Part shown: positions 1 through 64,000 of the stretch, one piece after another | Position numbering within the stretch: position 1 is the stretch's first letter | How the letters are laid out: each line of letters begins with the position of its first letter | NCBI GenBank assembly: GCA_964446585.1 | Contig: CAYUPI010000004.1 | Span: 124,177 to 188,176, forward strand | DNA: 64,000 bases | DNA from: an uncultured Verrucomicrobiota bacterium | GTDB taxonomy: Bacteria > Verrucomicrobiota > Verrucomicrobiia > Limisphaerales > UBA8199 | Direction of reading: 5' to 3' | Program-made: the position numbers and the translations under genes | Notes under the pieces: generated by a model | Told to the model about the DNA's origin: nothing | The model's database searches: none | Seen by the model: the letters and a program-made list of their open reading frames with translations, nothing else

Positions 1-42
1 CGCGTGACGGAAGCGGTTGAACTGAACGCGCAGGGGCGAATT

Positions 43-690
43 ATGCGAGCGCTGTCATATTTGCTGGTTTGGGCCGGGACGGTGTTGGGGTTGGGTGCCG
101 CCGAAACGCAAATTGAGCCAACACTTTCTCCGCAGGTACAAACTCAACGGGCAGGGATCTGGCAAAGCGGCGTGGGTGAAGGCTTCCAGCGAGACGCGGA
201 GTCGTTTTCTACTCAACTCGGGGCGGGCTTCGGACTCAAAGTGTTCGGGAGTGAGCAAGCTCACAATTTGGCACTGCTCAATTTGTCTTATGGCCATATC
301 TGGGGCCCTGTCCGGGCGCAGCAGCACTGGTTCCGCGGAAACACCGAAGTACGCGTCGAATTCTTCACTGGTGCCCAATACTCTCCCGGTCGCGAATGGC
401 TGGTAGGACTTACCCCTCATCTCCGGTACTGCTTTGCCACGGGGAGTCGCTGGGTGCCGTTTGTGGATGGCGGTGTCGGCGTCTCCGCGACGAGCATTGG
501 CCCGCCGGACCTCAGCAACACCTTTGAGTTCAATCTCCATGGCAGTGTGGGCTGTCACTGGTTTGTCAAAGAGAATGTCGCGCTGACTTTCGAAGCCAGG
601 TATTTCCACATGTCGTGCGCGGATATCAGCAAGCCCAATTTGGGGGTGAACTGTGTCATGGCCGTCGTAGGCTTGACCTGGTACTTCTGA
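43..690 (+). CDS. Outer-membrane beta-barrel, acyloxyacyl hydrolase / PagL (lipid A deacylase)-like
   Basis: Signal peptide from ATG 43 (ORF is open from 4); amphipathic beta strands; FEFNLHG and RYFHMSCA segments resemble PagL-family motifs; C-terminal aromatic TWYF typical of barrels. Confidence 0.7.
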   Translation: MRALSYLLVWAGTVLGLGAAETQIEPTLSPQVQTQRAGIWQSGVGEGFQRDAESFSTQLGAGFGLKVFGSEQAHNLALLNLSYGHIWGPVRAQQHWFRGNTEVRVEFFTGAQYSPGREWLVGLTPHLRYCFATGSRWVPFVDGGVGVSATSIGPPDLSNTFEFNLHGSVGCHWFVKENVALTFEARYFHMSCADISKPNLGVNCVMAVVGLTWYF

Positions 691-823
691 GCGCCGGCGC
701 TGAGAAGGTGTAAAAGGGCGGGAGCGCCGCTTTGACTAACTCCGTGGCGTCGCGTTTTTGGGTGACGTAAAACTGATTCCCAGGTAAAAAGGTGTAACAG
801 TGAACCCAATTCCTGGAAACCTT

Positions 824-1669
824 ATGACACTCCGATTTCAGGCCGCTTTGATCTTGTTGAATTGCTCTTTGGTGCTGTGCCTGCCGCTCTCAACCCTGGC
901 CCAGGGTAGCCTCACTCCGCCTGGCGCTCCTGCTCCAACGTTCAAGACGCTTTCCCAGGTCGAGCCCCGATTCCCAATCTCGGACTATCAGACCAATCTC
1001 ACGATTTCGGGCTCCTATTACCTCATCACCAATCTGTTTGCCGGAACGAACACTAACGACGGCATCAACATCAGGACCAATGTCCACGACATCACCATCG
1101 ACCTCAACGGGTTCTCTATCATCAATACCAATGGAGCCGGCCCCTCATCGCCGGTCGGCGTTCGTATTTCCGAGGGCACGAATGTGGTAATCCGCAATGG
1201 ACAGATCGAGGGCTTCGACCGCGGAGTCCGTGCCGAGGGCCTGTTCTATGGCGTCGTCGTGGATAACGTGCACATCCGCAACTGCCGCCGAGCGGGAATT
1301 GAAGCAAATGGCGTAGCTGGCGATGGCACCCAGACGATGACGATCCGCAATTGCATCGTCGAGGGCATGGATGGCACAGGCGAAGCGACCAGCCTTACGG
1401 TGGATGGTATCACCCTCCTCAACTGCCGCGCAGTTGTGCAGAACTGCGTTATCCGGGATATCGTTGCGGTCGGAACTGGAATAGCCAACTGCATAGACGC
1501 GGTAAGCCCCACCAACACATTCGTTGACAATAACCTCTTCTCAAATGCGGACGTCGGATTGAAGGTGACCGGCGGAGGCACCCGGGTTTATTATCGCAAT
1601 AATCTTGCTGCCGGAATCACCACACCCTTCAGTGTCACGGGCGGCGTGGACCGCGGCGGCAATTTCTAG
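824..1669 (+). CDS. Exported right-handed parallel beta-helix protein
   Basis: Signal peptide, then QGSLTPPGAPAPTFKTL, GSYYLITNL and IDLNGFSI, with repeated I.NC/V.N beta-helix rungs. In-frame GTG at 800 is an alternative start. Confidence 0.7.
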   Translation: MTLRFQAALILLNCSLVLCLPLSTLAQGSLTPPGAPAPTFKTLSQVEPRFPISDYQTNLTISGSYYLITNLFAGTNTNDGINIRTNVHDITIDLNGFSIINTNGAGPSSPVGVRISEGTNVVIRNGQIEGFDRGVRAEGLFYGVVVDNVHIRNCRRAGIEANGVAGDGTQTMTIRNCIVEGMDGTGEATSLTVDGITLLNCRAVVQNCVIRDIVAVGTGIANCIDAVSPTNTFVDNNLFSNADVGLKVTGGGTRVYYRNNLAAGITTPFSVTGGVDRGGNF

Positions 1670-1690
1670 TATTCGATTAATCGGTTTCTA

Positions 1691-2641
1691 ATGGCCAAAG
1701 AAGTGGAAATCGCTAATTCCGAAAGGGGCTGTCAAAGGGTGTTCGGATTTCAGATTTCCTTTGTCATTCGTCATTCGACATCCGTCATTCCTGTTGCTCT
1801 CGCCCTTTGTCTCCGGCCATGTTCCCTGCTGCCGGCAGCCACCAGCATCAACTCCACAAACAAATTCGCCTATGGCGCCAATCTCGGCTGGATCGATGCT
1901 CGGGGTGATACCAATCGCGGCGCGATCATTGGCGAATTCGTTTGTTCGGGCTTTCTGTATGCCGCAAACATAGGATGGATACATCTCGGCAGCAACGCGC
2001 CCGCCAACGGCATCCAGTACCAGAACAGCTCGGCCACCGATTACGGCGTCAACCACGACGGCCAGGGCAATCTTCGAGGGCTAGCGTACGGCGCCAACAT
2101 CGGTTGGATAAACTTTGAATCCAATGGCGCGCCCAAAGTGAATCTTCAAACGGGCAAACTCAGCGGCTCAATCTACGCTGCCAATTGCGGCTGGATTAGT
2201 CTGAGCAACGCCTTTGCCGTTGACGAAACCGACAGCATCCCCGGCGGCACAGACGCCAACGCAGACGGCCTGCCCGACGCCTGGGAGCGGCTCTATTTCG
2301 GCACTACTAGTGTCAATCCCGATGCCGATGCGGATGGCGACGGCCTGTCGAATAAGGAGGAGTACCTTGCCGGCACGAATCCGACGAACTCCCTGAGCAA
2401 ACTTGAAATCATCGCCTCGACCTTCGCTTCCGGAGGGACAAACGGCAGCCTCACCTGGAGCAGTGTTCCCACCCGCGGTTATTTTATTGAGAAAGCGCTT
2501 GATTTAAGTGCCCCTGTCTGGACGGATAGCGGCTTGGGCGAGATTTTCCCCACTGGGTCCACCACCACGCGCGCGTTCACGGACACGAGCGCCCTGATGC
2601 GATTCTATCGCGTGGAAGCCGTTCGGCCCCTTGCTCCGTAA
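1691..2641 (+). CDS. Exported protein with four (G/A)AN(I/L/C)GWI repeats, Ca-binding-like DxDxDG motifs and a C-terminal FYRV domain
   Basis: Repeats AYGANLGWI, LYAANIGWI, AYGANIGWI, IYAANCGWI; DANADGLPD and DADGDGLSNKEEYLAGTNP; ends RFYRVEAVRPLAP. The true start is probably downstream of 1691 because the first ~35 codons overlap a DNA repeat. Confidence 0.7.
   Translation: MAKEVEIANSERGCQRVFGFQISFVIRHSTSVIPVALALCLRPCSLLPAATSINSTNKFAYGANLGWIDARGDTNRGAIIGEFVCSGFLYAANIGWIHLGSNAPANGIQYQNSSATDYGVNHDGQGNLRGLAYGANIGWINFESNGAPKVNLQTGKLSGSIYAANCGWISLSNAFAVDETDSIPGGTDANADGLPDAWERLYFGTTSVNPDADADGDGLSNKEEYLAGTNPTNSLSKLEIIASTFASGGTNGSLTWSSVPTRGYFIEKALDLSAPVWTDSGLGEIFPTGSTTTRAFTDTSALMRFYRVEAVRPLAP
1741..1790. 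repeat. Degenerate 7-nt array (TCATTCG / TTCGGAT type)
   Basis: ttcggat-ttcagat-ttcc followed by gtcattc-gtcattc-gacatcc-gtcattc; same family as 8998-9116 and 27358-27478. Confidence 0.65.
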
Positions 2642-2670
2642 GCGTCCAGCTTCAGCTAACTCCGTTCCCT

Positions 2671-4860
2671 TCAGTATCGCAGCGTGACGACTTCGTGAAT
2701 GTCTTCGATTCGCAAGTCCACCTTGCTGCCGGACTTATGGAGTTCAGTGGACTTGTTGAAGGCGCGGGCGGTCCTGGGACGGTCGCGCAACGTGATCGTC
2801 GCGCGATAGATGGGGGTGTCTTCGATCAGGGCAGGTAACACGTAGGGACGGTTTTTCGCCGGCATGGTGTGGGGCGGCGAGTTGTATGCGATGAAATGGA
2901 CCCGCAGCGTTCGCGTGGCCGAGTCGTCCGTGACCACGGCTTCGACGTTTGCGGGAGCGATGATTTCAATGCGGGGCGTCGGATCAAGAAAGCGCACAGC
3001 GTTGCGCAGCAGTTTGCGTGTTTCGACGATGTGATGTTCGCTCGCCGTCGCAAAATCGGGAGAACCGGCCAACGTCAGCACTGTGCCTTCGCCGACTTTA
3101 TTAATCAGAATGGCTGGTCCGACAGCGGCCTCGGCGCTCATCGGCCATTCGGTGCCTTCTTTCCCCTGCTGCTGGCGCACGGTGCGATACGGTTTCATCA
3201 ACTCGCCGACCTGCAGGGCCGAGGTAGCTTCATAGACGACCGCCGGTCCTTTGACCAGAAACGGCCAATCGAGCCGTCCCTCGGGAGCAAACCGTTTCTC
3301 GTGACTCGATGATCGGGAGCCAGGAAAGCGCACCCAGTTATCAAGTGAGTCCAGCTTGCTAACGAAGCGCGCACCGATGAGCGATTCAATCGACGACTTG
3401 CTCTGGACTTTCCCCCACCGATCGCAGCAACCGCTCAAACCTGTCACGAGCAGTTTGCCGCCTTCGGTCACGTAGCGGCGGAGCAATTCGACTTCGATGT
3501 CCGAGAGGATTGCTACGCCCGACAGCATGACCATGGGAAACTGCTGAAGCGTGGGCAGCGTCACGTTTTCATCGAGAATGACACCCCAAGGGATGTGCTC
3601 ATAGACCAGCGCCTTGTGCGCGCCGAGGAAGCACTGAAAGTAGTCCTCCGGCTTTTCGCGCGCGACCCAATCGCGTGTGCGGCTGCTGAAGTAGAGGCCA
3701 ACCTCGGCAACGGGCTGTTGGCCGAAATGTTTCCTGCGCGCAAGCGCATCGGCGAACGCCTCGCCGATGCGCTCATAAGCGAGCGGATCCAGACCACCGT
3801 CAAAGGCCGTCTTGTCCACAACTGTCACAAAAGCCCCATGCGTCAGCAACCCGAGCAATTCCCAACGAAGATCCGCCAGCGGACGAACAGTCTGGTTGTG
3901 ATACACTCGCGCGTCACGGGAAATGGCCACTTGCACCGGGCGGCCCGGCGTGGCGGCGCGGTAGAACTCAGCATTCAGCCCGACTGTCAGGGCGCTGAAC
4001 CCCCACATGCCCGTTTCGCCGGTGACGAAGTCGGAGTTGCCGGCGTGGCGCACAGGCAACTGGCCCACCTCCCAGGAAAACGGCGGGTTCCCGTGGTAGT
4101 TGAAATCGACGGACGCGTTCGGATTCAGAGACTTGATGCGTGCATAGAGCGCCTTTTCGAAATGCTCGCTCGCCTGGTAGCGGAATTCGAGCATACGCTC
4201 CCAGTCCGCGTCCCATGTGACGCCCTTGGGCATTTGTTTCCCGAAATCTTTCTCGAACAGCGCCTGACAGTTCGTGCACCAGCAGCCGTACGGAGGGCCA
4301 AACCCTTGATCGAGCATGTCAATGTGAAAGCCGTCGATTCCGTATACGAGCTCCTCGGCGACGATTTGCTTCATCGCTTCGAGATAGCCGGAATTGAGGC
4401 AGAAGCGGCCGAGCGGCTTGCCGTCCGCGCCGTGCATTTCCCATTCTGGATGCGCTTTGAGGAAATGACCGCCCTGCTGCACGACGCAGTAGGCGAGGAG
4501 AGGGAGCCGATGTTGGCGCGCTTCTTCGACGGCCTCGCGCAACGGGTCGCGGCCGCCGAGACCGGGCGCTTTCGGCAGAAACTTTGAAACGTAGTACGCG
4601 TAATCGCCGTCACGCGCCCAAAGCACGAGGTATTCGCAGTGAGCAGCCACTGCCCGGCGGACGATCTCGCGGCCGTCGAATCGTGAGCAGTAGCGCGCAT
4701 CATTCGTGTCGCTGTAGCCGAACTGTGCGCCCGTCGGGCCAACCTCCATGCCGACTAGGCTTCGCTCGAACCAAGGCGTAGAGGCTGCGGCGTTCCCATG
4801 GAGGCTTACACTTAAGATCACAACTACTGTCAAAGCCGGATGAACGAAACGCCTGGTCAT
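2671..4860 (-). CDS. Exported glycoside hydrolase-like protein (GHL6 / alpha-L-fucosidase-like TIM barrel plus beta-galactosidase trimerisation-like domain)
   Basis: Signal peptide; YGIDGFHIDM barrel strand and CWCTNC motif; C-terminal class I glutamine amidotransferase-like segment (LLRRYVTEGGKLLVTG). Confidence 0.6.
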   Translation of the reverse strand: MTRRFVHPALTVVVILSVSLHGNAAASTPWFERSLVGMEVGPTGAQFGYSDTNDARYCSRFDGREIVRRAVAAHCEYLVLWARDGDYAYYVSKFLPKAPGLGGRDPLREAVEEARQHRLPLLAYCVVQQGGHFLKAHPEWEMHGADGKPLGRFCLNSGYLEAMKQIVAEELVYGIDGFHIDMLDQGFGPPYGCWCTNCQALFEKDFGKQMPKGVTWDADWERMLEFRYQASEHFEKALYARIKSLNPNASVDFNYHGNPPFSWEVGQLPVRHAGNSDFVTGETGMWGFSALTVGLNAEFYRAATPGRPVQVAISRDARVYHNQTVRPLADLRWELLGLLTHGAFVTVVDKTAFDGGLDPLAYERIGEAFADALARRKHFGQQPVAEVGLYFSSRTRDWVAREKPEDYFQCFLGAHKALVYEHIPWGVILDENVTLPTLQQFPMVMLSGVAILSDIEVELLRRYVTEGGKLLVTGLSGCCDRWGKVQSKSSIESLIGARFVSKLDSLDNWVRFPGSRSSSHEKRFAPEGRLDWPFLVKGPAVVYEATSALQVGELMKPYRTVRQQQGKEGTEWPMSAEAAVGPAILINKVGEGTVLTLAGSPDFATASEHHIVETRKLLRNAVRFLDPTPRIEIIAPANVEAVVTDDSATRTLRVHFIAYNSPPHTMPAKNRPYVLPALIEDTPIYRATITLRDRPRTARAFNKSTELHKSGSKVDLRIEDIHEVVTLRY

Positions 4861-5143
4861 ACTCGGTGAGTAAAGCCGAAATTGGATTTGGCTTCAACCA
4901 GCCCAAGCAAATGAGCGGAACGGGGCTTCGCCCCAGCCGCGCTCCCCTGTGACTGGTCCTGAACCGAGGTCTTTTATCCTTGCCATCCGCTTGTGTGCAT
5001 TCTATGACCACCCCTCCGAGCGAGCCTGGACCTCGGCGCGATGAAATATCTGAAACCTTCTTTGGCGCTCGCGAGTATTGATCAATCAGGGACCATCGCG
5101 TCTCGGAAAAACTGCAACCTGCAATATCAAACCAACCTAAAAC

Positions 5144-5359
5144 ATGAAACAAAGAATGTGGAAATGGGGAACTTTAACCACAGCCTTCGCCCTGATCAGT
5201 TGCTTGCTCTCGGGCTGCGCTTGGTCAATCGGCGAACACAAAGAACTTGGCATGCCTACCCGAGGCCAGGAGTTGATCGATCTGAAGAAAGCCCGGGATA
5301 GTGGCGCCATCACCGAGGAGGAGTATCAGGCGCAGAAGCAACGCGTTCTTGGGAAATAA
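5144..5359 (+). CDS. Small lipoprotein with SHOCT domain
   Basis: Lipobox LSGC; QELIDLKKARDSGAITEEEYQAQKQRVL matches the SHOCT pattern. Confidence 0.8.
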   Translation: MKQRMWKWGTLTTAFALISCLLSGCAWSIGEHKELGMPTRGQELIDLKKARDSGAITEEEYQAQKQRVLGK

Positions 5360-5848
5360 GGTCGCTCGAAACTAAGCAGGGCCGGCGTCCGTGGTGGTAG
5401 GCGGGCCCGGACTCGACTGGCTGGTCGAGATTTGACTGCGAGATGTGGTGAAGGAGTGTGCCCGTCCCCGGCCGCAGCGACTCCAAAAAGGCCGCATCGC
5501 TGTGACAATCTCACCGCGCACGCTTAGCCTGAAGTTGCTGCGCCCGGGGACGGGCGGACTCCGTCGCGTCCACTCAGGCATTACGACAGAACATTGCAGA
5601 ACACTTGCCTTAGTCAGCCCGATGTGGAATTCTCTGGTATTGTCGTTCGAAGCTTCCAAGAGCAAAAAAGGGTGAATGATTGGCAAAGCGCGTGTAGCTT
5701 TTGTCGCAGACTCTTGGCAGGGTCACGCAAGCTGAGGTCGTGTTGTGAACGTCGGTAACGACGATCTGATCGTGTCGACAGCTGCGGGCGCAGTCCCGGC
5801 GCTGGCCTCCTTTTCGCAGGCTCAAGACCGGCCGCGAGAGGCGCATCA

Positions 5849-6995
5849 AATGTCCAGCAACGGCTACCGGCGCAAACGTGGTCTTTTGGCATGGATTTCG
5901 TTTCTGCTGGTTCTCGGAATCATGTTCGCCCCGGTGATCGGTTGGGCGGCTCAGACTGCGCGAGCGCGCATGTATTGTTTCTCGCCGCGCTTTCAGCCCG
6001 CCTGGGACGACAGCGCCACGTTCACGCTTTACCTGAGCACGCTGCCGATTCTTGGCCAGGACAATGGAGAATTAGCACCTTATTTTTTCACTACGAACTT
6101 CACGCATGGCTGCTATCTCGATCTGACGGATTACGTGGGCGGCAAATACGACGGATGGATGGAACTAAATGTTCCAAACCTTCCTGACGCCAATGGAAAC
6201 ACCTACCCGGATTTCTTCGAGGTCTCGCAGCCGGTCAATGGCACAACCAACGGGATATACAGCATCCCTGGCCTGTCCAACGGCACGAGGGCGGTCAGCG
6301 CCTCAAGGGGGCGCAGCGCCGGTTCTCACCTTGGCACCTGCATTCTAACCTTCTATGACACCATTTACGGGAACCTGCAGTTTTCTCCGACTTTCGAATT
6401 GATCGAGTACACCGGCCCGCTGACTTACACTCCAGGCTCAAACGTTGTTTCCGGAGTCGCGAGCCTGACACAAACGGGAAATTCAGCCAACCAAATGCAG
6501 GGCCCGGTCCAATTCGTGAAGGTTTTCACGAACCGCTTTAACCTGTCGATCCTTCAGCCCGGCGCATGGACCAATAACGCTAACCAGACTATTACGTTTA
6601 CGAACGACTTGTACGAGCGATTGCCGGCTTGGCCGACAAATTATGGCGGTGACTTCGAGTTCGATGACTGGGATCCGAATACGGCTGATCCAGATTATTT
6701 GATCTGGGGCCTGTCGATCGATGACACGAATGATTTCAATCACAATGGGATTCCCGACTTCAGCGATAATCCCCCGGCGCGGCGTCCGTCACTCTCTTTG
6801 AAGCTAAACTCGACAAATCTCTTAATCACCATCCATGGCGACGTGGGCCACCCGCATCAGATCCAGGAGAGCCTCGCGCTGCCGGCCACGAATTGGCAGA
6901 CGGTCGCCTCCGTCACCTTGACCAACGACCCTCAACTTGTCTCTGTCGCTCTGCCCGCAACGCGGGTGAAGTACTGGAGAGTGCAGGCGCAGTGA
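5849..6995 (+). CDS. Exported hypothetical protein with DxNxNGxPD motifs and C-terminal YWRV domain
   Basis: Hydrophobic N-terminal segment; DANGNTYPDFF and DFNHNGIPDF; ends VKYWRVQAQ. Start uncertain (ORF open from 5745). Confidence 0.65.
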
Positions 6996-7028
6996 GCCAA
7001 TTGGGTCGGGCTATTCTAGGACTCGCGG

Positions 7029-8549
7029 TTATGGCTGCGATTTCGTCTCCCGGTGCCAGATGTCACCTTCGCCGAAACTGAACCAGCGGGTAGTAGTGAC
7101 TTTTTGCTGAGTGAAAAAGTGGACGCCTTCTTTGCCTTGCATGTGGAGGTCGCCGAAGAAGGACTCGTTCCACCCATTGAACGGGAACCAGGCCATGGAG
7201 GCCGGGACGCCAATGTTGATTCCGACCATGCCGCACTGGATGCGGTGCTTGAATTCGCGGGCGGCCTTGCCCGAACGCGTGAAGATCGAAGCGCCGTTGC
7301 CGTAAGGCGAGCGGTTGGCCTGCTCGATCGCAGCGTCCAGATCGTCAAAGCGCATGACATTGAGGACCGGTCCGAAGATTTCCTCCTTGGCAACTGTCAT
7401 GCCGCTTTGGACTTCGTCAAGGATTGTTGCGCCAAGAAAGAAACCGTTGGGAGCGCCAGCCACTTTCACCCCGCGGCCATCCGCGGCGATTTTGGCGCCT
7501 TCTTTGGAGCCGATTTCGATGAGTTGCGCGACGCGGTCGCGGTGCTGCCGCGTGATGACCGGTCCCATGTGCGGCTGGGCTTCGATATCGGTGCGGCCCA
7601 CCTTGATTGCGCGAGCAGCTTCGACGAGCGACGGCAAGACCTTCTTGGCCGCGTCACCGATGACCACTGCAGTCGAGGCCGCCATGCAGCGTTCGCCGGC
7701 GCAGCCGTAAGCGCCTTCGATGACACCGCGAACTGAGTTTTCGATGTCGGCATCGGGCATGAGAAAAACGAAGTTCTTAGCTCCGCCGTTGGATTGGACT
7801 CGCTTGCCATTTTTGGTGCCCGTTTCGAAAATGTGCCGGGCAACGGGTGTTGAGCCGACGAAGGAGACGGCTTTTACCTCAGGGTGAGTCAGCAAGGCAT
7901 CCACACATTCGCGGCCGCCGTGGACAACGTTCAACACGCCTTTGGGCAGGCCGGCCTGTTCGAGCAACCTGGCGATCTTAAGGGCGGTCAGGGGCACCTT
8001 CTCGCTCGGTTTCAGCACGAAAGTATTGCCGCAAACAATGGCGGTGGGGTACATCCACAAGGGCACCATAGCGGGAAAATTGAAGGGCGTGATGCCCACG
8101 CAAACTCCGAGGGGCTGGCGGATGGTGTCGCAATCGATTCCACGAGCTATGTTCTCGATGCTCTCGCCCATCAAAAGCGACGGAATGCCGCAGGCGAACT
8201 CGACCATCTCGATTCCGCGCCGCACGTCGCCACGCGATTCTACCAGCGTTTTGCCGTGCTCGCGTGTGTTGCAGCGAACGAGCTCCTCGAAGTTTTCCTC
8301 CAGCAGAGTCTTGAAGCGGAAGAATACGCGGGCGCGCTCAGTCGGGGGCGTCTCCCACCAGGCGGGAAACGCGGCGGCGGCGGCTTCGACGGCCTCATTG
8401 ACGTGGCCGGCGGCGCACATGGGAGTTTCGGCGATCACGTCACCTGTGGAAGGGTTGTGAACCGGGGTTGTCGCCACGCCGTTTACCTGGCGCCATTCAC
8501 CGCCAAATGAAACGGGGCAAGGTTCGAGAATTGTTGCAGTGGAAGACAT
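7029..8549 (-). CDS. mmsA: CoA-acylating (methyl)malonate-semialdehyde dehydrogenase
   Basis: ITPFNFPAMVPLW, LKPSEK, SFVGST, GGAKN, GCAGERCMA with catalytic Cys, EEIFGPV, VGINIGVP. Confidence 0.92.
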   Translation of the reverse strand: MSSTATILEPCPVSFGGEWRQVNGVATTPVHNPSTGDVIAETPMCAAGHVNEAVEAAAAAFPAWWETPPTERARVFFRFKTLLEENFEELVRCNTREHGKTLVESRGDVRRGIEMVEFACGIPSLLMGESIENIARGIDCDTIRQPLGVCVGITPFNFPAMVPLWMYPTAIVCGNTFVLKPSEKVPLTALKIARLLEQAGLPKGVLNVVHGGRECVDALLTHPEVKAVSFVGSTPVARHIFETGTKNGKRVQSNGGAKNFVFLMPDADIENSVRGVIEGAYGCAGERCMAASTAVVIGDAAKKVLPSLVEAARAIKVGRTDIEAQPHMGPVITRQHRDRVAQLIEIGSKEGAKIAADGRGVKVAGAPNGFFLGATILDEVQSGMTVAKEEIFGPVLNVMRFDDLDAAIEQANRSPYGNGASIFTRSGKAAREFKHRIQCGMVGINIGVPASMAWFPFNGWNESFFGDLHMQGKEGVHFFTQQKVTTTRWFSFGEGDIWHRETKSQP

Positions 8550-8587
8550 AAATTTGGTGCGTGAGAGAATGACAAAATTGCTTCAGG

Positions 8588-8998
8588 TCATCGGGTCAGG
8601 CCGGTCGAAGGCTTCCAATCTTTATCTTTGATTTCGATCAGATAGCAGCCTGCATTATTTCCCATCAAATTCTCGGCATTGTGCTGTTCGGGCGGTGCCC
8701 AGCCCATTTCGCCGGCTTTAGCGTTCTCGAACGTTTCTTTCCCGTCCGGCGTGATGATCCGGAGCTTGGCATCGGTCAGCATGATATAAAGATGCGCCGG
8801 ATGCGTGTGCATACCAAATCCGCAAACGTCCTTCTCCGAACCCGTGTGGCACTCAATCACTCGAATCTTATCATTTTCGAAGGCGACCTTGTAAACTGCA
8901 GGTCCGTTCGAATTTGCTGCACTGCGCGGGGTATGACATCCTGCACAAACCAGGGCTAGAGCAGTGGCCGCGGCCATGACGGATGAGGCTTGACGCAT
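8588..8998 (-). CDS. Cupin-domain lipoprotein, BauB-like
   Basis: Start at ATG 8998; signal peptide with LVCAGC lipobox; cupin His motifs HTHP and EQHN; overall pattern ENDKIRVIE...LIEIK. Confidence 0.7.
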   Translation of the reverse strand: MRQASSVMAAATALALVCAGCHTPRSAANSNGPAVYKVAFENDKIRVIECHTGSEKDVCGFGMHTHPAHLYIMLTDAKLRIITPDGKETFENAKAGEMGWAPPEQHNAENLMGNNAGCYLIEIKDKDWKPSTGLTR

Positions 8999-9116
8999 GA
9001 AGCATGAATTCCGAAAAGCCAATGCCGAAAAATCTGACCAACGGCGTCCCTCTGGGTGTTGGAGTTTTGGCTTCGTTATTCCTTCGTCATTGGTCATTCG
9101 GATTTCGTCATTCATA
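8998..9116. repeat. Gene-less degenerate heptamer array with inverted arms (AATGACG type)
   Basis: Minus strand reads gaatgac-gaaatcc-gaatgac-caatgac-gaaggaa-taacgaa... and ends in a complementary-type arm (ttttcggcattggcttttcggaattc). It fills the gap between the preA stop and the cupin start. Confidence 0.7.
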
Positions 9117-10427
9117 TCAGGGGTGGGGCGGTATCGGTTCCATCTCGCCCTTCGCAACTCTTTCCTGGTATTGGGTCCAGGTCATTTTCAAGTCGCCGTT
9201 GGTGGGCGAGACCATGATGATGCAGTCATCAACAGGGCAGACCAGCGAACAGAGATTGCAGCCGACACAATCGGCCTCGCGGACTTTGGGGATGGGTTTG
9301 CCGGGCACGCGCCCCGGGCCCAGGCCAAAGCCGTCCGGATTGATCAGATCGATGCATTGGTGCGCGCCGTCTTCGCAGGCGATATAGCATAAGTTGCAAC
9401 CGATGCACTTGTCGTAATTGATGCGGGCGATCCGTTTGTAATTCAGGTCGAGAGCTTCCCATTTTTGCAGCGTCGGCACGGCCTTCCCAATGAGCTCGCC
9501 AACAGTCTTGAATCCCTTCGAGTCCAGATAATCGTTGAGCCCCTCGATCATGTCTTCGACGATACGAAAGCCATAGTGCATGATCGCAGTGCAGACTTGG
9601 ACGCTCGTTGAGCCGAGCGCGATGAACTCCGCCGCATCCCGCCAACTACCGATGCCACCGATGCCGGAAATGGGCAACTGGACTTCCGGGTCCTCAGCGC
9701 AGCTCTGGACCATGTTCAACGCAATCGGCCTTACCGCCGGGCCGCCATAGCCACCGTGCGTGCTTAAGCCGGCGACGAACGGTTCGGGCACCAGGCTGCC
9801 GAGATTGACCTGCGTGATGCTGTTGAGGGTATTGATCAACGAAATGGCGTCCGCGCCCGCCTTCCGGGCAGCACGCGCGACATATACGATGTCGGTGATG
9901 TTCGGCGTCAGCTTAACGATCACCGGAATGCCTGCGGCTTCCATAACCCATTCGACAATCTTCTGGGTAACCGCCGGCTGCTGGCCCACGGCCGAGCCCA
10001 TGCCACGCTCGCACATGCCGTGCGGGCAGCCGAAGTTGAGTTCCACGCCATCGGCGCCGGCATCTGCGGAGCGCTTCAGCATCTCATGCCAGCGTTCGCG
10101 CGTATCCACCATCAGTGAGGCAATCACAGCGCGGTCTGGCCAGCGCTTCTTCACTTCGGAAATCTCGCGAAAGTTCGTTTCGATTGATCGATCGCTGATC
10201 AGCTCGATGTTATTGAAGCCAACCATCCGCATCGTGCCGACGTTCAGGGCAGCGTAACGCGACGAGACGTTGACGATGGGGTCGCCAATCGTCTTCCAAA
10301 CCACGCCACCCCACCCGGCCTCAAATGCGCGGTGACACTGGTAGGCCGTGTTCGAGGGCGGGCCCGAGGCGACCCAAAATGGGTTTGGCGATTTGATGCC
10401 GGCGAGATTGATGCTGAGATCGGCCAT
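9117..10427 (-). CDS. preA: NAD-dependent dihydropyrimidine dehydrogenase subunit PreA
   Basis: NPFWVASGPP, NNIELISDR, ELNFGCPHGM, VKLTPN, THGGYGGPAVRPIAL; two C-terminal 4Fe-4S motifs (CIGCNLCYIAC, CVGCNLCSLVCP). Confidence 0.95.
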   Translation of the reverse strand: MADLSINLAGIKSPNPFWVASGPPSNTAYQCHRAFEAGWGGVVWKTIGDPIVNVSSRYAALNVGTMRMVGFNNIELISDRSIETNFREISEVKKRWPDRAVIASLMVDTRERWHEMLKRSADAGADGVELNFGCPHGMCERGMGSAVGQQPAVTQKIVEWVMEAAGIPVIVKLTPNITDIVYVARAARKAGADAISLINTLNSITQVNLGSLVPEPFVAGLSTHGGYGGPAVRPIALNMVQSCAEDPEVQLPISGIGGIGSWRDAAEFIALGSTSVQVCTAIMHYGFRIVEDMIEGLNDYLDSKGFKTVGELIGKAVPTLQKWEALDLNYKRIARINYDKCIGCNLCYIACEDGAHQCIDLINPDGFGLGPGRVPGKPIPKVREADCVGCNLCSLVCPVDDCIIMVSPTNGDLKMTWTQYQERVAKGEMEPIPPHP

Positions 10428-10430
10428 AAA

Positions 10431-10588
10431 AAACTTTCAAATTCCAACATCCACCAACTAGATAAGCCTCAAGTCGCAAGGCACACAAAACCTCCAAAAT
10501 CCAACAACCAACTTCCAGAAAAAGCTCAAATCACAAGATCCAAAACAGATGGTTCTCGTTTGGCTGTTGGAAGTTGGAGGTTGGAGCT
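10431..10588. repeat. Heptamer array plus inverted arm downstream of four-helix-bundle gene 1
   Basis: CCAA-type units from 10431 to about 10545 (ttcaaat-tccaaca...ctccaaa-atccaac-aaccaac-ttccaga), then TTGG-type units at about 10559-10588 (tttggct-gttggaa-gttggag-gttggag). Confidence 0.75.
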
Positions 10589-11086
10589 TCATTTTTGTTT
10601 GGGTCGTTTGCGGAATATGCTGGCGAAAATCATGAGCAACTCGTGGCCTTCGCGATACAGCTTACAGGCTTCTTCGACCAAAGGGGCCTCGGAGGCGGCA
10701 ATCGTCCGCAGAAAATATTTCGTCTCCTTGGCCTCTTTAACGCAGCGACTGATCGAGAAAAAGAAATTCCCTTTCGAAAAGCTTTCGTTTGCTTCGAGAT
10801 AGTTGGCGCCGACGCTCGTGCCGCATCCAACGTTCTGATCTATCAGCCTGTTGTTCGTCGAGTCGTGAAGAATCCTCTTCGAGAAGCGCACAATCGCCTC
10901 GCCGAAATCTGGAGTCCGTTCTTCCAAATCGAACTCATGCCGCGGTTGGCCGGTTCCGTTAGGCCCCTCGTTCAACAACCAGCCCAATGCAAGCGGCTCC
11001 GGATAAGGGACTTGCTCACCAGCCTTTTTTGAAGCTTGAAGCTTGGTTTTTGTCTGGCTGTTGGCTGTTGGGTGTTGAAGTTTCAT
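10589..11086 (-). CDS. Four-helix-bundle protein (TIGR02436 / 23S rRNA IVS protein-like)
   Basis: DLEERT..FGEAIVRF, LIDQ..GCGTSVGANYLEA and KEAKETKYFL motifs. The ATG overlaps the preT stop (ATGA, 11083-11086). Confidence 0.85.
   Translation of the reverse strand: MKLQHPTANSQTKTKLQASKKAGEQVPYPEPLALGWLLNEGPNGTGQPRHEFDLEERTPDFGEAIVRFSKRILHDSTNNRLIDQNVGCGTSVGANYLEANESFSKGNFFFSISRCVKEAKETKYFLRTIAASEAPLVEEACKLYREGHELLMIFASIFRKRPKQK
11030..11082. repeat. Heptamer array at the 5' end of four-helix-bundle gene 1
   Basis: Minus strand acttcaa-cacccaa-cagccaa-cagccag-acaaaaa-ccaagct-tcaagct-tcaaaaa. Confidence 0.75.
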
Positions 11087-12543
11087 TTCACTTGCCGCGC
11101 GTATTGTTCCTCCAACTCCCCCACCCTTATCGGCCCATCGAACCCGGACCCAATTGGTGGCCCGCCTTTCACACCGTATCGCGACGGCTGGATCGGGCCG
11201 GAAATTTTTTGCCCGACGAAAAAAGCGTGAATGCCGCGCGCGGCTTTTTTGCCCTCGGCGACGGCATTGACGACTTCGCGGCCGCCATTGGCGCAGTCGC
11301 CGCCCGTGAAGACATGGGGAAGGGAAGTCTGCCCCGAGTCAGCTCGGTGAACCACCACTCCCTGTTTGTCCAGCTCCAGGTCAGAAAAGAGCTTCTTCAA
11401 CAGGCCAACCTGCTTCTGCTCGCCGATGGCTTTAATGACCATGTCGAACGGCTCGACCCAGTCGGTGCCCGGCAGAACCTGCAGCTTTCCGTTTGTGCTG
11501 GCCGTTCGAGCGAGCTTGAGCCCGGTCACGTGGCCGGTGTCGTTCGAGAGAATTTCCACTGGAACTGCATGGAAGATGAATTCGCAACCATCCGCCTTGG
11601 CCATCTCTTGCTCGAATTCGTAAGCCGGCATTTCTTCCCGGGTCCGCCGATAGATGAGCACCGCCTTCTCCGCCCCCAGCCGCTTGGCCTGGGTAACGGC
11701 GTCAATCGCCGTGTTGCCGCCGCCGATTACCGCGACTCTGTTGCCAACTGGCACCTGGTGCAGCGGCTGCGCGTGAATCTGTTCGATGAAATAAAGGGCC
11801 TCGACTACCTCGGGCAAATCTTCGCCCGCGATATTCATCCGCGCGCCGCCGCCGAGTCCGAAGCCGATAAAGATCGCATCAAACTTCTTCTCGAGTTCCG
11901 CGATGGTTATGTCGCGGCCCACCTCGACGCCACAGCGAATTTCCACGCCCAAATCCTGGACCATCCGGACTTCAAGGAGGCTCGTCTCCGGCTTCATTTT
12001 GTAGTAAGCAATGCCGTAGGTGTTCAGCCCGCCAGCCTGAGGTTTCTTTTCGAAGACCACGGCCTGATGGCCGAGCTGCGCCAGCTCGGCGGCGCAGCCC
12101 AGGCCCGCCGGACCGCCACCCAGGATCGCCACGCGCTTGCCGGACTTCCGTGCGGGCGGGTTGAACAGCTGCACTCCGTTATCATAAACGTGGTCCGTCG
12201 CGTGCCTCTGCAGCCTGCCGATTTTGACCGGGTCGCCCTCGCGATCCAGCATCACGCAAGCCCCCTCGCATAGCACCTCCGTCGGGCATACGCGCGCGCA
12301 ACTGGCACCAAGAATGTTTGCGCTGAGAATCGTGCGCGCCGCTCCGGTCAAATTCCCCGTCGTGATTTTCTTAATGAAAGAAGGGATGTCGATGCCGGTC
12401 GGACAAGCATGAATGCAGGGAGCATCGAAGCAAAACAGGCAGCGGTTGGCTTCGATGATGGCTTCATGGGGAGCATAGCGCGGAGCAATCTCGGCCATGT
12501 TGGCCGCGGCAGCTTCCGCGCCTAACTGGGGATTGATCGGCAT
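11083..12543 (-). CDS. preT: Dihydropyrimidine dehydrogenase subunit PreT (GltD-like FAD/Fe-S oxidoreductase)
   Basis: RCLFCFDAPCIHACPTGIDIP, CARVCPTEVLCEGAC, GGGPAGL, VIGGGNTAIDA; upstream of preA in the same orientation; ATG at 12543 chosen. Confidence 0.9.
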   Translation of the reverse strand: MPINPQLGAEAAAANMAEIAPRYAPHEAIIEANRCLFCFDAPCIHACPTGIDIPSFIKKITTGNLTGAARTILSANILGASCARVCPTEVLCEGACVMLDREGDPVKIGRLQRHATDHVYDNGVQLFNPPARKSGKRVAILGGGPAGLGCAAELAQLGHQAVVFEKKPQAGGLNTYGIAYYKMKPETSLLEVRMVQDLGVEIRCGVEVGRDITIAELEKKFDAIFIGFGLGGGARMNIAGEDLPEVVEALYFIEQIHAQPLHQVPVGNRVAVIGGGNTAIDAVTQAKRLGAEKAVLIYRRTREEMPAYEFEQEMAKADGCEFIFHAVPVEILSNDTGHVTGLKLARTASTNGKLQVLPGTDWVEPFDMVIKAIGEQKQVGLLKKLFSDLELDKQGVVVHRADSGQTSLPHVFTGGDCANGGREVVNAVAEGKKAARGIHAFFVGQKISGPIQPSRYGVKGGPPIGSGFDGPIRVGELEEQYARQVK

Positions 12544-12632
12544 AAAATGGCTGACAAGCAGATCAGAATAGGGGAATTCTAAGTGAAATAAAAGAAGCAA
12601 TAATAGGATTTTAGGACAACTCAGGACCAGGA

Positions 12633-13877
12633 ATGACGACACCCCTAAATCCGAAACGGACAGTCGCTGAACTCAAGGAACTGCGCAGCCTCACTTCCGA
12701 TGAGAACGGAGCGCAGCGGGTCGCCTTTACGCCGACGTGGGTCAAAGCGCGCGATTGGCTGAGAGAGAAACTCAGGTCACTGCCCGTTGAGAGCCACATC
12801 GATGCCGCGGGCAACTCCTGGACGACGCTCGCCGGTGAATCCGAGCGGGCGCTACTGATCGGCGGGCATATCGATTCGGTGCCGAACGGCGGCTGGCTCG
12901 ATGGCTGCCTCAATCTACTCGCCGGGCTGGAGATCCTGAGGCGAGTCAACGCGGAGTACGGAGGGAAGCCGCCGGTCACCGTCCGGCTGGTCGATTGGGC
13001 GGACGAGGAAGGCGCGCGGTTCGGCAAGAGTTTATTTGGCTCCTCGGCCTGTTCCGGAAACCTGAACATGGACGAGGCCCGTGTTCTAACGGACAAGCAA
13101 GGCATCCGCTTGCCGGACGCGCTCAAGAGTGTCGGCGTGGACTTCGAGCGAGTGAAGGAGAGCGGCCGGGAGCTCAAGAATGCGGGTGCCTATATCGAGT
13201 TGCACATCGAGCAAGGGCCGGTGCTGCTGGATTTGGAGCTGCCGCTGGGCGCGGTGCTGGGCACGTTCGGCGTCGAGCGGCACGCCATCACCTTTCATGG
13301 CCAGGCGGCGCATTCAGGCAGCACGCCGATGAACCGTCGCAAGGACGCCTTCCTGGCCGCGGCGAAGATAAGCCAGGAGATTTACCGCATTGCCGAACGG
13401 AGCAAGGGAGGAGTTTGCACTATCGGCTCCTGCACGACCAAACCCGGCATTGTGACGAGCGTCGTCGAAGAGTGCCGCATCACGCTCGATCAGCGTCACC
13501 TGGACGCGGCGGCCCTGGCGCGGATGCTGCAGGAGGCCAAGGCTGCAAGCGAACGCTTCGCGAAGGAAGGCAACGTCGGAGTGTCGTGGGAGCGGTTGTG
13601 GCAAATCGAGCCGGTGTTGTTTAATCCGGATTTGATAGCTTTCTGTTCGGAGGCGATAACTGAAACGTGCGGCAAAACTCACCGGCTCCCTTCGGGCCCG
13701 CTGCATGATGCCGCCGAGGTGGCGCGCGCCGGCATCCCGACGGTGATGACGTTCGTCCAAAGTCTCCACGGGATCAGTCACAACAAGATTGAAGATACCA
13801 AAGAAGAGCACCTCGAGCTCTGCGTGGCCGCATTCGATAAACTAGCGGACAAGGCGATGAAGTGGGTGGAAGGTTGA
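12633..13877 (+). CDS. M20 Zn amidohydrolase, probable beta-ureidopropionase / N-carbamoyl-amino acid hydrolase
   Basis: GGHIDSVPNGGWLDG, DEEGARFG, ELHIEQGP, HSGSTPM, SGPLHDA; divergent from preTA. Confidence 0.85.
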   Translation: MTTPLNPKRTVAELKELRSLTSDENGAQRVAFTPTWVKARDWLREKLRSLPVESHIDAAGNSWTTLAGESERALLIGGHIDSVPNGGWLDGCLNLLAGLEILRRVNAEYGGKPPVTVRLVDWADEEGARFGKSLFGSSACSGNLNMDEARVLTDKQGIRLPDALKSVGVDFERVKESGRELKNAGAYIELHIEQGPVLLDLELPLGAVLGTFGVERHAITFHGQAAHSGSTPMNRRKDAFLAAAKISQEIYRIAERSKGGVCTIGSCTTKPGIVTSVVEECRITLDQRHLDAAALARMLQEAKAASERFAKEGNVGVSWERLWQIEPVLFNPDLIAFCSEAITETCGKTHRLPSGPLHDAAEVARAGIPTVMTFVQSLHGISHNKIEDTKEEHLELCVAAFDKLADKAMKWVEG

Positions 13878-14001
13878 AGCGTTAGAACGCTGAAACGTTG
13901 AATCGTCAAGCGTGGAATGGTGGAATGGTGGAAGAGTGGGAGCGTGGAAGCGTCAAAGCGTTGAAGAGTTAAAGAGCTGAAGCGTAGAAACGTGGAATCT
14001 A
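13875..14001 (+). repeat. Degenerate 8-nt tandem array, about 16 units
   Basis: TGAAGCGT TAGAACGC TGAAACGT TGAATCGT CAAGCGT GGAATGGT GGAATGGT GGAAGAGT GGGAGCGT GGAAGCGT CAAAGCGT TGAAGAGT TAAAGAGC TGAAGCGT AGAAACGT GGAATCTA. Confidence 0.9.
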
Positions 14002-14005
14002 AGTC

Positions 14006-14530
14006 GTGGAATTGAAGCGCGTCCATTCCCTCGATGAACTGAATTCCCTATCGCAAGAGGAGTTTGTGCGCGGCGTTGGTCCTGTCTTTGAGAGTTCGCC
14101 GTGGGTTGCGGAGGGAACCTGGCCGAGGAGACCGTTCAAAGATTTGGCCGAGCTGCATCTCGCGCTTTGCGAGACGGTCCGCGGCGCGGCTGAAGAAAAG
14201 CAGCTCGCTCTGATTCGTGCGCATCCGGATTTGGTCGGCCGCGCGGCCCTGGCTGGCACGCTGAGGCCCGAATCCACTCGTGAACAGGCCAGCGCCGGGT
14301 TGAACCGGCTCCAGCCTGGCGAAATCGCCGCGTTCCAGGAATTAAACCAGGCGTATCGAGCAAAGTTCAGGTTTCCGTTCGTGATCTGCGCCCGGCTCAA
14401 CAGGAAGGAAGCGATATTGAATGGCCTTCGAGCGCGCTTGCAGCATTCAAGCGTAGAGGAGATCAAGACGGCGCTTGCTGAGATTGAAAAAATCGCTTAT
14501 CTGCGGCTGCAAGACATCGTCCGAACCTGA
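14006..14530 (+). CDS. uraD: OHCU decarboxylase
   Basis: [51 protein letters not shown]. Confidence 0.92.
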
Positions 14531-14535
14531 CGGCT

Positions 14536-14892
14536 ATGCCCGCCAAACTGAGCACACACGTCCTGGATACGGCACATGGTTGCCCGGCGGCTGGCATGCA
14601 GATCGAGTTGTGGTCGCTCGCTGGCGGGACGCCGAGGCTGTTGAAAACAGCGCGCACGAACAGTAATGGCCGGACCGATCAAGCGCTGTTGGCCGCCGAT
14701 GAAATCAAAGCCGGGTCGTACGAACTCATATTCTTCGTGGGCGACTACTTTGCAAGCAAGAGTGCTTCAGTGCCGAGCACGCGTTTCCTGGATCGGGTCC
14801 CCGTCCGCTTCGGTATCGCCGATCCAACTGCTTCCTATCATGTGCCGCTGCTGGTGTCGCCCTGGGCCTACAGCACGTATCGCGGGAGTTGA
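14536..14892 (+). CDS. uraH: 5-hydroxyisourate hydrolase
   Basis: [38 protein letters not shown] (transthyretin-like signature). Confidence 0.95.
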
Positions 14893-14908
14893 GCACATTC
14901 GTCCACGG

Positions 14909-16390
14909 ATGAGCGCCGCAAAGCCAGCCTCGGAATGGGGAAAGATGGCCACTCGGGTTATGCGGCGCCTTGAAGAGCTTGGCCAAATCAGCGACGAACC
15001 GGGCCGGCTGACGCGCACCTTTTGCTCGCCTGCGATGCGCCGCGCGAATGACCATGTCGGTTCCTGGATGCGCCAAGCAGGCATGACGATCCGTCAGGAT
15101 GCCATCGGCAATCTGGTCGGCCATTACCCCGGTCAAAGTGCGAAGTGCGAAGTGCGAAGTGCGAAATGCGAAGTCCATCCTCCTCCGTCAGAAGCACTGC
15201 GGAGGACAATAAGTCCATCCTTCTCTGTCAAGAGCGCTGCGGGGGACAAGAAGTCCAAAGTTCTGCTGCTTGGCTCGCATCTCGATACGGTCCGGGATGC
15301 GGGCAAATTCGACGGCGCTCTGGGCGTGCTGGTAGCCATTGCCTGTGTCCAGAAGCTCCACGAGCGTGGCAGCCGGCTGCCATTTGACATTGACGTCCTC
15401 GGTTTTGGAGATGAGGAAGGCATCCGGTATTCCACAGCCTGCCTGGGTAGCAGGGTCCTCGCGGGAACTTTCGACCGACGCGATTTGAAACGCCGAGACG
15501 CCAACGGCGTCACCATGAGGGAGGCCATCCGCGAATTCGGCGGACGCCCGCAAGCATTGAGCGGCGCGCGGTTCGATCCCGAACGGTTGCTCGGGTACGC
15601 CGAGATCCACATCGAACAGGGACCTGTGCTGGAGCAGCAGAATCTCGCGGTCGGCGTCGTGTCCGCCATAGGCGGTCAAACCCGCGCTCGGATTTCGTTC
15701 ACTGGGCAGGCCGGACATGCCGGGACCACTCCGATGAACCTGCGCCGGGATGCGTTGTGCGGTGCCGCCGAGTTTATTTCGGTAGTCGAGGCGCTCGCTC
15801 GGAAACAGCGCGGGCTGGTGGCTACTGTCGGCGAGCTCAAAGTGCTCCGCGGCGCTTCCAATGTGATTCCCGGCCAGGTCCAGCTCAGCCTGGACGTGCG
15901 GCATGCGGAAGACGCCAGGCGGCGGGCCGCGTGCGCCGAATTGAAAAAGCGTGGCCGGGCCATCGCTTCTGAAAGAAAATTGCGATTTGAATGGAAACCG
16001 GTCAGTGAGTCACCTGCCATTCGGTGTGATCGATGGCTCTCTCAACTAATGAAGGAAGCCGTGCAGCGGCAGCAGGGCTCGGCCGTGAGTTTGCCCAGCG
16101 GGGCAGGGCATGACGCGGCGGCCATTGCGGCTATCGCCCCCGTAACTATGCTCTTCGTCCGGTGCAAGAACGGTCTCAGCCATCATCCGGCGGAATACGC
16201 CTCGAAAAGGGACGTGGGCATCGCTATGGCCGTCCTGGTTGATTTTTTGCGGGGGCTGGCAAAGAGATTTGGAACGTCCTGCGAGTCACCGACAGTGCGT
16301 AGCCGTGGACGTCAGTCGGCGCTGAAAAGCACGCGGGAAGAAGGTCCGCCGACTCACGTCGGCGGCTACAATTCAGCCCGCGATTTGTGA
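14909..16390 (+). CDS. allC: Allantoate amidohydrolase with repeat-derived internal insertion and C-terminal extension
   Basis: DAIGNLVG, GSHLDTVRDAGKFDG, DEEGIRY, EIHIEQGP, HAGTTPM, SGAGHDA, SHHPAE; lies between uraH and allB. Confidence 0.88.
   Translation: MSAAKPASEWGKMATRVMRRLEELGQISDEPGRLTRTFCSPAMRRANDHVGSWMRQAGMTIRQDAIGNLVGHYPGQSAKCEVRSAKCEVHPPPSEALRRTISPSFSVKSAAGDKKSKVLLLGSHLDTVRDAGKFDGALGVLVAIACVQKLHERGSRLPFDIDVLGFGDEEGIRYSTACLGSRVLAGTFDRRDLKRRDANGVTMREAIREFGGRPQALSGARFDPERLLGYAEIHIEQGPVLEQQNLAVGVVSAIGGQTRARISFTGQAGHAGTTPMNLRRDALCGAAEFISVVEALARKQRGLVATVGELKVLRGASNVIPGQVQLSLDVRHAEDARRRAACAELKKRGRAIASERKLRFEWKPVSESPAIRCDRWLSQLMKEAVQRQQGSAVSLPSGAGHDAAAIAAIAPVTMLFVRCKNGLSHHPAEYASKRDVGIAMAVLVDFLRGLAKRFGTSCESPTVRSRGRQSALKSTREEGPPTHVGGYNSARDL
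15136..15256 (+). repeat. AAGTGCG heptamer array followed by an imperfect 40-bp tandem duplication inside allC
   Basis: AAGTGCG x4 plus AAATGCG at 15136-15170; units 15171-15210 and 15211-15250 match at 33/40 positions by manual alignment. Confidence 0.9.
16299..16369. repeat. GTAG-type REP inverted pair inside the allC 3' end
   Basis: gtagccgtggacgtcagtcggcg (16299-16321) vs reverse complement of 16347-16369, gtagccgccgacgtgagtcggcg: 20/23 identity. Confidence 0.85.
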
Positions 16391-17763
16391 GCGATTCCAA
16401 TTTTGATCTCCTCATCCGGCGTGCCTCTGTCGTTACCGAGAGCGCCATCAACCGCATGGACATCGGCATCGCTTGGGGCCGCATCGCGGCGCTAGGGCCC
16501 GAGCTCAGCGGCTCTGCCCGCGAGACCATCGACGCCTCCGGGTTGCACGCCTTTCCCGGGTTGATTGATTCCCACGTCCATTTCAACGAGCCGGGCCGCG
16601 CGCATTGGGAAGGGTTCGACTCCGGCTCCCGCGCTCTCGCCGCCGGCGGCGGCACGCTCTTTTTCGACATGCCGCTCAATTCGACGCCGCCCACGATCGA
16701 CGCCGCCAGTTTCGATCGGAAACTCGCCGCCGCGCAGGCTAATTCGCTGGTGGATTTTGCGTTTTGGGGTGGACTCGTGCCGGGCAATGTCCAGCACATG
16801 GAAGCGCTCAGCGAGCGCGGTGTGGTCGGCTTTAAGGCGTTTATGGCCGACAGCGGCATCGAGGATTTCCCCCGGGCGGATGAAGTAACGTTGCGCGCTG
16901 GGATGAGGCAGGCCGCCCGATTGGGAAAAATTGTCGCCGTCCACGCGGAAAGCGAAGAGATGATTCGCTCGAAGACCGACCAGCTTCTGTCAGCCGGGTC
17001 CTCGTCCGCTCGCGATTACCTCGACTCTCGGCCCATCCCCGCCGAGCTCGATGCCATAGGCCGAGCGCTGGACATGGCTGGGGAGAGCGGCTGCGCATTG
17101 CACATCGTGCATGTCAGTTGCGGCGCGGGTGTTGCGCTTGTCGCTTCCGCTCGAAAGCAAGGAGTGAACGTTACCTGCGAAACTTGCCCACACTACCTCA
17201 CGCTGACTGAAGAGGACGTGTTTCGGTTGGGTGCAGTTGCGAAAAGCGCCCCGCCACTGCGTGCCAAACCAGCCCAGGATTCTTTGTGGGAGTACCTCAG
17301 GTCGGACCAGATCACCACGGTGGGCTCCGATCACTCGCCGTCGCCTCCCGAGCTGAAGACCGGCACGAATTTTTTCAGAGTCTGGGGCGGCATTTCCGGC
17401 ATTCAGCACACGCTGCCGCTTCTTCTTACCGAAGGCCACGTCCAGCGCAACGTCGTTCTGCCAATTATCGCGCGGCTCACCTCTTTCAATGTCGCTGAGC
17501 GATTTGCGCTGCCGGCTGCGAAAGGTCGAATTGGCCTGCAGGCCGAGGCGGATTTCGCGCTAGTGGATCTGGGGCTGTCTTCCGAAGTCCGGGCCGGCGA
17601 TTTGCTGTGCCGACACCCGCAAACGCCTTACATTGGACGCACGTTGACAGGCAAAGTTGTCCGGACCATTCTCCGCGGGCAAACGGTTTGTCTGGACGGG
17701 AAAATTGTCTCGCAACCGATGGGCCGTTTGGTCAGACGGGAAGGCTCGACGAGCCCAAAATGA
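16387..17763 (+). CDS. allB: Allantoinase
   Basis: PGLIDSHVHFNEPGR.HWEGF, GGGTLFFDMPLNS.PPT, VHAE, HIVHVS, CETCPHYL, PPLR, GSDHSP, WGGISG. Confidence 0.93.
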   Translation: MSDSNFDLLIRRASVVTESAINRMDIGIAWGRIAALGPELSGSARETIDASGLHAFPGLIDSHVHFNEPGRAHWEGFDSGSRALAAGGGTLFFDMPLNSTPPTIDAASFDRKLAAAQANSLVDFAFWGGLVPGNVQHMEALSERGVVGFKAFMADSGIEDFPRADEVTLRAGMRQAARLGKIVAVHAESEEMIRSKTDQLLSAGSSSARDYLDSRPIPAELDAIGRALDMAGESGCALHIVHVSCGAGVALVASARKQGVNVTCETCPHYLTLTEEDVFRLGAVAKSAPPLRAKPAQDSLWEYLRSDQITTVGSDHSPSPPELKTGTNFFRVWGGISGIQHTLPLLLTEGHVQRNVVLPIIARLTSFNVAERFALPAAKGRIGLQAEADFALVDLGLSSEVRAGDLLCRHPQTPYIGRTLTGKVVRTILRGQTVCLDGKIVSQPMGRLVRREGSTSPK

Positions 17764-17842
17764 CGGCGAGCCGTGGAGCTATTGATTTTTGCGGCGCGCG
17801 ACGTGTTGACCTTAGAATGCAGCAGATTTGAACCGCTTAGTT

Positions 17843-18586
17843 ATGACTAACCTCTTTGGCAGCACCCGTAGCGCAATTAAAGAGCGCTATGGCTTGATTG
17901 CTCCCAGCGGCTTTGTGCCCAGCGTTCTGCCCGGCTGGCAAAAGGCTGTGTGCCACGTAGTCATCTCTCCTGCCCTGGGCGCGCGGTTCTGCCAAATTCA
18001 CGTTACGCTGGAACAGGACGGCCAGTGTCAGGGCAACACCGGCGCGAATGAGTATTTCATCTATGTCCTCGAAGGCGCGGCCAGCATTCTGGTCGAAGAA
18101 CGCCGGCGCCGGCTCGAGACTGGCAACTACGTTTACCTGCCGGCCGCCACCGACGTGCAATTGAAAAGCAACGGGTCCGCCACTCGCATTTTGATTTTTC
18201 AAAAGCCTTATCAACCGTTGCCCGGCGTGGCCAAACCGACCGCCCTGGTCGGCCAGGAGCGCGACATCAAAGGCCAGCCCTTCCTCGGCAATGAAGACGC
18301 CCGGTTGCAAGTGCTGTTGCCCGAGGAGCCCGCCTTCGACATGGCCGTCAATATTTTTACTTATCAGCCAGGAGCGACACTGCCGTTCGTGGAAACCCAC
18401 ATCATGGAGCATGGCCTTCTGATGCTGCGAGGGCAGGGCATCTACCGGTTGAATGCCGATTGGCATCCGGTGCAAGCCGGCGATGTGATCTGGATGGCGC
18501 CGTATTGCCCGCAATGGTTCGTGGCGATGGGCAAAACACCGGCCAGTTACATCTACTACAAAGACGTGAACCGGGATCCGATTTGA
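17843..18586 (+). CDS. allE: (S)-ureidoglycine aminohydrolase (bicupin)
   Basis: FDMAVNIFTYQPGATLPFVETHIMEHGLLML.GQGIYRL, GDVIWMAPYCPQWF, YIYYKDVNRDP. Confidence 0.92.
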   Translation: MTNLFGSTRSAIKERYGLIAPSGFVPSVLPGWQKAVCHVVISPALGARFCQIHVTLEQDGQCQGNTGANEYFIYVLEGAASILVEERRRRLETGNYVYLPAATDVQLKSNGSATRILIFQKPYQPLPGVAKPTALVGQERDIKGQPFLGNEDARLQVLLPEEPAFDMAVNIFTYQPGATLPFVETHIMEHGLLMLRGQGIYRLNADWHPVQAGDVIWMAPYCPQWFVAMGKTPASYIYYKDVNRDPI

Positions 18587-18593
18587 ATATCTG

Positions 18594-18635
18594 AAGCCCG
18601 AGGTCCGAAGTGCGAAATGCGAAGTCCGAAATCCG
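18594..18635 (+). repeat. Heptamer array, AAGTGCG family
   Basis: AAGCCCG AGGTCCG AAGTGCG AAATGCG AAGTCCG AAATCCG just after the allE stop. Confidence 0.85.
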
Positions 18636-18734
18636 GAGACGGATGCTTTAGTGACGGTCTGCCGTTCGCGCGCCCGGGCTTTTTCGATCGTTGCTTTCTC
18701 CCCGCGCACCGCTACCATCCGCGCTTCGAGTGTT

Positions 18735-19382
18735 ATGACGCCAGCGCGTGCCCCGAAAAACGAGAAGAAACGGCTCAAAGTGCTGTGGGAATACTCCGTG
18801 CTCGACACCGTGCCGGAGGAAATCTTCGACGACTTGACTGAACTGGCGGCGCGCATCTGCGAGGCGCCGATCGCTATGATTACGCTCGTGGACGAAAAAC
18901 GTCAGTGGTTCAAATCCAAGGTCGGCGTCAGCGTCAGCGAGACGTCGCGGGACATTTCCTTTTGTTCCCATGCCATTACGCAGCCCGGGTTGTTTATCGT
19001 GCCGGATGCAACCAAGGACGAGCGATTTGCGGATAACCCCCTCGTGACTTCCGATCCGAAGGTGCGCTTTTACGCGGGCGCGCCGCTCATTACGGCCGAC
19101 GGTTATGCCCTGGGAACACTCTGTGTCATTGACAAAGTCCCGCGCGAATTGCACCCCGACCAGAAACAGGCCTTATGCATCCTCGCCCGCCACGTCGTCA
19201 TCCAACTGGAACTCCGCAGACGTTCCGCAGAGCTGGCCAGTGCCCGGAACGAACTCGGGAGAATGAAGACCGCCCTGGCTCAGGTGCGAAAGGAGCTGGC
19301 CAAAGTCCGCCGCGGGCTGCGTCGGTCCCGAGCGACCCACAACTCGCGTCCCGCCCGCCCCAAGGCCAAAGGCCGCAGGTAA
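18735..19382 (+). CDS. Stand-alone GAF-domain protein with basic coiled-coil tail
   Basis: RL..L.EYSVLDT.PEE.FDDLT.LAARIC..PIAMITLVDE.RQWFKS, SFCSHAI, VRFYAGAPL, LGTLCVID; no output domain follows. Confidence 0.85.
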   Translation: MTPARAPKNEKKRLKVLWEYSVLDTVPEEIFDDLTELAARICEAPIAMITLVDEKRQWFKSKVGVSVSETSRDISFCSHAITQPGLFIVPDATKDERFADNPLVTSDPKVRFYAGAPLITADGYALGTLCVIDKVPRELHPDQKQALCILARHVVIQLELRRRSAELASARNELGRMKTALAQVRKELAKVRRGLRRSRATHNSRPARPKAKGRR

Positions 19383-19428
19383 TTTCTCTGGCGCGTTCGC
19401 CGCGCCGACTGACGGCCCCGTTCCTTTC

Positions 19429-20676
19429 ATGGCGCTTTCGCTGACCATTGACAGCCCTCGCCTCGAGAAACAACTCGGAGCCCTTGCCGCCATTTCCGAA
19501 GCGCCGCCTCCGGTGGTTACGCGCGTGCTGTTTTCCGATGCCGATCGCCGCGGGCGGTCGTTCGTGAAGGATCTTTGCCGTGAAGCCAGCCTACAAGTGA
19601 GCGAAGACGCGGTTGGTAACCTCTTCGCCCGCTGGTCAGGAAAAGAGTCGCAACTGACGCCGATTGCCACCGGATCCCACATTGACGCCGTCCCAAACGC
19701 GGGGCGTTTCGATGGCGTGGTCGGCGTGCTTGGCGCATTGGAAGCCGTGCGCTCGCTAAAGAGCGCGGGTTTCGAACCGCGCCGGAGCATTGAAATCATC
19801 ATGTTCACGGCGGAAGAGCCGACCCGCTTCGGCATGGGTTGCCTGGGCAGCCGCCTGCTGTCGGGAGCGCTGAGCCCGGAGAAGGCCGCCGCCTTGCGCG
19901 ATCCCGAAGGCAAGACCCTCGACCTGTGGCGCACTGAGGCCGGGTATGGGAAACGGCCATTGACCTCTGTCCGGTTGGCGCGGAACTGCTACGCCGGTTT
20001 CATCGAGCTGCACATCGAGCAAGGACCGCTGCTTGAACGAGAGCGCGTGGCAATCGGAGTTGTCAGGATCATCGCAGCCCCTAGTACCCTGCGCGTGCGA
20101 CTTGTCGGAACAGGGGGCCACGCCGGTGCCGTGCTGATGCCGGACAGGCATGACGCCTTGCTCGCGGGTGCGGAGATCGCGCTCGCCGTCGAGCAAGCCG
20201 CATTGTGCAGCGGCAGTCCAGATACAGTCGCCACTACGGGAGCTTTCCGCATCGAGCCGGGTGCCGTCAACAGCGTGCCGTCGGGCGCCTGGTTGGAAAT
20301 AGATCTGCGCGACGTGCAACTAAGCACGAGGGACGCAGCCCTCCGTCAGATTGAGACGGCTGTCCGCGACATCTGCCAACGCCGAGGCGTCGAATTTCAA
20401 CTCGAACGCCTGAACGCGGACGCGCCGGCCACCTGTGATCCAGAACTCATCAAGACCGTCCTCTCGGTGTGCGATGAGCTCGACTTGTCCGCCCGGGAAA
20501 TGATCAGTCGCGCTTACCACGATACGCTGTTCATGGCCAGGTTATGTCCTACAACCATGATCTTCATCCCGTGCCGTGGGGGCGTCAGCCATAGGCCGGA
20601 CGAATATTCCTCGCCGGACCAGATCCGTGACGGAGTACTGGTCCTCGCGCAAAGTTTAGCGCGACTAGGCGTCTGA
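19429..20676 (+). CDS. M20 amidohydrolase, probable ureidoglycolate amidohydrolase (plant UAH-like)
   Basis: ATGSHIDAVP, EEPTRFG..CLGSRLL, SRAYHDTLFMAR, MIFIPC.GG.SH.P.EYSSP resemble plant UAH motifs as recalled; located in the ureide cluster. Confidence 0.75.
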   Translation: MALSLTIDSPRLEKQLGALAAISEAPPPVVTRVLFSDADRRGRSFVKDLCREASLQVSEDAVGNLFARWSGKESQLTPIATGSHIDAVPNAGRFDGVVGVLGALEAVRSLKSAGFEPRRSIEIIMFTAEEPTRFGMGCLGSRLLSGALSPEKAAALRDPEGKTLDLWRTEAGYGKRPLTSVRLARNCYAGFIELHIEQGPLLERERVAIGVVRIIAAPSTLRVRLVGTGGHAGAVLMPDRHDALLAGAEIALAVEQAALCSGSPDTVATTGAFRIEPGAVNSVPSGAWLEIDLRDVQLSTRDAALRQIETAVRDICQRRGVEFQLERLNADAPATCDPELIKTVLSVCDELDLSAREMISRAYHDTLFMARLCPTTMIFIPCRGGVSHRPDEYSSPDQIRDGVLVLAQSLARLGV

Positions 20677-20694
20677 ACCAGGCCCGCCTTTTTA

Positions 20695-20723
20695 TTGCAG
20701 GCGCGGGATTTTTTGGCTATGCT
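20695..20723 (+). promoter_or_regulatory. Putative sigma70 promoter for xdh
   Basis: TTGCAG (20695-20700), 17 nt, TATGCT (20718-20723), upstream of ATG 20738. Confidence 0.45.
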
Positions 20724-20737
20724 TGGCTGGAAGCACT

Positions 20738-23700
20738 ATGGACGGGGCCCTTGAGTTTATTCTGAACAGCCGTCGGGTTCGGCTCGCGGATTGTTCGCCC
20801 AATGCCACTCTGCTGGATTATCTCAGGGGCTGCGGTTTTACCGGTTCCAAAGAAGGCTGCGCCGAGGGCGATTGCGGAGCGTGTTCCGTGGCAATCGTGG
20901 ACCGGGATTCCCGGGGACGCGCCTGCTACCGCGCCATCAACAGTTGCCTGGTGCCGATTTCACTCCTGGCGGGGCGCGAGATTATCTCGGTCGAAGGAGT
21001 AGCCTTTCGCAACAAAACCCAAAACCCAAAACCCAAAATCCAATCGCGCCACGCGGTGTCTCCCACCGAGGCAATCGACGAGGTCCAGCTCCACCCGGTC
21101 CAGGAAACAATGGTTCGCTGCCACGGCTCGCAATGCGGCTATTGCACGCCCGGGTTCATCCTGTCGCTGTTCGAGGGCTATTACCGCGGCGACATTTCCA
21201 AATCGGATCAACTGGACGATCAGCTTTGCGGCAATCTTTGCCGGTGCACCGGCTACCGACCGATTCGTGAAGCGGCTCTCGAGGCCTTCCCGGCACGACA
21301 TCGCAAAAATGGCCGAGACCCATTCGCGGAGCGGCTGGAACGGCCGGTCCCGTCTCTGGATGAAGTCGAGTACGCGCTCGACGGTGAAATGTTTTTCCGG
21401 CCATCGTCGCTCCCGCAGCTCCTGCAGTTGATGGAGCGATTTCCTGACAGCAGGCTGATCGCCGGTGCGACGGAACTTGGACTGGACATTACGAAGCGAT
21501 TCAAGAAGTTCCCAACCCTCATCTCAGTTGAGGCGGTGCCCGACTTGAAAGAAATCCACTCGACGGATTCTGAATGGCGCATCGGCGCTGCTGCTACGCT
21601 CACCGAAATCGAGGAACAGATGGCGGAGGAATTTCCAGCTCTCGCCGACATGTTGCGCGTCTTTGGCTCGCGCCAAATCCGCAATCGCGCCACCATGGGC
21701 GGCAACCTTGTCACGGCTTCGCCCATCGGCGACAGCGCGCCGGTGTTGCTGGCGCTGGACGCCAAAGTCGTTCTGGTCTCTGCTCAACCTGCACTTGCGA
21801 CGCCCCCCTCGCAGCTTCCCTCGCTGATCGAGCGCATACTGCAGCTCGACGACTTTTTTGTGACTTATCGCAAAACCGCGCTGCGGCCGGGTGAAATCCT
21901 CAAAACAATTTTGGTGCCGCGTTCCGACAGCGAATCCGGCCTTCGTCGATTCTGCCGGTGGTATAAAGTTTCGAAGCGACGGGAAATGGACATCAGTACC
22001 GCGGCGGCCTGTTTTTGCGTCGATATCGACCACCAGCGCATCGTCAGGGACGCCCGACTCGCTTATGGTGGCGTGGCTCCGATGCCTGTGCGCGCCCACA
22101 AGACTGAGGCAGCTCTGCTCGGGATGCCGTGGAGCAAAGAGACACTCTCTCGAGTTGTACCCATCTTGCAGAGTGAGTTCACCCCGATTTCCGACGTGCG
22201 CGGCTCGGCCGAGTACCGACGAGGGCTGGGTGCGAGCCTTTTTGAGAAGTTCTATCAAGAGACCTCTGAGGAGCCGAACGATCGCCGGGACCAAGGTCTG
22301 CCGCTGCTCGTTAGGTCTCCGGCCGAAGGACGGAAGCGCGCGTTGCCGCATGAGAGCGCGCACAAGCATGTCACGGGCGAGGCGATTTACACCGATGACC
22401 AAGCCTGCGGCACACGCATGCTCGACGTCTGGCCTGTCTGTTCGCCGCACGCGCGCGCGCGGGTCCTCCGGCGGGATGCGACGGTCGCATGCAAGATGCC
22501 CGGCATAAAAGCGGTGCTCCTGGCTGAAGACGTACCGGGCCTGAACGATGCGGGCACAAAACTCGATGAAGCGTTGCTGGCCACTGATAATGTGTTTTAT
22601 CACGGTCAGATTGTCGCGCTGGTCGTTGGTGAATCTCAGGAAGTTTGCCGTGCCACGGCTGATAAAGTTCTTGTCGATTACGAGCCCCTTGAGCCGATTC
22701 TGACTCTGACGGAGGCGATCGCCCAAGGGAGCTTTCACAATGAACCGAATTTTATCCGCCGCGGCGACATTGAGGCGGCGCTTGCCGCTGCGCCCTTGAT
22801 TCTGCGCGGCGAATTCGAGTTAGGCGGCCAGGAACACTTTTACCTCGAAACTCATGCGGCGTGGGCCGAACCGGGCGAGGATGGCACGATGTTCGTGACC
22901 TCATCGACCCAGCATCCTTCCGAAGTCCAGACGGTGGTGGCGCACGCCCTCCGTCAGCCCGTAAACAATATCATTGTGCAATGTCCTCGTATGGGCGGTG
23001 GCTTCGGCGGCAAGGAAACCCAGGCGGCAATGCCCGCGGCCCTGGCTGCGCTAGCCGCGCATCATACTGGCCGAGCCGTGCGCGTTCGATTCAATCGCGA
23101 TCAGGACATGATCCTCACCGGCCATCGGCATCCCTTCCGGGCGGAATTCGCGGTCGGCTTCGACACCCAGGGCCGGCTGCTGGCGGCGCGAGTGCACCTG
23201 ACCTCAAACGGCGGTTGGGCATTGGATCTATCACAAGCCGTCACTGACCGCGCGCTCTTTCATCTGGATAATGCCTATTACATTCCCGCGGTCGAGTTTC
23301 GCGGCCAGGTGGCGAAGACCAATCTTTCGTCGAACACCGCTTTTCGGGGGTTCGGTGGCCCGCAGGGCATGCTCGTCATCGAGGAAATCATCGATCGCAT
23401 CGCACGTCGGCTCGGCCTTCCACCGGAAACGGTCCGCGAACGAAATCTCTATCGTGGCAAGGGCGAGACGAACACAACTCATTACGGACTGGAGATCGCG
23501 GACAACCGCATTCAAACCATCTGGCGCGAGTTGAAGATGTCCAGCGGCCTGACACGGCGCCGCGCCGAGATTGCAGCCTGGAACCGGAAGCATCCTCATC
23601 GGAAGCGCGGTCTGGCGATGACTCCCGTCAAGTTCGGTATCAGCTTCACGGTGACGCATCTCAATCAGGCAGGCGCGTTCGTTTTGATTTACCAGGATGG

Positions 23701-24682
23701 CACAGTGCAGGTGAATCATGGAGCCACCGAAATGGGGCAGGGCGTACATACGAACATCACGGCGATCGCCGCTCGTGAATTGGGCGTTGGACTCGATCAG
23801 GTCCGCGTGATGCCGACCAGCACGGACAAAGTCCCGAACACTTCTGCCACCGCGGCCTCTTGCGGCACGGATCTCAATGGCGCGGCGGTCAGAAACGCCT
23901 GTGAGATCCTTCGCGGCCGACTGGCTCCAATCGCCGCCGACGTGCTCAAACTGAAAATCGGACGCCGGCCCGTGCCCGAGCAATTGACTTTTGCTGAAGG
24001 CCACGTTTACTGGCGCCGGCGCCCGCGCATTTCGGTCAGCTTTGCTGACGTCGCCCGCGCGGCGGTCCAGCGACGCATCAGCCTCTCCGCCGCGGGATAC
24101 TACGCCACGCCAGGAATCCGATACGACCGCGCCGCCGGCCGCGGCCACCCCTTCTATTATTTTGCCTGTGGCGCTGCGGTTTCCGAAGTCGAAGTGGACG
24201 GCTTCACCGGGATGCACCGCGTCTTGCGGGTGGACATCCTCCACGATGTCGGCGACTCGATCAACGAGGGTGTCAATCGCGGCCAAATCGAAGGCGGCTT
24301 CGTCCAGGGGATGGGCTGGTTGACGATGGAAGAACTGAAATGGGACCACCAGGGCCATCTACTTACCCATTCTCCCGACACCTACAAGATTCCCGCGGTC
24401 GGCGACATGCCGCAGGTCTTCAATGTCTCGCTTCTCAAGAACGCCGCGCAAAAGGGCACGATCTACGGGAGCAAAGCCGTCGGGGAGCCGCCGTTGATGC
24501 TGGCAATCTCTGTCCGCGAGGCTATTCGCGATGCCGTCGCAGCGTTTGGGCCTCCAAAAACCCAGGTGCCCTTGCCTTCACCCGCCACCTGTGAGGCGAT
24601 TTACCTCACGATTCAGGCATTTCAGAGCCGAAAGAAGCCGTCGATTCTTGCGCCGGCCCCGCAGCTCCTTGCCGCAGGTTGA
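20738..24682 (+). CDS. xdhAB: Xanthine dehydrogenase, single-chain XdhA-XdhB fusion
   Basis: KEGCAEGDCGAC and SQCGYCTPG/GNLCRCTGY (2Fe-2S); IAGATELGL and IRNRATMGGN (FAD); GQEHFYLE, MGGGFGGKE, AFRGFGGPQG, TAASCG, SKAVGEPPL (Moco), all in one frame. Confidence 0.93.
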   Translation: MDGALEFILNSRRVRLADCSPNATLLDYLRGCGFTGSKEGCAEGDCGACSVAIVDRDSRGRACYRAINSCLVPISLLAGREIISVEGVAFRNKTQNPKPKIQSRHAVSPTEAIDEVQLHPVQETMVRCHGSQCGYCTPGFILSLFEGYYRGDISKSDQLDDQLCGNLCRCTGYRPIREAALEAFPARHRKNGRDPFAERLERPVPSLDEVEYALDGEMFFRPSSLPQLLQLMERFPDSRLIAGATELGLDITKRFKKFPTLISVEAVPDLKEIHSTDSEWRIGAAATLTEIEEQMAEEFPALADMLRVFGSRQIRNRATMGGNLVTASPIGDSAPVLLALDAKVVLVSAQPALATPPSQLPSLIERILQLDDFFVTYRKTALRPGEILKTILVPRSDSESGLRRFCRWYKVSKRREMDISTAAACFCVDIDHQRIVRDARLAYGGVAPMPVRAHKTEAALLGMPWSKETLSRVVPILQSEFTPISDVRGSAEYRRGLGASLFEKFYQETSEEPNDRRDQGLPLLVRSPAEGRKRALPHESAHKHVTGEAIYTDDQACGTRMLDVWPVCSPHARARVLRRDATVACKMPGIKAVLLAEDVPGLNDAGTKLDEALLATDNVFYHGQIVALVVGESQEVCRATADKVLVDYEPLEPILTLTEAIAQGSFHNEPNFIRRGDIEAALAAAPLILRGEFELGGQEHFYLETHAAWAEPGEDGTMFVTSSTQHPSEVQTVVAHALRQPVNNIIVQCPRMGGGFGGKETQAAMPAALAALAAHHTGRAVRVRFNRDQDMILTGHRHPFRAEFAVGFDTQGRLLAARVHLTSNGGWALDLSQAVTDRALFHLDNAYYIPAVEFRGQVAKTNLSSNTAFRGFGGPQGMLVIEEIIDRIARRLGLPPETVRERNLYRGKGETNTTHYGLEIADNRIQTIWRELKMSSGLTRRRAEIAAWNRKHPHRKRGLAMTPVKFGISFTVTHLNQAGAFVLIYQDGTVQVNHGATEMGQGVHTNITAIAARELGVGLDQVRVMPTSTDKVPNTSATAASCGTDLNGAAVRNACEILRGRLAPIAADVLKLKIGRRPVPEQLTFAEGHVYWRRRPRISVSFADVARAAVQRRISLSAAGYYATPGIRYDRAAGRGHPFYYFACGAAVSEVEVDGFTGMHRVLRVDILHDVGDSINEGVNRGQIEGGFVQGMGWLTMEELKWDHQGHLLTHSPDTYKIPAVGDMPQVFNVSLLKNAAQKGTIYGSKAVGEPPLMLAISVREAIRDAVAAFGPPKTQVPLPSPATCEAIYLTIQAFQSRKKPSILAPAPQLLAAG
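21014..21041 (+). repeat. AAAACCC x3 plus AAAATCC heptamer array inside xdh
   Basis: Direct reading; translated within NKTQNPKPKIQ between the two 2Fe-2S subdomains. Confidence 0.85.
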
Positions 24683-25625
24683 ATTCTTTTTCGTAAACAA
24701 GCTCCGCCCGTTTATCGATGAACTGGGCCATGATGCTTACCGCGATCTCCGGCACACTCCGCGACCGAATCTTGATTCCAACTGGACATACCACGCGACG
24801 CAGCTCGTCCTCGGTCGCAAGTTTTTCCTCGCGGAAATGCTCGAAGATGGTGCGTGCCTTGCGCGAGCTGCCAATCATGCCGAGGAAAACGAAGGGCTTG
24901 TGGATCCACTCTCTCAGCAGCAGTGCATCATGACGGTGACCGCGGGTGACTATCAGGCCGAGGCTCGGGGTGTCCGGCAGAGGCAGTGGCAACAGCTTTT
25001 CCCACACGTCCGCTCGCAGTGAAACTCCGTGCGGAAAATACTTATGGTTCGCCAGCGCGGGCCGGTCGTCAAAGACTGTGACCGCGAAATCCAGTTGCAG
25101 GGCCAGCGGCGCAACCGCCTGGGCGAGGTGGCCCGCGCCGCCGATCCAGAGCGCGCACGGCGGGGTGACGGTTTCCTGATAAAGCCACGCCTCGCGAGGC
25201 GGGTTGTCTGGCAGAGCCATGATGAAATAGTCCCTGGTCACGCCCCAGGAGAGCTTCCTCGGCCGTTTGACCAGTTCCGTCCAAAAACTTTCGCCGATGT
25301 TTTGTGCGTTAGGGACAATCACTCCGAAAACCTTGCCGCCGCAAATCAGGCCGTCGTCCCAGCCGAAATCGTGATCGAGCAACAGGTCGAAAGACTCCGC
25401 CTTTCCTTTTCGCATTGATTGGAGGGCGCGCTGCTGAATTTCAGCTTCCAGACAACCGCCGCCTACCGTTCCCGTGATGCGGCCGTCCGCATGAAACAAG
25501 GCCTTGGCGCCGACCTTTTGCGGGCTGGAACCCTTTACGCCCGAGATGATTCCCAAGGCGACCGGTTCGCCCCGCCGAGCGGCGTCCGCCAACTCCTGGA
25601 ATACCGCATTGTTCATTGTCTCCAC
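24606..25625 (-). CDS. xdhC: XdhC/CoxI family Moco-insertion accessory protein
   Basis: GSSPQKVGAK, GTVGGGCLEA, ICGG, IGGAGHLA, VFDDRP, VTRGHRHD, FLGMIGSSRK, CPVG. Confidence 0.9.
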   Translation of the reverse strand: METMNNAVFQELADAARRGEPVALGIISGVKGSSPQKVGAKALFHADGRITGTVGGGCLEAEIQQRALQSMRKGKAESFDLLLDHDFGWDDGLICGGKVFGVIVPNAQNIGESFWTELVKRPRKLSWGVTRDYFIMALPDNPPREAWLYQETVTPPCALWIGGAGHLAQAVAPLALQLDFAVTVFDDRPALANHKYFPHGVSLRADVWEKLLPLPLPDTPSLGLIVTRGHRHDALLLREWIHKPFVFLGMIGSSRKARTIFEHFREEKLATEDELRRVVCPVGIKIRSRSVPEIAVSIMAQFIDKRAELVYEKEFNLRQGAAGPAQESTASFGSEMPES

Positions 25626-25704
25626 TAAACCTATCGCTCGCGGGCAAATTAGTCGAGTTTCCAGGGAGTGGTTCCCTCAGTGGCCAGTGCCATGTCGAGA
25701 AGGG

Positions 25705-25802
25705 GCGCGGACACCCCGTCCGCGAATTTCGGTTCGTGCTGGCGGCGGGAATGCGGTCGAGCAACCTGCCGACAGAAACGCGGACGGAGGCGTCCGCGCT
25801 CC
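25705..25802. repeat. Second REP family, inverted pair (GCGCGGAC...GTCCGCG)
   Basis: Hairpin gcgcggacaccccgtccgcg at 25705-25724 and inverted hairpin cgcggacggaggcgtccgcgctcc at 25779-25802. Confidence 0.7.
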
Positions 25803-25845
25803 GGGCCGCGCATTTCTTGGATCCGCCTTGACGGCTAACCGCTAA

Positions 25846-25868
25846 ACATTTCAACGCTGTTGAAATGT
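25846..25868. promoter_or_regulatory. Perfect palindrome, candidate operator
   Basis: ACATTTCAAC-gct-GTTGAAATGT in the divergent xdhC/thrC intergenic region. Confidence 0.5.
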
Positions 25869-25910
25869 GTTGGGATCGTGCCATGATTCCTCCCTGATGG
25901 CTGATGATTG

Positions 25911-25933
25911 CGCCGACTGACGTCGGCGGCTAC
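25911..25933 (-). repeat. Solo GTAG-type REP
   Basis: Reverse complement gtagccgccgacgtcagtcggcg, 22/23 identical to the 16347-16369 arm. Confidence 0.85.
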
Positions 25934-25954
25934 TGCATTAGTCAATATCGAACG

Positions 25955-27301
25955 ATGTCATACCGAGCCTGGTTCAAGTGCATCAACCTGGACTGCGGAG
26001 CTACGTATCCGCTGAACCGGATCGTGTACGAGTGCGGGCGCTGCCAATCCCTGCTCGAGGTCCAGCACGACCTGGCGGCGCTGGCGCGTCGCGACGCCAA
26101 GGGTTGGATGAAACTCTTTGAAGATCGCTACAAGAGCAACCTCTGGCCCTACGGCTCGGGAGTGTGGGGCAAAAAGGAATGGATTCTGCCCCAGATTGAC
26201 AACGACAACATCGTCTCGCTGTACGAAGGCGGAACGAACCTCTTCTGGGCCGAACGCTTCGGCAAAGTTATTGGCGTCGAGGACCTCTGGATTAAGCTCT
26301 GCGGCAACACGCACAGCGGTTCTTTCAAAGACCTGGGCATGACCGTTCTCGTTTCCCAGGTCAAGCAGATGATTTCCGAGGGCGCGCCGATCAAAGCGGT
26401 CGCTTGCGCATCCACCGGCGACACCTCGGCCGCCCTGGCCACTTACTGCGCCGCAGCCGGCGTTCAATCCGTCGTCCTGCTTCCGCGCGGTAAGATCTCG
26501 ACAGCTCAACTGGTTCAACCCATTTCAAGCGGCGCGCTCGTGCTCTATCTCGACACGGACTTTGATGGATGTATGCAATTAGTGCGCGAGATCACCAAGG
26601 ACGATTCGATTTACCTGGCCAACTCTATGAACTCGTTGCGGGTCGAAGGCCAGAAGACCGTCGGCATCGAGATCGTGCAACAGTTCGATTGGGAAGCGCC
26701 AGATGTCATCGTTATTCCCGGCGGCAACCTGGGCAATGTCTCTGCTTTGGGGGCGGGGCTAATGATGATGAAGCAGCTTGAACTCATCGCGAAGCTGCCG
26801 CGTATTGTCGTCGCCCAGGCAGAGCGCGCCAACCCGCTTTATCGCTCGTATCTTCGGAATTACTCCGCTTTCGAGCCGGTGCCGGCCCGGAAGACGCTCG
26901 CCAGCGCGATCCAGATCGGTAATCCGGTCAGTTTCCAGAAGGCTGTCCGCACGCTCAAGCAATTCAACGGTATCGTCGAGCAAGCCACGGAAGAGGAACT
27001 GGCGGACGCCGCAGCGCTCGGGGATCGCACCGGAATGTTTAATTGCCCGCACACGGGCGTGGCCCTCGCTGTGCTGATGAAATTAATCAAGACCGGCAAG
27101 ATTGATTCGGCTGAGCGCGTGGTAGTCATCTCGACCGCGCACGGATTGAAATTCGTCGAGATGAAGGTCAAGTATCATCAACGCGAACTGGAATTCGCAT
27201 CCCGACACGCCAATCAGCCGATTGAACTACCGGCGCGGCTGGACGCGGTCAAAGACGCCCTGCAGAACGCTCTGCAGGCCAAGAGGGACGTCGAAGTTTA
27301 A
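25955..27301 (+). CDS. thrC: Threonine synthase
   Basis: [17 protein letters not shown] (PLP Lys), [58 protein letters not shown]. Confidence 0.93.
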
Positions 27302-27357
27302 GGGGTCAAACGCGGCCGCACCTAGCCAAGGACTTCTGCAAAAGCGCAATGTTCTCG

Positions 27358-27478
27358 AATGACGAATGACAAATGCTAAATGACGAAAGAAATCCTAATG
27401 ACCAAATCCTGAAAACGCTCCGACTCTGTTGCTTGTATTAGTCATTCGTCATTCTTCAGTCATTTGACATTCGTCATT
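27358..27478. repeat. Gene-less inverted heptamer-array hairpin (AATGACG type)
   Basis: aatgacgaatgacaaatg (27358-27375) vs reverse complement of 27461-27478, aatgacgaatgtcaaatg: 17/18; lies between convergent thrC and TPR genes. Confidence 0.88.
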
Positions 27479-27525
27479 TGGGTTTCAGAGAGCCCCCGCT
27501 TTCGAAGCAGGGCGAAGCTAGGCCT

Positions 27526-28533
27526 TTACTTCGGCGCGGCTTTGGTCGGCGGTGCGTTGGTCTCTTTCGCCTCTCTTACCTCCTTTTCCTGCAGCTCGAT
27601 GTTGCGCGCAAGGCGGTTCTTCAGGTCGGCGTACATTTCGTTCGTGACGGCCGCGATGTGCGCCCGGGCTTCAGCGAATCGCTCCGCATGTAACTTGAGG
27701 CGGGCAAAATGCAGGTACACGCCTTCCCGCTCGATCTCGTCATGGGCAATCTTCAGCGCGTTCGTCCAGGCGTTGAGCGCGTCCTCGGTGCGCGTCGGCT
27801 TGATGCCGTAATAGGTCTGGGCGACGTCCGACGCCAGCGGAAAATTCGTTGGGTCGAGTTTCAGCGCCTTGGCGTAAAGTTGTAACGCTTTGTCGAAGAC
27901 TTGCTGCTCCGTGATTCCGTAGAACTCCTTCGCGTCCTTTCGGAAAAGATAAACCGTCGTCCCAAAGTTATGATAATACACCGGCTCAAGCGGGTTCAAT
28001 TCGATTGCTTTAGCGTAATACTCGAACGCCTTTTTGACCGGGCCGTCGTGGCCGTAGATGTTTGCGAGGTTGTTGTAGACCGCTGGATTGTTTGTATCCA
28101 GTTCGAGCGCCTTTTCCAGTTGCTCCTGGGCGGCCGCTTCGTCGTGAATGTCGCCCAGAAAGCTCGCGTAGGCGACGCGCGCGCGGACATGTTCCGGATG
28201 CCGCTTGATGAAATCCTCGTATCGCTTGCGAATGGGGTCGAAGCGCTCATGGATGCGCCGGTTCAGATCCGCCGGCTTGGCACCGGCGCCTTTGGCGGCG
28301 AATTCGTTGTTCTCCTGAATCCATTTGTCAACCTCGGCCTGGACGGCGTCGTCATCCTCGACCAGTTCGGTGTATTCTAGTTCCACCGCGTCGCTGGGCG
28401 CGGCCGGCACGCCTGCCGTTCCCTGGGCGGCCTGTGCCCGCCCACCTTCCGTCTGCCGCACCACGTTGGTGACCACCGCCGGGTTGTTAGTCACCAGCAC
28501 CGCTCCCAACACCGCCATCAGAAAACTGTTCAC
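27526..28533 (-). CDS. Exported tetratricopeptide-repeat protein
   Basis: Hydrophobic N-terminus; TPR-like LEKALELD..NP.VYNNLA and YAKAIELNP.EP.YY.NFG. Confidence 0.8.
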   Translation of the reverse strand: MNSFLMAVLGAVLVTNNPAVVTNVVRQTEGGRAQAAQGTAGVPAAPSDAVELEYTELVEDDDAVQAEVDKWIQENNEFAAKGAGAKPADLNRRIHERFDPIRKRYEDFIKRHPEHVRARVAYASFLGDIHDEAAAQEQLEKALELDTNNPAVYNNLANIYGHDGPVKKAFEYYAKAIELNPLEPVYYHNFGTTVYLFRKDAKEFYGITEQQVFDKALQLYAKALKLDPTNFPLASDVAQTYYGIKPTRTEDALNAWTNALKIAHDEIEREGVYLHFARLKLHAERFAEARAHIAAVTNEMYADLKNRLARNIELQEKEVREAKETNAPPTKAAPK

Positions 28534-28770
28534 GCGCTCAGCCTAGCATTCGCGGCGGCCAAGTCCAAACAACAAACCCGGAGTCCAATGACAAAGTCAT
28601 TTCGGAACTCCTTGACACGAATTTCACGAATTTGCACGAACGCGAGGCCGGCGAAAACAGCGCCCAAGCGCGCGTTGCCGCTCGGCCCGGCGCTATTTCT
28701 ATCCCACTTTCCCGGCATTGAACGATACGGACCTCGGATTCCGAGTAGTGCTGGCCTGCCCAAGACCAAG

Positions 28771-28785
28771 GTCCAAAGTCCAAGG
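28771..28785 (+). repeat. 15-bp direct repeat, copy 1 (in heptamer array)
   Basis: gtccaaagtccaagg, identical to 29911-29925. Confidence 0.8.
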
Positions 28786-29055
28786 CTTGTGCGCTTGAGA
28801 TCGCCTTGCGACATGATAGCATGCTTTCGCGTGAGCGCGCCCAAGAAAGCACTTCTTTCTGACCCAGGACGAGCCAAGAAGCCGAGCTCTCATCCCGAGC
28901 GACCGTTTGCGGGCTCGACCCCCAGACATGGAAAAGGCGACGGAAATGTACAAGAGGGCATCGTTGGAAGTTCGGACAAAACCGCAGCATCCGGCTGGAA
29001 ATTCAAACCCGACTGCCTCGGGAATGCCGTTCGCTACACAACGACGCGTGAGACG

Positions 29056-29886
29056 ATGGCAAGGGGGCTTTCGCATCTGCGACTGGCGCCAGGCATGCGG
29101 GTGCTGGAAGTAGGGTGCGGCGCAGGCGGCTACACGAAATTGATGGCCGAGGCACTCCAGGGCAAGGGGGAATGGGTTGGGGTGGATCACGATGCACAAC
29201 TGCTCGAGCAGGCGCGCAGAGAGGTTGACATCGCTGTGCCCCTGAGCTTTCAGACGGGAAGCGCTGTGAGGCTGCCTTTCCCGAATGGTTCATTCGATGC
29301 CGTCGTGAGCGCGTTTCTTTTGTGCGTCCTTACTTCGCCGATTGAGGCCCTGCGCGAAATGATACGGGTGACGAGGCGAGACGGTGTCATTTCTTCGGTG
29401 TCGTGCTTTTGCAAGTCTGGTGGGCTGCCAGTGTTCCACGGCGTGGAGTCCTGGCCGGGCATGGAACGCTATGTGGAGCTGGAGCCTCGGGTGCGGAGCG
29501 CTTTCCGGCAACTCGTTCGCAATCCAGGCCTTGGCCTGCCGAACGGCAAAGATCTCGATGTGTGGGCGGATTATGCGCGCGGCGGGTTGGTGGACCTGCA
29601 GATTACCGGTTATTTGCCCGTGTATGCGCCCGCGGATTCACGCTGGACTGAAGAAGAGGGGCTAGACTGGCTGAAACGAAGGGAGAGGATTGAGTTGCAG
29701 CTTTTCGAACGCTTGGGCGGCGATCACGGCCGCCTCGAAAAGGCGGGGGTGACGAAGCAGGAAGTGGACGAGTTGCTCACGCTTACCAAATGCCGCTTTG
29801 CTCACCTTCGCTCGGCGGGCGCCTTGCACCGCAACATGGACGCATTCCCAGATCCAAATGTGATTATCAGCGGACGAGTGCCGTGA
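29056..29886 (+). CDS. Class I SAM-dependent methyltransferase
   Basis: VLEVGCGAGG, VGVDHD, LPFPNGSFDAVV, EALREMIRVTRRDG. Start uncertain (ORF open from 28588). Confidence 0.8.
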   Translation: MARGLSHLRLAPGMRVLEVGCGAGGYTKLMAEALQGKGEWVGVDHDAQLLEQARREVDIAVPLSFQTGSAVRLPFPNGSFDAVVSAFLLCVLTSPIEALREMIRVTRRDGVISSVSCFCKSGGLPVFHGVESWPGMERYVELEPRVRSAFRQLVRNPGLGLPNGKDLDVWADYARGGLVDLQITGYLPVYAPADSRWTEEEGLDWLKRRERIELQLFERLGGDHGRLEKAGVTKQEVDELLTLTKCRFAHLRSAGALHRNMDAFPDPNVIISGRVP

Positions 29887-29910
29887 TCGCATCGGCCTCG
29901 CTTTTTCAAA

Positions 29911-29925
29911 GTCCAAAGTCCAAGG
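29911..29925 (+). repeat. 15-bp direct repeat, copy 2 (in heptamer array)
   Basis: Within caaagtc-caaagtc-caaggtc-caaggcc-agaagtc. Confidence 0.8.
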
Positions 29926-29963
29926 TCCAAGGCCAGAAGTCCAGCGCGTGCCGGTTAAAACCT

Positions 29964-29992
29964 TTGACCCTTGGGGCAACTTTTCCTATTTT
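29964..29992 (+). promoter_or_regulatory. Putative sigma70 promoter for the secretion operon
   Basis: TTGACC, 17 nt, TATTTT, 38 nt before the gspE ATG. Confidence 0.4.
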
Positions 29993-30029
29993 AAAGTGTT
30001 GAAAACAAGAATGAAGGGTTGACAAACGG

Positions 30030-31781
30030 ATGGCCTTTTTATCGCTAAGAGAATTTCTGGGGCGCATGGGCCTGGCGACCGCCGACGAGTTCGATACATG
30101 GAACAAGGCGTGGCGCGTGGCGGTCGAAAGCGGCTCGCAGGAATCGCTCCTGGGGTTCATTTGCCGCGAGCGAGGGCTGGCGGAAGATGTGTTCCTGCAG
30201 CAGTTGGCCCAGGCCATGAACTGGCCGTTTCTCGATTTGCCGAAACTGACCATCCCCGCCGAAGCGCGCAACCGGATTTCGACCAAGGTCGCCTTTCAGC
30301 ACTCGGTCCTGCCGACGCAAGTGCAGGACGGCACGCTGCAGGTGGTGGTCAGCAATCCGTTCGACACCGCGATGCTCAACGCTGTCAGGTTCGACGCGCG
30401 CGGCCCGGTGCAATTCGCGCTGGCGACCAAGGCCGAGATTGAGAAGGCGCTGAAGAAGTATTACGGAGTCGGCGCCGAAACCCTGGACGAAATGGGCGAC
30501 GAGGCGCCGCTGGATCTCGAGCTGCCCACTGACAAGGAAATTACGGAAAGCGACCAGGAGGCCAGCGTCATCAAGTTCGTCAACCAGGTTATCTGGGAAG
30601 CGTTCAAAGACCGCGCGACGGACATACATTTCGAGCCGGCGGAGGATGAGTTGCGCATCCGCTACCGCATTGACGGCATCCTGCACCAGACCCCGATGCC
30701 TCCACAGCTCAAACGGTATCAGGCGGCGTTGATCTCGCGCATCAAGGTCATGTCGGGAATGAATATTTCCGAGAAACGGCTGCCGCAGGACGGCCGCATC
30801 AATGTCCGCATCAAGGGCGAGGAAATCGACATCCGCGTTTCGACCGTGCCAACGGTCTATGGCGAAAGCGTGTCGTTGCGGTTGCTGACCCGCGGCAAGA
30901 TCTTCCTCAGCCTGGACAAACTCGGCTTTTCGCCGTTGGAAGAACAGGCGATCCGCGAAATCATCGTCAAGCCGCACGGAATTTTTCTGGTCACTGGACC
31001 GACAGGCTCGGGGAAGTCCACGTCGCTCTACGCGTTTCTGAGCACGATCAATTCGGTCCACAAGCGCATCATCACGATCGAGGAACCGGTCGAGTACGAA
31101 CTCAAAGGCATCAATCAGATCGCGGTGCGGCCGGAAATCGGGCTGACGTTCGCCATGGGCCTGCGGCATATCCTGCGTCAGGATCCGAACGTGATCATGG
31201 TGGGTGAAATTCGCGATTTGGAGACGGCGGAAATTGCCATTCGCGCGGCGTTGACGGGCCACCTGGTCTTCAGCACGCTGCACACCAACGACGCGCCCAG
31301 CGCTTTTACCCGGCTGATTGACATGGGGATTGAGCCGTTTCTTGTTGCCTCATCAGTGGAAGCCGTGATGGCCCAACGACTAGTCCGGACAATTTGCCCT
31401 CATTGCAGAACGGAACAAACGGTCGAGCGCGATTATTTGCGTCGGATTGGGTTTCCGCCCGACGAGATCGCCACTGCCAAGTTCTGGCGTGGCGCCGGCT
31501 GCGAGGATTGCCGGCAACTGGGATACCAGGGCCGAATGGGCATCTATGAACTGCTCATTCTCAACGAAGCGCTGCGCCCGTTGATTCTGAACCGCGCCGC
31601 TGCTTCGACCATTGCGCAAAAGGCGATCGAGTTCGGCATGCGTACGCTGCGGACCGACGGCTGGAACAAAGTGCGCGCGGCCCAGACGACCATCGAGGAA
31701 GTGCTGCGCGTCACTCAGGTCGAGGAACACCTGGATGCTCTGGTGGAGGACACCAAATCGGAATTGTGGGTGAAGAGCTAA
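30030..31781 (+). CDS. gspE: Type II secretion / type IV pilus ATPase (GspE/PilB family)
   Basis: RATDIHFEP, RLPQDGRI, Walker A GPTGSGKST, TIEEPVEY, LRQDPNVIMVGEIRD, TGHLVFSTLHTND; Zn motif CPHC...GCEDC. Confidence 0.92.
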   Translation: MAFLSLREFLGRMGLATADEFDTWNKAWRVAVESGSQESLLGFICRERGLAEDVFLQQLAQAMNWPFLDLPKLTIPAEARNRISTKVAFQHSVLPTQVQDGTLQVVVSNPFDTAMLNAVRFDARGPVQFALATKAEIEKALKKYYGVGAETLDEMGDEAPLDLELPTDKEITESDQEASVIKFVNQVIWEAFKDRATDIHFEPAEDELRIRYRIDGILHQTPMPPQLKRYQAALISRIKVMSGMNISEKRLPQDGRINVRIKGEEIDIRVSTVPTVYGESVSLRLLTRGKIFLSLDKLGFSPLEEQAIREIIVKPHGIFLVTGPTGSGKSTSLYAFLSTINSVHKRIITIEEPVEYELKGINQIAVRPEIGLTFAMGLRHILRQDPNVIMVGEIRDLETAEIAIRAALTGHLVFSTLHTNDAPSAFTRLIDMGIEPFLVASSVEAVMAQRLVRTICPHCRTEQTVERDYLRRIGFPPDEIATAKFWRGAGCEDCRQLGYQGRMGIYELLILNEALRPLILNRAAASTIAQKAIEFGMRTLRTDGWNKVRAAQTTIEEVLRVTQVEEHLDALVEDTKSELWVKS

Positions 31782-31785
31782 CAAA

Positions 31786-31930
31786 AATTCCAAGACCCAA
31801 ATTCCAAATCCCAAGAAAGCTCCAACTTGCAAATCCCAAGCTCCAGAAACGGACCAAGCGCCCGAGCCAGAGGCGGGAGCCGACGCAGTGTGAGTCGCCG
31901 GTTTCGGATTTTAGCTTTTGGCCTTTTCCT
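31786..31930. repeat. CCAA-type heptamer array with weak complementary arm
   Basis: aattcca-agaccca-aattcca-aatccca-agaaagc-tccaact-tgcaaat-cccaagc-tccagaa; resembles the array at 10431-10545. Confidence 0.7.
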
Positions 31931-33713
31931 AAGCCTGGCCTTCCTCGTTGCCTGCGGCCAGCTTGAGGCGGCTCCCGGCACGACCACGAATTCAGCCCCT
32001 GGCGCCTCCAGGACCGTTGTTCGGACGAATGCCTTTCGTCCTCCGCAGCGGACGCCGGCAAAAACCAATGTCGCCGGAAAGACTCAGGCGGGTAAGGCGA
32101 CGACCAATGCAGTTCCCGCGATGCAGCAGCTCCTAAACAAGATCCGAACGCAACCCACGGCTACCTACAAAAGCTTGAGGGCCAGCAAGGCTTTCTGGCC
32201 TGTCGTCCTCGGGGTGGCGGCCGGCCTGGTGGCAGCCGCAGTTTTCCTCTCCAAACTTCTCAAGGCAAAAGCAGGCCAGACGAAAGTCGTAGTCACGGAA
32301 ATGCAGACGCCGTCACTCGCGGGCCGGCCGGCAAGAAAGCCCGCGACTATCCACGTCTGCAATGTGTTGCAGGTCGGGGCCGAGGCGCGGTATTTATGGC
32401 AGTTCGACGCGCAGAACGTCGGATTTGCATTGAATCGCCAGCAGACCAGCCTGCCCGGCGAAGCGCTTCCAAAACACCTGATTGGCAAAAGCTGGCGTTC
32501 GCTGTTCCAGCGCAAGCTCAATGTAGCGTGGCTGCCCCCCGAGCAAGTGTTTCTCCGCGTTGTCCACTTGCCACGCAGCGAATTTGGCGAGACGCTGTCC
32601 ATGGTCGAGTTGCAGTTGGAGAAGCTCTCGCCGATTCCAGTGACGCAAATAGTTTGGAGCATCCAGGTGCTGTCCCACGCCCAGGAGACATTGCAAACGG
32701 TCATCGTAATGATCGTCGCCCGCGACGTCGTCGAGGAAATCCTGGGCCAACTGGAGGGGCAGGGTTACCTCGCGGACCGGCTGGAACTGCCGCTGCTCGA
32801 TGAGTTGCAGGCCACAGCCATCACGGCCGATGGCGCCTGGATTTATCCGCAAGCGCGCAGCGGCCAGAATAACGCCCTGGTCGCCTGGTGGTACGGCGGA
32901 GTGCTTCAAAATCTGGATTTGGTGACGCTGCCGAGCTCTCCGCAGTCGCCGAGTATTCAGGAACAATTGTTGCAGATGGCCTGGGCCGGCGAGATGGACG
33001 GCTGGCTCAAGTCGCCTCCGCACTGGCATTTGGTGGCGGAGGGCAGCACTGCGCTGCAATGGGAACCGGCGCTGCGGGAAGGGTTGGAACAGCCGGTGAC
33101 CTTGTCGCCGCCGCTTTCGAGCGCTGACCTGGCGGCGCTTACTGCCCAGCGCGCGGCGCATTCGGACCCACGTGCGAACCTGTTGCCGATTGAATTCTCG
33201 ACCCGCTACCAACAGCAGTTCATGGACAGGCTGTGGATGCGCGGTCTGACGGCGGTGCTGGGGCTTTACCTGCTGGGCCTGGCTGTCTATGGGGTTGCCC
33301 TGGGAGTCGCGACGTTCCGGACGCGCGCCGTTGAATATGGTGTGGCGCAAATTGGGACGCAGTACACAAATACGATGCAGCTTAAGGCGCGCTACCAGGT
33401 GCTCAAGGATCGGCAGGAACTCAAATACGCGGCACTCGATTGCTGGAATCATATTGCCCGGTACCTGCCGGAAAGCGCGGTCTTGGAGACGATGAACTTC
33501 TCGGATGGAAAAAGGCTGACATTGGACGGGACGGCTGCCGCGGACCAACGGAAAGAAGTGTACGACTTCGAGAGCGCGTTACGCTCGGCGGCCTCGACTA
33601 ATGGCGATCTTATGTTCAATCCCAATGGGGGAGACCATGTCCAGTACCATGTGCAGCAGGGAAACGTGCGATGGAATTTTAGTCTGGAACTCAAGCGTGT
33701 GGAGGTCGAATGA
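31890..33713 (+). CDS. GspL / PilM-PilN-like inner-membrane platform protein
   Basis: Follows gspE; cytoplasmic segment (LPPEQVFLRVVHLP, QLEKLSP), then a TM helix and a PilN-like periplasmic part (YLPESAVLETMNF...LTLDG). GTG 31890 start is a guess. Confidence 0.65.
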   Translation: MSRRFRILAFGLFLSLAFLVACGQLEAAPGTTTNSAPGASRTVVRTNAFRPPQRTPAKTNVAGKTQAGKATTNAVPAMQQLLNKIRTQPTATYKSLRASKAFWPVVLGVAAGLVAAAVFLSKLLKAKAGQTKVVVTEMQTPSLAGRPARKPATIHVCNVLQVGAEARYLWQFDAQNVGFALNRQQTSLPGEALPKHLIGKSWRSLFQRKLNVAWLPPEQVFLRVVHLPRSEFGETLSMVELQLEKLSPIPVTQIVWSIQVLSHAQETLQTVIVMIVARDVVEEILGQLEGQGYLADRLELPLLDELQATAITADGAWIYPQARSGQNNALVAWWYGGVLQNLDLVTLPSSPQSPSIQEQLLQMAWAGEMDGWLKSPPHWHLVAEGSTALQWEPALREGLEQPVTLSPPLSSADLAALTAQRAAHSDPRANLLPIEFSTRYQQQFMDRLWMRGLTAVLGLYLLGLAVYGVALGVATFRTRAVEYGVAQIGTQYTNTMQLKARYQVLKDRQELKYAALDCWNHIARYLPESAVLETMNFSDGKRLTLDGTAAADQRKEVYDFESALRSAASTNGDLMFNPNGGDHVQYHVQQGNVRWNFSLELKRVEVE

Positions 33714-34360
33714 AGGGTTATTGGGAAAACCTGCGTCCTTTTGAGAAGCGCGTGTTTGTCGGTGTGACCACCGGCCTTTTTGTTCTCGTCAACATTTTGG
33801 TCGTGTTCCCGCACTTCGGCGACTGGGACAAGATGAAGTATCGAATGGCCGGTGCCCAACGGACCCTGGCGACACGCGACGCGGAGATCAAGCAGAAGCC
33901 TCGCTATGAAACGGAACTAAAAAAACTGGAAAAGGAAGGCTTGGACGTTCCCGCGGAGGAGCAAGCTTTGCAATTCTCGCGCACTGTTTCCGACGAGATG
34001 GTCAGGTGCGGAGTCACTCCGTTGTCTGCCGGAAGAATTCAGACGCGCACCAACCAGTTTTTTTTGGAACTGTCGCAGACGATCACCGTTCAGGCCGGCG
34101 AACAGCAACTCGTCGATTTTTTGTTCAATCTCGGTTCGGGGAATTCGTTGATCCGAGTTCGCGATTTGTCGTTGCACCCAGACGCGCAGACACGCCAACA
34201 ACTTGCCGCCACAGTGAAGCTGGTTGCCTCCTATCAGAAGAACCCGACAGCTAGGGTAGCTTCGCCATCACGGACGGCCTCGGTAAGGCCTGCTCCAAGT
34301 CCGGCGCCTGTTAGTGCGTTTAGTCCACCAAATCAACCCGGAAAGACATCTGCCAAATGA
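33710..34360 (+). CDS. GspM / PilO-like protein
   Basis: WENLRPFEKR N-terminus, single TM helix, coiled coil, LVDFLFNL and LIRVRDLSL; overlaps both neighbours. Confidence 0.7.
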   Translation: MKGYWENLRPFEKRVFVGVTTGLFVLVNILVVFPHFGDWDKMKYRMAGAQRTLATRDAEIKQKPRYETELKKLEKEGLDVPAEEQALQFSRTVSDEMVRCGVTPLSAGRIQTRTNQFFLELSQTITVQAGEQQLVDFLFNLGSGNSLIRVRDLSLHPDAQTRQQLAATVKLVASYQKNPTARVASPSRTASVRPAPSPAPVSAFSPPNQPGKTSAK

Positions 34361-36888
34361 CTTCAAAAACGACCCTCCTTGCTTTGCTCCTGACCGGCTC
34401 CGGTTTGCTTGCTCAAATTCCGCCACCGCCCGGGGACACTGCTGGAACCAACCGGGACGAAATCCTGCGCCAGGCCCTTCGCCAGGCAATCGAGGCCAGG
34501 ACGAACCCGGCCACGGCCAGTACTGCTCCAGTCGCCGTGCCGAAAGTGATCCTGACGGATTCGCCTGTTCCGTCGCTTCGGGCAGGACCAACCGACGCTG
34601 CGGCCGCGGGGACCAACCGCATCTTAGTTCCCAGCGATACAGCCGTACTTCAGCCACCAGCGACCAACCCTATCGCCGTGTCTTCGAATCCACCCGTAGT
34701 GGTTCCCAACCCCGAGCCTAAAGTTACGCCGACAGATTCGCCTGCTCCGGCGGTGCAGGCAGCGACAACCAACCCTGCAACCGCGGCGACCAATCGAATC
34801 ATCATTCCCACCAATACTGTTGGAGGTCCGCCATCACCGATCTACCGCATCGCCGTGCCGGCCAATCCGGCGGGAAGCAACGTCGCGCCCGTCAACAGCC
34901 TCGCGGCTTCCGGCAACCCGGCCGCAATACCAGCTCCTGCTTCCGTGCCGGCGACAGCCTCCGTCCAGCCCGGGAAAACGCCGGCGGTCGAGCCGGGATC
35001 TGCTGCGGCGACCAACGCGCCCGCTGCAGTGGAGGAAACGACGCCTCCCGGCATGATCAACTTCCGCGCGGTGGATCTCAATGATGTGCTCACGCTTTAT
35101 TCGGAGCTGGTGAACCGGACGATTCTTCGGCCAACCACCCTCCCGGCTGTTCTCATCACGCTAAAGAACCAGACCCTGCTCACCAAACATGAGGCGATCC
35201 AGGCCCTGGACGCCGTGTTGGCGCTCAATGGTATTTCGATTGTTCCCATGGGTGAAAAATTCGTCAAAGTAGTGCCATCTGCTCAAGCGAATCAGACCGG
35301 CGCGGCATTGCACGAGGAGAAAGCGAAGGATCTCCCTGAACTCGGGTCCTACGTCACTCACATCGTCCAATTGAGATACGTCAAACCCAGCGAGTTAATG
35401 ACAGTCCTGACGCCGTTCGCCAGCCAGATTCCGAATCCGATTCTACCGATTGACGGCAGCGCGATTCTCGTGCTGCGCGACAATACTGAAAACGTCAAAC
35501 GCATGTTGGAGATGGTGGAAAAGATCGATGTGGCGGTGCCGGCGGAGTTCATTTCTGAAGTCATTCCGATCAAATACGCGCTGGCTTCGGACATCGCCAG
35601 CGCCTTGAACAGCCTGAGCGCCGGGGGTGGCGGCACAACGGTTGGGGCAGGCGCCGGTGGGGGAACGGCGCGTGGCGGGACCGGGCGCTTTGGAGGTGGT
35701 TTCGGCGCCCAACGCACGGTGGGTGGGGTAGGTGGCGTGGGTGGGGCATATCCGGGCGCGCTCAACACGCCCGGAATTCAACAGCAAGCCCCGGGCGCCG
35801 TGGGCACAACCCCCGGAACCGGAGGCACGTTCAGTGACCGCCTTCGGTCGATTATTCAGCGCGCCAGCGGCCCAGGCGAAATTCAAGTGATCGGGACGAT
35901 GAAAATCATTGCGGATGAACGAACCAACTCGTTGCTGGTCTTTGCCGGCCGGCAGGACATGGACACGATCAAAAAGATCATTTCACAACTCGACGTGGTG
36001 CTGGCTCAGGTCCTGATCGAGGCAGTCATTATTGAGGTCACGTTGGGGCCAGACAGCAAGGACTTTGGGTTCAGCTATTTGCAGCACCCCCAGACCGTCG
36101 GAAAGTGGACGGGAGTCGGCTCGGCTGGCGCAGGACAATTTCTGACTCCAGGAAGCTTCGCCGGGGCCGTCGGGACCAACGCCGCCAGCGGCCTGGCCGG
36201 CGGGTTCAACTACCTGTTCAGCTACGGTCAGGACCTCGATGTGACAATCACCGCCATCGAAAGCTCCAGCCGCGCCAAGATCCTGCAGCGGCCGCGCATC
36301 CAGACTTCGCACGCCGTCCAGGCGCAATTGTTCGTCGGTGAATCACGGCCTTACCCGCAAGGGAGCTATTACGGTGGAGGCTCCTTTGGCGGATATTCCA
36401 CGATCCAGCAACTACAGATCGGTGTGACGCTGGACGTGACGCCGCTGATCAATCCGGACGGCCTGGTGGTGATGGACATCCATCAAACGATTGAGAACTA
36501 CGCAGGGTTCACGGAGATCACCGGTGTTGGACAGGTGCCGAACACGACGCGGAAGGAAGCCGCGGCGAAGGTCGCGGTGCGCGATCGCGATACGATCATG
36601 CTGGGCGGTCTGATTGAGACTGACAAATCCAAGAGCGGCTCGGGCGTTCCCTTCCTGATGGATATTCCACTGTTGGGCTACTTGTTCCGCAGCACTTCGA
36701 CGTCCGAAACCCGAAAGGAGCTGATTGTCCTCATCCGCCCGACTGTGCTGCCGACGCCAGAAATTGCGGCCCTCACCGCCAAAGCGGAGAAAGATCGAAT
36801 GCCCGGAGTGAGCCGTGCCGAGAAAGAGATTCTGGCCGAAGAAGCGGCGCGCCTCAAGCAGGCGGATAAACAACTCAAGGGACCCTAA
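34357..36888 (+). CDS. gspD: Secretin (GspD family) with Pro/Ala/Thr-rich N-terminal extension
   Basis: INFRAVDL (N0), IIADERTNSLLV, QVLIEAVIIEV, P.IQT, IGVTLDVTPLIN, IMLGGLI, GVPFLMDIPLLGYLFRS, ELIVLIRPTV. Confidence 0.9.
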   Translation: MTSKTTLLALLLTGSGLLAQIPPPPGDTAGTNRDEILRQALRQAIEARTNPATASTAPVAVPKVILTDSPVPSLRAGPTDAAAAGTNRILVPSDTAVLQPPATNPIAVSSNPPVVVPNPEPKVTPTDSPAPAVQAATTNPATAATNRIIIPTNTVGGPPSPIYRIAVPANPAGSNVAPVNSLAASGNPAAIPAPASVPATASVQPGKTPAVEPGSAAATNAPAAVEETTPPGMINFRAVDLNDVLTLYSELVNRTILRPTTLPAVLITLKNQTLLTKHEAIQALDAVLALNGISIVPMGEKFVKVVPSAQANQTGAALHEEKAKDLPELGSYVTHIVQLRYVKPSELMTVLTPFASQIPNPILPIDGSAILVLRDNTENVKRMLEMVEKIDVAVPAEFISEVIPIKYALASDIASALNSLSAGGGGTTVGAGAGGGTARGGTGRFGGGFGAQRTVGGVGGVGGAYPGALNTPGIQQQAPGAVGTTPGTGGTFSDRLRSIIQRASGPGEIQVIGTMKIIADERTNSLLVFAGRQDMDTIKKIISQLDVVLAQVLIEAVIIEVTLGPDSKDFGFSYLQHPQTVGKWTGVGSAGAGQFLTPGSFAGAVGTNAASGLAGGFNYLFSYGQDLDVTITAIESSSRAKILQRPRIQTSHAVQAQLFVGESRPYPQGSYYGGGSFGGYSTIQQLQIGVTLDVTPLINPDGLVVMDIHQTIENYAGFTEITGVGQVPNTTRKEAAAKVAVRDRDTIMLGGLIETDKSKSGSGVPFLMDIPLLGYLFRSTSTSETRKELIVLIRPTVLPTPEIAALTAKAEKDRMPGVSRAEKEILAEEAARLKQADKQLKGP

Positions 36889-36900
36889 GCGTCCAGCACA

Positions 36901-39900
36901 ATGGCAAACTGGAACCAAGCACCGCCGGTGCCAGGGCGCTCGCGCCGCCAACGCGTTCGTCCCACCGCAACCTTGGCTCTGAAACTCCTTGCGTTGGGTA
37001 CGCTGCTGCTTTGCTCGCTGTCGGCTCACGGTCAGGTATCCGGTCCTTTGGTGATAAACCCGATCGGCGACACCAACGTCATGCCGGGGACGACCATCAC
37101 GATCATCACTTCGGTCACTAACACCGACGTGAGCGTTAATGAGTTGCTCTGGAGTCTGGCGAACCCACCCTCGGGCGCCAGCATTACCAACGGTTCTACG
37201 CCGACCACGGGTCTTTTCACGTGGACGCCTTCGGCGTCGCAGGCCCCGAGCACGAACACGATTAACGTGCAAGTCCAGGACAGATTTAATCTGACGAACC
37301 ACACTTCAGCGAGTTTCCGGGTGAACGTCTTTACCAACACCGCTCCGACGCCTCCTTTCCTGGCGCCGATCAACGATGTGACGATTGTGGCGGGCCAATC
37401 GTTCACAAATACCAACAGTGCCCACACCACTGACGGAACCACCAATGCGCTCCTCTGGTCGCTCGAACCGGGCGCGCCTGACGGCGCGAGCATCGGCACG
37501 AACACCGGTATATTCTCCTGGAAGCCCACCGCGCAGCAAGCCGACAACTATACGATTGGGGTCACTGTCACGGAGCAAAGCTCTCCGCCGCTGAGCAGCA
37601 CCGAAGAATTTAACATTAATGTCATTCTCACCAATAATTGCAGTGGTTTTGATGATTTCGTGGCTGCGGTAGAGCAGGGGGGCGTCGTGCCGCTGCCGGA
37701 TTGTCCGACCATCGTCTTGTCGAACACGTTGATAATTGCGAATGATGTCACGCTCGACGCCGGCTCGGCGAAAGTTTTGATTACCGGCAATAACCTGATC
37801 CGCCTCTTCACGGTATTGGCGCCCGCCACCCTGACTTTGAATCATTTGACGCTGTCCGGCGGGATGAGCACTAATGGCGGCGCGATTTACGTCCAGCAAG
37901 GTGCCGTGGCTTTACTCTCCAACTGCATTTTCAGCGGCAACTCGGCTGTTGGCAGCAACGGTGTTGCCGGCGCCAAAGGAGCCGACACATCCGGCACCGG
38001 CGGAAACGGCACCAGCGGCACCGGCGGCGGTGCGGCTGAGGGTGGCGCGATCTACAATGCGGGAGCACTCACACTTTCGGCCTGCCAATTCCTGACGAAC
38101 CAGGCGACAGGAGGGACTGGCGGTGCTGGCGGCAATGGTGGCAATGGCCGGTACCAAGGTGGCAATGGCGGCAATGGCGGCAGCGGCGGCCATGCGCGGG
38201 GCGGGGCCGTTTTCAATATTGGCACCAACAATGTCACAATCGATTCCTGCACCTTCACGGGAAATTCAGCCGCCAGCGGCAGCGGCGCCTCGGGCGGCAC
38301 CGACGGGACCGGTGGCACGCGTTCGGGCTTGCCCGGAATCGGCGGCGCGGCCGGGGTGACCTCCGGCGCTGGCGTGTGCAGCACGGGGGACATAACCCTA
38401 ACCAGTTGCACGTTCTCGCAAAATTCCGCCACGGGGGGAGACAGCGCTGCCGGCGGAACTCAAGTCAACGGCAACGGCAGCAATGGGCCACGGGGTGGAG
38501 ATGGATTGGGCGGTGGTGTCTTCGGTGCGGCTATTGGCGCAGTGACCAACTGCACATTCTTCGGCAACAGCGTCACAGGTGGCAAGGGTGGCAATGGAGG
38601 CGCGGGCAACTATAACGCTGGCAACGGAGGCAACGGAGGCAACGGCCTTGGGGGTGCGTTCTATGGCTCGGCCGGCACAAATTATATCGTGAACTGCACG
38701 ATCGCACAAAACCAGGCCGTCGGAGGCACAAACGGCGTCGCCGGGACTGGTCCTTTCAGAGGAACTGACGGCAGCCCGGGATTAGCTCGCGGCGCGGGCG
38801 TCTATCGCGCCGCAGGGACTTTCATCCTGAAGAATACCATTTTGGTCACTAATGCGCCCGGCACCAATGCCTACGGCACAATCACCGATGCCGGCAATAA
38901 TCTTAGTTCGGACGCAAGTTTGGCGGGCAGCAGCCGAAAGAACGTCGATCCCAGAACATCGCCGTTGTCCGGCGACCCTCCACAGACCATGGCCTTGCTT
39001 CACGACAGTCCGGCGGTTGACGCAGCGGACGATTTAGCCGCGCCCGACGTGGATGAGCGCGGCACTAGACGGCCGGTTGGCCCGCACAGCGACATTGGCG
39101 CTTATGAGTACCCTACGCAGCTTGCTCCTGCCATTATTTCTCCGCCGAGCAGCCAGACGGTTATGGTCGGTAGCAATGCGACGTTCGTGGTTTCGGCTAC
39201 TGGCGATCCGCCGCTGGCCTATCGGTGGCAATTCAAGGGCACCAACATTGCCGGAGCTACCAGGACGACCTTCACGGTAACGAATGCGCAGCCTACCAAC
39301 GCCGGCGATTACACCGTATCCGTGTCCAACCACGTATCCGTCGTTGTCAGTCCCGCAGCTACGCTCACAGTCTGCGTGCCAGTCACCATCAGCGGCCATG
39401 TAATGGATGGTACGAATGGTCTGAGCGGAGTGACCGTCACCGCCGGGGCCAATTCAGCCCTGACGGACACAAACGGCGCTTACACTATCTCGGGAATTTG
39501 CCCCGGTGATTACTTCGTCTTCGCTTCGCTCAGCGGCTACGAGTTCAGCCCGGCGCAGGAAGTGATCACACCACCAGGCGCTTCGAATGTCAATTTCACG
39601 GTTAAGCAGCCAGTGTACACGATCAGCGGCCGCGTGGTGGCCGGGACCAACGGTGTGAGCGGCGTCCGCATTTTCGGCGGCCAAACGACTGACGCCAATG
39701 GCTATTTTACCCTCTCCTTGCCGGCGGGCACGAACACACTGACTCCGCTGAAGCCAGGCTTCAACTACACCTTTCAACCCCCCAACCGTATCGTCGTGGT
39801 GCCTCCGAGCGCTACCAACCAGGATTTCATTGCTGGTTGGCGGATCGCATCTCTCGTGCGCCTGGCTGATGGCACCATCCAGTTTCAAGTGATCGGGACG

Positions 39901-40035
39901 GGAACCATCCGCGTCGAAGCCTCCAGCAACCTCGTCAACTGGGTGACTCTTTCCAACCACGTCGCACCCTACACGTTCATCGACCACACAGCCGGCTCGG
40001 TGCCACAGCGATTTTATCGCGCAGCGCAGCCGTGA
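36901..40035 (+). CDS. Large exported surface protein (Ig-like repeats, Gly-rich beta-helix / choice-of-anchor-Q-like region, Ig domain, beta-sandwich repeats, C-terminal FYR domain)
   Basis: Signal peptide; two GASI...TG.F.W.P repeats; GGAIYN and GGNGG repeats; TMALLHDSPAVDAA and DIGAYE; PPLAYRWQFKG Ig fold; ends QRFYRAAQP. Confidence 0.8.
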   Translation: MANWNQAPPVPGRSRRQRVRPTATLALKLLALGTLLLCSLSAHGQVSGPLVINPIGDTNVMPGTTITIITSVTNTDVSVNELLWSLANPPSGASITNGSTPTTGLFTWTPSASQAPSTNTINVQVQDRFNLTNHTSASFRVNVFTNTAPTPPFLAPINDVTIVAGQSFTNTNSAHTTDGTTNALLWSLEPGAPDGASIGTNTGIFSWKPTAQQADNYTIGVTVTEQSSPPLSSTEEFNINVILTNNCSGFDDFVAAVEQGGVVPLPDCPTIVLSNTLIIANDVTLDAGSAKVLITGNNLIRLFTVLAPATLTLNHLTLSGGMSTNGGAIYVQQGAVALLSNCIFSGNSAVGSNGVAGAKGADTSGTGGNGTSGTGGGAAEGGAIYNAGALTLSACQFLTNQATGGTGGAGGNGGNGRYQGGNGGNGGSGGHARGGAVFNIGTNNVTIDSCTFTGNSAASGSGASGGTDGTGGTRSGLPGIGGAAGVTSGAGVCSTGDITLTSCTFSQNSATGGDSAAGGTQVNGNGSNGPRGGDGLGGGVFGAAIGAVTNCTFFGNSVTGGKGGNGGAGNYNAGNGGNGGNGLGGAFYGSAGTNYIVNCTIAQNQAVGGTNGVAGTGPFRGTDGSPGLARGAGVYRAAGTFILKNTILVTNAPGTNAYGTITDAGNNLSSDASLAGSSRKNVDPRTSPLSGDPPQTMALLHDSPAVDAADDLAAPDVDERGTRRPVGPHSDIGAYEYPTQLAPAIISPPSSQTVMVGSNATFVVSATGDPPLAYRWQFKGTNIAGATRTTFTVTNAQPTNAGDYTVSVSNHVSVVVSPAATLTVCVPVTISGHVMDGTNGLSGVTVTAGANSALTDTNGAYTISGICPGDYFVFASLSGYEFSPAQEVITPPGASNVNFTVKQPVYTISGRVVAGTNGVSGVRIFGGQTTDANGYFTLSLPAGTNTLTPLKPGFNYTFQPPNRIVVVPPSATNQDFIAGWRIASLVRLADGTIQFQVIGTGTIRVEASSNLVNWVTLSNHVAPYTFIDHTAGSVPQRFYRAAQP

Positions 40036-40043
40036 TTTTGGGT

Positions 40044-41069
40044 CTAATAAGCCGCTTGAGCGCCTCTGATCGACCTCTTCTTCATCCAGGGCATTAAACT
40101 GCGCAGCCGGGCGCCGACTTTTTCGATTGGATGCTGCTGGCCCTTCTTGAGCAGCGCGTTGTATTTTTTGTAGCCGCCCTGGTATTCGGAGATCCAGCCC
40201 TTGGCGAATTTGCCGGACTGGATGCCTTTGAGAGCCGCTTTCATTCGCTTCTTGACACCCGCATCAATGATTTTAGGTCCCATCGTCACATCGCCCCATT
40301 TGGCGGTTTCGGAAACCGAGAAGCGCATGCCGCTGATGCCCGCCTCATTGATCAAATCCACAATGAGCTTGAGTTCGTGCAGGCACTCGAAGTAGGCCAT
40401 CTCCGGTTGATACCCAGCTTCGATCAGGGTCTCGTACCCGGCCATTATTAGCGCGGTCGCGCCGCCGCATAAAACCGTTTGTTCGCCAAACAAATCGGTT
40501 TCGGTTTCCTCCCGGAAGGTCGTTTCCAGCACGCCCGCGCGCGTTGCGCCGATGCCCTTGGCCCAGGCCAGCGCAACTTGCCTGGCCCGCCCGCTCGGAT
40601 TCTGGTAAACGCCGATCAGGGCAGGCACCCCCTTGCCTTCCAGGTACTGCCGCCGCAAGATGTGGCCCGGCCCTTTGGGCGCAACCAGAATCACATCCAC
40701 TGATTTAGGCGGGACCACGGTCCTAAAATGAATGGCAAAGCCGTGAGAAAAGAGCAGCGTCTTGCCCTTGCTCAAATTCGGCGCAATGTCCCGCACATAC
40801 ACAGCCGGCTGCTTGGTGTCCGGCAGCCCGACGAAGATCACTTCGGCCCGCCGCACGGCCTCGGCTGTTGAAACCACGCCGAAGCCCTTTTCCTTAGCAA
40901 CAGGAATGGATTTGCTGCCCTGATAGAGGCCGATAATCACTTTCATCCCGCTGTCCCTGAGGTTCAGCGCGTGGGCGTGCCCTTGTGAGCCGAAACCGAG
41001 CACAGCCAGGGTTTTGTTCCGCAGCAGTCCAATATTCGCATCTTTGTCGCTATAAACTTTTGCCGGCAT
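40044..41069 (-). CDS. ilvC: Ketol-acid reductoisomerase
   Basis: [63 protein letters not shown]. Confidence 0.97.
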
Positions 41070-41077
41070 TTGCTTTG

Positions 41078-41112
41078 GTTGTGAGTTGAGAGTTGGGAGT
41101 TGAGACTGCTGA
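41078..41112. repeat. Heptamer array between ilvN and ilvC
   Basis: GTTGTGA GTTGAGA GTTGGGA GTTGAGA CTGCTGA. Confidence 0.8.
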
Positions 41113-41119
41113 ACAGGGG

Positions 41120-41593
41120 TTATTTGCGAGCCATCGCCACGCGGCCCGTGCGAGTCAAATCCAATACTCCGAATGTTTTCATCAGGCTCAGGAATTTCTC
41201 CACTTTGCTTTCGTCGCCCGTGACCTCGATCGTAAGGCTTTTGGGTTGCACATCGACAATTTTCGAACGGAAGATGTCGGTAATTTGCATGACTTCAGCG
41301 CGGGTCTTGGAATCGATGGTGACCTTCACCAACACTAACTCTCGATCAACGTATTCACCATCGCGAAAGTCCTGGACCTTGATGACATCAGCCAGTTTGT
41401 TCAGTTGTTTGACGATTTGTTCGAGCGTGGCATCGTCCCCGCGCGTGACGATAGTCATGCGCGAGGCTGTGGGGTCGGCGGTGGGCGCCACGTTGAGCGA
41501 ATCAATGTTATAGCCCCGGCCGCTGAACAATCCGGCCACGCGCGTCAACACGCCGAATTTATTTTCCACCAAAACCGAGATGGTATGCCGCAT
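41120..41593 (-). CDS. ilvN: Acetolactate synthase small regulatory subunit
   Basis: [50 protein letters not shown]. Confidence 0.96.
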
Positions 41594-41645
41594 AAGACCC
41601 CGAGCCCAGTCGAGGCGCGCAAGATTACGCTCGCCCTGGGGCTGG

Positions 41646-42470
41646 TCAAGTGAAGAACGGATTGTGGCCTTTTTCCTCGACGACTGTGGTCAGCGGGCCG
41701 TGCCCCGGACAAATCAGCGTTTCGGGTGGCAGCGACAGAATCTGGTCCCGCACTTTTTGTTTGGCCAGGTCCCACGACTGATTGCCGCGTCCAATCGAGC
41801 CGGCGAAAATCGCATCGCCAACGATCGCCACGTGCGGCGCGTCTTCCGGCCAGGTGCCAACGATGTACGTGACGCCATCCTCCGCATGGCCGGGCGTGTC
41901 GCGATGTGTGATCCGCAAACTCCCCAGGTGAATGAAATCATTTGGCCGATTTCGCTGATCCACTGGAGCACTCTTCGAGCTGGAGTGCGCGCGCACTTTG
42001 GGAAATTTTTCGCGCACCGCGCCGACTCCGGCGATGTGGTCGGGGTGCGTGTGGGTGATGAAAAGATGCCGGAGCTGAAGTCCGTTTTCGGCGATCAACT
42101 TCAGGGCCGGCGTGGCGTCCCACCCTGTGTCGAACAGCGCTGCCTCACGCGAGACCTCGTCCCAGATCAGGTAACAATTGACAGTGATTCCATCTCCGGC
42201 GGTGGTCAGAACTCGCAATTCGCGCCAGGTATTCAGTTCTTTCTCGGTGGGCAGCCAGCCTTGGGCAATGCCTTCCAACTTGCCCGGATGCAACCCAATC
42301 AACGCGCCTAATTGATTGAAGTCAGGCTTTTTGGCGTACTGGCCGGATTCCTCGAGCGCACTCAGCTCCGGCTCCGCGAGGCCCGCAGCTTTGGCCGCCG
42401 CCGCGGCCGGGACATTGGACATAGCGCGGGCCTTGCGGATGATATCTCCTAAATGATCTTCCAGGTTCAT
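41646..42470 (-). CDS. Metallo-beta-lactamase-fold hydrolase with N-terminal XRE-like helix-turn-helix
   Basis: LGDIIRKAR...AAKAAGL....LSALE HTH-like segment; THTHPDHIAG, TPGHAEDG, GDAIFAGS, PGHGP. Confidence 0.8.
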   Translation of the reverse strand: MNLEDHLGDIIRKARAMSNVPAAAAAKAAGLAEPELSALEESGQYAKKPDFNQLGALIGLHPGKLEGIAQGWLPTEKELNTWRELRVLTTAGDGITVNCYLIWDEVSREAALFDTGWDATPALKLIAENGLQLRHLFITHTHPDHIAGVGAVREKFPKVRAHSSSKSAPVDQRNRPNDFIHLGSLRITHRDTPGHAEDGVTYIVGTWPEDAPHVAIVGDAIFAGSIGRGNQSWDLAKQKVRDQILSLPPETLICPGHGPLTTVVEEKGHNPFFT

Positions 42471-42527
42471 GGTTCAAACGGTAGCCGCGCGTGCGGGGAG
42501 TTCAAGATTTAGGTGACGTCATCTGGC

Positions 42528-43649
42528 TCACATTCGGTCAGGAATCGCTCGCGCCACTTGCTCGCTCAACCGCTCCAGCCAGTAGGCCCCTCTGGCCTTG
42601 GCCTCCTCCTCGTCGGCTACTTCCGTCAAAGCGCGAACATATCTGAAAGCGTGCCTTACTCGAGCGCTGCGAGTGACCGCGCCTGCGAGGCCAATGCAGG
42701 GAATCCCCAAGTCCTGACAACGCACGGCTATTTGACCAACGCCTTTGCCCATGAGCGTGGATTGATCGATCGCCCCCTCACCGGTGACCACCAGATCGGC
42801 CGAGCGCAACCGCAGCTCGAGCGCCGCTGAGCGAGCGAACAGATCAAAGCCCGGCACCAATCGCGCGTCAGCAAACGCCATCAGACCAAAGCCCAATCCG
42901 CCGGCTGCTCCTGCGCCCGGCACACGGCTGAAATCACGGCCGAATCTCATTTTAACGATTCTCCTTAGCCGGTTCAGGCAGCACTCCGCTAGCGGAAAGT
43001 CTTCCGGCCGCAGGCCCTTTTGTGGGCCGTAGATCCTGGTGGCACCGCGACTGCCGAGTAGAGGATTTTGCACATCCACGGCTACTACAACTTCATGGAA
43101 CCAGCGCCGGTGATTCGGCGGCCGAAGTCGAGCCAGTCTCACCAAGTCAGGCCAATGTTCGATCCCGCGCTCAGTTCCATCCAGAAACTTCCAACCGAGA
43201 GCTCGGGCCAGGCCAAAACCGGCATCATTGGTCGCGCTGCCGCCGATGCCGACGAGACATCGCCTTGCTCCTTTGCGTTTCGCTGCTCGGAACACGGCGC
43301 CCAATCCAAATGTATCCAGTTCGAACGGGTGAAATTTCTTCGCCGGCAGCATCGACAGGCCGATCACGCGCGCCGATTCGATGATGGCGGTCCGGCTCTT
43401 CGGCTCCCACCACCACGGAGCCGGGCAAGGACGATGCGCCGCGTCCACCGTTCGAACCTGTTGACGTCTGGCGCCGAGCAAGCCGCTCATGACCTCGCCA
43501 AATCCTTCTCCACCGTCGCTCATCGGCAGCAGAGTCAATTGGTCTTGCGGCCGGGCCCTGATCCAGCCGTGGCGAATCGCTTCGGCCGCCGCGCGCGCGG
43601 TCAAAGTTCCTTTGAACTTGTCGGGGATTATTAGGACTTTCAGCCGCAT
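42528..43649 (-). CDS. glxK: Glycerate kinase
   Basis: IIPDKFKGTL, PMSDGGEG, GIGGSATNDAG, DVQNPLLG..GA..IYGPQKG, GAGAAGGLG, VTGEG.ID. Confidence 0.92.
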   Translation of the reverse strand: MRLKVLIIPDKFKGTLTARAAAEAIRHGWIRARPQDQLTLLPMSDGGEGFGEVMSGLLGARRQQVRTVDAAHRPCPAPWWWEPKSRTAIIESARVIGLSMLPAKKFHPFELDTFGLGAVFRAAKRKGARRCLVGIGGSATNDAGFGLARALGWKFLDGTERGIEHWPDLVRLARLRPPNHRRWFHEVVVAVDVQNPLLGSRGATRIYGPQKGLRPEDFPLAECCLNRLRRIVKMRFGRDFSRVPGAGAAGGLGFGLMAFADARLVPGFDLFARSAALELRLRSADLVVTGEGAIDQSTLMGKGVGQIAVRCQDLGIPCIGLAGAVTRSARVRHAFRYVRALTEVADEEEAKARGAYWLERLSEQVARAIPDRM

Positions 43650-43714
43650 GATTCTGAAAATTTGGCGTTGAACTTGAACGCCGCTATGGCAAATTGAATA
43701 ACGATCTCTAAACT

Positions 43715-44053
43715 ATGAACAAACCAAAGATTATTGCCTACCTAAAACCGAGTTGCGGCTGGAGTCAGGGTGTGCGCGCGGTGCTGCGTCAGTACGACTT
43801 ACCGTTCGAGGACCGTGACATCATCAACGACCCGGCCCAACGCCAGGAAATGATCGAGAAGAGCGGGCAGATGCTCAGTCCGTGTGTGGAGATCAACGGC
43901 CGCATGCTTGCAGACATCAGCGGTGAGGAAGTCGAAGCCTATCTTCTCGCAAACAGTTTGGTGGCGCGCACTGATCGGCAGCCGGATGCTCCGACCAATC
44001 AGCCCTGCGCGCACGAGCTGCCCGAGGCAGCCCCGCTGCATTTCCGACGGTAG
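43715..44053 (+). CDS. Glutaredoxin-like protein (single-Cys active site)
   Basis: YLKPSCGWS, SGQ.LSPCVEING; thioredoxin-fold pattern. Confidence 0.8.
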   Translation: MNKPKIIAYLKPSCGWSQGVRAVLRQYDLPFEDRDIINDPAQRQEMIEKSGQMLSPCVEINGRMLADISGEEVEAYLLANSLVARTDRQPDAPTNQPCAHELPEAAPLHFRR

Positions 44054-44116
44054 ATTCTGGTCCTCTCGCCCCTCAATTAGATTGATCCTTGACTGGGGCT
44101 TCGCCACGCTCCGGCC

Positions 44117-44983
44117 ATGGAAGTGGTGAGGTCGATTGCGACCATGCAGCGCCTGGCCAGCAATTGGCGGCGGCGGGGCGTGCGGGTGGGTCTCGTCCCG
44201 ACAATGGGATTTCTTCACCCGGGTCACTTAAGCCTGGTCAAACGCGCCCGCAAATTGGCAGGACCCCGTGGCCAGGTCGTTGTCAGTATTTATGTCAATC
44301 CCACGCAGTTTGGGCCGCGCGAGGATTTCTCAAGGTATCCGCGCGATCTGAGCCGGGACCTGCGACTTTGTCGCGCGGAAAAAGTTGATGTGGTCTTTGC
44401 GCCGAAGGATCGGGACATGTATCCGTCGAATGGAGCCGGACCGTTCACCTCCTACGTGGTGGAAGAAAGCCTTTCGGCCGCGATGGAAGGAGCGTCACGG
44501 CCCACGCATTTTCGAGGCGTCACCACCGTGGTCGCCAAACTGTTCAATATCGTGCATCCGACTTTCGCCGTGTTCGGCGCCAAAGATTACCAACAGGCGG
44601 CGATTGTGAAACGTATGGTGCGCGATCTGAATTTTCCTTTGGGAATTGCGGTAGCGCCGATTTGCCGCGAGCCGGATGGCTTGGCGATGAGTTCCCGCAA
44701 CCGCTTCCTCAAGGGAGACTTACGGATGCAAGCCACGGTGCTGCGGCGCTCGATAGAAAAGGTTCATGCTGCCTTGAGAAGGGCATCCCGGCCGCTTCCG
44801 GCAGCAAAGCTGAAGCGGGAAGTCAAAGACATGGTTAAGAAAGCATCGGGCGCGCGCCTGGATTACGTCGAGTTCTTCGAGTCGAACACGCTGGAACCGG
44901 TGCGCAACGTCGTTCGTGGCACGCACATGGCGCTGGCCGTTTTCTTTGGCAAAACACGGCTGATTGATAACTCGCGCCTCTGA
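44117..44983 (+). CDS. panC: Pantoate--beta-alanine ligase
   Basis: VPTMGFLHPGHLSL, SIYVNPTQFGP.ED, RPTHFRGV, FGAKDYQQ, REPDGLAMSSRN, TRLIDN. Confidence 0.96.
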   Translation: MEVVRSIATMQRLASNWRRRGVRVGLVPTMGFLHPGHLSLVKRARKLAGPRGQVVVSIYVNPTQFGPREDFSRYPRDLSRDLRLCRAEKVDVVFAPKDRDMYPSNGAGPFTSYVVEESLSAAMEGASRPTHFRGVTTVVAKLFNIVHPTFAVFGAKDYQQAAIVKRMVRDLNFPLGIAVAPICREPDGLAMSSRNRFLKGDLRMQATVLRRSIEKVHAALRRASRPLPAAKLKREVKDMVKKASGARLDYVEFFESNTLEPVRNVVRGTHMALAVFFGKTRLIDNSRL

Positions 44984-44998
44984 GTGACGTGGGCTTCC

Positions 44999-46600
44999 AT
45001 GAAGAATTTTGACTTTCTGGTTTTGGGCAGCGGTATAGCCGGTCTCACGTTTGCATTGAAAGTCGCGTCGCGCGGGCGCGTCGCGATCATCACCAAGAAG
45101 GATCGGGCCGAGTCGAACACGAACTATGCGCAGGGGGGCATCGCCGCAGTCACGAGCCAGGAGGATTCTTTCGAGCTCCACGTCCGCGACACGCTCCAGG
45201 CCGGGGCCGGATTGTGCCAGGAATCCGTCGTTCGGACTATCGTCCAGGAGGGACCGGCCCGGATCGCCGAGTTGATCGAGCTGGGCATGCACTTTTCAGA
45301 GCGGGAAGTTCCGCGCTCACACGGTGCGCGCGAGCTGGATTTGGGAAAAGAGGGTGGTCATTCGAAGCGCAGGATTCTGCATGCGCAGGATGTGACCGGA
45401 CGCGAAGTGGAGCGGGCGTTGCTGGCGGCAGTGGCCGAGCGGCCGAACATTCACACCTTCGAGAACCATTTCGCGATTGATCTGGTGACGAGTCAGAAAC
45501 TCGGCGCGGGCGGCGACAACCGCTGCCTGGGCGTCTATGTGTTGGATAAGGCCCCAGGCCAGGTCGAAACGTTCGCGGCTCCGGTGACGCTGCTGGCCAC
45601 GGGCGGCTGCGGCAAAGTGTACCTCTACACAACTAATCCGGACATTGCCACGGGCGATGGCGTGGCGATGGCCTATCGCGCCGGGGCGACGGTGTCCAAC
45701 ATGGAGTTCATCCAGTTCCATCCCACGTGCCTCTATCACCCGAAAGCGAAATCGTTCCTGATCAGCGAAGCAGTGCGCGGGGAAGGCGGCGTGCTCAAGA
45801 CCATCAATGGCGTCGAATTCATGGACCAGTACCACCCGCTCAAATCACTCGCGCCACGCGACGTTGTCGCTCGCGCCATCGACAGCGAGATGAAACAGAG
45901 CGGCGCCGACTACGTCCTGCTCGACATCACCCACAAGCCCGCCCAATTTATCATCGAGCGCTTCCCGAACATCTATCAGACCTGCCTCCGGTACGGAATC
46001 GACATCACGAAAGAACCGATTCCCGTCGTGCCTGCGGCGCACTATCAGTGCGGCGGCGTGCGCACCAACATCGATGGCGAGACGGACATTAGCGGGCTCT
46101 ACGCGGTAGGCGAAGTGGCCTGTACTGGACTGCACGGGGCCAATCGTTTGGCCAGCAACTCGCTGCTGGAAGCGCTCGTCTGCGCTCACCGGGCGGCCCA
46201 ACGAGTCGTCTCCGGCACACTGCGGAGCTATGAATTATCAATTCCCCTTTGGCACTCCGGCCGGGCGGACAACCCGGATGAAATGGTGGTTGTGTCCCAC
46301 AACTGGGAAGAAATTCGTCGCGCGATGTGGGACTATGTCGGAATTGTTCGCACCGATAAGCGCCTGCAGCGGGCACACAAACGGATCGCGAACCTGCAAG
46401 AAGAGATCCAGCAGTATTACTGGGATTTCATCGTGACGACCGACCTGCTCGAACTGCGCAACATTGCGACCGTGGCGGAGTTGATCGTGACCAGTGCTTT
46501 GTTGCGGCCGGAGAGTCGTGGATTGAATTACAATCTGGATTATCCCGAGCCGAATCCTGTGTGGGCACAGAAGGACACGATGCTTCGGAAAGAGACATAG
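44999..46600 (+). CDS. nadB: L-aspartate oxidase
   Basis: [78 protein letters not shown]. Confidence 0.95.
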
Positions 46601-46640
46601 AGCGCGCACTAAAAGCCGGAGGAACGCCGGAGTCCCGGCT

Positions 46641-47183
46641 TCAGAAACGGAAGCTCATCTTCAGATAAAGCCATTCTGATTCCAGGACGCCCGCGCCGTT
46701 GGTTCGCGAACGTCCGAAGATGTCGTCCGGGAAGATTCGGCCGAAGCCCGTTCCCAAAGCGGCCCAGACCTGGTAAGAATTTCGGGAAGGCATTCTCTTA
46801 AAGAGTAGCATGACTGTGCTGTCGCGCTTCAATTCCATCTGCGCCGCATCTCTCCGCGAAAACCTGTCGGGCCGGAACTCGTCCGTGTAACCGAAGAGCT
46901 GCGGAACCTGGGAATCGGCGCTTTCAGGCGCGACGTTATGCAAGGCTTCGGCAGGTCGGGCGTAGTAGGTGAATCGACTCGACGAGAGGAGCTGGCCAGC
47001 ATCCAACTCATTCGGAATCTGTTCTTCGGCTGGAATACTCGAGCAACAGAGGCAGACCACAACACCGATAACAGTTAGAGGAAAGAAGCGTCGTCGAATT
47101 TGGTCCTGACGCCCCGCGCCCGCGGCTGCCGGACTTGGCAATGCCGCACGGTGCTTAGTCTTGCACTCGAACTGGAAACTCAT
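46641..47183 (-). CDS. Hypothetical protein, possibly exported
   Basis: Fills the gap between nadB and the aquaporin gene; hydrophobic stretch VIGVVVCLCC; ends YLKMSFRF. Start uncertain. Confidence 0.4.
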   Translation of the reverse strand: MSFQFECKTKHRAALPSPAAAGAGRQDQIRRRFFPLTVIGVVVCLCCSSIPAEEQIPNELDAGQLLSSSRFTYYARPAEALHNVAPESADSQVPQLFGYTDEFRPDRFSRRDAAQMELKRDSTVMLLFKRMPSRNSYQVWAALGTGFGRIFPDDIFGRSRTNGAGVLESEWLYLKMSFRF

Positions 47184-47419
47184 GCTCCACTGGCAGCACC
47201 TCGGATGCCAAGGCCTCCTGTCGTCTGGAGCTCCCAAGGGATTGTGGCAGGCGACGTAAAGCACGCTTCGACCGATTTTGGATTCTGGATTTGTAGAACT
47301 GAGCCGTCCGGCAGCGTCTGGCACGAATACTCGGGAAATTGAAATCTTGTACGCATTTGGGACAGTATTTCGGCGGCGCTTGACATCCTGCCGTTTCCCT
47401 ACACAGTGCAGCCATTGCC

Positions 47420-48046
47420 ATGAAAAAATATATCACGGAGTTCATTGGTACCTTTTTTCTCGTGCTCACCATCGGTTGTTCGGTGCTGCTAGGTGGACCA
47501 CACGTCGTGCCGCCTTTGGCTATCGGCTCCGTCCTGATGGTAATGGTTTACGCGGGTGGCCACATTTCCGGCGCTCACTACAATCCCGCTGTTACGCTCG
47601 GCGTGTTTCTGCGCGGCCGATGCCCCGTCAAGGATGTTGTTCCCTATTGGCTGGCGCAGTTGCTCGCGGCATTGCTGGCTGCCGTTGCCTTGAGTTACCT
47701 GAAGGGCGAGGCGCAGGCGAACCCGATAGCACTGAAAGTAGGTCCGGCGCTGCTCGCCGAATTTCTGTTCACCTTCGCGCTGGTTTACGTCGTGCTCAAC
47801 TGTGCCACCGCCAAGGCCAACGCGGGCAACTCCTTTTATGGGCTGGCGATCGGTTTTACCGTAATGACAGGGGCGTTCACCGTCGGCACCGTATCCGGCG
47901 CGGCCTTCAACCCGGCAGTGGCCGTGGGCATTACCCTTATGGGGTTTTCCGCCTGGTCAAACATTTGGGTGTATTTCCTGGCTAACTTAAGCGCCGGGGT
48001 CGCTGGCGCCGCGATGTTTAATCTCCTTAACCCGGAAGATGCGTAG
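47420..48046 (+). CDS. aqpZ: Aquaporin (MIP family)
   Basis: EFIGTFFL, two NPA motifs (SGAHYNPAVT, SGAAFNPAVA), AEFLFTF. Confidence 0.9.
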   Translation: MKKYITEFIGTFFLVLTIGCSVLLGGPHVVPPLAIGSVLMVMVYAGGHISGAHYNPAVTLGVFLRGRCPVKDVVPYWLAQLLAALLAAVALSYLKGEAQANPIALKVGPALLAEFLFTFALVYVVLNCATAKANAGNSFYGLAIGFTVMTGAFTVGTVSGAAFNPAVAVGITLMGFSAWSNIWVYFLANLSAGVAGAAMFNLLNPEDA

Positions 48047-48130
48047 CGTGCCTGAAGGGATTGAGGCGAGAAGACGCCGCAATGCTCGGACGAAGGCCGC
48101 TCGTTTCACGGTTGAAACGCGCGCGCCAGT

Positions 48131-48445
48131 TTAATGTGCGTCGGCCTTGCGGGGGCTGCGGAAGGTATCTTCAATATAACGAGAGAGCATCTCCTCTTGC
48201 TCAGGCGTGAGCTTGGATTTCCGGCTCATTTTGAGCATCCATTTGTGCCATTCCGCATCAGAATATTTTGCGGGGTCGTAGAACTTGTGGCACTTGGCGC
48301 ACTTGGCGATGTAAAGCCGGCGCGCGACGCTTGCTTCGTCGGTAGGAGAATCAACCGCGACTGCCGGCCCCGCGCAGCCCGCCAGGGCCATGCCGCCTAG
48401 ATTCAGGCACACGAGCAAAAGGTACGCCCAGGTGGTCGGTTTCAT
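48131..48445 (-). CDS. Small c-type cytochrome lipoprotein
   Basis: Lipobox LAGC; heme motif CAKCH; W...MLKM providing a candidate distal Met. Confidence 0.75.
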   Translation of the reverse strand: MKPTTWAYLLLVCLNLGGMALAGCAGPAVAVDSPTDEASVARRLYIAKCAKCHKFYDPAKYSDAEWHKWMLKMSRKSKLTPEQEEMLSRYIEDTFRSPRKADAH

Positions 48446-48533
48446 CTTAAGAACTTCGCGCCAATCTTTATTGAGAATCAGTCTCAGTGTCAACTCTGAA
48501 CCGCGCCCTGGCTTTGGCGCGAGCGCGAGGTTC

Positions 48534-51500
48534 TCACGCTGCCTGCATTGCTTTGAGCGATCGGGAGCGCCACAGATAGTAGATGGCCGGATAGACCAGC
48601 AGTTCCATGGTGGTCGAAGTGACGACGCCGCCGATCATGGGTGTGGCGATGCGTTTCATCACGTCCGCGCCAGTGCCGTGACTCCAGAGGATCGGCATCA
48701 GTCCGGCGATGATGACTGAGGCGGTCATGGCTTTGGGGCGGACGCGCTTGACCGCGCCGTGATAGATGGCGTCGCGCAAGTCGGTCGCATGGCGCATGAG
48801 ACCCTTCTTCTGCCAGTCGGCGTATGCGAGGTCCAGGTAGAGGAGCATGACGACGCCGGTTTCGGCATCGAGCCCGGCGAGGGCAATGATGCCAACCCAG
48901 ACCGCCACGCTCAAATTGTAGTGGAGCAGGGCGAGCACGCCGAAAGCGCCCACGAGTGAAAATGGCACGGCCAGCATCACGATGGCAGTCTTGATGGCCG
49001 AGCGCGTGTTGAGGTAAATGATTAAGATAATGATGAGCAGCGTGAGCGGAATGACGATCATGAATCGTGCCTTGGCGCGGAGCATGTATTCATATTGGCC
49101 GCTCCAGAAGATGTTATAGCCGCCGGGTAGGTGGATGCGGCCGTTCGCGACGGCTTCGTCGACGGCGCGTATGGCCATCTGGACGTAGGTGCCGATATCG
49201 ATGCCTTTGACGTCCACATAAATCCAGGCATTAGGCACCGCGGCCTCGCTCTTGATTCCCATCGGAGCATGGACGATTTCGATGCGGGCTAACTGGCCCA
49301 GCGGGACCTGAGGACCCGAGGGCGTTGGCACAATGATTTCGCGCAACGCCTCCGGACTTTCGCGAAAATCGCGGCTGTAGCGAAGGTTTACGGCATATCG
49401 TTCGAGTCCTTCGACGGTCGTTGTGAGCGCCATGCCGCCCAGCGCCACCTCGAGTACGTCCTGGACCGCTCCGATCGTTAAGCCGTATCTGGCAATGGCA
49501 TCACGGTCGATTTGGAACTCGATGTAATTGCCGCCCATTGTGCGCTCAGCAAACGCGCTCAAAGTGCCCGGCACGGTCTTAACCACAGCTTCAATCTCGG
49601 ATGCCACCCGCTCCAACTCGGCGAGGTCGGGGCCGGCGACCTTGATGCCGACTGGAGTCTTGATGCCCGTCGCCAGCATGTCGATGCGCGTCTTAATCGG
49701 CATCGTCCAGGCATTGTTCAAACCCGGAATCTGAACAGCGCGATTCATCGCTTCCGTCAACTCATCGGGCGTGCGGCGGCGATGAGCGATGATGTTCCCA
49801 GAGTCATCGAGGATTTCCACTTTCGGCCATTCCTCTTCGGGCTTGAGCATGATGGTGGTTTCAATCATGTCGAAGGGCGCGGGGTCGGTTGCCGTTTCAG
49901 CGCGGCCGATCTTGCCGAAGACTTGATGGACTTCGGGGAAGCGGCGTAAGATTTTGTCGGTGGTCTGGAGGACCTCGCGTGCTTTGGTGGGTGAGATCCC
50001 CGGAAAAGTCGTGGGCATGTAGAGCAGGTCGCCTTCATAAAGAGGCGGCATGTATTCGGAGCCGATGTTTTGGTATGGGAAATATTTCCCAATCTTGAAG
50101 GCCAATTCCTTGGTTCTGCCATCGGGCAACAGTTTGGCGGCGAGCGCATTCCAGGGCAGGAAGGTCCAGATAATGAGGGCAGCAGCGGTGGCGATGACAG
50201 GCCAGCGCCACTTGATTACAAAATCGATTGCCGGATGGTAGAGCCAAATGAGGAAACGGTTGATCGGATTTTTCTCCTCGGCGGGAATCTTCCCGCGAAT
50301 GAAAAAGCCCATGAGCACGGGTGCGAGCGTGATCGATAGCAGCGCCGCCGCAGCCATGGAATAAGTTTTGGTGAAGGCCAGAGGCTTGAAGAGGCGGCCT
50401 TCCTGCGCCTGGAGTGCAAACACGGGAATGAAGGAAACGGTGATTACCAGCAGAGAGTAAAAGAGCGTGGGCCCGACCTCGATGGAGGCATCACGGATTA
50501 TATCCCAATGGGGCTTTTTGCCCTGGTCACGCTCCATGTGCTTATGAGCGTTTTCGATCATGATGATGACCGCGTCCACCATGGCGCCGATGGCGATCGC
50601 GATGCCGCCGAGCGACATGATGTTCGAGCTGATGCCCTGCTCGAACATGACGAGAAAAGACATGAGGACGGCGACGGGCAGGATGATGATGGCGACCAAC
50701 GCGCTGCGCAGATGCAGGAGGAAAGCGATGCAAACCAGCGCCACAACAAGGCTTTCCTCGATGAGTTTCTCTTCAAGAGTCCTGACTGCGCGTTGAATGA
50801 GCGCGCTGCGGTCGTAGGCAATCGTGTATTTCACATTCGCGGGGAGGCCCTTCATAGCGGTGTCGAGCTTTCGTTTGACGTCGAGGATAACCTGCCGGGC
50901 GTTTGCGCCGTAGCGAACGACGACAATGCCGCCGACGGTTTCACCCTCGCCGTTCAGTTCGGCGATCCCGCGCCGCATATCGGGACCGAGCTCGACATTG
51001 GCGATCTGGCCGAGGAGAATCGGAACTCCCTTGTCGCCGACGCCTACGGCGATCTTGCGGAGATCGTCAAGTTTTTGAACGTAGCCACGCACGCGGAGGA
51101 TGAATTCCTTTTCGGCCAGCTCGATCGAGCGCCCGCCGACTTCGCCATTGCTGCGTTTGACGGCCATAGCGACCTCGGAAACAGAAAGGTTGTAGGCGCG
51201 GAGCCGGGCGGGATCTACGGTGACCTGATACTGTTTCACGAAGCCGCCAATGGAAGCGACTTCGGAAACGCCTTCCACAGAAGCCAACTGGTAGCGGAGA
51301 TACCAATCCTGCATGGAACGGAGTTCCGCGAGGTCGCGGTTGGTGGAGTTGATGGAATACATGAAAGCCCAGCCGACGCCAGTGGCATCCGGGCCGAGGC
51401 TGGGGGAGACGCCCGAGGGCAGGCGACCGCTCAAGCCGCTGAGATATTCGAGCACGCGGCTGCGCGCCCAGTAGGGATCGGTGCCGTCGGCGAAGATGAC

Positions 51501-51782
51501 ATAGACGAACGAAAAGCCGTAGAAAGAGTAGCCACGAACTACCTTCGCGCCCGGCACGGAAAGCATTTTGGTGGTAATGGGATAGGTGACTTGATCCTGG
51601 ACGATTTGGGGTGCCTGCCCCGGCCATTCGGTGTAAATGATGACCTGGACATCCGATTGGTCAGGGATGGCGTCCAGGGGGATGTTCTTGAGCGCGTAAA
51701 CGCCGCCCAGCACCAGAACAATCGTCCCTAGCAGGACGATAAATTTGTTCCTGAGGGAGAAATCTATAATGCGCTGGAGCAT
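48534..51782 (-). CDS. cusA: Heavy-metal RND efflux permease, CusA/SilA type
   Basis: PLDAIPDQSDVQVI, LGPDATGVGW, NIMSLGGIAIAIGAMVD, MPPLYEGDLLYMPTTFPG, WTMPIKTRIDM, KRVRPKAMT. Confidence 0.93.
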   Translation of the reverse strand: MLQRIIDFSLRNKFIVLLGTIVLVLGGVYALKNIPLDAIPDQSDVQVIIYTEWPGQAPQIVQDQVTYPITTKMLSVPGAKVVRGYSFYGFSFVYVIFADGTDPYWARSRVLEYLSGLSGRLPSGVSPSLGPDATGVGWAFMYSINSTNRDLAELRSMQDWYLRYQLASVEGVSEVASIGGFVKQYQVTVDPARLRAYNLSVSEVAMAVKRSNGEVGGRSIELAEKEFILRVRGYVQKLDDLRKIAVGVGDKGVPILLGQIANVELGPDMRRGIAELNGEGETVGGIVVVRYGANARQVILDVKRKLDTAMKGLPANVKYTIAYDRSALIQRAVRTLEEKLIEESLVVALVCIAFLLHLRSALVAIIILPVAVLMSFLVMFEQGISSNIMSLGGIAIAIGAMVDAVIIMIENAHKHMERDQGKKPHWDIIRDASIEVGPTLFYSLLVITVSFIPVFALQAQEGRLFKPLAFTKTYSMAAAALLSITLAPVLMGFFIRGKIPAEEKNPINRFLIWLYHPAIDFVIKWRWPVIATAAALIIWTFLPWNALAAKLLPDGRTKELAFKIGKYFPYQNIGSEYMPPLYEGDLLYMPTTFPGISPTKAREVLQTTDKILRRFPEVHQVFGKIGRAETATDPAPFDMIETTIMLKPEEEWPKVEILDDSGNIIAHRRRTPDELTEAMNRAVQIPGLNNAWTMPIKTRIDMLATGIKTPVGIKVAGPDLAELERVASEIEAVVKTVPGTLSAFAERTMGGNYIEFQIDRDAIARYGLTIGAVQDVLEVALGGMALTTTVEGLERYAVNLRYSRDFRESPEALREIIVPTPSGPQVPLGQLARIEIVHAPMGIKSEAAVPNAWIYVDVKGIDIGTYVQMAIRAVDEAVANGRIHLPGGYNIFWSGQYEYMLRAKARFMIVIPLTLLIIILIIYLNTRSAIKTAIVMLAVPFSLVGAFGVLALLHYNLSVAVWVGIIALAGLDAETGVVMLLYLDLAYADWQKKGLMRHATDLRDAIYHGAVKRVRPKAMTASVIIAGLMPILWSHGTGADVMKRIATPMIGGVVTSTTMELLVYPAIYYLWRSRSLKAMQAA

Positions 51783-51788
51783 TTTTCG

Positions 51789-51860
51789 TGGAGCGTCAGG
51801 AGCGTGGAGCGTGGGGAGCGTCAGGCGGGAGCGTGTCTGCTAAGCTCGCACGCTCTGACG
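51789..51860. repeat. GAGCGT-type array and inverted arm at the 3' end of four-helix-bundle gene 2
   Basis: tggagcg-tcaggagcg-tggagcg-tggggagcg-tcaggcgggagcgtg, then inverted cacgctctgacgc at 51848-51860. Confidence 0.8.
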
Positions 51861-52275
51861 CAGCTACGATATACTCTACAGGGACCTCGCGCAGCTCACA
51901 GCCCGCGCCACACCATGAAGCGGCATCGTTCATCATGTTGGACAATTGCCCACAAATGTGGTCGTATTGATCGCTCAGTTTCGTCTGTGTGTCGGCAACC
52001 AGGTATCCGCAATTAAGGGCGAAGCTCAGATGGACCTCGGTTTCGGCGGCCTCAGTGTCACTATCGCTGAGTTTACTGACAAACGCCGCTTGATACCGGC
52101 GCTTACGCCAAGCTTCTGCGATGTTCGTGCAAACGGACCTGGAGGATCTCCGTATCTGATCAATCAATGAGAACTTTTCCTCCGACGGCCAAGTGCGGCT
52201 TAGTCGGAAAATCTCCATTGCTGAGTCATAGGCGAGTCTGTAAACCCGCAGTTCCTTATAGTCTTTGGCTCTCAT
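51796..52275 (-). CDS. Four-helix-bundle protein (TIGR02436 / 23S rRNA IVS protein-like)
   Basis: DYKELRVYRLAY, EEKFSLIDQIRRSSRSVCTNIAEAWRKRRY, SKLSDSDTEAAET, ALNCGY; tail LREVPVEY. Confidence 0.92.
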   Translation of the reverse strand: MRAKDYKELRVYRLAYDSAMEIFRLSRTWPSEEKFSLIDQIRRSSRSVCTNIAEAWRKRRYQAAFVSKLSDSDTEAAETEVHLSFALNCGYLVADTQTKLSDQYDHICGQLSNMMNDAASWCGAGCELREVPVEYIVAASERASLADTLPPDAPHAPRS

Positions 52276-52337
52276 ACGCTCGGCTTAGACGTTCGTTCTC
52301 ATTTTAGTGTGTTATTTACCCATCACTTCTCGCGCGC

Positions 52338-52380
52338 CTACGCACCACGCTCCCCACGCTCGCACGCTTCGACGCTCACT
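52338..52380. repeat. ACGCTC-type array upstream of four-helix-bundle gene 2
   Basis: 52347-52361 (acgctccccacgctc) is the exact reverse complement of 51807-51821 (gagcgtggggagcgt). Confidence 0.85.
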
Positions 52381-52386
52381 CCGCCC

Positions 52387-54321
52387 CTACCGTCCCCGCG
52401 AATGCTGCCTCCGCCAATTCGCCTCGGCCGTTTCGCCGTGGTTTACCTTGGTCGTCTCCACAAGGTCCATCTCACACTTTGGACAATTGCCCGGTTGGTC
52501 CGACACCACGTCGGCATGCTCGGCCATCGGACAGGTATAAAGTCTAGAAGGCATTGTCATCGCAGAGCCGCCGGCCTGTTTCGAGGCGGAGCTTGGGCGG
52601 ACCATGACGGGAATCAGGGTCATTCCGCAGCGCGGACACTTGCCCGGCTTGTCCCGATGGACGTCGATGTGTTCGTGCATCGGGCAGGTGTAGTACTCCA
52701 ACTTCCCGCCCGGTTGGATGCGCGCGAGGATTTCGCGGCCAACCGGCACGAGAGTCATGCCGCACAGGGGACATTTGCCCGCGTGATTGTATTCCAGCGA
52801 GACGTGTTCAGGCATCGGGCAGATATAGACGACTGGCTCGGCATCGGAGGCTGGGGGATTAGTGCCTGCGCCCGCCGCGACGGTCGGCATAACCGGCGCG
52901 GTCGGTTGAAGTACTTCTCCCGGCGCGCCGGGGCGCTGCATTTTTTGGATTGCTTCCCGTAACTGGCTCTCGGAATCGAGCATGAACTGGCCGGAAGTAA
53001 CCACCTTTTCCCCTTCCTTGAGTCCGACTAATACCTGGTAAAAGCCATGTTCTGCGGCAGCGCCAAGGCTTACGGTGCGAGGCTCGAAGCGCCCTCCCGC
53101 CAGAGCGACGAAGACCGTGTTCTTTTCCCCACTGCGAAGCACGGCCGAATCCGGTACCAGAACCTCGGAGGTGGCCAGTTCGCACGTCATCTCGACTGTC
53201 GCGTACATGCCGGGCTTAAGGAAATAACCGGGGTTGTGGAATTCCATCCGCACCCGGGCAGTTCGGGTCTTCTCATCTACTGTTGGGTAAATATAGGTCA
53301 CGCGCCCGCGGAACTTCGTGTCGGGCTGCGACGCCAGGCTCACGACCGCCTCCTGGCCAAGCCGGATGAAGGGCAAATCCTGCTCATAGACCTGCGCCTG
53401 GATCCAGACCGTGGCGAGATCAGCCAGCCGGTAAAGTTTCATGCCCGGCTCGACCATCTGGCCTTCAACGACCATTTTCTCGACAACTATGCCGTCGCGC
53501 GGCGCATTCATCCGGAGAGTCTTTTTCGGAGTCCGGCTGCGTTCCAACCCGGCGATCTGGTCCTCCGAAATGTCCCAGTATCGCAACTTGGTCATGGAGG
53601 CCGTTTTGCGTAAATCCGCAGCGATCCCGTCCTGGTTCGTCGAGGAGCCGAGCGTCAGGAGATATTCGGTTTGCGCGAGGTAGAGCTCGGGCGAATAGAT
53701 CTCGAACAACGGTTCACCGCGGTGCATTTGCTGGCCGGTGGCGTCCACATAAAGCTTTTCGATCCAGCCGCGGAACTTGGTGCTGACTTCCGACAGCGCG
53801 GTTTCGTCGTAATCAAGCACGCCAACGGTGCGGATGGTCCTCCGCAAGGGCCCCCGTTCGATCAAGGCGGTGCGGATACCCATGTTCTGAGTGGTGACGG
53901 GATCGATGGTAATGGTTTGTGAAGAGCTTCTGCTCGCCTCATCTTCATAGACCGGCACCATTTCCATTCCCATGGAATCCTTGCCCGGCGTCTGTCGAGC
54001 TTCACCGGGCATCATCGTGGACTTGTAAAATTTGATTTTGCGTTCGCCGGCGGGAGCCGCCGCCGCCGCCAGGGTATTCTGGCCCTGTTTTCGGATGGGG
54101 GTGAGCTTCATGCCGCAGATGGGGCAGTTGCCGGGTTTGTCCTGGATGACCTGAAGATGCATTCCGCAGGTGAAGAGGGTTTGGGTTGTCTCGCGCGCGC
54201 CTGAGGCCGCAACGTTGTCGCCGCGGCCACAGCCGGACAGCCATACCGCGGCGCTGCCTGCGATGCCGAGAGTAAGGAGAATTATCGCGTTGAGTTTCAC
54301 GGGCTTGAATTGAAAATTCAT
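52387..54321 (-). CDS. cusB: RND periplasmic adaptor, CusB-like, with multiple heavy-metal-binding domains
   Basis: GWIEKLYVD, LYRLADLATVW, VTYIYPTV...TRT, LKPGMY, VVTSGQFMLDSES; four C(P/G)M...CP.C(G/E)M modules plus YKSTM...KDSMGMEM. Confidence 0.9.
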   Translation of the reverse strand: MNFQFKPVKLNAIILLTLGIAGSAAVWLSGCGRGDNVAASGARETTQTLFTCGMHLQVIQDKPGNCPICGMKLTPIRKQGQNTLAAAAAPAGERKIKFYKSTMMPGEARQTPGKDSMGMEMVPVYEDEASRSSSQTITIDPVTTQNMGIRTALIERGPLRRTIRTVGVLDYDETALSEVSTKFRGWIEKLYVDATGQQMHRGEPLFEIYSPELYLAQTEYLLTLGSSTNQDGIAADLRKTASMTKLRYWDISEDQIAGLERSRTPKKTLRMNAPRDGIVVEKMVVEGQMVEPGMKLYRLADLATVWIQAQVYEQDLPFIRLGQEAVVSLASQPDTKFRGRVTYIYPTVDEKTRTARVRMEFHNPGYFLKPGMYATVEMTCELATSEVLVPDSAVLRSGEKNTVFVALAGGRFEPRTVSLGAAAEHGFYQVLVGLKEGEKVVTSGQFMLDSESQLREAIQKMQRPGAPGEVLQPTAPVMPTVAAGAGTNPPASDAEPVVYICPMPEHVSLEYNHAGKCPLCGMTLVPVGREILARIQPGGKLEYYTCPMHEHIDVHRDKPGKCPRCGMTLIPVMVRPSSASKQAGGSAMTMPSRLYTCPMAEHADVVSDQPGNCPKCEMDLVETTKVNHGETAEANWRRQHSRGR

Positions 54322-54349
54322 AAAGAGTCGGGTCCAGTGCAGGTGCGGG

Positions 54350-55840
54350 CTACAATCCACCGCGGCCGATTTTGTTCGGCAACGATTGCGCGGTGCCGCT
54401 CATGGGCGAAATATTGGAGCCCATCGAGGAGCTGACAGGCGACATGCCTTGAATGATCAAGGAGAGTTCGGTGAGGACGATTTCGCGTTGCGCTGCGGCC
54501 TCGACCTTATCCAGTTGGAAGCCAAGGAGGGTGCGCTCAGCATCGCTGAGGTTGAAAAAGTCGATTTGACCAGCCAGGTAGCCGGAGCGGGCAACTTCGA
54601 GTGACTGGCGGGCTTTAGGCAGGAGTTGATCGTTCAGAAGAGTCAGGCTCCGGCTTGTCTCCCGATATCGATAGGATTTTTCGGCGAAGTCCACCGCCAG
54701 GGCGATCTGCTCGGCAGAGAGACGCGCCTCGGCCGAGCTTTTGGTGGCCTGCGCCTCGGCGATTTGGGCAGCAATTTTGTCTCGCCAGATGGGGAGCGAA
54801 AGAGTACCCGGGTTACCAGGGAATCGGTACAGCGTAGGGTTCATTTTCACATCAGCCATGAGCCCGAGGCTGAAGTCGGGAAAGCGACCCTTTTGGGCGA
54901 GGACAATGGAGGCTTCAGCGGCGCGGATTTCGGCTTCTATGGCTTTGAGTCGCTGATTCGCTGCGAGGGCGGTCGCGAATACATTTTCCGAAGTCAGATC
55001 GAGGGGTGTGGCGGCAACATGCTGCGGGAGGGGCGGCGCGGGCGCGTCAGCTTTCATTCCCAGGGCGGCCTTGAACTGAGCCATTAGCGAACTGTGCGAG
55101 TCCTTGAGGTTGGCGAGCTCCGTACGGAGCCGGTCCTGCTCGATTTGGGCGCGGAGGACGTCCTGAAGGGTGACTTTACCGACCTCGTTCTGGGAGTGGG
55201 CGAGTTTTTCCAACTCGTTCAGGAGTTGAAGAGTCTCCTGATTGACGCGGATTTTTTCCTCGAGGAAGTAAAGCTGGTAATAGGCGCGCTTGAGCTCGAA
55301 AGCGCTATTGAGGACGGCGGACTGGAAAGCGAAATATTTGGCCCGGCTTGCGGCGGAGGCGACCTCTGCACCGACTCGGAGCTTATCAGGCCACGGGATG
55401 GTTGCCATGAGGCCGGGCATGACGGAGGTGACGATGTTCTGAACATCCATCTGGAACGTAAACTGAGGGTCCGGGAAGGACCGGGCCTGCGTGATGCGCT
55501 CGACGGAAGCGAGCCAGTCGAAGTAGGCCGCCTCGATCTTCGGCTGATTCAGAAAGGCGTAGGTGAGATAGTTGCTAAGGCTGGAATCTGGTAAAAGCTC
55601 CGGCAGGGGGGGCTTGCGACCCTGCGGGCGATAACTGGCCGCCACTTCTCGCGTCTGTTGGCGGGCCTCTTGCTCGCCCTTGGTGGGGATGCCCTGGCAG
55701 CCGGAGAGAACGAGGGCGGCTGCAGCGAGGGCGAATGGAATTACCGTGAGCTCGCGGTGAAATCGTTCCTGCACGGAGTTCAGCGCGGGCCGCGACTGGT
55801 GTGCGGTGAGCGGGAGCGGGCAAATGGGATGGCGCGGCAT
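54350..55840 (-). CDS. TolC-family outer-membrane efflux lipoprotein (CusC-like)
   Basis: Lipobox LSGC; ARSFPDP, VTLQDVLRAQ, LPIWRDK, AGQIDFFNL; first gene of the cus-like operon. Confidence 0.85.
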   Translation of the reverse strand: MPRHPICPLPLTAHQSRPALNSVQERFHRELTVIPFALAAAALVLSGCQGIPTKGEQEARQQTREVAASYRPQGRKPPLPELLPDSSLSNYLTYAFLNQPKIEAAYFDWLASVERITQARSFPDPQFTFQMDVQNIVTSVMPGLMATIPWPDKLRVGAEVASAASRAKYFAFQSAVLNSAFELKRAYYQLYFLEEKIRVNQETLQLLNELEKLAHSQNEVGKVTLQDVLRAQIEQDRLRTELANLKDSHSSLMAQFKAALGMKADAPAPPLPQHVAATPLDLTSENVFATALAANQRLKAIEAEIRAAEASIVLAQKGRFPDFSLGLMADVKMNPTLYRFPGNPGTLSLPIWRDKIAAQIAEAQATKSSAEARLSAEQIALAVDFAEKSYRYRETSRSLTLLNDQLLPKARQSLEVARSGYLAGQIDFFNLSDAERTLLGFQLDKVEAAAQREIVLTELSLIIQGMSPVSSSMGSNISPMSGTAQSLPNKIGRGGL

Positions 55841-56251
55841 GGAATTCCGTTTTGTTTAACGTATCTTCGTTGCAGTCCTGTAATCGGGCGAGCGCCTACG
55901 CAGCCGTGAGTTGGCCACATTTCATCCCCGCGCCGCGCAACCCGTGCCTCATGCTACTGCTTACGCTGCGGAAGACAAAATCCCTCAGAAAATTTCTGGG
56001 GACGCCTGGCACCGGCAGACTGGATTCTTAATCACAGCCATTCCTGGAAAGATTTGTTTGGGGGATTTTGGAAGAATTGGCGTATTATCTTTGAAAGGGA
56101 TAAAATTGGCGACTGAGCTGCCAAGAATGATCAAACATGAGATTTCAACGAACGGTCGAGGCGGAGGGCCGCAACCCTGGAAGCGCCCTCACAAACCAGT
56201 ACAAAGTCACGGTCGTCTCTGATGTGATAGTTTCGTAGTGGCGGTCACAAT

Positions 56252-56599
56252 ATGAACGGGAAGCGAACACCTGATGATGAGAGCGCCTTGCGGCAGGTTT
56301 TGGGCGAATGGGCTGTGGCAGCGCCGCTACCGCCGCGCTTCCGGGAACAGGTGTGGCAGCGGATAGCGCGAGCGGAGAAGCAGGCGGAAGGACTTCTATG
56401 GACCAGTCTATTGGATCTGGTCGAGGTCGTATTGCGGCGGCCTAAAGTGGCCTTGTCGTATGTCAGTGTGCTCCTGGCCTTAGGGGTGGTCGTGGGCGCC
56501 TGGGCGGCACAGGCCAAAAGCAAACATCTGGACGCAGACCTGAGCTCGCGCTACGTCCAGTCGATAGCGCCGTATCGAGCCGACAACGTTGCGCCATGA
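56252..56599 (+). CDS. Membrane-anchored anti-sigma-factor-like protein (CnrY position)
   Basis: Short cytoplasmic N-terminus (LRQVL.EW....PLPPRF..QVWQRI), one TM helix, short periplasmic tail; overlaps the next gene. Confidence 0.65.
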   Translation: MNGKRTPDDESALRQVLGEWAVAAPLPPRFREQVWQRIARAEKQAEGLLWTSLLDLVEVVLRRPKVALSYVSVLLALGVVVGAWAAQAKSKHLDADLSSRYVQSIAPYRADNVAP

Positions 56600-57099
56600 A
56601 GCGGGGTGGAATCATTCTGCTTCTCGGGTTGCTCTTAGCGGTCGCAGCCGGAGCGGGCTTCTATTACGGAGGCACGGCCGCGTATCGGAGGATGATGCAC
56701 GAACCGCAACCGGAACTGGCGTGGCTTAAGAAGGAATTTCACTTAAGCGACGCCGAGTACGCACGAATCTCGGCTTTGCATGAAGCTTATCTACCCCAAT
56801 GCCGGGAGCGATGTCGCCGGATCGACGAACAGAATTCAAAATTGAAGGAGTTGCTCGGTCGGAGCACGAATGTAACGGCTGAAGTGCGCGAGCTGCTGAC
56901 CGAACGGGCGAAGATGCGGGCCGATTGCGAGGCGGAAATGCTGAAGCACTTCCTGGAAGTAAGCCGCACCATGCCGCCCGAGCAAGGGCGCCGTTACCTG
57001 GCGTGGGTTGAGCAGCAAACGTCACTGCGGGGCGAGGGCATGGAGCAGCGGCACCACATGAACCACGGCGACGGAATGGCCGGCGATCCGCACAAGTAG
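56596..57099 (+). CDS. Periplasmic heavy-metal sensor-like helical protein (CnrX position)
   Basis: N-terminal anchor; EFHLSDAEYARI..LHEAY, MLKHFLEV..TMPPEQ..RY; His/Met-rich tail. Confidence 0.75.
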   Translation: MKRGGIILLLGLLLAVAAGAGFYYGGTAAYRRMMHEPQPELAWLKKEFHLSDAEYARISALHEAYLPQCRERCRRIDEQNSKLKELLGRSTNVTAEVRELLTERAKMRADCEAEMLKHFLEVSRTMPPEQGRRYLAWVEQQTSLRGEGMEQRHHMNHGDGMAGDPHK

Positions 57100-57106
57100 C
57101 CAGGCC

Positions 57107-57697
57107 ATGAGCGGAACAAACTGCGAAGAACTGGATGCGGAAGACATGAGTCGGCTGAAGGCCGGGCACGGAGCGGCGTTGAACGCGCTGATGGATCGCC
57201 ATGCCGAGCGCCTCTTCAATTACTTGCTGCGCCAACTCGGCAATGAAGCGGATGCCGCCGACCTCGCCCAGGAGGCATTCGTCAGAGTTTATCAGAATTG
57301 TGCGCGTTTCGATCCGGAGCGGAAGTTCTCGACTTGGTTGTTTACCATCGCAACAAACCTAGTTCGTGACCGGTTTCGATGGCGCATGCGGCACAGGGAG
57401 GTTTCGATAGATGCAGCAGACGACGAGGGCGCAGCACTCCAAGACTCGCTGCCGGACACCACCGGCTCTCCCGAGGAGCAGATCGAGGCTCGGGAACGCG
57501 CGTCGGAAGTTCGCCGAGCTGTGGAATCGCTACCGGAGGAACTGCGGACGCCGTTGATTCTTTCCGAATACGAGGGGATGACGCATGCCGAGATCGGTAC
57601 AGTGCTGGGGTGCTCGGCAAAGGCAATTGAGTCCCGACTCAGTCGCGCCCGAGGGCGTCTGCGAAAACGACTGGAGGGGTTGCTCCAGCCCGGTTAG
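57107..57697 (+). CDS. ECF RNA polymerase sigma factor (CnrH position)
   Basis: DLAQEAFVRVY, FSTWLFTIATNL..DR.R, LP..LRTPLIL..YEGMTHAEI..VLGCS..AIESRLSRAR. Confidence 0.92.
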   Translation: MSGTNCEELDAEDMSRLKAGHGAALNALMDRHAERLFNYLLRQLGNEADAADLAQEAFVRVYQNCARFDPERKFSTWLFTIATNLVRDRFRWRMRHREVSIDAADDEGAALQDSLPDTTGSPEEQIEARERASEVRRAVESLPEELRTPLILSEYEGMTHAEIGTVLGCSAKAIESRLSRARGRLRKRLEGLLQPG

Positions 57698-57705
57698 AAG
57701 TGCGC

Positions 57706-57724
57706 GGGAGGCAGGTGGCCTCCC
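57706..57724. terminator. Possible hairpin between convergent genes
   Basis: gggaggc-aggtg-gcctccc; no clear U-tract. Confidence 0.3.
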
Positions 57725-57739
57725 GACTCCAAAAGAGTT

Positions 57740-58036
57740 CTAACTCTTCTTTTTCGCCTCAGCTTCGGCCTTTTCGATCTTCTTGACGTATTTGGCCGGG
57801 TCTTTCTTGAAATCTTTCACGCAGTCTTTGCAGCAAAACTGGATCTCTCGGCCCTCATGGACATACACAAACGGTTTCCCCATTTCACCGAGTTTTTCAC
57901 CTGAGACCACGCAAGTCTTCAGGGTATAAGGCTTTGGCTTGGTGTCCGTCTTCTGGTCGGCGGCCAGCCCAACCATGGGGGCGGTTAATGTGGAAACTGC
58001 CAGAATGGCAGCAGTAAGATTCTTGAGTTTTTTCAT
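57740..58036 (-). CDS. Exported YHS/TRASH-like small metal-binding protein
   Basis: Signal peptide; CVVSGEKL and YVHEGREIQFCCKDCVKDFKKDPAKY. Confidence 0.8.
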   Translation of the reverse strand: MKKLKNLTAAILAVSTLTAPMVGLAADQKTDTKPKPYTLKTCVVSGEKLGEMGKPFVYVHEGREIQFCCKDCVKDFKKDPAKYVKKIEKAEAEAKKKS

Positions 58037-58621
58037 AATTTTGTTCGAGGTCGCATCTATTATACGCCGGATGCCGGCATTCCCTTCAATCTTTTTTTGG
58101 GCAGAAGTAGGGCGTCTGCTCGATGGTTCTGTGCAATTTCTGCGCAATTCATTACAGAAGTTTAATCCGCTAAATTGCCTTTGTATGAAACTAAATCATG
58201 TCGGTCGGTGTCTCTCTAGCTGGATATGAAAATGAAATCGAATCGCACCCGATTGATTGTAGAATTCAAGAAGTTTCAACGCCTGCCCGATTTGCCGATC
58301 GGCAAGGTAGCCGACACCAACCGATCTTCAGCGAACTCCAAAGAGCACGGGGCCACATTGCCTACCGTCTGTCGTGAGGCTGTATTTCCCGCCCATGGCT
58401 TCGCGGAATGATCTTTAAAGGGGCTTCCGTCACGGGTGTAGGGTCGCTTAGTGTACTTTTCCTGCGCCGGCCTTTTTTTCTCTACCTGTTAAGTCCCTTC
58501 GCGTGATTGGAGGCGTGTTGGCGCCGTTCAGCGAGAATTTAATCGACTCCGATGGCCGACCCTTTCTCGCCACCCAATCCTGCAAACCAATAGTGCCAGG
58601 CGTGTTGGATAAATCTGCGGC

Positions 58622-59419
58622 TCAGGACCAATTCAGCACCGCTTGTCGCCCGGCGCGCCGGCTCCGAGCGATAACCGTGGTGATGTATTCTTTTGCGCGC
58701 CCGACGGCTCTGGGCAACCGCAGCCCACGCGCCAGAAAGGCTGTGATTGCTGCAGCATAGGTGCAGCCTGTGCCGTGAGTGAAGACGCCTCGAATAAACG
58801 GCGCGCTCAGTAGCAATTCCTGATTGCCGTCGTAAAATGTGTCCACCGCCACTTTGAGCCCGCGCAAATGCCCGCCCTTCACCAGCGCCGCACAGCCAAA
58901 GAGGCCGTGCAGTTCCCGCGCGGCAGAGCGCATCTCTTCGACTGAACGGATCTTCCTGCCGAGCAGGATCTCTGCCTCCCGCAAGTTAGGCGTAATCAGG
59001 CTGGCTTGCGGAAGCAGATCATCTATGAGGTGTCCTATAGCGGAAGGCTGCAAGAGCTGTGCGCCGCTGGTTGCAACCATCACTGGATCGACTACCAGCG
59101 GTGTGGGATTGCTTTGCCAATAGCGCGCGACCGCCCGGATAATTTCCACCGAATACAGCATCCCGGTTTTTGCGGCGCCAGGTCGAAATGTCTTCACCAC
59201 CGCTTCTAGTTGACGGGTGACCATGGTCGGTCGGCAGGCCTGGATGGCCAGCACCGCAGCTGGGTTTTGGGCCGTGATGCAAGTGATCGCCGTGATCCCG
59301 TGGACGCCAAGCGCAGAGAATGTCTTTAGATCGGCTTGAATCCCTGCTCCCCCTCCACTATCCGAGCCGGCGATGGTGAGGGCGACGGGGAGCCTCTTGC
59401 GGTTCAGCATTGGGGACAT
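58622..59419 (-). CDS. thiD: Hydroxymethylpyrimidine/phosphomethylpyrimidine kinase
   Basis: LTIAGSDSGGGAGIQADLKTF, KTGML, VVDPVMVATSG, ITPNL.EA, VKGGH, THGTGCT. Confidence 0.95.
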   Translation of the reverse strand: MSPMLNRKRLPVALTIAGSDSGGGAGIQADLKTFSALGVHGITAITCITAQNPAAVLAIQACRPTMVTRQLEAVVKTFRPGAAKTGMLYSVEIIRAVARYWQSNPTPLVVDPVMVATSGAQLLQPSAIGHLIDDLLPQASLITPNLREAEILLGRKIRSVEEMRSAARELHGLFGCAALVKGGHLRGLKVAVDTFYDGNQELLLSAPFIRGVFTHGTGCTYAAAITAFLARGLRLPRAVGRAKEYITTVIARSRRAGRQAVLNWS

Positions 59420-59431
59420 TGTAGCAGGGAC

Positions 59432-59473
59432 CGTGAAACGTGAAACGTGAAACGTGATGCGTGATGCATGACG
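59432..59473. repeat. Heptamer array in the divergent thiD/polX gap
   Basis: CGTGAAA x3, CGTGATG x2, CATGACG. Confidence 0.88.
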
Positions 59474-59527
59474 TAATTGCGCTACTCGCCGCTCGACACT
59501 CCAGACCTGGCATATCATATTCGGCTC

Positions 59528-61291
59528 ATGGACAAGGAACAGGTTGCCGAGGTGTTGGTGAACATCGCCACGCTGCTGGAATTGAAGGGCGAAAATCCGT
59601 TCAAGACCCGCGCCTATCACAACGCCGCCCGGGCACTCGAAGCGATGAGCGAATCACTGGAGAAAGTGGTTGCCGACGAGCGACTGGGCGAAATCAAAGG
59701 CATCGGCGAGTCGATTCAGAAAAAAATTACCGAACTATTGGAAACAGGAAAACTGGCTTACTACGAAGAATTGAAAGCCGCCATGCCCCCCGGCCTGGTC
59801 CTGATGCTCGAAATCCCGGGCCTGGGCCCGAAAAAGATCAAAGCGCTCCATGATGAGCTGGGGATTGAAAGCGTCGAGCAGTTGGAAAAGGCGTGCAAGG
59901 ACGGCGAAGTGGCAAAACTGGCGGGTTTCGGGGAAAAAACGCAGACCAACATACTCGAAGGAATTAACCGGCGCCGTTCCTACGCATCGCGGCATTTGAT
60001 CAGCGAGGCGCTTCCGCTAGCGGATTCATTATTGGAAGCATTGCGGTCGCATCGCGACGTCATTCGCTGCAGCGCGGCCGGAAGCTTGCGGCGGCATCGC
60101 GAAGTCATCGGCGACGTTGACTTGCTCGCTTCGTCCAAAAAGCCGGCCGCAGTACTGGATTTTTTCTCTGAGCAACCGGGAATTCTGAGTGTGATTGCCA
60201 AAGGGGAGACGAAGGCCAGTGTCTTGTTAAAGGGCGGCATCCAATCCGACCTGCGCGTCGTGAGCGACGCGGAATTTCCTTACGCCCTGATGTATTTCAC
60301 GGGCAATAAAGAGCATAACATCGTCATGCGTCAGCGGGCCATCGACCGGGGCTTGCGCTTAAATGAGTACGGCCTGTTCCGATCGAAGGTCGAAACGCGA
60401 GATCCCAAGCTGCTGGTTCACTGCAAGACCGAGGAGGAAATTTTTGAGAATCTCGGTCTGCACTATGTCCCACCGGAGATGCGCGAGGATACGGGCGAAA
60501 TCAAGCTGGCCGAAGACGGGCCGCTGTCGCGCCTGGTCGAGTGGACTGACCTGAAGGGCTCGTTGCATAATCATTCGACCTGGAGCGACGGTCACCAGCG
60601 GCCGGAAGAGATCGCCGCGGCGATGCGCGAGCTCGGCCTAGCTTATTGGGGGGTCACGGACCACTCAAAGGCATCTTTCCAGGCCAACGGCCTGGATGAG
60701 ACCCGCCTGCGCAAGCAGCTTGCCGAAATCAATCGAATCAACCAGCAACTCGCCGAGCAGGGAACCGATTTCCGCCTGCTCACCGGAGCGGAAGTGGACA
60801 TTTTGAAGGACGGCAGACTCGACTTCTCTGATGAGATGTTGGGCGAGCTGGATGTGGTCATCGCGAGCATTCATCAAAGCTTCAGCCAGACGGAAGCGGA
60901 AACGACCCGACGACTCATTGGCGCCGCGCAGAATCCCTATGTGCATATCCTGGGGCACCTGACCGGGCGGCTATTGCTAGAGCGCGAGCCCTATAAGGTG
61001 GATCAGCACGCCGTCATCGATGCCTGCGCCGAGACCGGCACCTGGATCGAGCTCAACGCTAATCCACACCGGTTCGACTTGGACTGGCGACTGTGGCCGT
61101 ATGCGAAATCTAAAGGTGTGAAATGCGTGATTAACTGTGACGCGCATCGGCTCGAGCACGCCGCTTTTCTGCGGCTCGGAGCCGGGATTGCCAGGAAAGG
61201 GTGGCTAACAAAGGGAGATGTGGTGAACACACTACCGTTGGCGGCATTACGGCGTGAACTCGGCAAGAAACGGGCAAAAGTGGTCAAATGA
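59528..61291 (+). CDS. polX: DNA polymerase X with PHP domain
   Basis: GENPFKTRAY, IPGLGPKK, AGSLRR..EVIGDVDLL, QSDLRVV, YFTGNKEHN, LHNHSTWSDG, VTDHS, INCDAH. Confidence 0.93.
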   Translation: MDKEQVAEVLVNIATLLELKGENPFKTRAYHNAARALEAMSESLEKVVADERLGEIKGIGESIQKKITELLETGKLAYYEELKAAMPPGLVLMLEIPGLGPKKIKALHDELGIESVEQLEKACKDGEVAKLAGFGEKTQTNILEGINRRRSYASRHLISEALPLADSLLEALRSHRDVIRCSAAGSLRRHREVIGDVDLLASSKKPAAVLDFFSEQPGILSVIAKGETKASVLLKGGIQSDLRVVSDAEFPYALMYFTGNKEHNIVMRQRAIDRGLRLNEYGLFRSKVETRDPKLLVHCKTEEEIFENLGLHYVPPEMREDTGEIKLAEDGPLSRLVEWTDLKGSLHNHSTWSDGHQRPEEIAAAMRELGLAYWGVTDHSKASFQANGLDETRLRKQLAEINRINQQLAEQGTDFRLLTGAEVDILKDGRLDFSDEMLGELDVVIASIHQSFSQTEAETTRRLIGAAQNPYVHILGHLTGRLLLEREPYKVDQHAVIDACAETGTWIELNANPHRFDLDWRLWPYAKSKGVKCVINCDAHRLEHAAFLRLGAGIARKGWLTKGDVVNTLPLAALRRELGKKRAKVVK

Positions 61292-61878
61292 AACGGCCGC
61301 TGGGAACGAAGGACAATGTTATGAAACGGAAACCATCGCGCCTCAGGCGGGCCAAAACGGCCTTGCTGGTAATCGATATTCAGGATCGGCTGCTGCCGGC
61401 GATCTTCGAGAAGGAGCGGCTGGTTCGAAACAGCGTGCTGTTGATCAAAGGGGCGACTATTCTCGGGCTGCCGATTTTCGTTACCGAACAATATCGCAGA
61501 GGGTTGGGATTGACGACTCTGGAGATTGCGTCAGCAATCGCTGGATTTGCGCCGATCGAAAAGGTCACTTTCAGTTCATGTGGCGCCCCCGGCCTGGTGA
61601 CCACGCTGAAGCAGAGGGGCTTGATCGACGTTCTATTATGTGGAATGGAGGCGCATGTCTGCGTTCTTCAGACGTGTCTGGACCTGGTTGGCGATGGCTT
61701 CAACGTCTTCGTAGTGGCGGATGCTGTGTCTGCGCGCAACCCCGAAAACTCGCGACTGGCAATAGACCGGATGCGCAGCGCGGGGGCGTTGATTGTTTCG
61801 ACCGAGATGGTGTTCTTTGAGCTGCTCGAGCGCGCCGCGACCGACGAGTTCAAGCAGATTCTGGCTCTGGTGAGATGA
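61288..61878 (+). CDS. Isochorismatase-family hydrolase
   Basis: LLVIDIQDRL, VTEQY..GLG.T, KVTFSSC, GMEAHVCVLQT, FELLERA. Confidence 0.9.
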   Translation: MKRPLGTKDNVMKRKPSRLRRAKTALLVIDIQDRLLPAIFEKERLVRNSVLLIKGATILGLPIFVTEQYRRGLGLTTLEIASAIAGFAPIEKVTFSSCGAPGLVTTLKQRGLIDVLLCGMEAHVCVLQTCLDLVGDGFNVFVVADAVSARNPENSRLAIDRMRSAGALIVSTEMVFFELLERAATDEFKQILALVR

Positions 61879-61885
61879 GAACGTG

Positions 61886-61976
61886 CTGTAGGAGCCGACG
61901 TAAGGAGGCTCTGACCGAAAAATCGAAAATCCCAAACCCAGAATTGATCAGAGCTTCCTTACGTCGGCTCCTACAG
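61886..61976. repeat. GTAG-type REP inverted pair (REPIN-like)
   Basis: ctgtaggagccgacgtaaggaggctctga (61886-61914) vs reverse complement of 61948-61976: 28/29 identity. Confidence 0.9.
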
Positions 61977-61979
61977 ATA

Positions 61980-62618
61980 TTAATCCAGCTTCTTTACCCG
62001 GATGTTCTTGTAACGCACGACGCTCTTGGGGTCATGCGCCTGCAGCGCGAAAGTGCCCGACGCGAGCTTGCGCGTGTAGTTGTGGCCGGGCTGAGCGCCG
62101 TCCGGTTCCGTATATTCCAGCACGGTCTGGCCGTCCACCTTCACAGTAATCTTTTTGCCTTTGACGATGACTTCCTCGGTCCACCATTTGTCATCCTGCG
62201 CCGGAGACTTGGCAATATTGACAACGTCGTAGAGGCTGCCGGTCTTTTTCCAATCGCTGTGTGTATTATCAACCTGGCATTCAAAACCGTATTTCGGGAA
62301 GCCTCTTTCCTGATACTGCGAATGGAAATAAATGCCGCCATTGGCGCCATGGTCGGTCATGACGTCCACTTTGAGGTCGAAGTTCGTAAAGGGAGCGAGG
62401 TCGCCAACGTAGTACAAGTGAGCGGTCTCTCCGCGCGTCACGAAGGCGCCATCCTCAATTTTCCAGGTATTGGTGTGATCGATGGAGCTCTTCCAGCCAT
62501 TGAACGTGGTTCCGTCACAGAGCAGGGTGAACCCGGGTTCGACCTCAGCCGCCGTAAGCCCGGGAACGGCGATCAAGAGCGCGCTGACCGCAAAGCCAGA
62601 CAGTAGGTTTCTTTTCAT
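61980..62618 (-). CDS. Exported DUF1080 (3-keto-disaccharide hydrolase-like) protein
   Basis: Signal peptide; LCDGTTFNGW, NFDLKVD, NGGIYF, ECQV, TGSLY, GTFALQAHD..S.VRYKNIRVK. Confidence 0.88.
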   Translation of the reverse strand: MKRNLLSGFAVSALLIAVPGLTAAEVEPGFTLLCDGTTFNGWKSSIDHTNTWKIEDGAFVTRGETAHLYYVGDLAPFTNFDLKVDVMTDHGANGGIYFHSQYQERGFPKYGFECQVDNTHSDWKKTGSLYDVVNIAKSPAQDDKWWTEEVIVKGKKITVKVDGQTVLEYTEPDGAQPGHNYTRKLASGTFALQAHDPKSVVRYKNIRVKKLD

Positions 62619-62691
62619 GCGCCGGACACTAAACGAGCGAGTTGTGTGCGCAAGGAAAAAGGTACTCGGATGAGTTGGCGAACGTTGCCGC

Positions 62692-63849
62692 TTACAACGC
62701 AGGCTCCAGCGCCGCGGCTAGTTCTTCCGGCGTCAGCGAAATCGGGTTCGCTTTCGTGCTGGTGGCCTTGCCCGCCTTCTCCACTAGTTCTGCGGTGTGA
62801 ACTCGCGTGACACCGTAGGCTCGCAGCCGAGGAATCTTCAAGTCCGCCACAAGCGCGTGGACCCACTCGACGCCGTCATCAGCAGTCGCCGACTCGCGGC
62901 CGGTTAACAAACGCGCGACTTCTTCAAAACGGTTCAGCGGCTGGCTGGTGCCGCCGCGCCGCCGCAGGGCCGCCACGTTTACCGCCATAACATGTGGTAG
63001 AAGGGCTGCGCAGACGGCTCCATGCGGCGCGGGAAACATCCCGCCGATCGGTCCGGCAAATCCGTGCACTGCCCCCAGTCCGGCATTTGCGAGGGCGAGT
63101 CCACCGAACAAACTGGCGGCGGCCATGTCCTCGCGGGCTGCGGGGGCTTTGCGGCCTTGCTCGAAAGCGACTTTGAGCGAGCGAGCAACGCGCCGAAGTC
63201 CTGCCACACAGACGGCATCCGTCATCGGGTTTGCCCGCGAGCTGACATAAGGCTCGATCAGTTGTGTGAGCGCGTCCAATCCGGTGCTGGCTGTAATGGA
63301 CGACGGCAGGTCATAAGTCAGCTCCGGGTCAACCACGGCCAACCGGGGAAGCATGAAGGCGCTGCGCAGGCTGACCTTGACCCGATGGATCGGCGAGGCC
63401 AGCACGGCATTACGGGTGACCTCGGTGCCCGTGCCGGCGGTGGTAGGAAGGGCGATGTACGGCGCAGCAGGACGGCTCAAGGTTTTGGCCTGGCCAACCA
63501 CCTCGAGATAGTTCAGCAAATCCCCCTCATTCGTCAGCATGGCAGAAATGGCTTTGCCGCCGTCCAGCGCACTGCCTCCGCCAAAGCCAATAACCAGATC
63601 GCAGCGTTCGTTGCTGGCGAGCGCGACGCCTTCTTGAACGGTCGAAATTTCGGGCTCACCGGCTACCGAAAAAGTGCTAGTTTCGATCCCTTGCACTCGC
63701 AGCTGCGCCAGCAGCGGCGCAGCTCGGCTAGGATTGCGGCCAGTCACAACCAGCGCGCGGCGGCCCATCTCTTTGGCGAGCGGGCCAACTTCGCGCACAG
63801 CCCCGGCGCCGAATATAATCCGAGTCGCGGTCGCAAATTCAAATCGCAT
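62692..63849 (-). CDS. Iron-containing alcohol dehydrogenase
   Basis: GGGSALDGGK, PTTAGTGTEVT, VVDPELT, GLDALTQLIE, NAGLGAVHG..G, HGAVCA. Confidence 0.92.
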   Translation of the reverse strand: MRFEFATATRIIFGAGAVREVGPLAKEMGRRALVVTGRNPSRAAPLLAQLRVQGIETSTFSVAGEPEISTVQEGVALASNERCDLVIGFGGGSALDGGKAISAMLTNEGDLLNYLEVVGQAKTLSRPAAPYIALPTTAGTGTEVTRNAVLASPIHRVKVSLRSAFMLPRLAVVDPELTYDLPSSITASTGLDALTQLIEPYVSSRANPMTDAVCVAGLRRVARSLKVAFEQGRKAPAAREDMAAASLFGGLALANAGLGAVHGFAGPIGGMFPAPHGAVCAALLPHVMAVNVAALRRRGGTSQPLNRFEEVARLLTGRESATADDGVEWVHALVADLKIPRLRAYGVTRVHTAELVEKAGKATSTKANPISLTPEELAAALEPAL

Positions 63850-63911
63850 CGTTCGGAGCCGACTGGCGATCACTGATAACCGATTGCAGTTCACCGCGAT
63901 TGCATCCCTCT

Positions 63912-64000
63912 TCAAACGCGCGGATCCTCGGGAAACACGCTCGTGAATTTCACGCTAAGTCGAGGTTCAGCCATCATCGAAGCGACCGTATCACGCCACA
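63912..64000 (-). CDS. Partial (3' end) antibiotic-biosynthesis-monooxygenase / LsrG-like protein
   Basis: Reads WRDTVASMMAEPRLSVKFTSVFPEDPRV*; truncated by the window edge. Confidence 0.6.
   Translation of the reverse strand, partial: WRDTVASMMAEPRLSVKFTSVFPEDPRV

Follow-up and report, generated by a model that had tools for sequence, protein, structure and literature searches.

The preT and preA genes are separated by a 655-nt insert

The window (the whole 64,000-nt stretch of DNA analysed) carries a preT-like gene, whose product is the GltD-family NAD-binding/Fe-S subunit of dihydropyrimidine dehydrogenase, together with preA, whose product is the NAD-dependent dihydropyrimidine dehydrogenase subunit PreA (Table 1). 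The listed GTG start of preT is probably too early and the true start lies after it, since the homology of relatives begins near residue 33. As the initial annotation had described, the two genes do not abut: the ORF coordinates confirm that they are 655 nt apart, and the ATG of the ORF lying between them overlaps the preT stop codon as ATGA. The GC content of the insert is 49.2%, compared with 59.0% for preT and 59.4% for preA. Besides preA and preT, the annotated neighbours are MMSDH, a carbamoylase-type amidase, OHCU decarboxylase, an M20 peptidase and an amidohydrolase; two neighbouring ORFs, of 189 and 416 aa, were without a family match, and the ORFs at ~5000-5700 were not scanned. No transposase, integrase/tyrosine recombinase or reverse transcriptase was present among the annotated neighbours on either side. 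An Rfam search over positions 9000-12800 returned no rRNA or other family and nothing for the arms or hairpin described below.

Table 1. Features of the preT-preA locus, in window coordinates.
Feature	Position	Strand	Remarks
preT-like gene	11083..12642	(-)	PF14691 Fer4_20, 7e-37, and PF07992 Pyr_redox_2
ATGA overlap	11083..11086	(-)	preT TGA 11085-11083, cassette ATG 11086-11084
Gap between preT and preA	10428..11082		655 nt
Arm copy A1 (sense)	11044..11088	(-)	two heptamer runs flanking CCAGACAAAAA; encodes ORF codons 1 to ~15
Period-7 array	11055-11077		TRF, 3.3 copies
Period-7 array	11029-11045		TRF, 2.4 copies
Four-helix-bundle ORF, 165 aa	10589..11086	(-)	TIGR02436 match
Four-helix core	10610-10927		residues 54-159
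Arm copy A2 (sense)	10550..10594	(-)	begins at the ORF stop codon, again as AAATGAA
Period-7 array	10566-10586		TRF, 3.0 copies
44-aa small ORF	10458..10592	(-)	ATG overlaps the four-helix-bundle stop (ATGA)
Arm copy B1 (inverted)	10482..10537	(-)	partner of A2 in the predicted fold, inner hairpin
Arm copy B2 (inverted)	10425..10480	(-)	partner of A1 in the predicted fold, outer long-range stem; reaches the preA ATG
preA	9117..10427	(-)	NCBIfam NF006183, 646 bits (cut-off 335)

The insert encodes a protein with a predicted S23p/Avd-like fold

The product of the intervening ORF scored 43.4 bits against NCBIfam TIGR02436 (cut-off 24), which meets the family criterion, and 27.8 bits against Pfam PF05635, under the gathering score of 33.8; among the matches listed, every homologue had a precomputed PF05635 match. 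A profile made from the alignment found PDB entry 2RLD at 1.7e-16. In the AF2 monomer model, helices span residues 54-70, 79-100, 105-132 and 134-159 with pLDDT>90, while residues 1-53, comprising the array-encoded leader and an N-terminal extension, are predicted to be disordered. Foldseek searches with this model gave a TM score of 0.89 for 2RLD and 0.82 for 2GSC, crystal entries with five chains each, and 0.67 for the Avd structures 4DWL and 8UBE. The criterion of a four-helix up-down bundle of ~110 residues is met, albeit by a predicted and not a solved structure.

The core dN/dS was ~0.10, indicating strong purifying selection, and pS in leader codons 1-22 was 0.07 versus 0.50 in the core, i.e. 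~10-fold lower. More than 1300 homologues of the ORF were found, and 2131 representative clusters matched the ORF query. The ORF is a real, selected gene with an S23p/IVS-protein/Avd-like fold. To our knowledge, no function has been assigned to PF05635/TIGR02436 proteins outside Avd of diversity-generating retroelements (DGRs), and we know of no answer to the question, open since the 1990s, of why such ORFs reside in rRNA intervening sequences (IVSs). PADLOC gave no defence-system match. Avd contacts structured RNA in the DGR complex; by analogy, our most likely guess is that the protein binds its own structured arms.

Direct and inverted copies of a heptamer-periodic module bracket the ORF

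A heptamer-periodic module of ~45-56 nt occurs four times in the insert, as sense copies A1 and A2 and inverted copies B1 and B2, built from the units CCAACAG, CTCCAAG and CTCCAAC and their complements. The initial annotation had described a heptamer array covering the first ~20 codons of the ORF. The periodicity is there, but TRF resolved it into two short arrays with CCAGACAAAAA between them instead of a single array. A1 matched the family arm profile in nhmmer with an E value of 1.2e-10. The second same-sense array claimed to lie past the ORF stop corresponds to A2, which forms a 45-nt direct repeat with A1 (36/45 identical, 80%). A long inverted array was likewise found, as the tandem 56/57-nt units B1 and B2 (73% alike), yet it does not end 3 bp before preA as had been proposed; aligned B2 enters the start codon. 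That the ends of the insert are imperfect inverted repeats was also upheld, with 26 matches over 35 aligned columns and one gap between A1 and the reverse complement of B2. When the 3´ region was shuffled 1000 times with its dinucleotides preserved, the highest direct score was 23 (observed 45) and the highest inverted score 27 (observed 30), so that 0/1000 shuffles reached either. Terminal inverted repeats are thus present without an own transposase, the only ORFs being the four-helix-bundle gene and a 44-aa frame. The arms are nucleotide-level features, as the module is also found in non-coding A2, B1, B2 and solo hairpins (see below) and synonymous divergence in the leader is low.

In the predicted minimum free energy fold of the full insert, A1 is paired with B2 and A2 with B1 (z = -2.0), and a second cassette in the same window (cassette 2) is predicted to form a ~45-bp long-range stem (z = -2.6). 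These z-scores are modest, and for the whole insert an equally good fold was obtained from 2/20 shuffles. Counts of mismatches in the arms (62 G.U versus 68 A.C) gave no RNA-specific signal and no strand-specific RNA covariation. They therefore do not demonstrate selection for an RNA stem, and the arms have the look of inverted repeats at the DNA level.

Start and stop codons chain the cassette to its flanking genes

RTGA was found at the preT stop/cassette start in 8/8 filled preT-preA sites, whereas the six closest empty sites have TAA or TAG as the stop. ATGA or GTGA also terminates 41 of 84 family ORFs, including 17 of 20 in the leader subfamily. The 44-aa ORF, which was absent from the earlier reading of the locus, covers A2, B1 and the loop and terminates 30 nt upstream of the preA ATG. 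An equivalent small ORF ending -17 to +12 nt from the downstream ATG was present at 14/18 subfamily loci, and the one in the P0076 contig was called by an independent gene caller. This frame was missing or partial in 4/18 cassettes and in 7-9/13 solo hairpins, and an open small-ORF frame is in any case weak evidence, because the arrays are stop-poor in all frames. We infer that the 44-aa ORF is a candidate "relay" frame, an inference helped by its ATGA/GTGA context and weakened by the solos that lack it. On the coding strand within the insert, we detected no sigma-70-like promoter and no terminator-like site. That the operon remains readable across the insert, as initially inferred, is still an inference, for which the overlapping start and stop codons are the only basis.

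The insert occupies a junction that is empty in most relatives

Among 58 related preTA loci, preT and preA were adjacent in 38, in agreement with the usual arrangement that had been assumed; 14 had spacers of 60-200 nt, ~10 of which were ORF-less periodic hairpins unrelated in sequence, and six had four-helix-bundle ORFs. The latter belong to two different subfamilies with differing arms, in different lineages, and wherever a four-helix-bundle ORF was found at this junction, arrays were present on its flanks. The ORF recurs between preT and preA in no fewer than 12 loci. Six of the closest empty sites have GGAGG in the final preT codons and a stop 1 nt ahead of the ATG. From these comparisons, the insert represents an insertion into an ancestral, tightly coupled preT-preA junction.

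The initial annotation had inferred an inserted element and not a pathway gene. This inference held: most preTA loci are without the ORF, the same type of cassette is found elsewhere, and an examination of preTA synteny in relatives did not find a conserved, array-free ORF across taxa. It follows in particular from the presence of the same ORF subfamily and arm module at unrelated operon junctions.

The same kind of cassette is found at other operon junctions

Cassettes of the subfamily were located at the preT-preA, preA-mmsA, X-mmsA, DUF1553-DUF1501, prpC-mmsA (aldehyde dehydrogenase) and unknown-peptidase M23 junctions, and homologues have efflux, methylcitrate, peptidase and DUF1501 operon contexts. 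Cassettes with identifiable neighbours were in sense orientation, with a start usually overlapping the upstream stop, and a six-frame profile search found co-orientation for 9/9 four-helix-bundle ORFs in PreA-anchored loci and for 6/6 second copies. In a neighbour-joining tree, the preT-preA cassettes were not monophyletic and grouped with cassettes from other junctions. These data establish the ORF with its arms as one unit that is found at many operon junctions in sense orientation.

Across the wider family, the inverted-repeat score exceeded the 99th percentile of shuffles in 53/69 homologue loci, and the cognate arm was the best partner in 25 of the 69, where ~1 was expected. Smith-Waterman inverted-repeat scoring was used for this arm-partner test in place of RNAduplex energies. 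An RNAduplex comparison of cognate and non-cognate arms (p = 3.5e-9) was dropped given implausibly large energies; the poor discrimination by RNAduplex arises because the arrays resemble one another. Significant arms were detected for 7/10 ORFs of other subfamilies, inverted periodic arms for 5/7 of the cyanobacterial plasmid copies examined, and inverted arms for the second cassette of the window. Nostoc punctiforme has a copy on its plasmid pNPUN02. In Verrucomicrobiota and Cyanobacteria, genes of this family are generally accompanied by inverted periodic arms, and cassettes of this kind are present at many operon junctions in several bacterial phyla.

Solo hairpins built from the same module but lacking an ORF also exist. 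Solo hairpins were found in other loci (L004, L005, L012 and L041) and in the window (8998-9116 and 27356-27478), and three loci (L001, L009 and L012) have two to three module hairpins each within 9 kb. In the 64-kb window, the arm profile matched the cassette and one more site (31785-31862). A CCAAC/GTTGG-rich spot at 34557-34738 was unrelated and corresponds to a Pro/Thr/Asn-rich region of a secretin-like gene. Heptamer arrays without a four-helix-bundle gene are common in intergenic regions of the window, many of them lacking an inverted partner, so some of the arm growth may be local slippage and not transposition. In several subfamily loci, the 3´ arms (TTGGAG repeats) place GGAG ~9-13 nt ahead of the downstream ATG. 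We rejected a Shine-Dalgarno/anti-Shine-Dalgarno reading of the TTGGAG/CTCCAA arms as a general one, as it fits only the subfamily of the window and not cassette 2 or the GTCGGGG-armed cassettes, both of which have the opposite polarity.

Signs of mobility are few

The nearest non-identical cassette (L079) encodes a protein only 80% identical to that of the window and differs mainly by extra array units in the 3´ region. Another locus (L161, on the contig of the 99%-identical P0001) shows 100% identity with the window across 3971 nt; being the same sequence, it gives no information about polymorphism. An exact-sequence look-up of PreA had no hits. We found no near-identical cassette copies among the compared loci and hence no evidence of recent movement. 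A possible remnant of a target-site duplication, aaaggTAA, was seen in L012 and L081 only, and no target-site duplication was recognisable in the window and five other filled sites. Literature searches with the family names found no paper on four-helix-bundle cassettes at operon junctions.

Discussion

We think it likely that the 655-bp insert is an IVS/MITE-like cassette, bounded by a hairpin and without a promoter of its own, that makes use of operon transcription and translational coupling, although its mobility, processing and function are untested. Its movement might depend on a trans-acting enzyme or on recombination between arm copies located at different junctions, and RNase III might cut its stem as in the rRNA IVSs. 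Under this model, the cassette would be transcribed from the host operon promoter and translated via termination-reinitiation at the ATGA overlap with preT. Pairing of A1 with B2 and of A2 with B1 in the transcript would bring the preT stop beside the preA start, and ribosomes travelling along the chained frames (preT, the four-helix-bundle ORF and the 44-aa ORF) could open the stems. The relayed ribosomes would arrive no more than 30 nt from the preA ATG, and preA expression would be kept. A broader hypothesis is possible but doubtful, and we offer it only tentatively: S23p genes with short-period inverted arms may be one widespread, unrecognised class of mobile or self-propagating cassette that colonises operon stop/start junctions and, as a special case, rRNA helix loops, with the protein acting as a pentamer that recognises the periodic arm stem, the unit's own RTGA and stop-free arms relaying ribosomes, and the 23S rRNA IVSs being merely the rRNA-resident branch.

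Several other explanations were considered. The insert could be a domesticated intercistronic regulator, whose hairpin and protein set the ratio or stability of the flanking cistrons, the protein being a stem-binding autoregulator; RNase III cleavage, protection of the upstream mRNA 3´ end and sequestration of the downstream ribosome-binding site are suggested routes. The strong purifying selection on the ORF, the placement of cassettes and solo hairpins exactly between the stop and start codons of co-directional genes, the long predicted stems, the GGAG that in several loci precedes the downstream ATG by ~9-13 nt and the inclusion of the related Avd in a DGR ribonucleoprotein reverse-transcriptase complex (title of PDB 8UBE) would all fit such a role. 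We nevertheless consider it unlikely, given that presence at the same junction is patchy in close relatives, with 38 of the 58 loci working without a cassette, that different lineages have unrelated arm sequences and other arm types, including cassette 2, lack the GGAG, and that the arms have no excess of G.U over A.C.

It is less probable still that nothing was ever mobile and that the arms formed on the spot around an old, vertically inherited and often lost gene, through polymerase slippage and local inverted duplication of the kind proposed for heptameric simple sequence repeats. This explanation would account for the abundance of intergenic period-7 arrays in the window, many without an inverted partner, for the added 3´ array units by which L079 chiefly differs, and for the lack of target-site duplications and recent copies; length-variable heptamer arrays are also documented in Xanthomonas and Nostoc (PMC4692102). 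It does not readily account for the occurrence of the module (heptamers around CCAGAGAA) with the same ORF subfamily at six or more unrelated junctions, for the clustering of preT-preA cassettes with those of other junctions instead of with each other, for the two subfamilies with different arms at this one junction in different lineages, or for a composition of the insert unlike that of its flanks.

A role as a true accessory or third subunit of the PreTA dihydropyrimidine dehydrogenase pathway is highly improbable and close to refuted by synteny, the ORF being missing in most relatives. Its location between the subunit genes, co-oriented, under purifying selection and apparently translationally coupled (judged by the overlap only), and its recurrence there in at least 12 loci could suggest such a role, but homologues are in efflux, methylcitrate, peptidase and DUF1501 operons, and it is from rRNA intervening sequences and the Avd proteins of DGRs that the family takes its definition. 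Finally, we give almost no credence to an orphan Avd left by a DGR that lost its template/variable repeats along with the reverse transcriptase. Avd (4DWL and 8UBE, TM 0.67) does have the same fold and belongs to the same family, and PF05635 is the Pfam most frequently associated with DGRs (PMC10053308), but the annotated neighbours include no reverse transcriptase, the short periodic arms are the sole repeats and there are no long direct repeats, a search of 2.9 million viral contigs found only five relatives, distant and leaderless, and the best structural matches, 2RLD and 2GSC, are non-DGR S23p proteins.

The same ORF-in-hairpin unit is thus found at ordinary operon junctions, start/stop-coupled to the host genes, in Verrucomicrobiota and in cultured Cyanobacteria. 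Such a unit provides a tractable setting for studying the binding target of the protein, the possible processing of the stem and the spread of the unit, for which RNase III mutants, plasmids of Nostoc and reporter operons can be used. It also joins two separate literatures, on intergenic heptamer repeats and on IVS proteins. For annotation, cassettes split subunit genes, and the repeat-encoded leaders and spanning small ORFs can result in spurious or oddly extended gene calls.

Comparison with known systems

Integron gene cassettes consist of a promoterless single ORF and an imperfect palindromic site, are inserted in sense and rely on an upstream host promoter. The insert shares the promoterless single ORF, the palindromic sequence and the sense insertion, but it has neither an integrase/attI platform nor a cassette array, it is a single copy in a catabolic operon, and its repeats are periodic and located at both ends. 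Intercistronic palindromic or MITE-like elements, such as ERIC/IRU, the Correia elements of Neisseria and REP/BIME, are imperfect palindromes of ~100-190 nt that are co-transcribed. The solo hairpins resemble them in lying between co-directional genes, in presence/absence variation and in the predicted folding of the transcript. Unlike these elements, many cassette copies hold a conserved protein gene in the loop, what the arms of different lineages have in common is only the periodic architecture and not the sequence, and no target-site duplication or cognate transposase was identified for the cassette. With DGR Avd (4DWL and 8UBE), the protein shares a four-helix bundle of the same superfamily; it differs in having no reverse transcriptase or template/variable repeat nearby and is closer to the non-DGR S23p proteins 2RLD and 2GSC.

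Intergenic heptamers have been described in Xanthomonas (GGGAATC) and Nostoc (GGGGAYT), where their length varies among close relatives, and Xanthomonas has 70-75 convergent pairs able to form stem-loops (PMC4692102). TAACTGA heptamers are found in Beggiatoaceae and Cyanobacteria, and the STRR heptamers of Calothrix are cited in the same work (PMC4679880). A term search in the main texts of these two papers gave no hit for a four-helix-bundle, S23 or IVS protein. Like these heptameric simple sequence repeats, the cassette arms are 7-nt tandem units, intergenic and often near start codons, and they satisfy the criterion of units in at least two copies arranged as a convergent, opposite-strand pair. 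They differ in that the units (CCAACAG/CTCCAAG), unlike the G-rich, quadruplex-capable GGGAATC and GGGGAYT, are not G-quadruplex-forming and in that the arrays enclose a particular ORF and directly adjoin the stop and start codons of the host genes.

IVSs with an S23p/four-helix-bundle ORF are present in the 23S rRNA genes of Leptospira, Coxiella, Xanthomonas and Brucella (PMC4990558). The cassette is not a member of the rRNA-IVS class given its location in an mRNA operon: it lies between protein-coding genes, whereas an IVS replaces the loop of rRNA helix 9, 25 or 45. In addition, the cassette arms are built from 6-8-nt tandem units, and its translation is implied by the overlap of its start and stop codons with those of the host cistrons, while the S23p protein of Coxiella is apparently not made in vivo (PMC4990558). 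IVSs are excised by RNase III without religation, and the consequences in an mRNA would differ. In other respects, the correspondence is close. In both, a PF05635/TIGR02436 ORF is looped in a long stem formed by the complementary ends of the insert, and the cassette meets this complementary-termini criterion of IVSs (A1:B2, 26/35, and the MFE pairing). Both are promoterless and co-transcribed with the host gene, although transcription of the cassette is inferred. Both are sporadic among relatives at a conserved site (38 empty, 14 with a spacer or hairpin and 6 with a cassette, of 58), and both have ORF-less hairpin forms, as in the IVSs of Salmonella and Yersinia. The likeness to 23S rRNA intervening sequences drawn in the initial annotation therefore holds for the architecture, that is, for the ORF family, the stem, the sporadic presence and the ORF-less forms (PMC4990558).

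Occupancy of the preT-preA junction

The preT-like ORF, preA, the four-helix-bundle ORF between them and the other genes of the locus all lie on the minus strand. Among the neighbours are a CoA-acylating methylmalonate-semialdehyde dehydrogenase, a hydantoinase/carbamoylase-type amidase, an OHCU decarboxylase and an amidohydrolase; the locus is a pyrimidine/purine catabolic cluster, and its PreA relatives place the window in Verrucomicrobiota. The initial annotation had described an insert with arrays and a start/stop overlap and had read it as an inserted element. The description was confirmed (655 nt; the preT TGA overlapped by the cassette ORF's ATG as ATGA; modules A1 and A2 in sense, B1 and B2 inverted). 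The GC content of the insert is 49% versus 59% for the flanks. No sigma-70-like promoter or terminator-like site was found on the coding strand within the insert, Rfam gave no family for it and PADLOC no match for the cassette.

Synteny was checked in 78 loci fetched around PreA relatives, counting the 58 Verrucomicrobiota-type loci with both genes. preT and preA were adjacent in 38 of these, separated by spacers of 60-200 nt in 14, and separated by a four-helix-bundle ORF in only six. Four of the six (comparison loci L001, L002, L009 and L012) carry the window's subfamily, and L034 and L038 carry a different one with GTCGGGG/CCCCGAC arms. About ten of the spacers were ORF-less hairpins whose arms are inverted tandem arrays with widely differing units (AATGACG, TAATCG, CGGCCT/CGGTCT, CGCTAATCTC and one CCCTCTCCCATC palindrome). 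Among the closest empty sites, six had the sequence ...GGAGGAAA-TAA/TAG-N-ATG, whereas the 5´ junction was RTGA in 8/8 filled sites of the window's subfamily; going by these junctions, stop and start both appear to arrive with the element. Judged from the sequence comparison, the cassette is an insertion and not a pathway gene, a reading supported by the 38/58 adjacent pairs and by cassettes at other junctions.

Three further features of the junctions were noted. At L007 and L008, preT and preA flank a palindrome of ~185 nt that again differs in kind (ccctcaccccggccctctcccatc...gggagagggtcagggtgaggg). It contains a 61-64-aa frame whose start lies in an ATGA at the preT stop and whose end is at the preA ATG, despite the absence of a four-helix-bundle gene. 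Alignments of relatives start near residue 33 of the listed preT ORF, leaving its initial ~33 codons (window 12544-12642; GTG start, MSSFLVLSCPKILLLL...) without a counterpart, and the true start is probably an internal Met (MPINPQL...). Directly past the preA stop (cTGAtATGAATGACG) begins a solo hairpin (an ORF-less periodic hairpin at a gene junction) of another arm type, ending at the ATGs of a 189-aa ORF; this ORF probably begins in reality at the lipoprotein-like MRQASSV.... The preTA operon thus has a cassette at one junction and a solo hairpin at the next.

Features of the preT-cassette-preA locus, the second cassette and other repeats in the window
Feature	Position	Strand	Remarks
preT-like ORF	end at 11083	minus	Pfam Fer4_20 (7e-37) and Pyr_redox_2
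Four-helix-bundle ORF, 165 aa	11086..10589	minus	inside the 655 nt separating preT from preA
Module A1	11088..11044	minus	first ~15 codons of the four-helix-bundle ORF
Module A2	10594..10550	minus	starts at ORF stop, AAATGAA again; 36/45 identical to A1
44-aa frame	10592..10458	minus	opened by ATGA at four-helix-bundle ORF stop
Module B1	10537..10482	minus	tandem with B2; inverted relative to A
Module B2	10480..10425	minus	tandem with B1; inverted relative to A
preA	10427..9117	minus	NCBIfam NF006183, 646 bits (cut-off 335)
Solo hairpin past preA	~8998-9116	minus	AATGACG / AATCCGAA units and complement
CusB/CzcB-like adaptor	54360..52387		upstream of cassette 2
Cassette 2 ORF, 159 aa	52275..51796	minus	TIGR02436, 90 bits; cassette region 51783-52386
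CusA/CzcA pump	51782..48534		downstream of cassette 2
Solo hairpin	27356-27478		CGAATGA arrays, inverted ATTCGTC arrays; predicted stem
One-sided arrays	1763-1790, 13873-13997, 15136-15174, 18604-18635, 21013-21043, 29907-29943, 31785-31862, 41078-41105, 59432-59471		period 7 or 8
Direct repeat	15170-15257		40-nt unit x2.2 (83% matches)
Palindrome	61886-61976		29-nt arms, 97% complementary, 33 nt apart (CTGTAGGAGCCGACGTAAGGAGGCTCTGA...)
Palindrome	5450-5565		36-nt GC-rich arms, 83% complementary, 44 nt apart

Arm modules and predicted fold

The insert contains four copies of a module of ~45-56 nt, each with two short heptamer runs (TRF period 7; 2.4-3.3 copies), and the direct and inverted similarity among them was reached by 0/1000 dinucleotide shuffles. 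In the predicted RNA fold of the whole insert, A1:B2 is an outer stem enclosing everything and A2:B1 an inner hairpin (z-score -2.0; 2/20 shuffles fold equally well). An arm-mismatch test gave no evidence of RNA-level selection on the arms (G.U 62, not above A.C 68); without such an excess, the arms look like DNA-level inverted repeats, which will still pair in the transcript. L079, the closest relative that is not identical (80% protein identity), has its cassette at the same junction; its 3´ region (685-923, compared with window 10428-10594) is longer, containing more sense-array units and a further stretch that starts with ATGA. The arms thus alter by gain and loss of units much faster than the ORF.

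The four-helix-bundle protein and its leader

The 165-aa ORF scored 43.4 bits against TIGR02436 ‘four helix bundle protein’ (cut-off 24), in agreement with the family first assigned, and 27.8 bits against PF05635, slightly below the gathering score. There were more than 1300 homologues, for the most part of ~60% identity and from metagenomes of soil and freshwater, and 2131 representative clusters matched at E <= 1e-3. The AlphaFold model has a disordered N-terminal 50 residues and four confident helices (residues 54-159); the best matches in Foldseek and profile searches were the S23p-family structures 2RLD and 2GSC, with Avd next. Core dN/dS is ~0.10 between the window and L079. The four-helix-bundle protein is a real protein. 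The array-encoded leader ‘MKxQxPTSNxQxSSKxQA’ is kept throughout the subfamily. At synonymous sites, however, the leader is ~10x more conserved than the core (pS 0.07 vs 0.50; ratio ~1.3), and the module is equally conserved in non-coding copies; the constraint is therefore on nucleic acid rather than on the peptide.

Arms and cassettes at other junctions

Arms are a general companion of the four-helix-bundle family. The 5´ flank aligned to the reverse-complemented 3´ flank better than 99% of shuffles in 53/69 loci, the cognate arm was the best of 69 partners in 25 cases, and arms were significant for 7/10 ORFs of other subfamilies. Cassette 2, the window's second, has GAGCGTG arrays upstream and CACGCTC arrays downstream, with a predicted ~45-bp long-range stem; its ORF continues through the 3´ arm, leaving 13 nt between the ORF stop and the ATG of the pump. 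Arms were also present in five of the seven plasmid copies examined from cultured cyanobacteria, with GCAGGGGA/TCCCCTGC arms in Nostoc punctiforme pNPUN02, Nostoc MS1, N. flagelliforme, Tolypothrix and Leptolyngbya. On Oscillatoria nigro-viridis PCC 7112 plasmid pOSC7112.02 (~1320-2050; L170), the four-helix-bundle gene lies between long G-rich arrays (GGGGAGAGTGGG...) that are direct, not inverted, and both annotated neighbours are on the opposite strand, so that this copy departs from the usual layout.

A metagenome scan added 80 loci. The ORF and the window's arm module (heptamers around CCAGAGAA) were found jointly at preT/preA, preA/mmsA, another gene/mmsA, DUF1553-like/DUF1501, prpC/aldehyde dehydrogenase and unknown/peptidase M23 junctions, and the preT/preA cassettes did not group together in a neighbour-joining tree (no bootstrap). 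Six-frame profile searches found 9/9 four-helix-bundle ORFs in PreA-anchored loci and 6/6 second copies co-oriented with the anchor; only 5/7 cyanobacterial plasmid copies were co-oriented with both neighbours, so the rule is not absolute. In L001, L009 and L012, the junctions that follow within the operon are occupied by ORF-less hairpins of the window's module. In L160 (NCBI MAG contig DATHQS010000216.1, 3960-6660), a single operon (prpD-prpB-prpC, four-helix-bundle, aldehyde dehydrogenase, four-helix-bundle, amidohydrolase) carries cassettes of different subfamilies at successive junctions, one with arms of the CTCCAAG type and the other of the GTGATGA type.

Proposed working and mobility

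Beyond the demonstrated anatomy, distribution and selection on the ORF, we infer that the operon promoter would transcribe the cassette, that termination-reinitiation at ATGA would allow its translation, and that a relay of overlapping frames could carry ribosomes across the arms. ATGA or GTGA ends 41/84 family ORFs and 17/20 in the leader subfamily. In 14/18 subfamily loci, a 24-62-aa frame runs from the ORF stop to within -17..+12 nt of the next ATG, and one such frame was also predicted by a public gene caller. In other subfamilies (cassette 2, L034, L038), the four-helix-bundle ORF itself crosses the 3´ arm and ends adjoining or just within the start of the next gene. The relay calls for caution, however: the arrays are stop-poor in all frames, only 4-6/13 solo hairpins have a spanning frame, and in the window a gap of 30 nt is left between the preA ATG and the end of the 44-aa frame, which spans A2, the loop and B1.

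No target-site duplication was consistent across the compared sites, no recent cassette copies were found, no recombinase or reverse transcriptase was among the annotated neighbours, and viral contigs yielded hardly any relatives. Transposition has a simple, untested alternative in recombination between arm copies located at different junctions.

Further repeats in the window

The solo hairpin at 27356-27478 lies between convergent genes (25904..27301, plus; 27526..28533, minus). The one-sided arrays (units such as AAGCGTGG x11, AAGTGCG x5.6, CAAAACC x4.4, GTTGAGA x4 and CGTGAAA x3.7) lie mostly in short spacers just 5´ of start codons and lack an inverted partner, and some may fall within called ORFs; the one at 31785-31862 weakly matches the cassette's arm profile. 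Directly past the AAGTGCG array, the 40-nt repeat falls in the stretch called as ORF 14666..16390 (M20 peptidase family). The two palindromes are strong but non-periodic and may belong to a different repeat family.

Comparison with known systems

The closest known kind is the 23S rRNA IVS with an S23p ORF (PMC4990558), which has in common with the cassette the protein family, the ORF-in-stem-loop layout, the sporadic distribution and ORF-less forms. The IVS likeness drawn in the initial annotation thus holds at the level of architecture, but the rRNA location that defines the 23S rRNA IVS is not met. A DGR was rejected for the cassette for want of a reverse transcriptase among the annotated neighbours and of template/variable repeats, and identity with an integron cassette was also rejected. 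The solo hairpins resemble the intercistronic palindromic repeats ERIC, Correia and REP. Related heptamer arrays (PMC4679880) and the convergent heptamer-repeat pairs known from Xanthomonas and Nostoc (PMC4692102) are similar to them as well; going by a term search of the main text, neither paper mentions the four-helix-bundle family. The literature covered, which excludes most subscription journals, gave no account of operon junctions occupied by four-helix-bundle cassettes, and novelty is unproven. The cassette connects rRNA intervening sequences and intergenic heptamer repeats with a large family of proteins whose function is unknown, in a single picture that can be tested.

Follow-up and report, generated by a model that had tools for sequence, protein, structure and literature searches.

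Candidate intervening-sequence-like cassettes between cistrons of a Verrucomicrobiota bacterium: four-helix-bundle genes flanked by complementary short-unit arrays

Introduction

The four-helix-bundle proteins collected in TIGR02436 and PF05635 fall into 5517 clusters at 50% identity (single-sequence search), and we know of no role for them outside diversity-generating retroelements (DGRs) and rRNA intervening sequences (IVSs). ORF-bearing IVSs of the 23S rRNA, with an S23p ORF, occur in Leptospira, Coxiella, Brucella and Xanthomonas. In the Coxiella IVS, a 28-bp terminal inverted repeat, which is cut by RNase III, closes the loop that contains the S23p ORF; IVSs are sporadic among relatives and have long been viewed as selfish or formerly mobile elements (PMC4990558). 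In DGRs, the accessory protein Avd is a pentamer of which all five protomers bind an RNA stem-loop. This structured RNA is located beside the avd gene itself, and the DGR RNA contains a long-range duplex (bioRxiv 10.1101/2023.10.23.563531). Heptamer repeats such as the cyanobacterial STRR, GGGAATC in Xanthomonas, GGGGA(C/T)T in Nostoc and TAACTGA in Beggiatoaceae have been described with one or few units per genome and with no associated gene reported (PMC4692102, PMC4679880). Beside these heptamer-repeat, IVS and DGR papers, no literature on arrays flanking the gene family was found in a search that covered few subscription journals.

Here, we analyze a window of 64,000 nt from an uncultured Verrucomicrobiota bacterium (GCA_964446585.1 CAYUPI010000004.1:124177-188176), in which two genes of this family are surrounded by arrays of short tandem units. 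Together with their relatives, they apparently represent a widespread and hitherto undescribed kind of compact insert related to rRNA intervening sequences.

Insertion sites and layout of the two cassettes

Both cassettes and their neighboring genes are encoded on the minus strand. The gene of cassette 1 (10589-11086) matched TIGR02436 with 43.4 bits (cut-off 24) and PF05635 with 27.8 bits, the latter being under the cut-off of 33.8. The gene of cassette 2 (51796-52275) reached 90.4 and 96.8 bits against the same two profiles. The family identity proposed in the initial annotation is thereby supported for both genes, for cassette 1 through TIGR02436 only. The two proteins share no similarity detectable by BLASTP. 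The products are putative four-helix bundles that would assemble into homopentamers; at the sequence level, a resemblance to the solved pentamer structures 2GSC (E = 1.4e-7) and 2RLD was found. The conserved protein core of cassette 1 spans approximately 10592-10948, and the annotation of another gene caller gives a product of 132 aa; the conserved core of cassette 2 comprises about 135 aa and is followed by a C-terminal tail that is the translation of the inner A and A' arrays. The cassette proteins are under strong purifying selection (pN 0.08-0.16), and the array type is unchanged even though synonymous sites are saturated (pS 0.66-0.89).

Cassette 1 lies between a PreT-like gene (11083-12642) upstream and PreA (9117-10427) downstream, cassette 2 between CusB (52387-54360) upstream and CusA (48534-51782) downstream. 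In relatives, PreT and PreA either overlap (ATGGCTGA) or leave a gap of 7-25 nt, and the CusB-CusA spacing is about 6 nt (one relative). Each cassette is an exact filling of the space between two cistrons in the same orientation as both, and the suggestion that the genes are wedged between usually adjacent partners, co-oriented with the operon, holds at both sites. A scan for sigma-70 promoters and intrinsic terminators around cassette 1, which is of limited value for this phylum, gave none on the cassette strand.

On the mRNA, the order in cassette 1 is an array A, the ORF, an inner A and the complementary arrays A'1 and A'2. The upstream arm A (11027-11085) begins at the stop codon of PreT, and its translation forms the N-terminal tail of the longest ORF; it is C/A-rich, with CAACAGC/CAAGCTT units and CCAGACAAAAACC in its center. 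The inner A (10556-10591, CUCCAAC units) follows immediately past the stop codon and pairs locally with A'1 (10489-10546), a G/U-rich complement, giving a nested local hairpin in the fold. The terminal arm A'2 (10428-10488) pairs with the upstream A in the fold, and its end is the PreA start codon. Cassette 2 reads A, ORF, inner A and A'. Here, the upstream arm (52337-52386, GGAGCGU-type units) begins immediately past the CusB stop codon, a short inner A (about 51844-51866, GUCAGAGCGUGCGAGC) lies within the 3' end of the ORF, and the terminal arm (51787-51836, ACGCUCC units), whose partner is the upstream A 521 nt across, stops 4 nt short of the CusA start codon. The A-ORF-A-A' layout first described is correct for both cassettes, with the A' part of cassette 1 being double. 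It is to be amended in two respects: the conserved general layout is A-ORF-A' with the additional inner A optional, and the polarity of the arrays varies with the protein subfamily.

Pairing of the arms

Minimum-energy and centroid folds of both cassettes paired the upstream A with the terminal A' and looped out the ORF. The arm duplex energies were -76.7 and -42.1 kcal/mol, compared with -52 ± 4.6 and -24 ± 3.9 for shuffled arms. An earlier suggestion that A' can pair with either A copy is supported by the duplex energies. The folds, however, favor pairing of the upstream A with the terminal A', and no result points to an RNA switch. The arms covary within and between cassette lineages. In a stem of 45 bp, 90% of which was paired, 14 pairs carried the compensatory double changes that had been named as a check, while shuffles gave 6.7 ± 1.7 (none of 500 reached 14) and slid controls at most 5. 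Terminal inverted repeats that form an enclosing stem are supported by the folds as well as by the duplex energies and the covariation. Mismatches of the G-U and the A-C kind were similarly frequent in the arms (136 vs 119, p = 0.32), a count that does not separate the RNA from the DNA level: with no excess of G-U over A-C, complementarity is equally good at the DNA level, and gene conversion between the arms could keep it.

Alleles and relatives

Filled and empty alleles were found among close relatives at both PreT-PreA and CusB-CusA, and an ORF-less hairpin made of the same arms occupies PreT-PreA in two relatives (L109 and L110); the anticipated filled/empty polymorphism is hence present at both insertion sites. 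In L110, the closest PreA relative of the window, only arms 70-80% identical to those of filled cassettes are left, and the inner 450-500 nt are missing. This is the outcome foreseen in the initial annotation for a deletion of the ORF that leaves an empty A-A' form; in a global alignment of L109 and L110 the arms align, with ambiguous end-points of the deletion. One intergenic site holds different cassettes, array hairpins or other palindromes, depending on the lineage. When filled, hairpin-only and empty PreT-PreA junctions were compared, no target-site duplication was recognizable in sequences that are too diverged to see or exclude one.

Relatives of cassette 2 (76-77% identity) are located at the CusB-CusA site (L005, L019 and L188) and, in L013, at an unrelated site after guaA, and the arms at both site types are all GGAGCGT/ACGCTCC. 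Relatives of cassette 1 (72-78% identity) are all found at PreT-PreA with CCAAC-type arms. As orthologous cassettes are kept past synonymous saturation, movement is rare.

The comparison was extended to 70 loci from about 20 phyla. The upstream array was complementary to the downstream flank in 56 of them (score above the 95th percentile of same-locus controls), with a median score of 15 vs 8 in controls, and clear complementarity was absent in the other 14. Tandem arrays were present in 84% of the upstream and 82% of the downstream flanks, and the median array had about five units (36-40 nt). In the wider family, period 8 is as common as or commoner than period 7. One genome (L076) carries four cassettes inside 9 kb, each with its own complementary unit pair. 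In the cultured Oscillatoria PCC 7112, by contrast, the arrays upstream and downstream of the gene are both G-rich. The repeat unit varies between cassettes, and protein similarity follows unit class even across phyla (protein identity 0.64 vs 0.575, permutation p < 0.0005), which, at the level of sequences, fits recognition and, equally, co-inheritance.

Of the gaps adjoining these genes, 52% contained an array, compared with 15% of unrelated gaps elsewhere in these genomes (OR 6.4, p = 1e-12). The expected enrichment next to TIGR02436/PF05635 genes is thus real, and the arrays belong to the genes instead of being generic spacer filler; the 15% indicates that they are not exclusive to four-helix-bundle genes. 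Between co-directional neighbors, 31 cassettes were co-oriented and 4 opposed. The neighboring operons are functionally unrelated and comprise metal efflux, pyrimidine catabolism, guaA, ATP synthase and conjugation genes. An Rfam search of the window and 18 short related loci gave no match, including to rRNA. No match was obtained with PADLOC defense models either, and the subfamily-2 profile found no relative in IMG/VR viral contigs with the patterns used. Enrichment, alleles and compensatory changes were three of the four points on which the initial annotation could have been refuted, and all three favored its central claim, that genes and arrays form a unit with dispersed ORF-less relatives. 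The claim is thereby supported and proves to be general.

ORF-less arrays in the window

Strict period-7 segments numbered 9 in the window, compared with 0.05 in dinucleotide shuffles, and the same scan gave none at periods 4-6 or 10-12. At a looser threshold, 16 period-7/8 segments were detected, each lying between genes or in the 5' portion of an overextended ORF call, with an intergenic share of the window of only about 10%. The tandem 7-nt units are therefore over-represented and non-coding, as is typical of heptamer repeats, with two in-frame arrays as the exceptions. Every gene-less array listed previously was recovered, and an octamer array of 116 nt (13878-13993, plus strand) was absent from that list. 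This solo array is of the GGAAGCGT type and has 10-mers in common with the arms of cassette 2.

An ORF-less A-A' hairpin of the GAAUGAC type (8976-9107, minus strand) is situated immediately downstream of PreA. A second one (27352-27478, strand unassigned, GAATGAC/GTCATTC) lies between convergent genes and has arms that are 94% complementary, and the same family includes an element at 1706-1793 (plus strand), in which a GGAAATC/TTCGGAT hairpin is followed by a (GTCATTC)n array. Both arrays reported within ORFs are truly in frame, and both are on the plus strand. One of them, (CAAAACC)n at 21007-21049, is part of a xanthine-dehydrogenase-like gene and has 10-mers in common with the arms of cassette 1. 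The other, (AAGTGCG)n together with two 40-nt units at 15127-15257, forms an insert of about 38 aa in an M20 amidohydrolase gene relative to two paralogues; a solo array of the same family (18591-18640, plus) is found between a cupin gene and a GAF gene. A C/A-rich solo array between two co-oriented genes (31785-31840, plus) is like the upstream arm of cassette 1 (CCCAAGAAAGCTCCAAC). Two CAAAGTC/CAAGGTC arrays on the plus strand are partners, one in the leader of a methyltransferase gene (28758-28786) and one between this gene and a T2SS ATPase gene (29901-29941). Finally, a solo array with UCUCAAC units on the mRNA (41073-41112, minus) occupies the ilvN-ilvC gap and ends a few nt before the ilvC start codon, and a (CGTGAAA)n/(CGTGATG)n array (59421-59476, plus) is directly upstream of a PolX-like gene.

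The window arrays form five sequence families. The grouping was based on shared 9-11-mers, as 7-mers are uninformative, with random segments linking as often. The 14 shared-10-mer links, compared with 1.1 expected, argue for dispersed copies rather than independent slippage. In agreement with the initial annotation, a Pfam scan of 46 window ORFs revealed no transposase or recombinase, nor a reverse transcriptase.

Interpretation and comparison with described systems

We consider it somewhat probable that these are promoter-less inter-cistron cassettes with the architecture of ORF-bearing 23S rRNA intervening sequences. An Avd-like four-helix-bundle gene lies between two reverse-complementary arms of degenerate 7-8-nt tandem arrays and would be transcribed from the host operon by read-through. 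The outer arms of the transcript would pair to a 30-55-bp stem with the ORF looped out, as in the 23S rRNA IVS, and this stem is probably cut by RNase III and/or bound by the pentamer that the ORF encodes. The leader of the next cistron (including a GGAG in subfamily 1) may be provided by the distal arm, which ends at the next start codon, and the stop codon of the cassette ORF would adjoin or overlap the next start, so that expression of the downstream cistron is kept and the insert tolerated. If the ORF is lost, for which recombination or slippage between the upstream and the inner A is the simplest route, an A-A' hairpin would remain, and such hairpins and solo arrays could account for at least part of the dispersed 'empty' arrays. 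Action at the RNA level, processing by RNase III, recognition of the arrays by the protein and the means of spread are all put forward as proposals. Several points run contrary to this reading. The subfamily 2 ORF is translated through the inner A into A', so ribosomes would melt the stem; in-frame arrays inside genes require a DNA-level origin; 14 of the 70 loci have no clear complementarity, arrays occur in 15% of unrelated gaps, and an enzyme for the movement of the cassettes was not found among the 46 window ORFs.

The cassettes share with the 23S rRNA IVS the protein family, an ORF that points in the direction of the host transcript and is looped out between terminal inverted repeats, and a sporadic presence among relatives. 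Unlike IVSs, they sit between protein-coding cistrons and not in an rRNA helix, their arms are degenerate tandem arrays of 7-8-nt units that are 30-55 nt long, an additional inner arm is often present, the distal arm would also act as leader for the following gene, and ORF-less arm-only alleles exist at the same site. Cutting by RNase III is demonstrated for the IVS and only presumed for the cassettes. Heptamer repeats likewise consist of tandem 7-nt intergenic units, often by start codons and in some cases as inverted stem-loop pairs, and vary between close relatives (PMC4692102, PMC4679880). Here, however, many unit families coexist, a subset of them forms matched inverted pairs around one gene family, and period 8 is as common as 7 around the cassettes.

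A rather doubtful extension would make the arrays the nucleic acids that the encoded pentameric rings specifically bind, with about five units engaging the five protomers, in a self-recognizing and horizontally spreading module. Parallels are TRAP, where repeated triplets wrap around a ring, and the hold of the Avd pentamer on its stem-loop. In each lineage, protein and unit would have evolved together, and ORF-less arrays would have settled in the operon spacers, and even in the coding loops, of many phyla; if true, this would give a common explanation for the 23S rRNA IVS and part of the heptamer-repeat excess in bacteria. Avd belongs to the same fold family and is a pentameric, positively charged barrel of four-helix bundles. 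However, the cassette arrays have no counterpart in described DGRs, no reverse transcriptase domain is encoded in the 46 window ORFs scanned, and the window contains neither long direct repeats of the template/variable kind nor a target gene. CRISPR-like or DGR repeats were rejected as an identity, with no spacers and no TR/VR pair in the window.

It appears unlikely to us that the cassettes are DNA-level mobile elements, with the arrays as terminal inverted repeats or hairpin recombination sites. The recognizing factor would then be an enzyme encoded elsewhere or, less likely, the four-helix-bundle protein itself, the ORF-less hairpins and solo arrays would be non-autonomous copies (MITE/REP-like), and the RNA stem a by-product. 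Strand-symmetric arm mismatches, arrays in frame inside two genes, five array families with 14 shared-10-mer links vs 1.1 expected, one site that holds different cassettes, hairpins and palindromes by lineage, and one cassette type at unrelated sites are all in line with this. On the other hand, a transposase, recombinase or reverse transcriptase is absent from the 46 window ORFs, a target-site duplication is not recognizable at the diverged PreT-PreA junctions, cassettes remain at one site beyond synonymous saturation, and IMG/VR viral contigs gave no relative with the patterns used; the co-orientation with host genes (31 vs 4) also speaks against it, though selection after insertion could yield that. 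Similarly to MITEs, REP/BIME-RAYT and IS200/IS605 elements, the cassettes are small and intergenic with inverted or hairpin ends, are tolerated within operons and coexist with plentiful ORF-less copies, the ORF-bearing ones being rarer. Terminal inverted repeats are thus shared, but the cassette ORF is not a recognizable transposase and none turned up among the 46 window ORFs scanned, no target-site duplication was discernible at junctions too diverged to show or exclude one, and the ends consist of tandem arrays with a unit that varies from one lineage to another. Integron cassettes are also promoter-less single ORFs adjoining an imperfect inverted repeat, co-oriented and expressed from upstream transcription, but an integrase (in the window) and an attI/attC organization are lacking here, the cassettes occur one by one in scattered ordinary operons, with cargo invariably from one protein family.

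A host regulatory module, in which the pentamer is an RNA-binding regulator or chaperone, and the arrays are operators that set translation, stability or processing of adjacent cistrons and are kept through host benefit, seems improbable. Strong purifying selection at fixed sites would suit such a role, as would the solo arrays of cassette families elsewhere (13878 resembling cassette 2; 21007 and 31785 resembling cassette 1), the position of many arrays at start codons, as for the TAACTGA repeats in Beggiatoaceae (PMC4679880), the median of about five units for a pentameric protein, and the RNA binding of Avd with all five protomers. The adjacent operons, however, are functionally unrelated, close relatives thrive although the site is empty or holds only a hairpin, and most window arrays belong to unit families without a cognate gene in the window. 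Coincidence, with slippage-born 7-8-nt repeats filling non-coding DNA around genes that merely have non-coding flanks, is barely credible despite the known heptamer excess in bacterial intergenic DNA (PMC4692102) and the presence of arrays in 15% of unrelated gaps. Generic spacer repeats would not account for the complementary flanks of 56 of the 70 loci, for a unit type that recurs around related proteins when the site or even the phylum is another, for four matched pairs, all different, within 9 kb, or for the compensatory changes and the 6-fold enrichment.

If the matched inverted arrays are general, the IVS-like cassettes would constitute a widespread class of operon-resident inserts that annotation has missed, and place the old question of the nature of rRNA intervening sequences with an ORF in a wider context. 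They would also link the excess of 7-8-nt intergenic repeats in many bacteria, so far without an explanation, to a purifiable, testable protein, and a natural design for inserting a gene between cistrons with the operon unbroken would be at hand. The predictions are directly testable in carriers that are in culture and amenable to genetics, such as Nostoc punctiforme PCC 73102 with NPUN_RS36250 on pNPUN02.

Two cassettes within operons

Two four-helix-bundle genes lie between cistrons in the window, at 10589-11086(-) between a PreT-like gene and PreA (cassette 1) and at 51796-52275(-) between CusB and CusA (cassette 2), with all neighbours on the minus strand as well. The first ORF matched TIGR02436 above the cut-off and PF05635 below it, the second matched both profiles strongly, and no similarity between the two proteins was detectable by BLASTP. 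The closest solved relatives of the cassette 2 protein are the homopentamers 2GSC and 2RLD. A Pfam scan of 46 window ORFs returned ordinary metabolism and transport, including a purine/pyrimidine catabolism cluster, type II secretion and ilvNC, and no transposase, recombinase or reverse transcriptase; long direct repeats suggestive of a diversity-generating retroelement (DGR) were likewise absent from the window. The G+C content is approximately 59%, the nearest genome match is a Limisphaerales (Verrucomicrobiota) MAG, and Logan assemblies hold contigs identical for cassette 2.

Both cassettes follow the layout of array, ORF, array and inverted array (A-ORF-A-A') described in the initial annotation, with a double complement in cassette 1. 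On the mRNA, the C/A-rich upstream arm of cassette 1 begins at the PreT stop codon and is followed by the ORF, an inner arm copy and two G/U-rich complementary segments, the second of which reaches to the PreA start codon. Neither promoter-like nor terminator-like sites were seen on the cassette strand in these surroundings. In cassette 2, an upstream arm of GGAGCGU units precedes the ORF, whose tail passes through a short inner copy, and the complementary arm of ACGCUCC units stops 4 nt short of the CusA start codon. For both regions, the minimum-energy and centroid folds join the upstream to the terminal arm, place the ORF in a large loop and form a local hairpin from the inner copy; on energy grounds, A' could pair with either copy of A, as proposed in the initial annotation. 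The outer-arm duplexes of cassettes 1 and 2 reached -76.7 and -42.1 kcal/mol, compared to -52 ± 4.6 and -24 ± 3.9 kcal/mol for shuffled arms, and for the upstream arm of cassette 1 the two complementary segments are predicted to be similarly good partners.

Gene and arms as a general unit

The gene and its arms constitute a unit, and this organization is general across the loci sampled from the family, which is very large (5517 clusters at 50% identity). A profile scan with one genome per species yielded 80 loci from about 20 phyla, 70 of which had enough flank to compare 160 nt upstream with 300 nt downstream. Complementarity exceeded the 95th percentile of same-locus controls in 56 of these 70 (median 15 vs 8). 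TRF detected arrays in 84% of the upstream and 82% of the downstream flanks, mainly with periods of 8, 16, 7 and 14 and with median lengths of 40 and 36 nt, respectively, equivalent to about five units. The units vary widely (GGAGCGT, GGGAGTGT, GGGGAGCA, GGAGACTA, GATGAGAT, GGAGTCA and others), each with its complement on the opposite side. Strict arrays were found in 52% of the gaps adjoining family genes, but in only 15% of the other gaps at the same loci (OR 6.4, p=1e-12), which agrees with the association anticipated in the initial annotation. Cassettes of the same unit class also share higher protein identity, both across phyla (0.64 vs 0.575) and within a phylum (0.76 vs 0.60; permutation p<0.0005).

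The cassettes fill the intercistronic space, with the upstream arm setting in at or just past the preceding stop codon and the downstream arm ending a few nucleotides before the next start, which the stop codon of the cassette ORF often adjoins or overlaps. Between co-directional neighbours, the cassette was co-oriented 31 times and opposed 4 times. One relative locus (L076 2448-11108) packs four family members into 9 kb, every one of them flanked by a matched array pair of its own, and another (L083 1-905) holds two in tandem with an A'-A junction between them. The G-rich arm lies upstream in the subfamily of cassette 2 and downstream in that of cassette 1, in another phylum too. An exception to the A-ORF-A' rule was found on the Oscillatoria nigro-viridis PCC 7112 plasmid pOSC7112.02 (L187 1240-2040), where a (GGGGGAGAGT)n array of approximately 200 nt precedes the family member, but the downstream array is G-rich and non-complementary.

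About 3000 relatives of the cassette 1 protein share 70-86% identity with it, and all three examined lie between PreT and PreA, where a C/A-rich arm precedes the gene and a G/U-rich arm containing GGAG ends about 8 nt before the PreA start. For the cassette 2 protein, relatives at 65-87% identity number in the thousands. One at 76% is also located between CusB and CusA, and one at 77% occupies an unrelated site behind guaA. In both, GGAGCGT arrays precede the gene and ACGCTCC arrays follow it. In the alignment of cassette 2 relatives the protein core hardly varies, and the low-complexity C-terminal tails (columns 140-210, SERxSV and APRS repeats) are translated arrays. Protein length thereby varies between 133 and 252 aa, which makes the annotated lengths in this family unreliable.

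Filled, arm-only and empty junctions

Relatives of the window carry filled, arm-only and empty junctions, and both filled and empty states, as sought after the initial annotation, occur at PreT-PreA and CusB-CusA. Scanning metagenomes for the PreA N-terminus yielded 80 loci. PreT and PreA overlap (ATGGCTGA) in distant relatives and are separated by 8-25 nt in relatives with 84-88% PreA identity. At 87% and 92.5%, the latter being the window's nearest relative, a spacer of 129 or 150 nt consists of two cassette-1-type arms around a short loop. Other junctions contain hairpins of other heptamers (TTGACCY, GTTACAT), single arrays or unrelated palindromes, and at least three relatives (L130, L147 and L154) harbour a different four-helix-bundle gene in the gap. 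The one in L130 (1851-2500), a more distant relative, has its own TTAGCTGA/TCAGCTAA arms and is an independent occupation of the site. The states are interleaved on a PreA tree.

Orthologous cassettes showed saturated pS values of 0.66-0.89 at a pN of 0.08-0.16, with a dN/dS of at most 0.07 where computable; this purifying selection means that the protein is functional and has long been present at these sites. Over the same span, which is enough to randomise neutral sequence, the arms kept their unit type. The arm-only spacers are 70-81% identical to the ends of filled cassettes and miss the inner 450-500 nt. Given the orthology and age of the filled cassettes, deletion is the simplest origin for the arm-only form, and this partly supports the earlier suggestion that loss of the ORF leaves an A-A' form.

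Compensatory changes, which pairing of A with A' would predict, were found as well. Mini-constructs were assembled from the arms of PreT-PreA loci, four of them filled and two arm-only, and RNAalifold gave a stem of 45 bp (90% paired) for these. In this small sample of six loci, from which the structure itself was derived, 14 pairs had changed on both sides; the shuffles gave 6.7 ± 1.7, with 0 of 500 reaching that number, and sliding the partner gave no more than 5. G-U and A-C mismatches in the arms numbered 136 and 119, a test unable to separate RNA-level selection from DNA-level homogenisation.

Among three relatives examined at the CusB-CusA site, the junction is filled at 90% CusA identity and reduced to a spacer of about 6 nt at 84%. 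In the third (L189 655-1937; CusA N-terminus, 93% identity over 92% of the query), HNH-endonuclease and ParE-like toxin genes on the opposite strand replace the cassette, and two ACGCTC motifs are left right before the CusA start. The CusB-CusA cassette of a long-read contig (L188 1480-1900) matched the family profile in three reading frames, indicating either assembly frameshifts or a decaying gene.

Arrays across the window

The arrays listed in the initial annotation are real: a lag-autocorrelation scan of the window returned 9 strict period-7 segments, compared to 0.05 in dinucleotide shuffles, and none with periods of 4-6 or 10-12, and TRF agreed with these calls. A looser threshold gave 16 period-7/8 segments, all of them in non-coding DNA (approximately 10% of the window) or in the 5' portion of ORFs that had been called too long. 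The arrays are interrelated, as they form five families by shared 10-mers with 14 links vs 1.1 expected. The arms of cassette 1 share a family with the arrays at 21007 and 31785. Those of cassette 2 form another family with a 116-nt octamer array of GGAAGCGT type at 13878-13993, which lies between an M20 peptidase gene and an OHCU decarboxylase gene and had been missed in the initial annotation.

Two arrays are truly intragenic, as had been claimed, and are in frame. At 15127-15257, a heptamer array and two units of 40 nt, both containing an internal stem, add about 38 residues to an M20 (allantoate amidohydrolase-like) gene and are absent from two paralogues in the same window. This gene also has a C-terminal extension overlapping a palindrome at 16299-16369. 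The (CAAAACC)n array at 21007-21049 is translated as the 12-aa stretch NKTQNPKPKIQS in the linker behind the first 2Fe-2S domain of a xanthine-dehydrogenase-like protein.

Possible mode of action

Intervening sequences (IVS) of rRNA are already known, and the ORF-bearing IVS of 23S rRNA is the closest known thing to the cassettes. There, the ORF is co-oriented with the host transcript, and RNase III cuts the terminal inverted repeats that close the loop around it (PMC4990558). The cassettes share the protein family, the co-oriented ORF and the loop closed by inverted repeats, but they reside between cistrons and have arms composed of tandem arrays. In DGRs, the pentamer of the related accessory protein Avd grips an RNA stem-loop with all five protomers (bioRxiv 10.1101/2023.10.23.563531), and binding of the arms by the encoded protein is therefore plausible. 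In view of both parallels, we favour a read-through cassette with arms paired in the transcript. Host operon transcription would read through the cassette, pairing of the arms would render the insert harmless to the operon, and the paired arms could serve as a site for RNase III and/or the encoded protein, with ORF-less hairpins as presumable decay products. The sequence comparisons show that gene and arms form a unit, that this unit is general, that the arms covary, that the protein is under purifying selection and that a series of alleles exists; RNA-level action, RNase III cutting, protein recognition and any mobility mechanism are points that we infer. As the chief alternative, an unseen enzyme could move the cassettes as DNA-level elements. 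The strand-symmetric arm mismatches, the in-frame arrays within genes and the dispersed array families speak for this reading, and the two are not mutually exclusive.

An excess of heptamer repeats in bacterial spacers has been reported before (PMC4692102, PMC4679880). In the literature searched, with incomplete full-text coverage, we found neither a link between this gene family and flanking inverted arrays nor a description of such cassettes in operons. The finding makes two old puzzles testable, and cultured carriers exist, e.g., Nostoc punctiforme PCC 73102, whose NPUN_RS36250 is preceded by (GGGGAGCA)n and followed by the complement.

Further repeat elements

Direct arrays of one unit (CAAAGTC/CAAGGTC) at 28758-28786 and 29901-29941 flank a methyltransferase gene, an A-gene-A arrangement with different cargo. 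Another kind of intergenic hairpin element is represented by two non-array palindromes at 61886-61976 and 5450-5565, one with 29-nt arms (97% complementary) directly behind an isochorismatase gene and the other with 36-nt arms (83%). In two close relatives (L106 225-437 and L108 956-1214), the PreT-PreA spacer contains a palindromic element of 210-260 nt with arms of GGGAGAGGG(C/T)C(G/A)GGGTGAGGGCGAGCG type, unrelated to the arrays.

Follow-up and report, generated by a model that had tools for sequence, protein, structure and literature searches.

The cluster at positions 14006-25625 of the window (the whole stretch of 64,000 nucleotides of Verrucomicrobiota DNA analysed here) raises a simple question: which protein oxidises urate in this organism? 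An earlier note had described the cluster as near-complete, covering the steps from xanthine to glyoxylate except that from urate to 5-hydroxyisourate. We confirm that the cluster is real, and xanthine dehydrogenase (XDH), UraH, UraD, AllB, AllC, AllE and the UAH-like enzyme all lie at the coordinates claimed for them, with NCBIfam and Pfam matches. The genome of the window (G000, with the window on contig C4) is a draft of 150 contigs and 96.84% complete. Curated NCBIfam cut-offs were used for calling the cluster enzymes, with Pfam profiles alongside.

Genes of the cluster

The features of the cluster and its edge are as follows.

12633..13877, + strand: M20 carbamoylase no. 1 (Pfam Peptidase_M20; NCBIfam TIGR01879, 296.6 bits)
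13873..13997, no strand: degenerate 8-bp repeat array, about 15 copies (Tandem Repeats Finder)
14006..14530, + strand: UraD, OHCU decarboxylase (PF09349, E 2.2e-48; TIGR03164, 186.9 bits, cut-off 96.25)
14536..14892, + strand: UraH, 5-hydroxyisourate hydrolase (PF00576, E 3.9e-35; TIGR02962, 127.5 bits, cut-off 87.45)
14945..16390, + strand: allantoate amidohydrolase, AllC type (NF006775, 537.8 bits, cut-off 479)
16387..17763, + strand: allantoinase AllB (TIGR03178, 533.3 bits, cut-off 357.85)
17828..18586, + strand: (S)-ureidoglycine aminohydrolase, AllE type, bicupin (TIGR03214, 314.1 bits, cut-off 200)
18732..19382 (ORF opens 18651), + strand: GAF-domain protein (PF01590, E 5.1e-17)
19429..20676, + strand: M20 amidase no. 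3, UAH-like (TIGR01879, 353.6 bits, cut-off 204)
20723..24682, + strand: fused xanthine dehydrogenase XdhA+XdhB, 1319 aa (TIGR02963, 479.9 bits, cut-off 467; TIGR02965, 977.1 bits, cut-off 849.5)
24606..25625, - strand: XdhC-family molybdenum-cofactor insertion factor (PF02625, XdhC_CoxI; PF13478, XdhC_C)

The ureide route via allantoate amidohydrolase, ureidoglycine aminohydrolase and ureidoglycolate amidohydrolase is that of E. coli (AllB/AllC/AllE) and plants. The present cluster resembles it in that the AllB, AllC-type and AllE-type proteins pass equivalog cut-offs and are followed by a paralogous M20 amidase. However, it differs in that its XDH is one fused chain, as in eukaryotes, that a GAF gene is inserted in the operon, and that the cluster abuts PreT, PreA and carbamoylase genes of reductive pyrimidine catabolism. 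The XDH carries the 2Fe-2S, FAD and molybdopterin domains on one chain (seven Pfam domains), and the convergent XdhC gene encodes a protein scoring 98.9 bits with TIGR02964, under the cut-off of 161.6. The ORF of the allantoate amidohydrolase opens at 14666, and its true start is probably the ATG at 14945, with GGGGAAAG ahead of it; alignments with relatives reveal that this protein has an internal insert and, at its C terminus, a tail some 40 aa long. The second amidase of the cluster, M20 amidase no. 3, passes the broad TIGR01879 model and lies below all allantoate-amidohydrolase models (best NF006771, 381.9 bits, cut-off 399), no UAH-specific model being among those compared; this fits the label 'UAH-like' given to it earlier. 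Its place after the ureidoglycine aminohydrolase gene is kept in relatives (67-69% identity), and this context makes it a putative ureidoglycolate amidohydrolase.

M20 carbamoylase no. 1 is 82-85% identical to orthologues which adjoin PreT/PreA in relatives, and is probably part of the adjacent PreT/PreA pyrimidine pathway, a PreT-like gene (11083-12642, - strand) and PreA (NF006183, 646 bits) being present beside the cluster. The PreT-like protein was considered as a urate enzyme on account of the AegA/YgfT 'formate-dependent uric acid utilization' models and rejected, as it scores far under their cut-off and pairs with PreA as in dihydropyrimidine dehydrogenase. The carbamoylase gene bounds the slot which holds uricase in related genomes. 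The array of octamers fills the 128-bp gap from this gene to uraD and, by motif scan, occurs a single time in the genome.

The gene for the GAF-domain protein was absent from the earlier list of cluster genes. Its product, with a coiled coil and a basic tail, is encoded by a single copy in the genome and matched no NCBIfam family; the gene is kept at the same cluster position in two other Verrucomicrobiota (G045 and G048; 63-67% identity), and the protein is probably a sensor or regulator.

Search for known urate oxidases

The absence of a urate oxidase from the window, claimed earlier, is borne out by whole-genome searches which place PF01014, PF06181 and PF13454 nowhere on contig C4. A search of the whole genome for uricase, HpxO and HpyO, proposed at the same time, found none of the three in the 96.8%-complete assembly. 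PF01014 (uricase) gave no match at E <= 1, whereas the positive controls in relatives were detected, and tblastn with the uricase of a relative likewise gave no real match, so that the two tandem uricase T-fold domains were not found in the genome. The HpyO type of FAD-dependent urate hydroxylase (Xanthomonas type), which we assign to the FAD-NAD(P)-binding domain PF13454, was likewise not found (no match at E <= 0.01; control genomes matched). HpxO, the Klebsiella type of FAD-dependent urate hydroxylase, we take to be a PF01494 class A flavin monooxygenase of the salicylate-hydroxylase-like subgroup; judged by this family and by what its matches resemble, no HpxO-like flavoprotein is encoded in the genome. 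Three real PF01494 proteins are present. In PDB comparisons the best of them resembles phenol 2-monooxygenase/PnpA, none of its 35 matches at E <= 1e-10 being a urate hydroxylase, and the other two are halogenase/geranylgeranyl-reductase-like; within the window, PF01494 gives a signal only with the PreT-like gene, through its dinucleotide-binding motif. The earlier note had also counted HpxDE among the urate-oxidising candidates. HpxDE hydroxylates hypoxanthine and xanthine and is no urate oxidase, and that list was incomplete, as it omitted PuuD, the fourth known type.

A PuuD-family protein encoded on another contig

The genome has one PF06181 (DUF989/Urate_ox_N) gene, at G000:C36:29510-30328(-). 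Its product, P0001, matches the profile over positions 5-259 of 295 (E 4.9e-81, 272.8 bits) and is an integral membrane protein of 272 aa with seven predicted helices. The expectation that the gene might be elsewhere is thus supported, in the form of a PuuD-family gene on contig C36, rather than the alternative offered with it, an unrecognised activity. The family is a known one by its membrane domain, though represented here by an uncharacterised cytochrome-less variant. The finding that would refute the earlier note, a known urate oxidase gene elsewhere in the genome, has therefore been made in spirit, but not cleanly, as P0001 is without the C-terminal cytochrome c.

Classical PuuD has eight transmembrane helices and a C-terminal cytochrome c with an invariant CXXCH and a distal Met (PMC4562309). 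The DUF989 domain of P0001 is 38-43% identical to that of PuuD from Sinorhizobium, Leisingera, Ralstonia and Azospirillum, and the gene follows the distribution expected for PuuD, in genomes that have UraH and UraD but no uricase. Unlike PuuD, P0001 ends after helix VII, without helix VIII, linker or cytochrome c. An AlphaFold2 model (mean pLDDT 81.8) and the alignment agree on seven rather than eight helices, the chain stopping where helix VIII starts in classical PuuD, and the protein contains neither CxxCH nor a distal Met region. The ORF is intact, and metagenomic homologues as much as 85% identical to it have the same length. Every column that is invariant across 84 cytochrome-less and classical sequences (four of them classical PuuD) is kept in P0001, namely R14, W15, H17, W24, G26, F31, W60, H63, G65, F67, W85, F86, E89, G97, Y139, G183, M190, N193, V194, I198, P200, N230, M241 and S243.

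The P0001 gene is neighboured by genes for SMP-30/gluconolactonase, Mrp/ApbC and acyl-CoA synthetase, with a convergent SMP-30 gene after its stop; no purine genes lie beside the DUF989 gene in this genome or in its closest DUF989 relatives. Upstream sequences of the DUF989 gene and of the cluster, compared by eye, had no common motif that stood out. Contamination as the source of contig C36 was rejected: its GC of 0.583 equals that of the genome, a Verrucomicrobiota MAG has a similarly placed counterpart of the Mrp neighbour, with 76% identity, and the tree position is with Verrucomicrobiota, in a clade (SH-aLRT 99) nested among purine-linked clades.

Structure comparison adds little on a cofactor. 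Foldseek gave no match to the PDB at E <= 0.001, and the highest Z in a VIA-align comparison with 48,161 chains, 8.8, belonged to four-helix bundles, designed or soluble. A haem b site suggested by the di-haem b membrane cytochromes 5oc0, 1kqg_C, 5zlg and 4o6y was rejected, as their Z of about 7-7.7 is in the noise range for helical proteins. A possible kinship of DUF989 with HemJ/CopD-like families was dropped as well, as hmmscan at E <= 10 returned no such match for five family members.

Probable replacement of uricase within the lineage

Uox/PucL (PF01014) catalyses the same pathway step and fills the corresponding cluster slot, between the carbamoylase gene and uraD, in three related genomes (G003, G011 and G015); in a fourth, G038, uricase is at another place in the genome. 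It is a soluble, cofactor-less T-fold protein which releases H2O2 and is unrelated to DUF989. DUF989 is absent from all four uricase carriers, and of 41 genomes searched within this family and order only G000 has it. No uricase remnant lies in the empty slot: the one tblastn hit (E 0.002) is the antisense of uraD, aligned with an N-terminal extension of the query ORF that is not part of uricase.

Because the draft is in 150 contigs and 96.84% complete, and the four relatives do use uricase, a classical Uox, HpxO or HpyO might sit in the unassembled 3% or so. However, the place of the relatives' uricase is assembled here without a break, as 128 bp of octamer repeats. Moreover, about ten other Verrucomicrobiota with the same layout and a DUF989 gene are also without uricase, and the loss of uricase to assembly gaps in every one of them is unlikely. 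In four of the other Verrucomicrobiota, which hold the closest DUF989 homologues (G042, G045, G048 and G090), the carbamoylase gene adjoins uraD (with a gap of about 80-100 bp in G045 and G048) and the genome has no uricase gene. We therefore regard a gene hidden in the assembly gaps as extremely improbable. G000 appears as a clean case of replacement, in which the uricase slot is empty and an unlinked DUF989 gene has been gained; this comparison of genomes makes it highly likely that the DUF989 protein functionally replaced soluble uricase in the lineage.

Gene neighbourhood and co-occurrence in other genomes

Relatives of P0001 (38-62% identity) are encoded at 80 loci from other phyla. The unlinked position of the gene in G000 is a further difference from PuuD, but in 47 of these 80 loci the cytochrome-less DUF989 gene is within 10 kb of purine-catabolism genes, mostly directly beside uraH, with XDH, AllB, UraD and XdhC around. 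None of the 80 DUF989 ORFs contains CxxCH, whereas in the extracted ORFs of the classical controls the motif is found at residues 340-405. Among 50 genomes with a cytochrome-less DUF989 gene, UraH is present in 49 and uricase missing from 48; the two with both uricase and cytochrome-less DUF989 are G085 and G089, and in the latter (locus L094) they share one cluster.

Profiling against UraH, also suggested earlier, was carried out on an even sample of 121 genomes from the Acidobacteriota class of G062 (Thermoanaerobaculia), with a strong DUF989 match defined as E <= 3e-72. UraH is present in 38 genomes, of which 29 have strong DUF989 without uricase and the remaining nine have uricase but lack a strong DUF989; the genomes of the sample without UraH have neither. 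All these co-occurrence counts are drawn from related genomes and are not independent. The genome of the window fits the same rule: UraH and UraD are present, Uox, HpxO and HpyO absent, and the DUF989 gene present. Taken together, the empty uricase slot, the purine-cluster neighbourhoods and the split between DUF989 and uricase among UraH carriers link the DUF989 gene to urate.

Several observations could be read as pointing to an unrecognised enzyme that oxidises urate, with the DUF989 protein serving instead in transport, as a conduit for electrons or as an accessory to a different oxidase. The DUF989 gene lies apart from the cluster, L094 and G085 have uricase plus DUF989, neither a cofactor nor activity in vitro has been demonstrated for the DUF989 domain (PMC4562309), and a GAF protein of unassigned role lies inside the cluster. 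However, every UraH-positive genome of the 121-genome sample has either uricase or strong DUF989, never both and never neither, which leaves no room for a third enzyme in that sample. The GAF protein as the missing oxidase was rejected: it has no redox domain or motif, its coiled coil and basic tail are regulator-like, and half of the DUF989-type clusters examined do not contain it. A role in transport is countered by the full complementation of a puuD deletion by cytosolic Uox (PMC4562309), an argument which applies to the membrane domain of the family. An unrecognised oxidase is thus very unlikely, and oxidation of urate by the DUF989 protein is the reading we follow below.

Proposed pathway and the question of the electron acceptor

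In the pathway we propose, the fused XDH, with XdhC, would convert xanthine to urate, and the unlinked DUF989 protein of contig C36 would supply the step from urate to 5-hydroxyisourate. UraH and UraD would lead through OHCU to allantoin, AllB to allantoate and the allantoate amidohydrolase to ureidoglycine, from which the ureidoglycine aminohydrolase would form ureidoglycolate and the UAH-like amidase glyoxylate. The cluster very probably represents a working ureide pathway whose urate step is filled by the cytochrome-less DUF989 protein, the activity and the electron acceptor of which we infer, and the apparent pathway hole in the window would be closed by this gene. The organism probably takes xanthine to glyoxylate, ammonia and CO2. 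Urate may be oxidised at the cytoplasmic face of the DUF989 core, which helices I, II, V and VI, all conserved, would form together with loops I-II and V-VI, and electrons may leave without a fused cytochrome c, to the quinone pool, to a separately encoded carrier or directly to O2. Two COX1-family oxidases are encoded in the genome; with these haem-copper oxidases an aerobic respiratory sink exists.

To our knowledge, PuuD is less well understood than the other three urate oxidases, has never been purified, and has no cofactor identified in its membrane domain. The only tested PuuD, Atu2314 of A. fabrum, has the cytochrome c, which was judged invariant and probably essential, partly because S. 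meliloti ccmC mutants cannot use purines (PMC4562309). As the cytochrome is always present in classical PuuD (PMC4562309), the DUF989 oxidase might need a separately encoded carrier in the periplasm, either a cupredoxin or a soluble cytochrome c, in place of the fused domain, and would then be a split PuuD. However, no CxxCH ORF lies within about 6 kb of the DUF989 gene of G000, and the sole one in the window between 9000 and 30000 (8588-9157, - strand) is outside the cluster and matches no Pfam family. At five purine-linked loci the DUF989 neighbours examined are allantoicase, UraD, DUF6986 and UraH, with a metallophosphoesterase in L044, and no electron carrier; the lack of CxxCH from all 80 related DUF989 ORFs also speaks against such a division. 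Furthermore, seven helices with the N terminus outside, as published, would place the C terminus in the cytoplasm, away from a periplasmic carrier. We consider a separate carrier of this kind very unlikely indeed.

The 2015 study recognised two groups only, full-length proteins with cytochrome and short four-helix proteins in an unrelated context (PMC4562309). The seven-helix, purine-linked, cytochrome-less clade fits neither. Such proteins occur in Verrucomicrobiota, Acidobacteriota, Bacteroidota, Ignavibacteriota, Fidelibacterota, Myxococcota and some Alphaproteobacteria. A large cytochrome-less clade with the same tie to uraH and the same exclusion of uricase suggests that the chemistry resides in the DUF989 core. 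We lean slightly towards seeing in them a class of membrane urate oxidases that is widespread and self-sufficient and passes electrons to quinone or directly to O2. In that case the DUF989 core alone would hold the catalytic site and any cofactor, and classical PuuD would carry its fused cytochrome c as an extra for exporting electrons, not as a part essential to catalysis. Public annotation already labels such proteins 'urate hydroxylase PuuD', and in the literature we did not find a cytochrome-less full-length DUF989 protein described; what is new here is the clean case of replacement and the 29 to 9 split of the sampled UraH-positive genomes. The cytochrome-less proteins are smaller and simpler, which may ease their expression and purification.

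Gene content of the purine cluster

An ORF listing combined with Pfam and NCBIfam scans bears out the enzyme inventory of the earlier note, and also its statement that no gene in the window encodes a urate oxidase. The genes from uraD to the fused xanthine dehydrogenase form one co-directional block, arranged with their neighbours as follows.

Genes of the purine block and its flanks (coordinates in the window)
9117-10427, minus strand: PreA, upstream of the purine block
11083-12642, minus strand: PreT-like flavoprotein, upstream of the purine block
12633-13877: third M20 carbamoylase, upstream of the purine block
14006-14530, strand of the block: UraD (Pfam/NCBIfam, passes curated equivalog cut-off)
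14536-14892, strand of the block: UraH (Pfam/NCBIfam, passes curated equivalog cut-off)
14945-16390 (ORF opens at 14666, likely start ATG at 14945): allantoate amidohydrolase (passes curated equivalog cut-off)
16387-17763, strand of the block: allantoinase AllB (passes curated equivalog cut-off)
17828-18586, strand of the block: (S)-ureidoglycine aminohydrolase (passes curated equivalog cut-off)
18732-19382 (likely start at 18732 in ORF 18651-19382): GAF-domain protein (passes no equivalog cut-off)
19429-20676, strand of the block: second M20 amidase (passes no equivalog cut-off)
20723-24682: XdhA and XdhB as a single chain of 1319 aa (passes curated equivalog cut-offs)
24606-25625, minus strand, convergent: XdhC (passes two Pfam models only)
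Downstream of the purine block: threonine synthase

PreA, the PreT-like flavoprotein and the carbamoylase are a module of reductive pyrimidine catabolism (9117-13877), which directly adjoins the purine cluster at a junction kept in relatives. A four-helix-bundle protein of the 23S rRNA intervening-sequence protein family (TIGR02436; 10589-11086, minus strand) is encoded between PreA and PreT. Compared with the orthologues of relatives and with the NCBIfam model, which matches it in two stretches, the allantoate amidohydrolase has ~35 aa inserted internally and a tail of ~40 aa at its C terminus. The GAF protein, encoded by a single-copy gene inside the ureide operon, consists of a GAF domain, then a coiled-coil and finally a very basic tail, and falls in no NCBIfam family. 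It is kept at the equivalent position in the clusters of two other Verrucomicrobiota (G045 and G048, 63-67% identity), is missing from that of a third (G042) and went undetected where relatives have clusters of the uricase type. Its role may be that of a sensor of small molecules for the purine pathway.

Genome-wide search for urate oxidases

The window occupies positions 124177-188176 of contig C4. Its source genome (6.4 Mb, 150 contigs, 96.84% complete, 0.71% contaminated) contains no match to uricase (PF01014) at E <= 1, and tblastn with the uricase of a relative returned nothing real. PF13454, which we take to be the family of the HpyO-type urate hydroxylase, is likewise without a match in this genome. 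Three real proteins match PF01494, one phenol-hydroxylase/PnpA-like and two halogenase/geranylgeranyl-reductase-like; none of them resembles HpxO or is encoded near purine genes. PF06181 (DUF989) gives one strong match (E 4.9e-81), at positions 29510-30328 of contig C36, minus strand. DUF989, now Urate_ox_N, is the membrane domain of PuuD, the fourth known urate oxidase (PMC4562309). The suggestion of the earlier note that the gene lies elsewhere is thus supported for the PuuD family, the type left out of its list, while the uricase, HpxO and HpyO that it named were not found in the genome.

A cytochrome-less DUF989 protein

The protein encoded on C36, P0001, is 272 aa in length and covers positions 5-259 of the 295 in the PF06181 profile. 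Its AlphaFold2 model (mean pLDDT 81.8) reveals seven long helices; its first cytoplasmic loop contains a conserved beta-hairpin. When aligned with 79 relatives and with four proteins annotated as classical PuuD, encoded on replicons of Sinorhizobium, Leisingera, Ralstonia and Azospirillum, P0001 retains every family-invariant residue. However, it terminates directly after helix VII, whereas in classical PuuD helix VIII follows, then a variable linker and finally a cytochrome c bearing CxxCH. The stop codon is real, since a convergent SMP-30 gene comes next; metagenomic homologues of 81-85% identity are likewise 272 aa long. The founding paper defined PuuD by eight helices plus cytochrome c, and P0001 belongs to neither of the two groups described there (PMC4562309). 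It is a member of a known family, but a cytochrome-less, seven-helix variant failing two defining features of the published PuuD. Public annotation already names such proteins 'urate hydroxylase PuuD'; our literature search found no paper describing cytochrome-less members.

Genomic neighbourhood and phylogeny in other phyla

Scanning 185,579 species genomes yielded 80 loci with relatives at 38-62% identity, none with CxxCH in the DUF989 ORF. Purine genes lie within 10 kb of DUF989 in 47 of these loci, where its usual place is directly downstream of uraH and the surroundings include XDH, XdhC, AllB, allantoicase and UraD. The purine-linked loci are spread over Acidobacteriota, Bacteroidota, Ignavibacteriota, Fidelibacterota (Marinimicrobia), Myxococcota and Alphaproteobacteria (Tagaea, for example). 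In a maximum-likelihood tree rooted on classical PuuD, the 13-member Verrucomicrobiota clade that contains P0001 (SH-aLRT 99) branches from among purine-linked clades. Judged by the best protein matches, the source organism probably belongs to Verrucomicrobiota, close to Limisphaerales.

Five loci (L036, L039, L042, L045 and L059) belong to MAG records titled 'uncultured Bifidobacterium/Bifidobacteriaceae'. Their DUF989 sequences group tightly with Verrucomicrobiota, that of L039 being nearly identical to one from a Verrucomicrobia MAG, and the titles look like mislabels. In purine clusters of four phyla a protein of ~450 aa with weak similarity to the malate-synthase/HpcH TIM-barrel (DUF6986, PF22484, E ~1e-182) is encoded between uraD and uraH; the source genome has none.

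DUF6986 genes in purine clusters
L075, 8191-9630: DUF6986 protein
L062, 10756-12129: DUF6986 protein
L044, 7020-8375: DUF6986 protein
L050, 8227-9582: DUF6986 protein

Co-occurrence with UraH and uricase

Among 50 genomes carrying the cytochrome-less DUF989, UraH is present in 49 and uricase is absent from 48, the other two having both oxidases. We also profiled co-occurrence in 121 genomes drawn evenly from one class, that of G062 (titled Thermoanaerobaculia in the records). UraH occurs in 38 of them; 29 of these have a strong DUF989 (E <= 3e-72) and no uricase, and nine have uricase and no strong DUF989. The counts from both sets overstate independence because each set contains related genomes. 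Neither a strong DUF989 nor a uricase was found without UraH in this sample. PuuD was first identified by the same association rule, which here applies to cytochrome-less proteins, with one possible exception (a 411-aa frame in G396). Four genomes are flagged as unpublished: two among the 50 carriers (G058 and G087), and G294 (one of the nine with uricase) and G388 (a weak DUF989 paralogue only) in the 121-genome sample. Leaving them out gives UraH in 47 of 48, no uricase in 46 of 48, and a split of 29 and 8.

Many Thermoanaerobaculia genomes (within G292-G403) carry one or two extra DUF989 paralogues (E 1e-13 to 1e-47), whose matches span profile positions 62-270 and a short N-terminal segment, and which are present without UraH. 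These are DUF989 relatives with some other role. In an Acidobacteriaceae MAG (L094:9177-11692), UraD, UraH, a cytochrome-less DUF989 and a classical uricase are encoded in a row; this MAG is one of the two carriers, among the 50, that have both oxidases.

The uricase slot

Synteny mapping gives the family layout as UAH-like, UGlyAH, AllB, AAH, UraH and UraD, then a divergent uricase, then the carbamoylase, PreT and PreA. Across 40 genomes sharing the family or order of the source genome, no DUF989 was found; UraD occurs in five, and four of these have classical uricase. In the source genome 128 bp lie between the end of the carbamoylase gene (13877) and the start of uraD (14006), and positions 13873-13997 hold an 8-bp unit repeated ~15 times in degenerate form (AAGCGTGG / GTTGAAAC). 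A motif scan places this array at a single site in the genome, exactly where relatives have uricase. Since only 128 bp of repeats separate the two genes in contiguous sequence, the slot is empty.

The Verrucomicrobiota with the closest DUF989 homologues (G042, G045, G048 and G090) also have the carbamoylase gene adjoining uraD, and no uricase was found anywhere in these four genomes. The gap is ~80-100 bp in G045 and G048, and DUF989 is unlinked in both (in G045 on the same contig, 40 kb off). The lineage thus shows two exclusive states: either uricase occupies the slot and DUF989 is absent, or the slot is empty and DUF989 is encoded elsewhere. One relative, G021, has neither gene; its genome is only 86% complete. 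This window contributes a case in which DUF989 is unlinked and the uricase slot has visibly been vacated, together with the complementary-distribution counts.

Gap sequences in the other DUF989-type Verrucomicrobiota differ from the array described here, that of G045 containing a long inverted repeat. In G021 the slot (L033:10843-11883) is taken not by uricase but by an ORF of 346 aa that encodes retropepsin-like aspartyl protease domains.

Proposed role and mechanism

The missing urate-oxidation gene is probably the cytochrome-less DUF989 on C36, outside the cluster. Our confidence is high but stops short of certainty, because two genomes carry both oxidases, cytochrome-less members are known from sequence alone and the gene is unlinked to the purine cluster in the source genome. 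As judged from sequence, this genome encodes every step between xanthine and glyoxylate, the urate step being assigned to the DUF989 protein.

The DUF989 core would carry out urate oxidation at its cytoplasmic face, as the published topology argument implies and consistent with cytosolic UraH and UraD. Neither structure searches nor weak-profile searches pointed usefully to a cofactor. Electrons would exit along a path that does not involve a fused cytochrome c. No ORF with CxxCH lies near the DUF989 gene of the source genome, and in five purine-linked loci the genes checked on the flanks of DUF989 encode no electron carrier. The source genome has no cytochrome bd; it encodes two haem-copper oxidase catalytic subunits, so that an aerobic respiratory chain is available.
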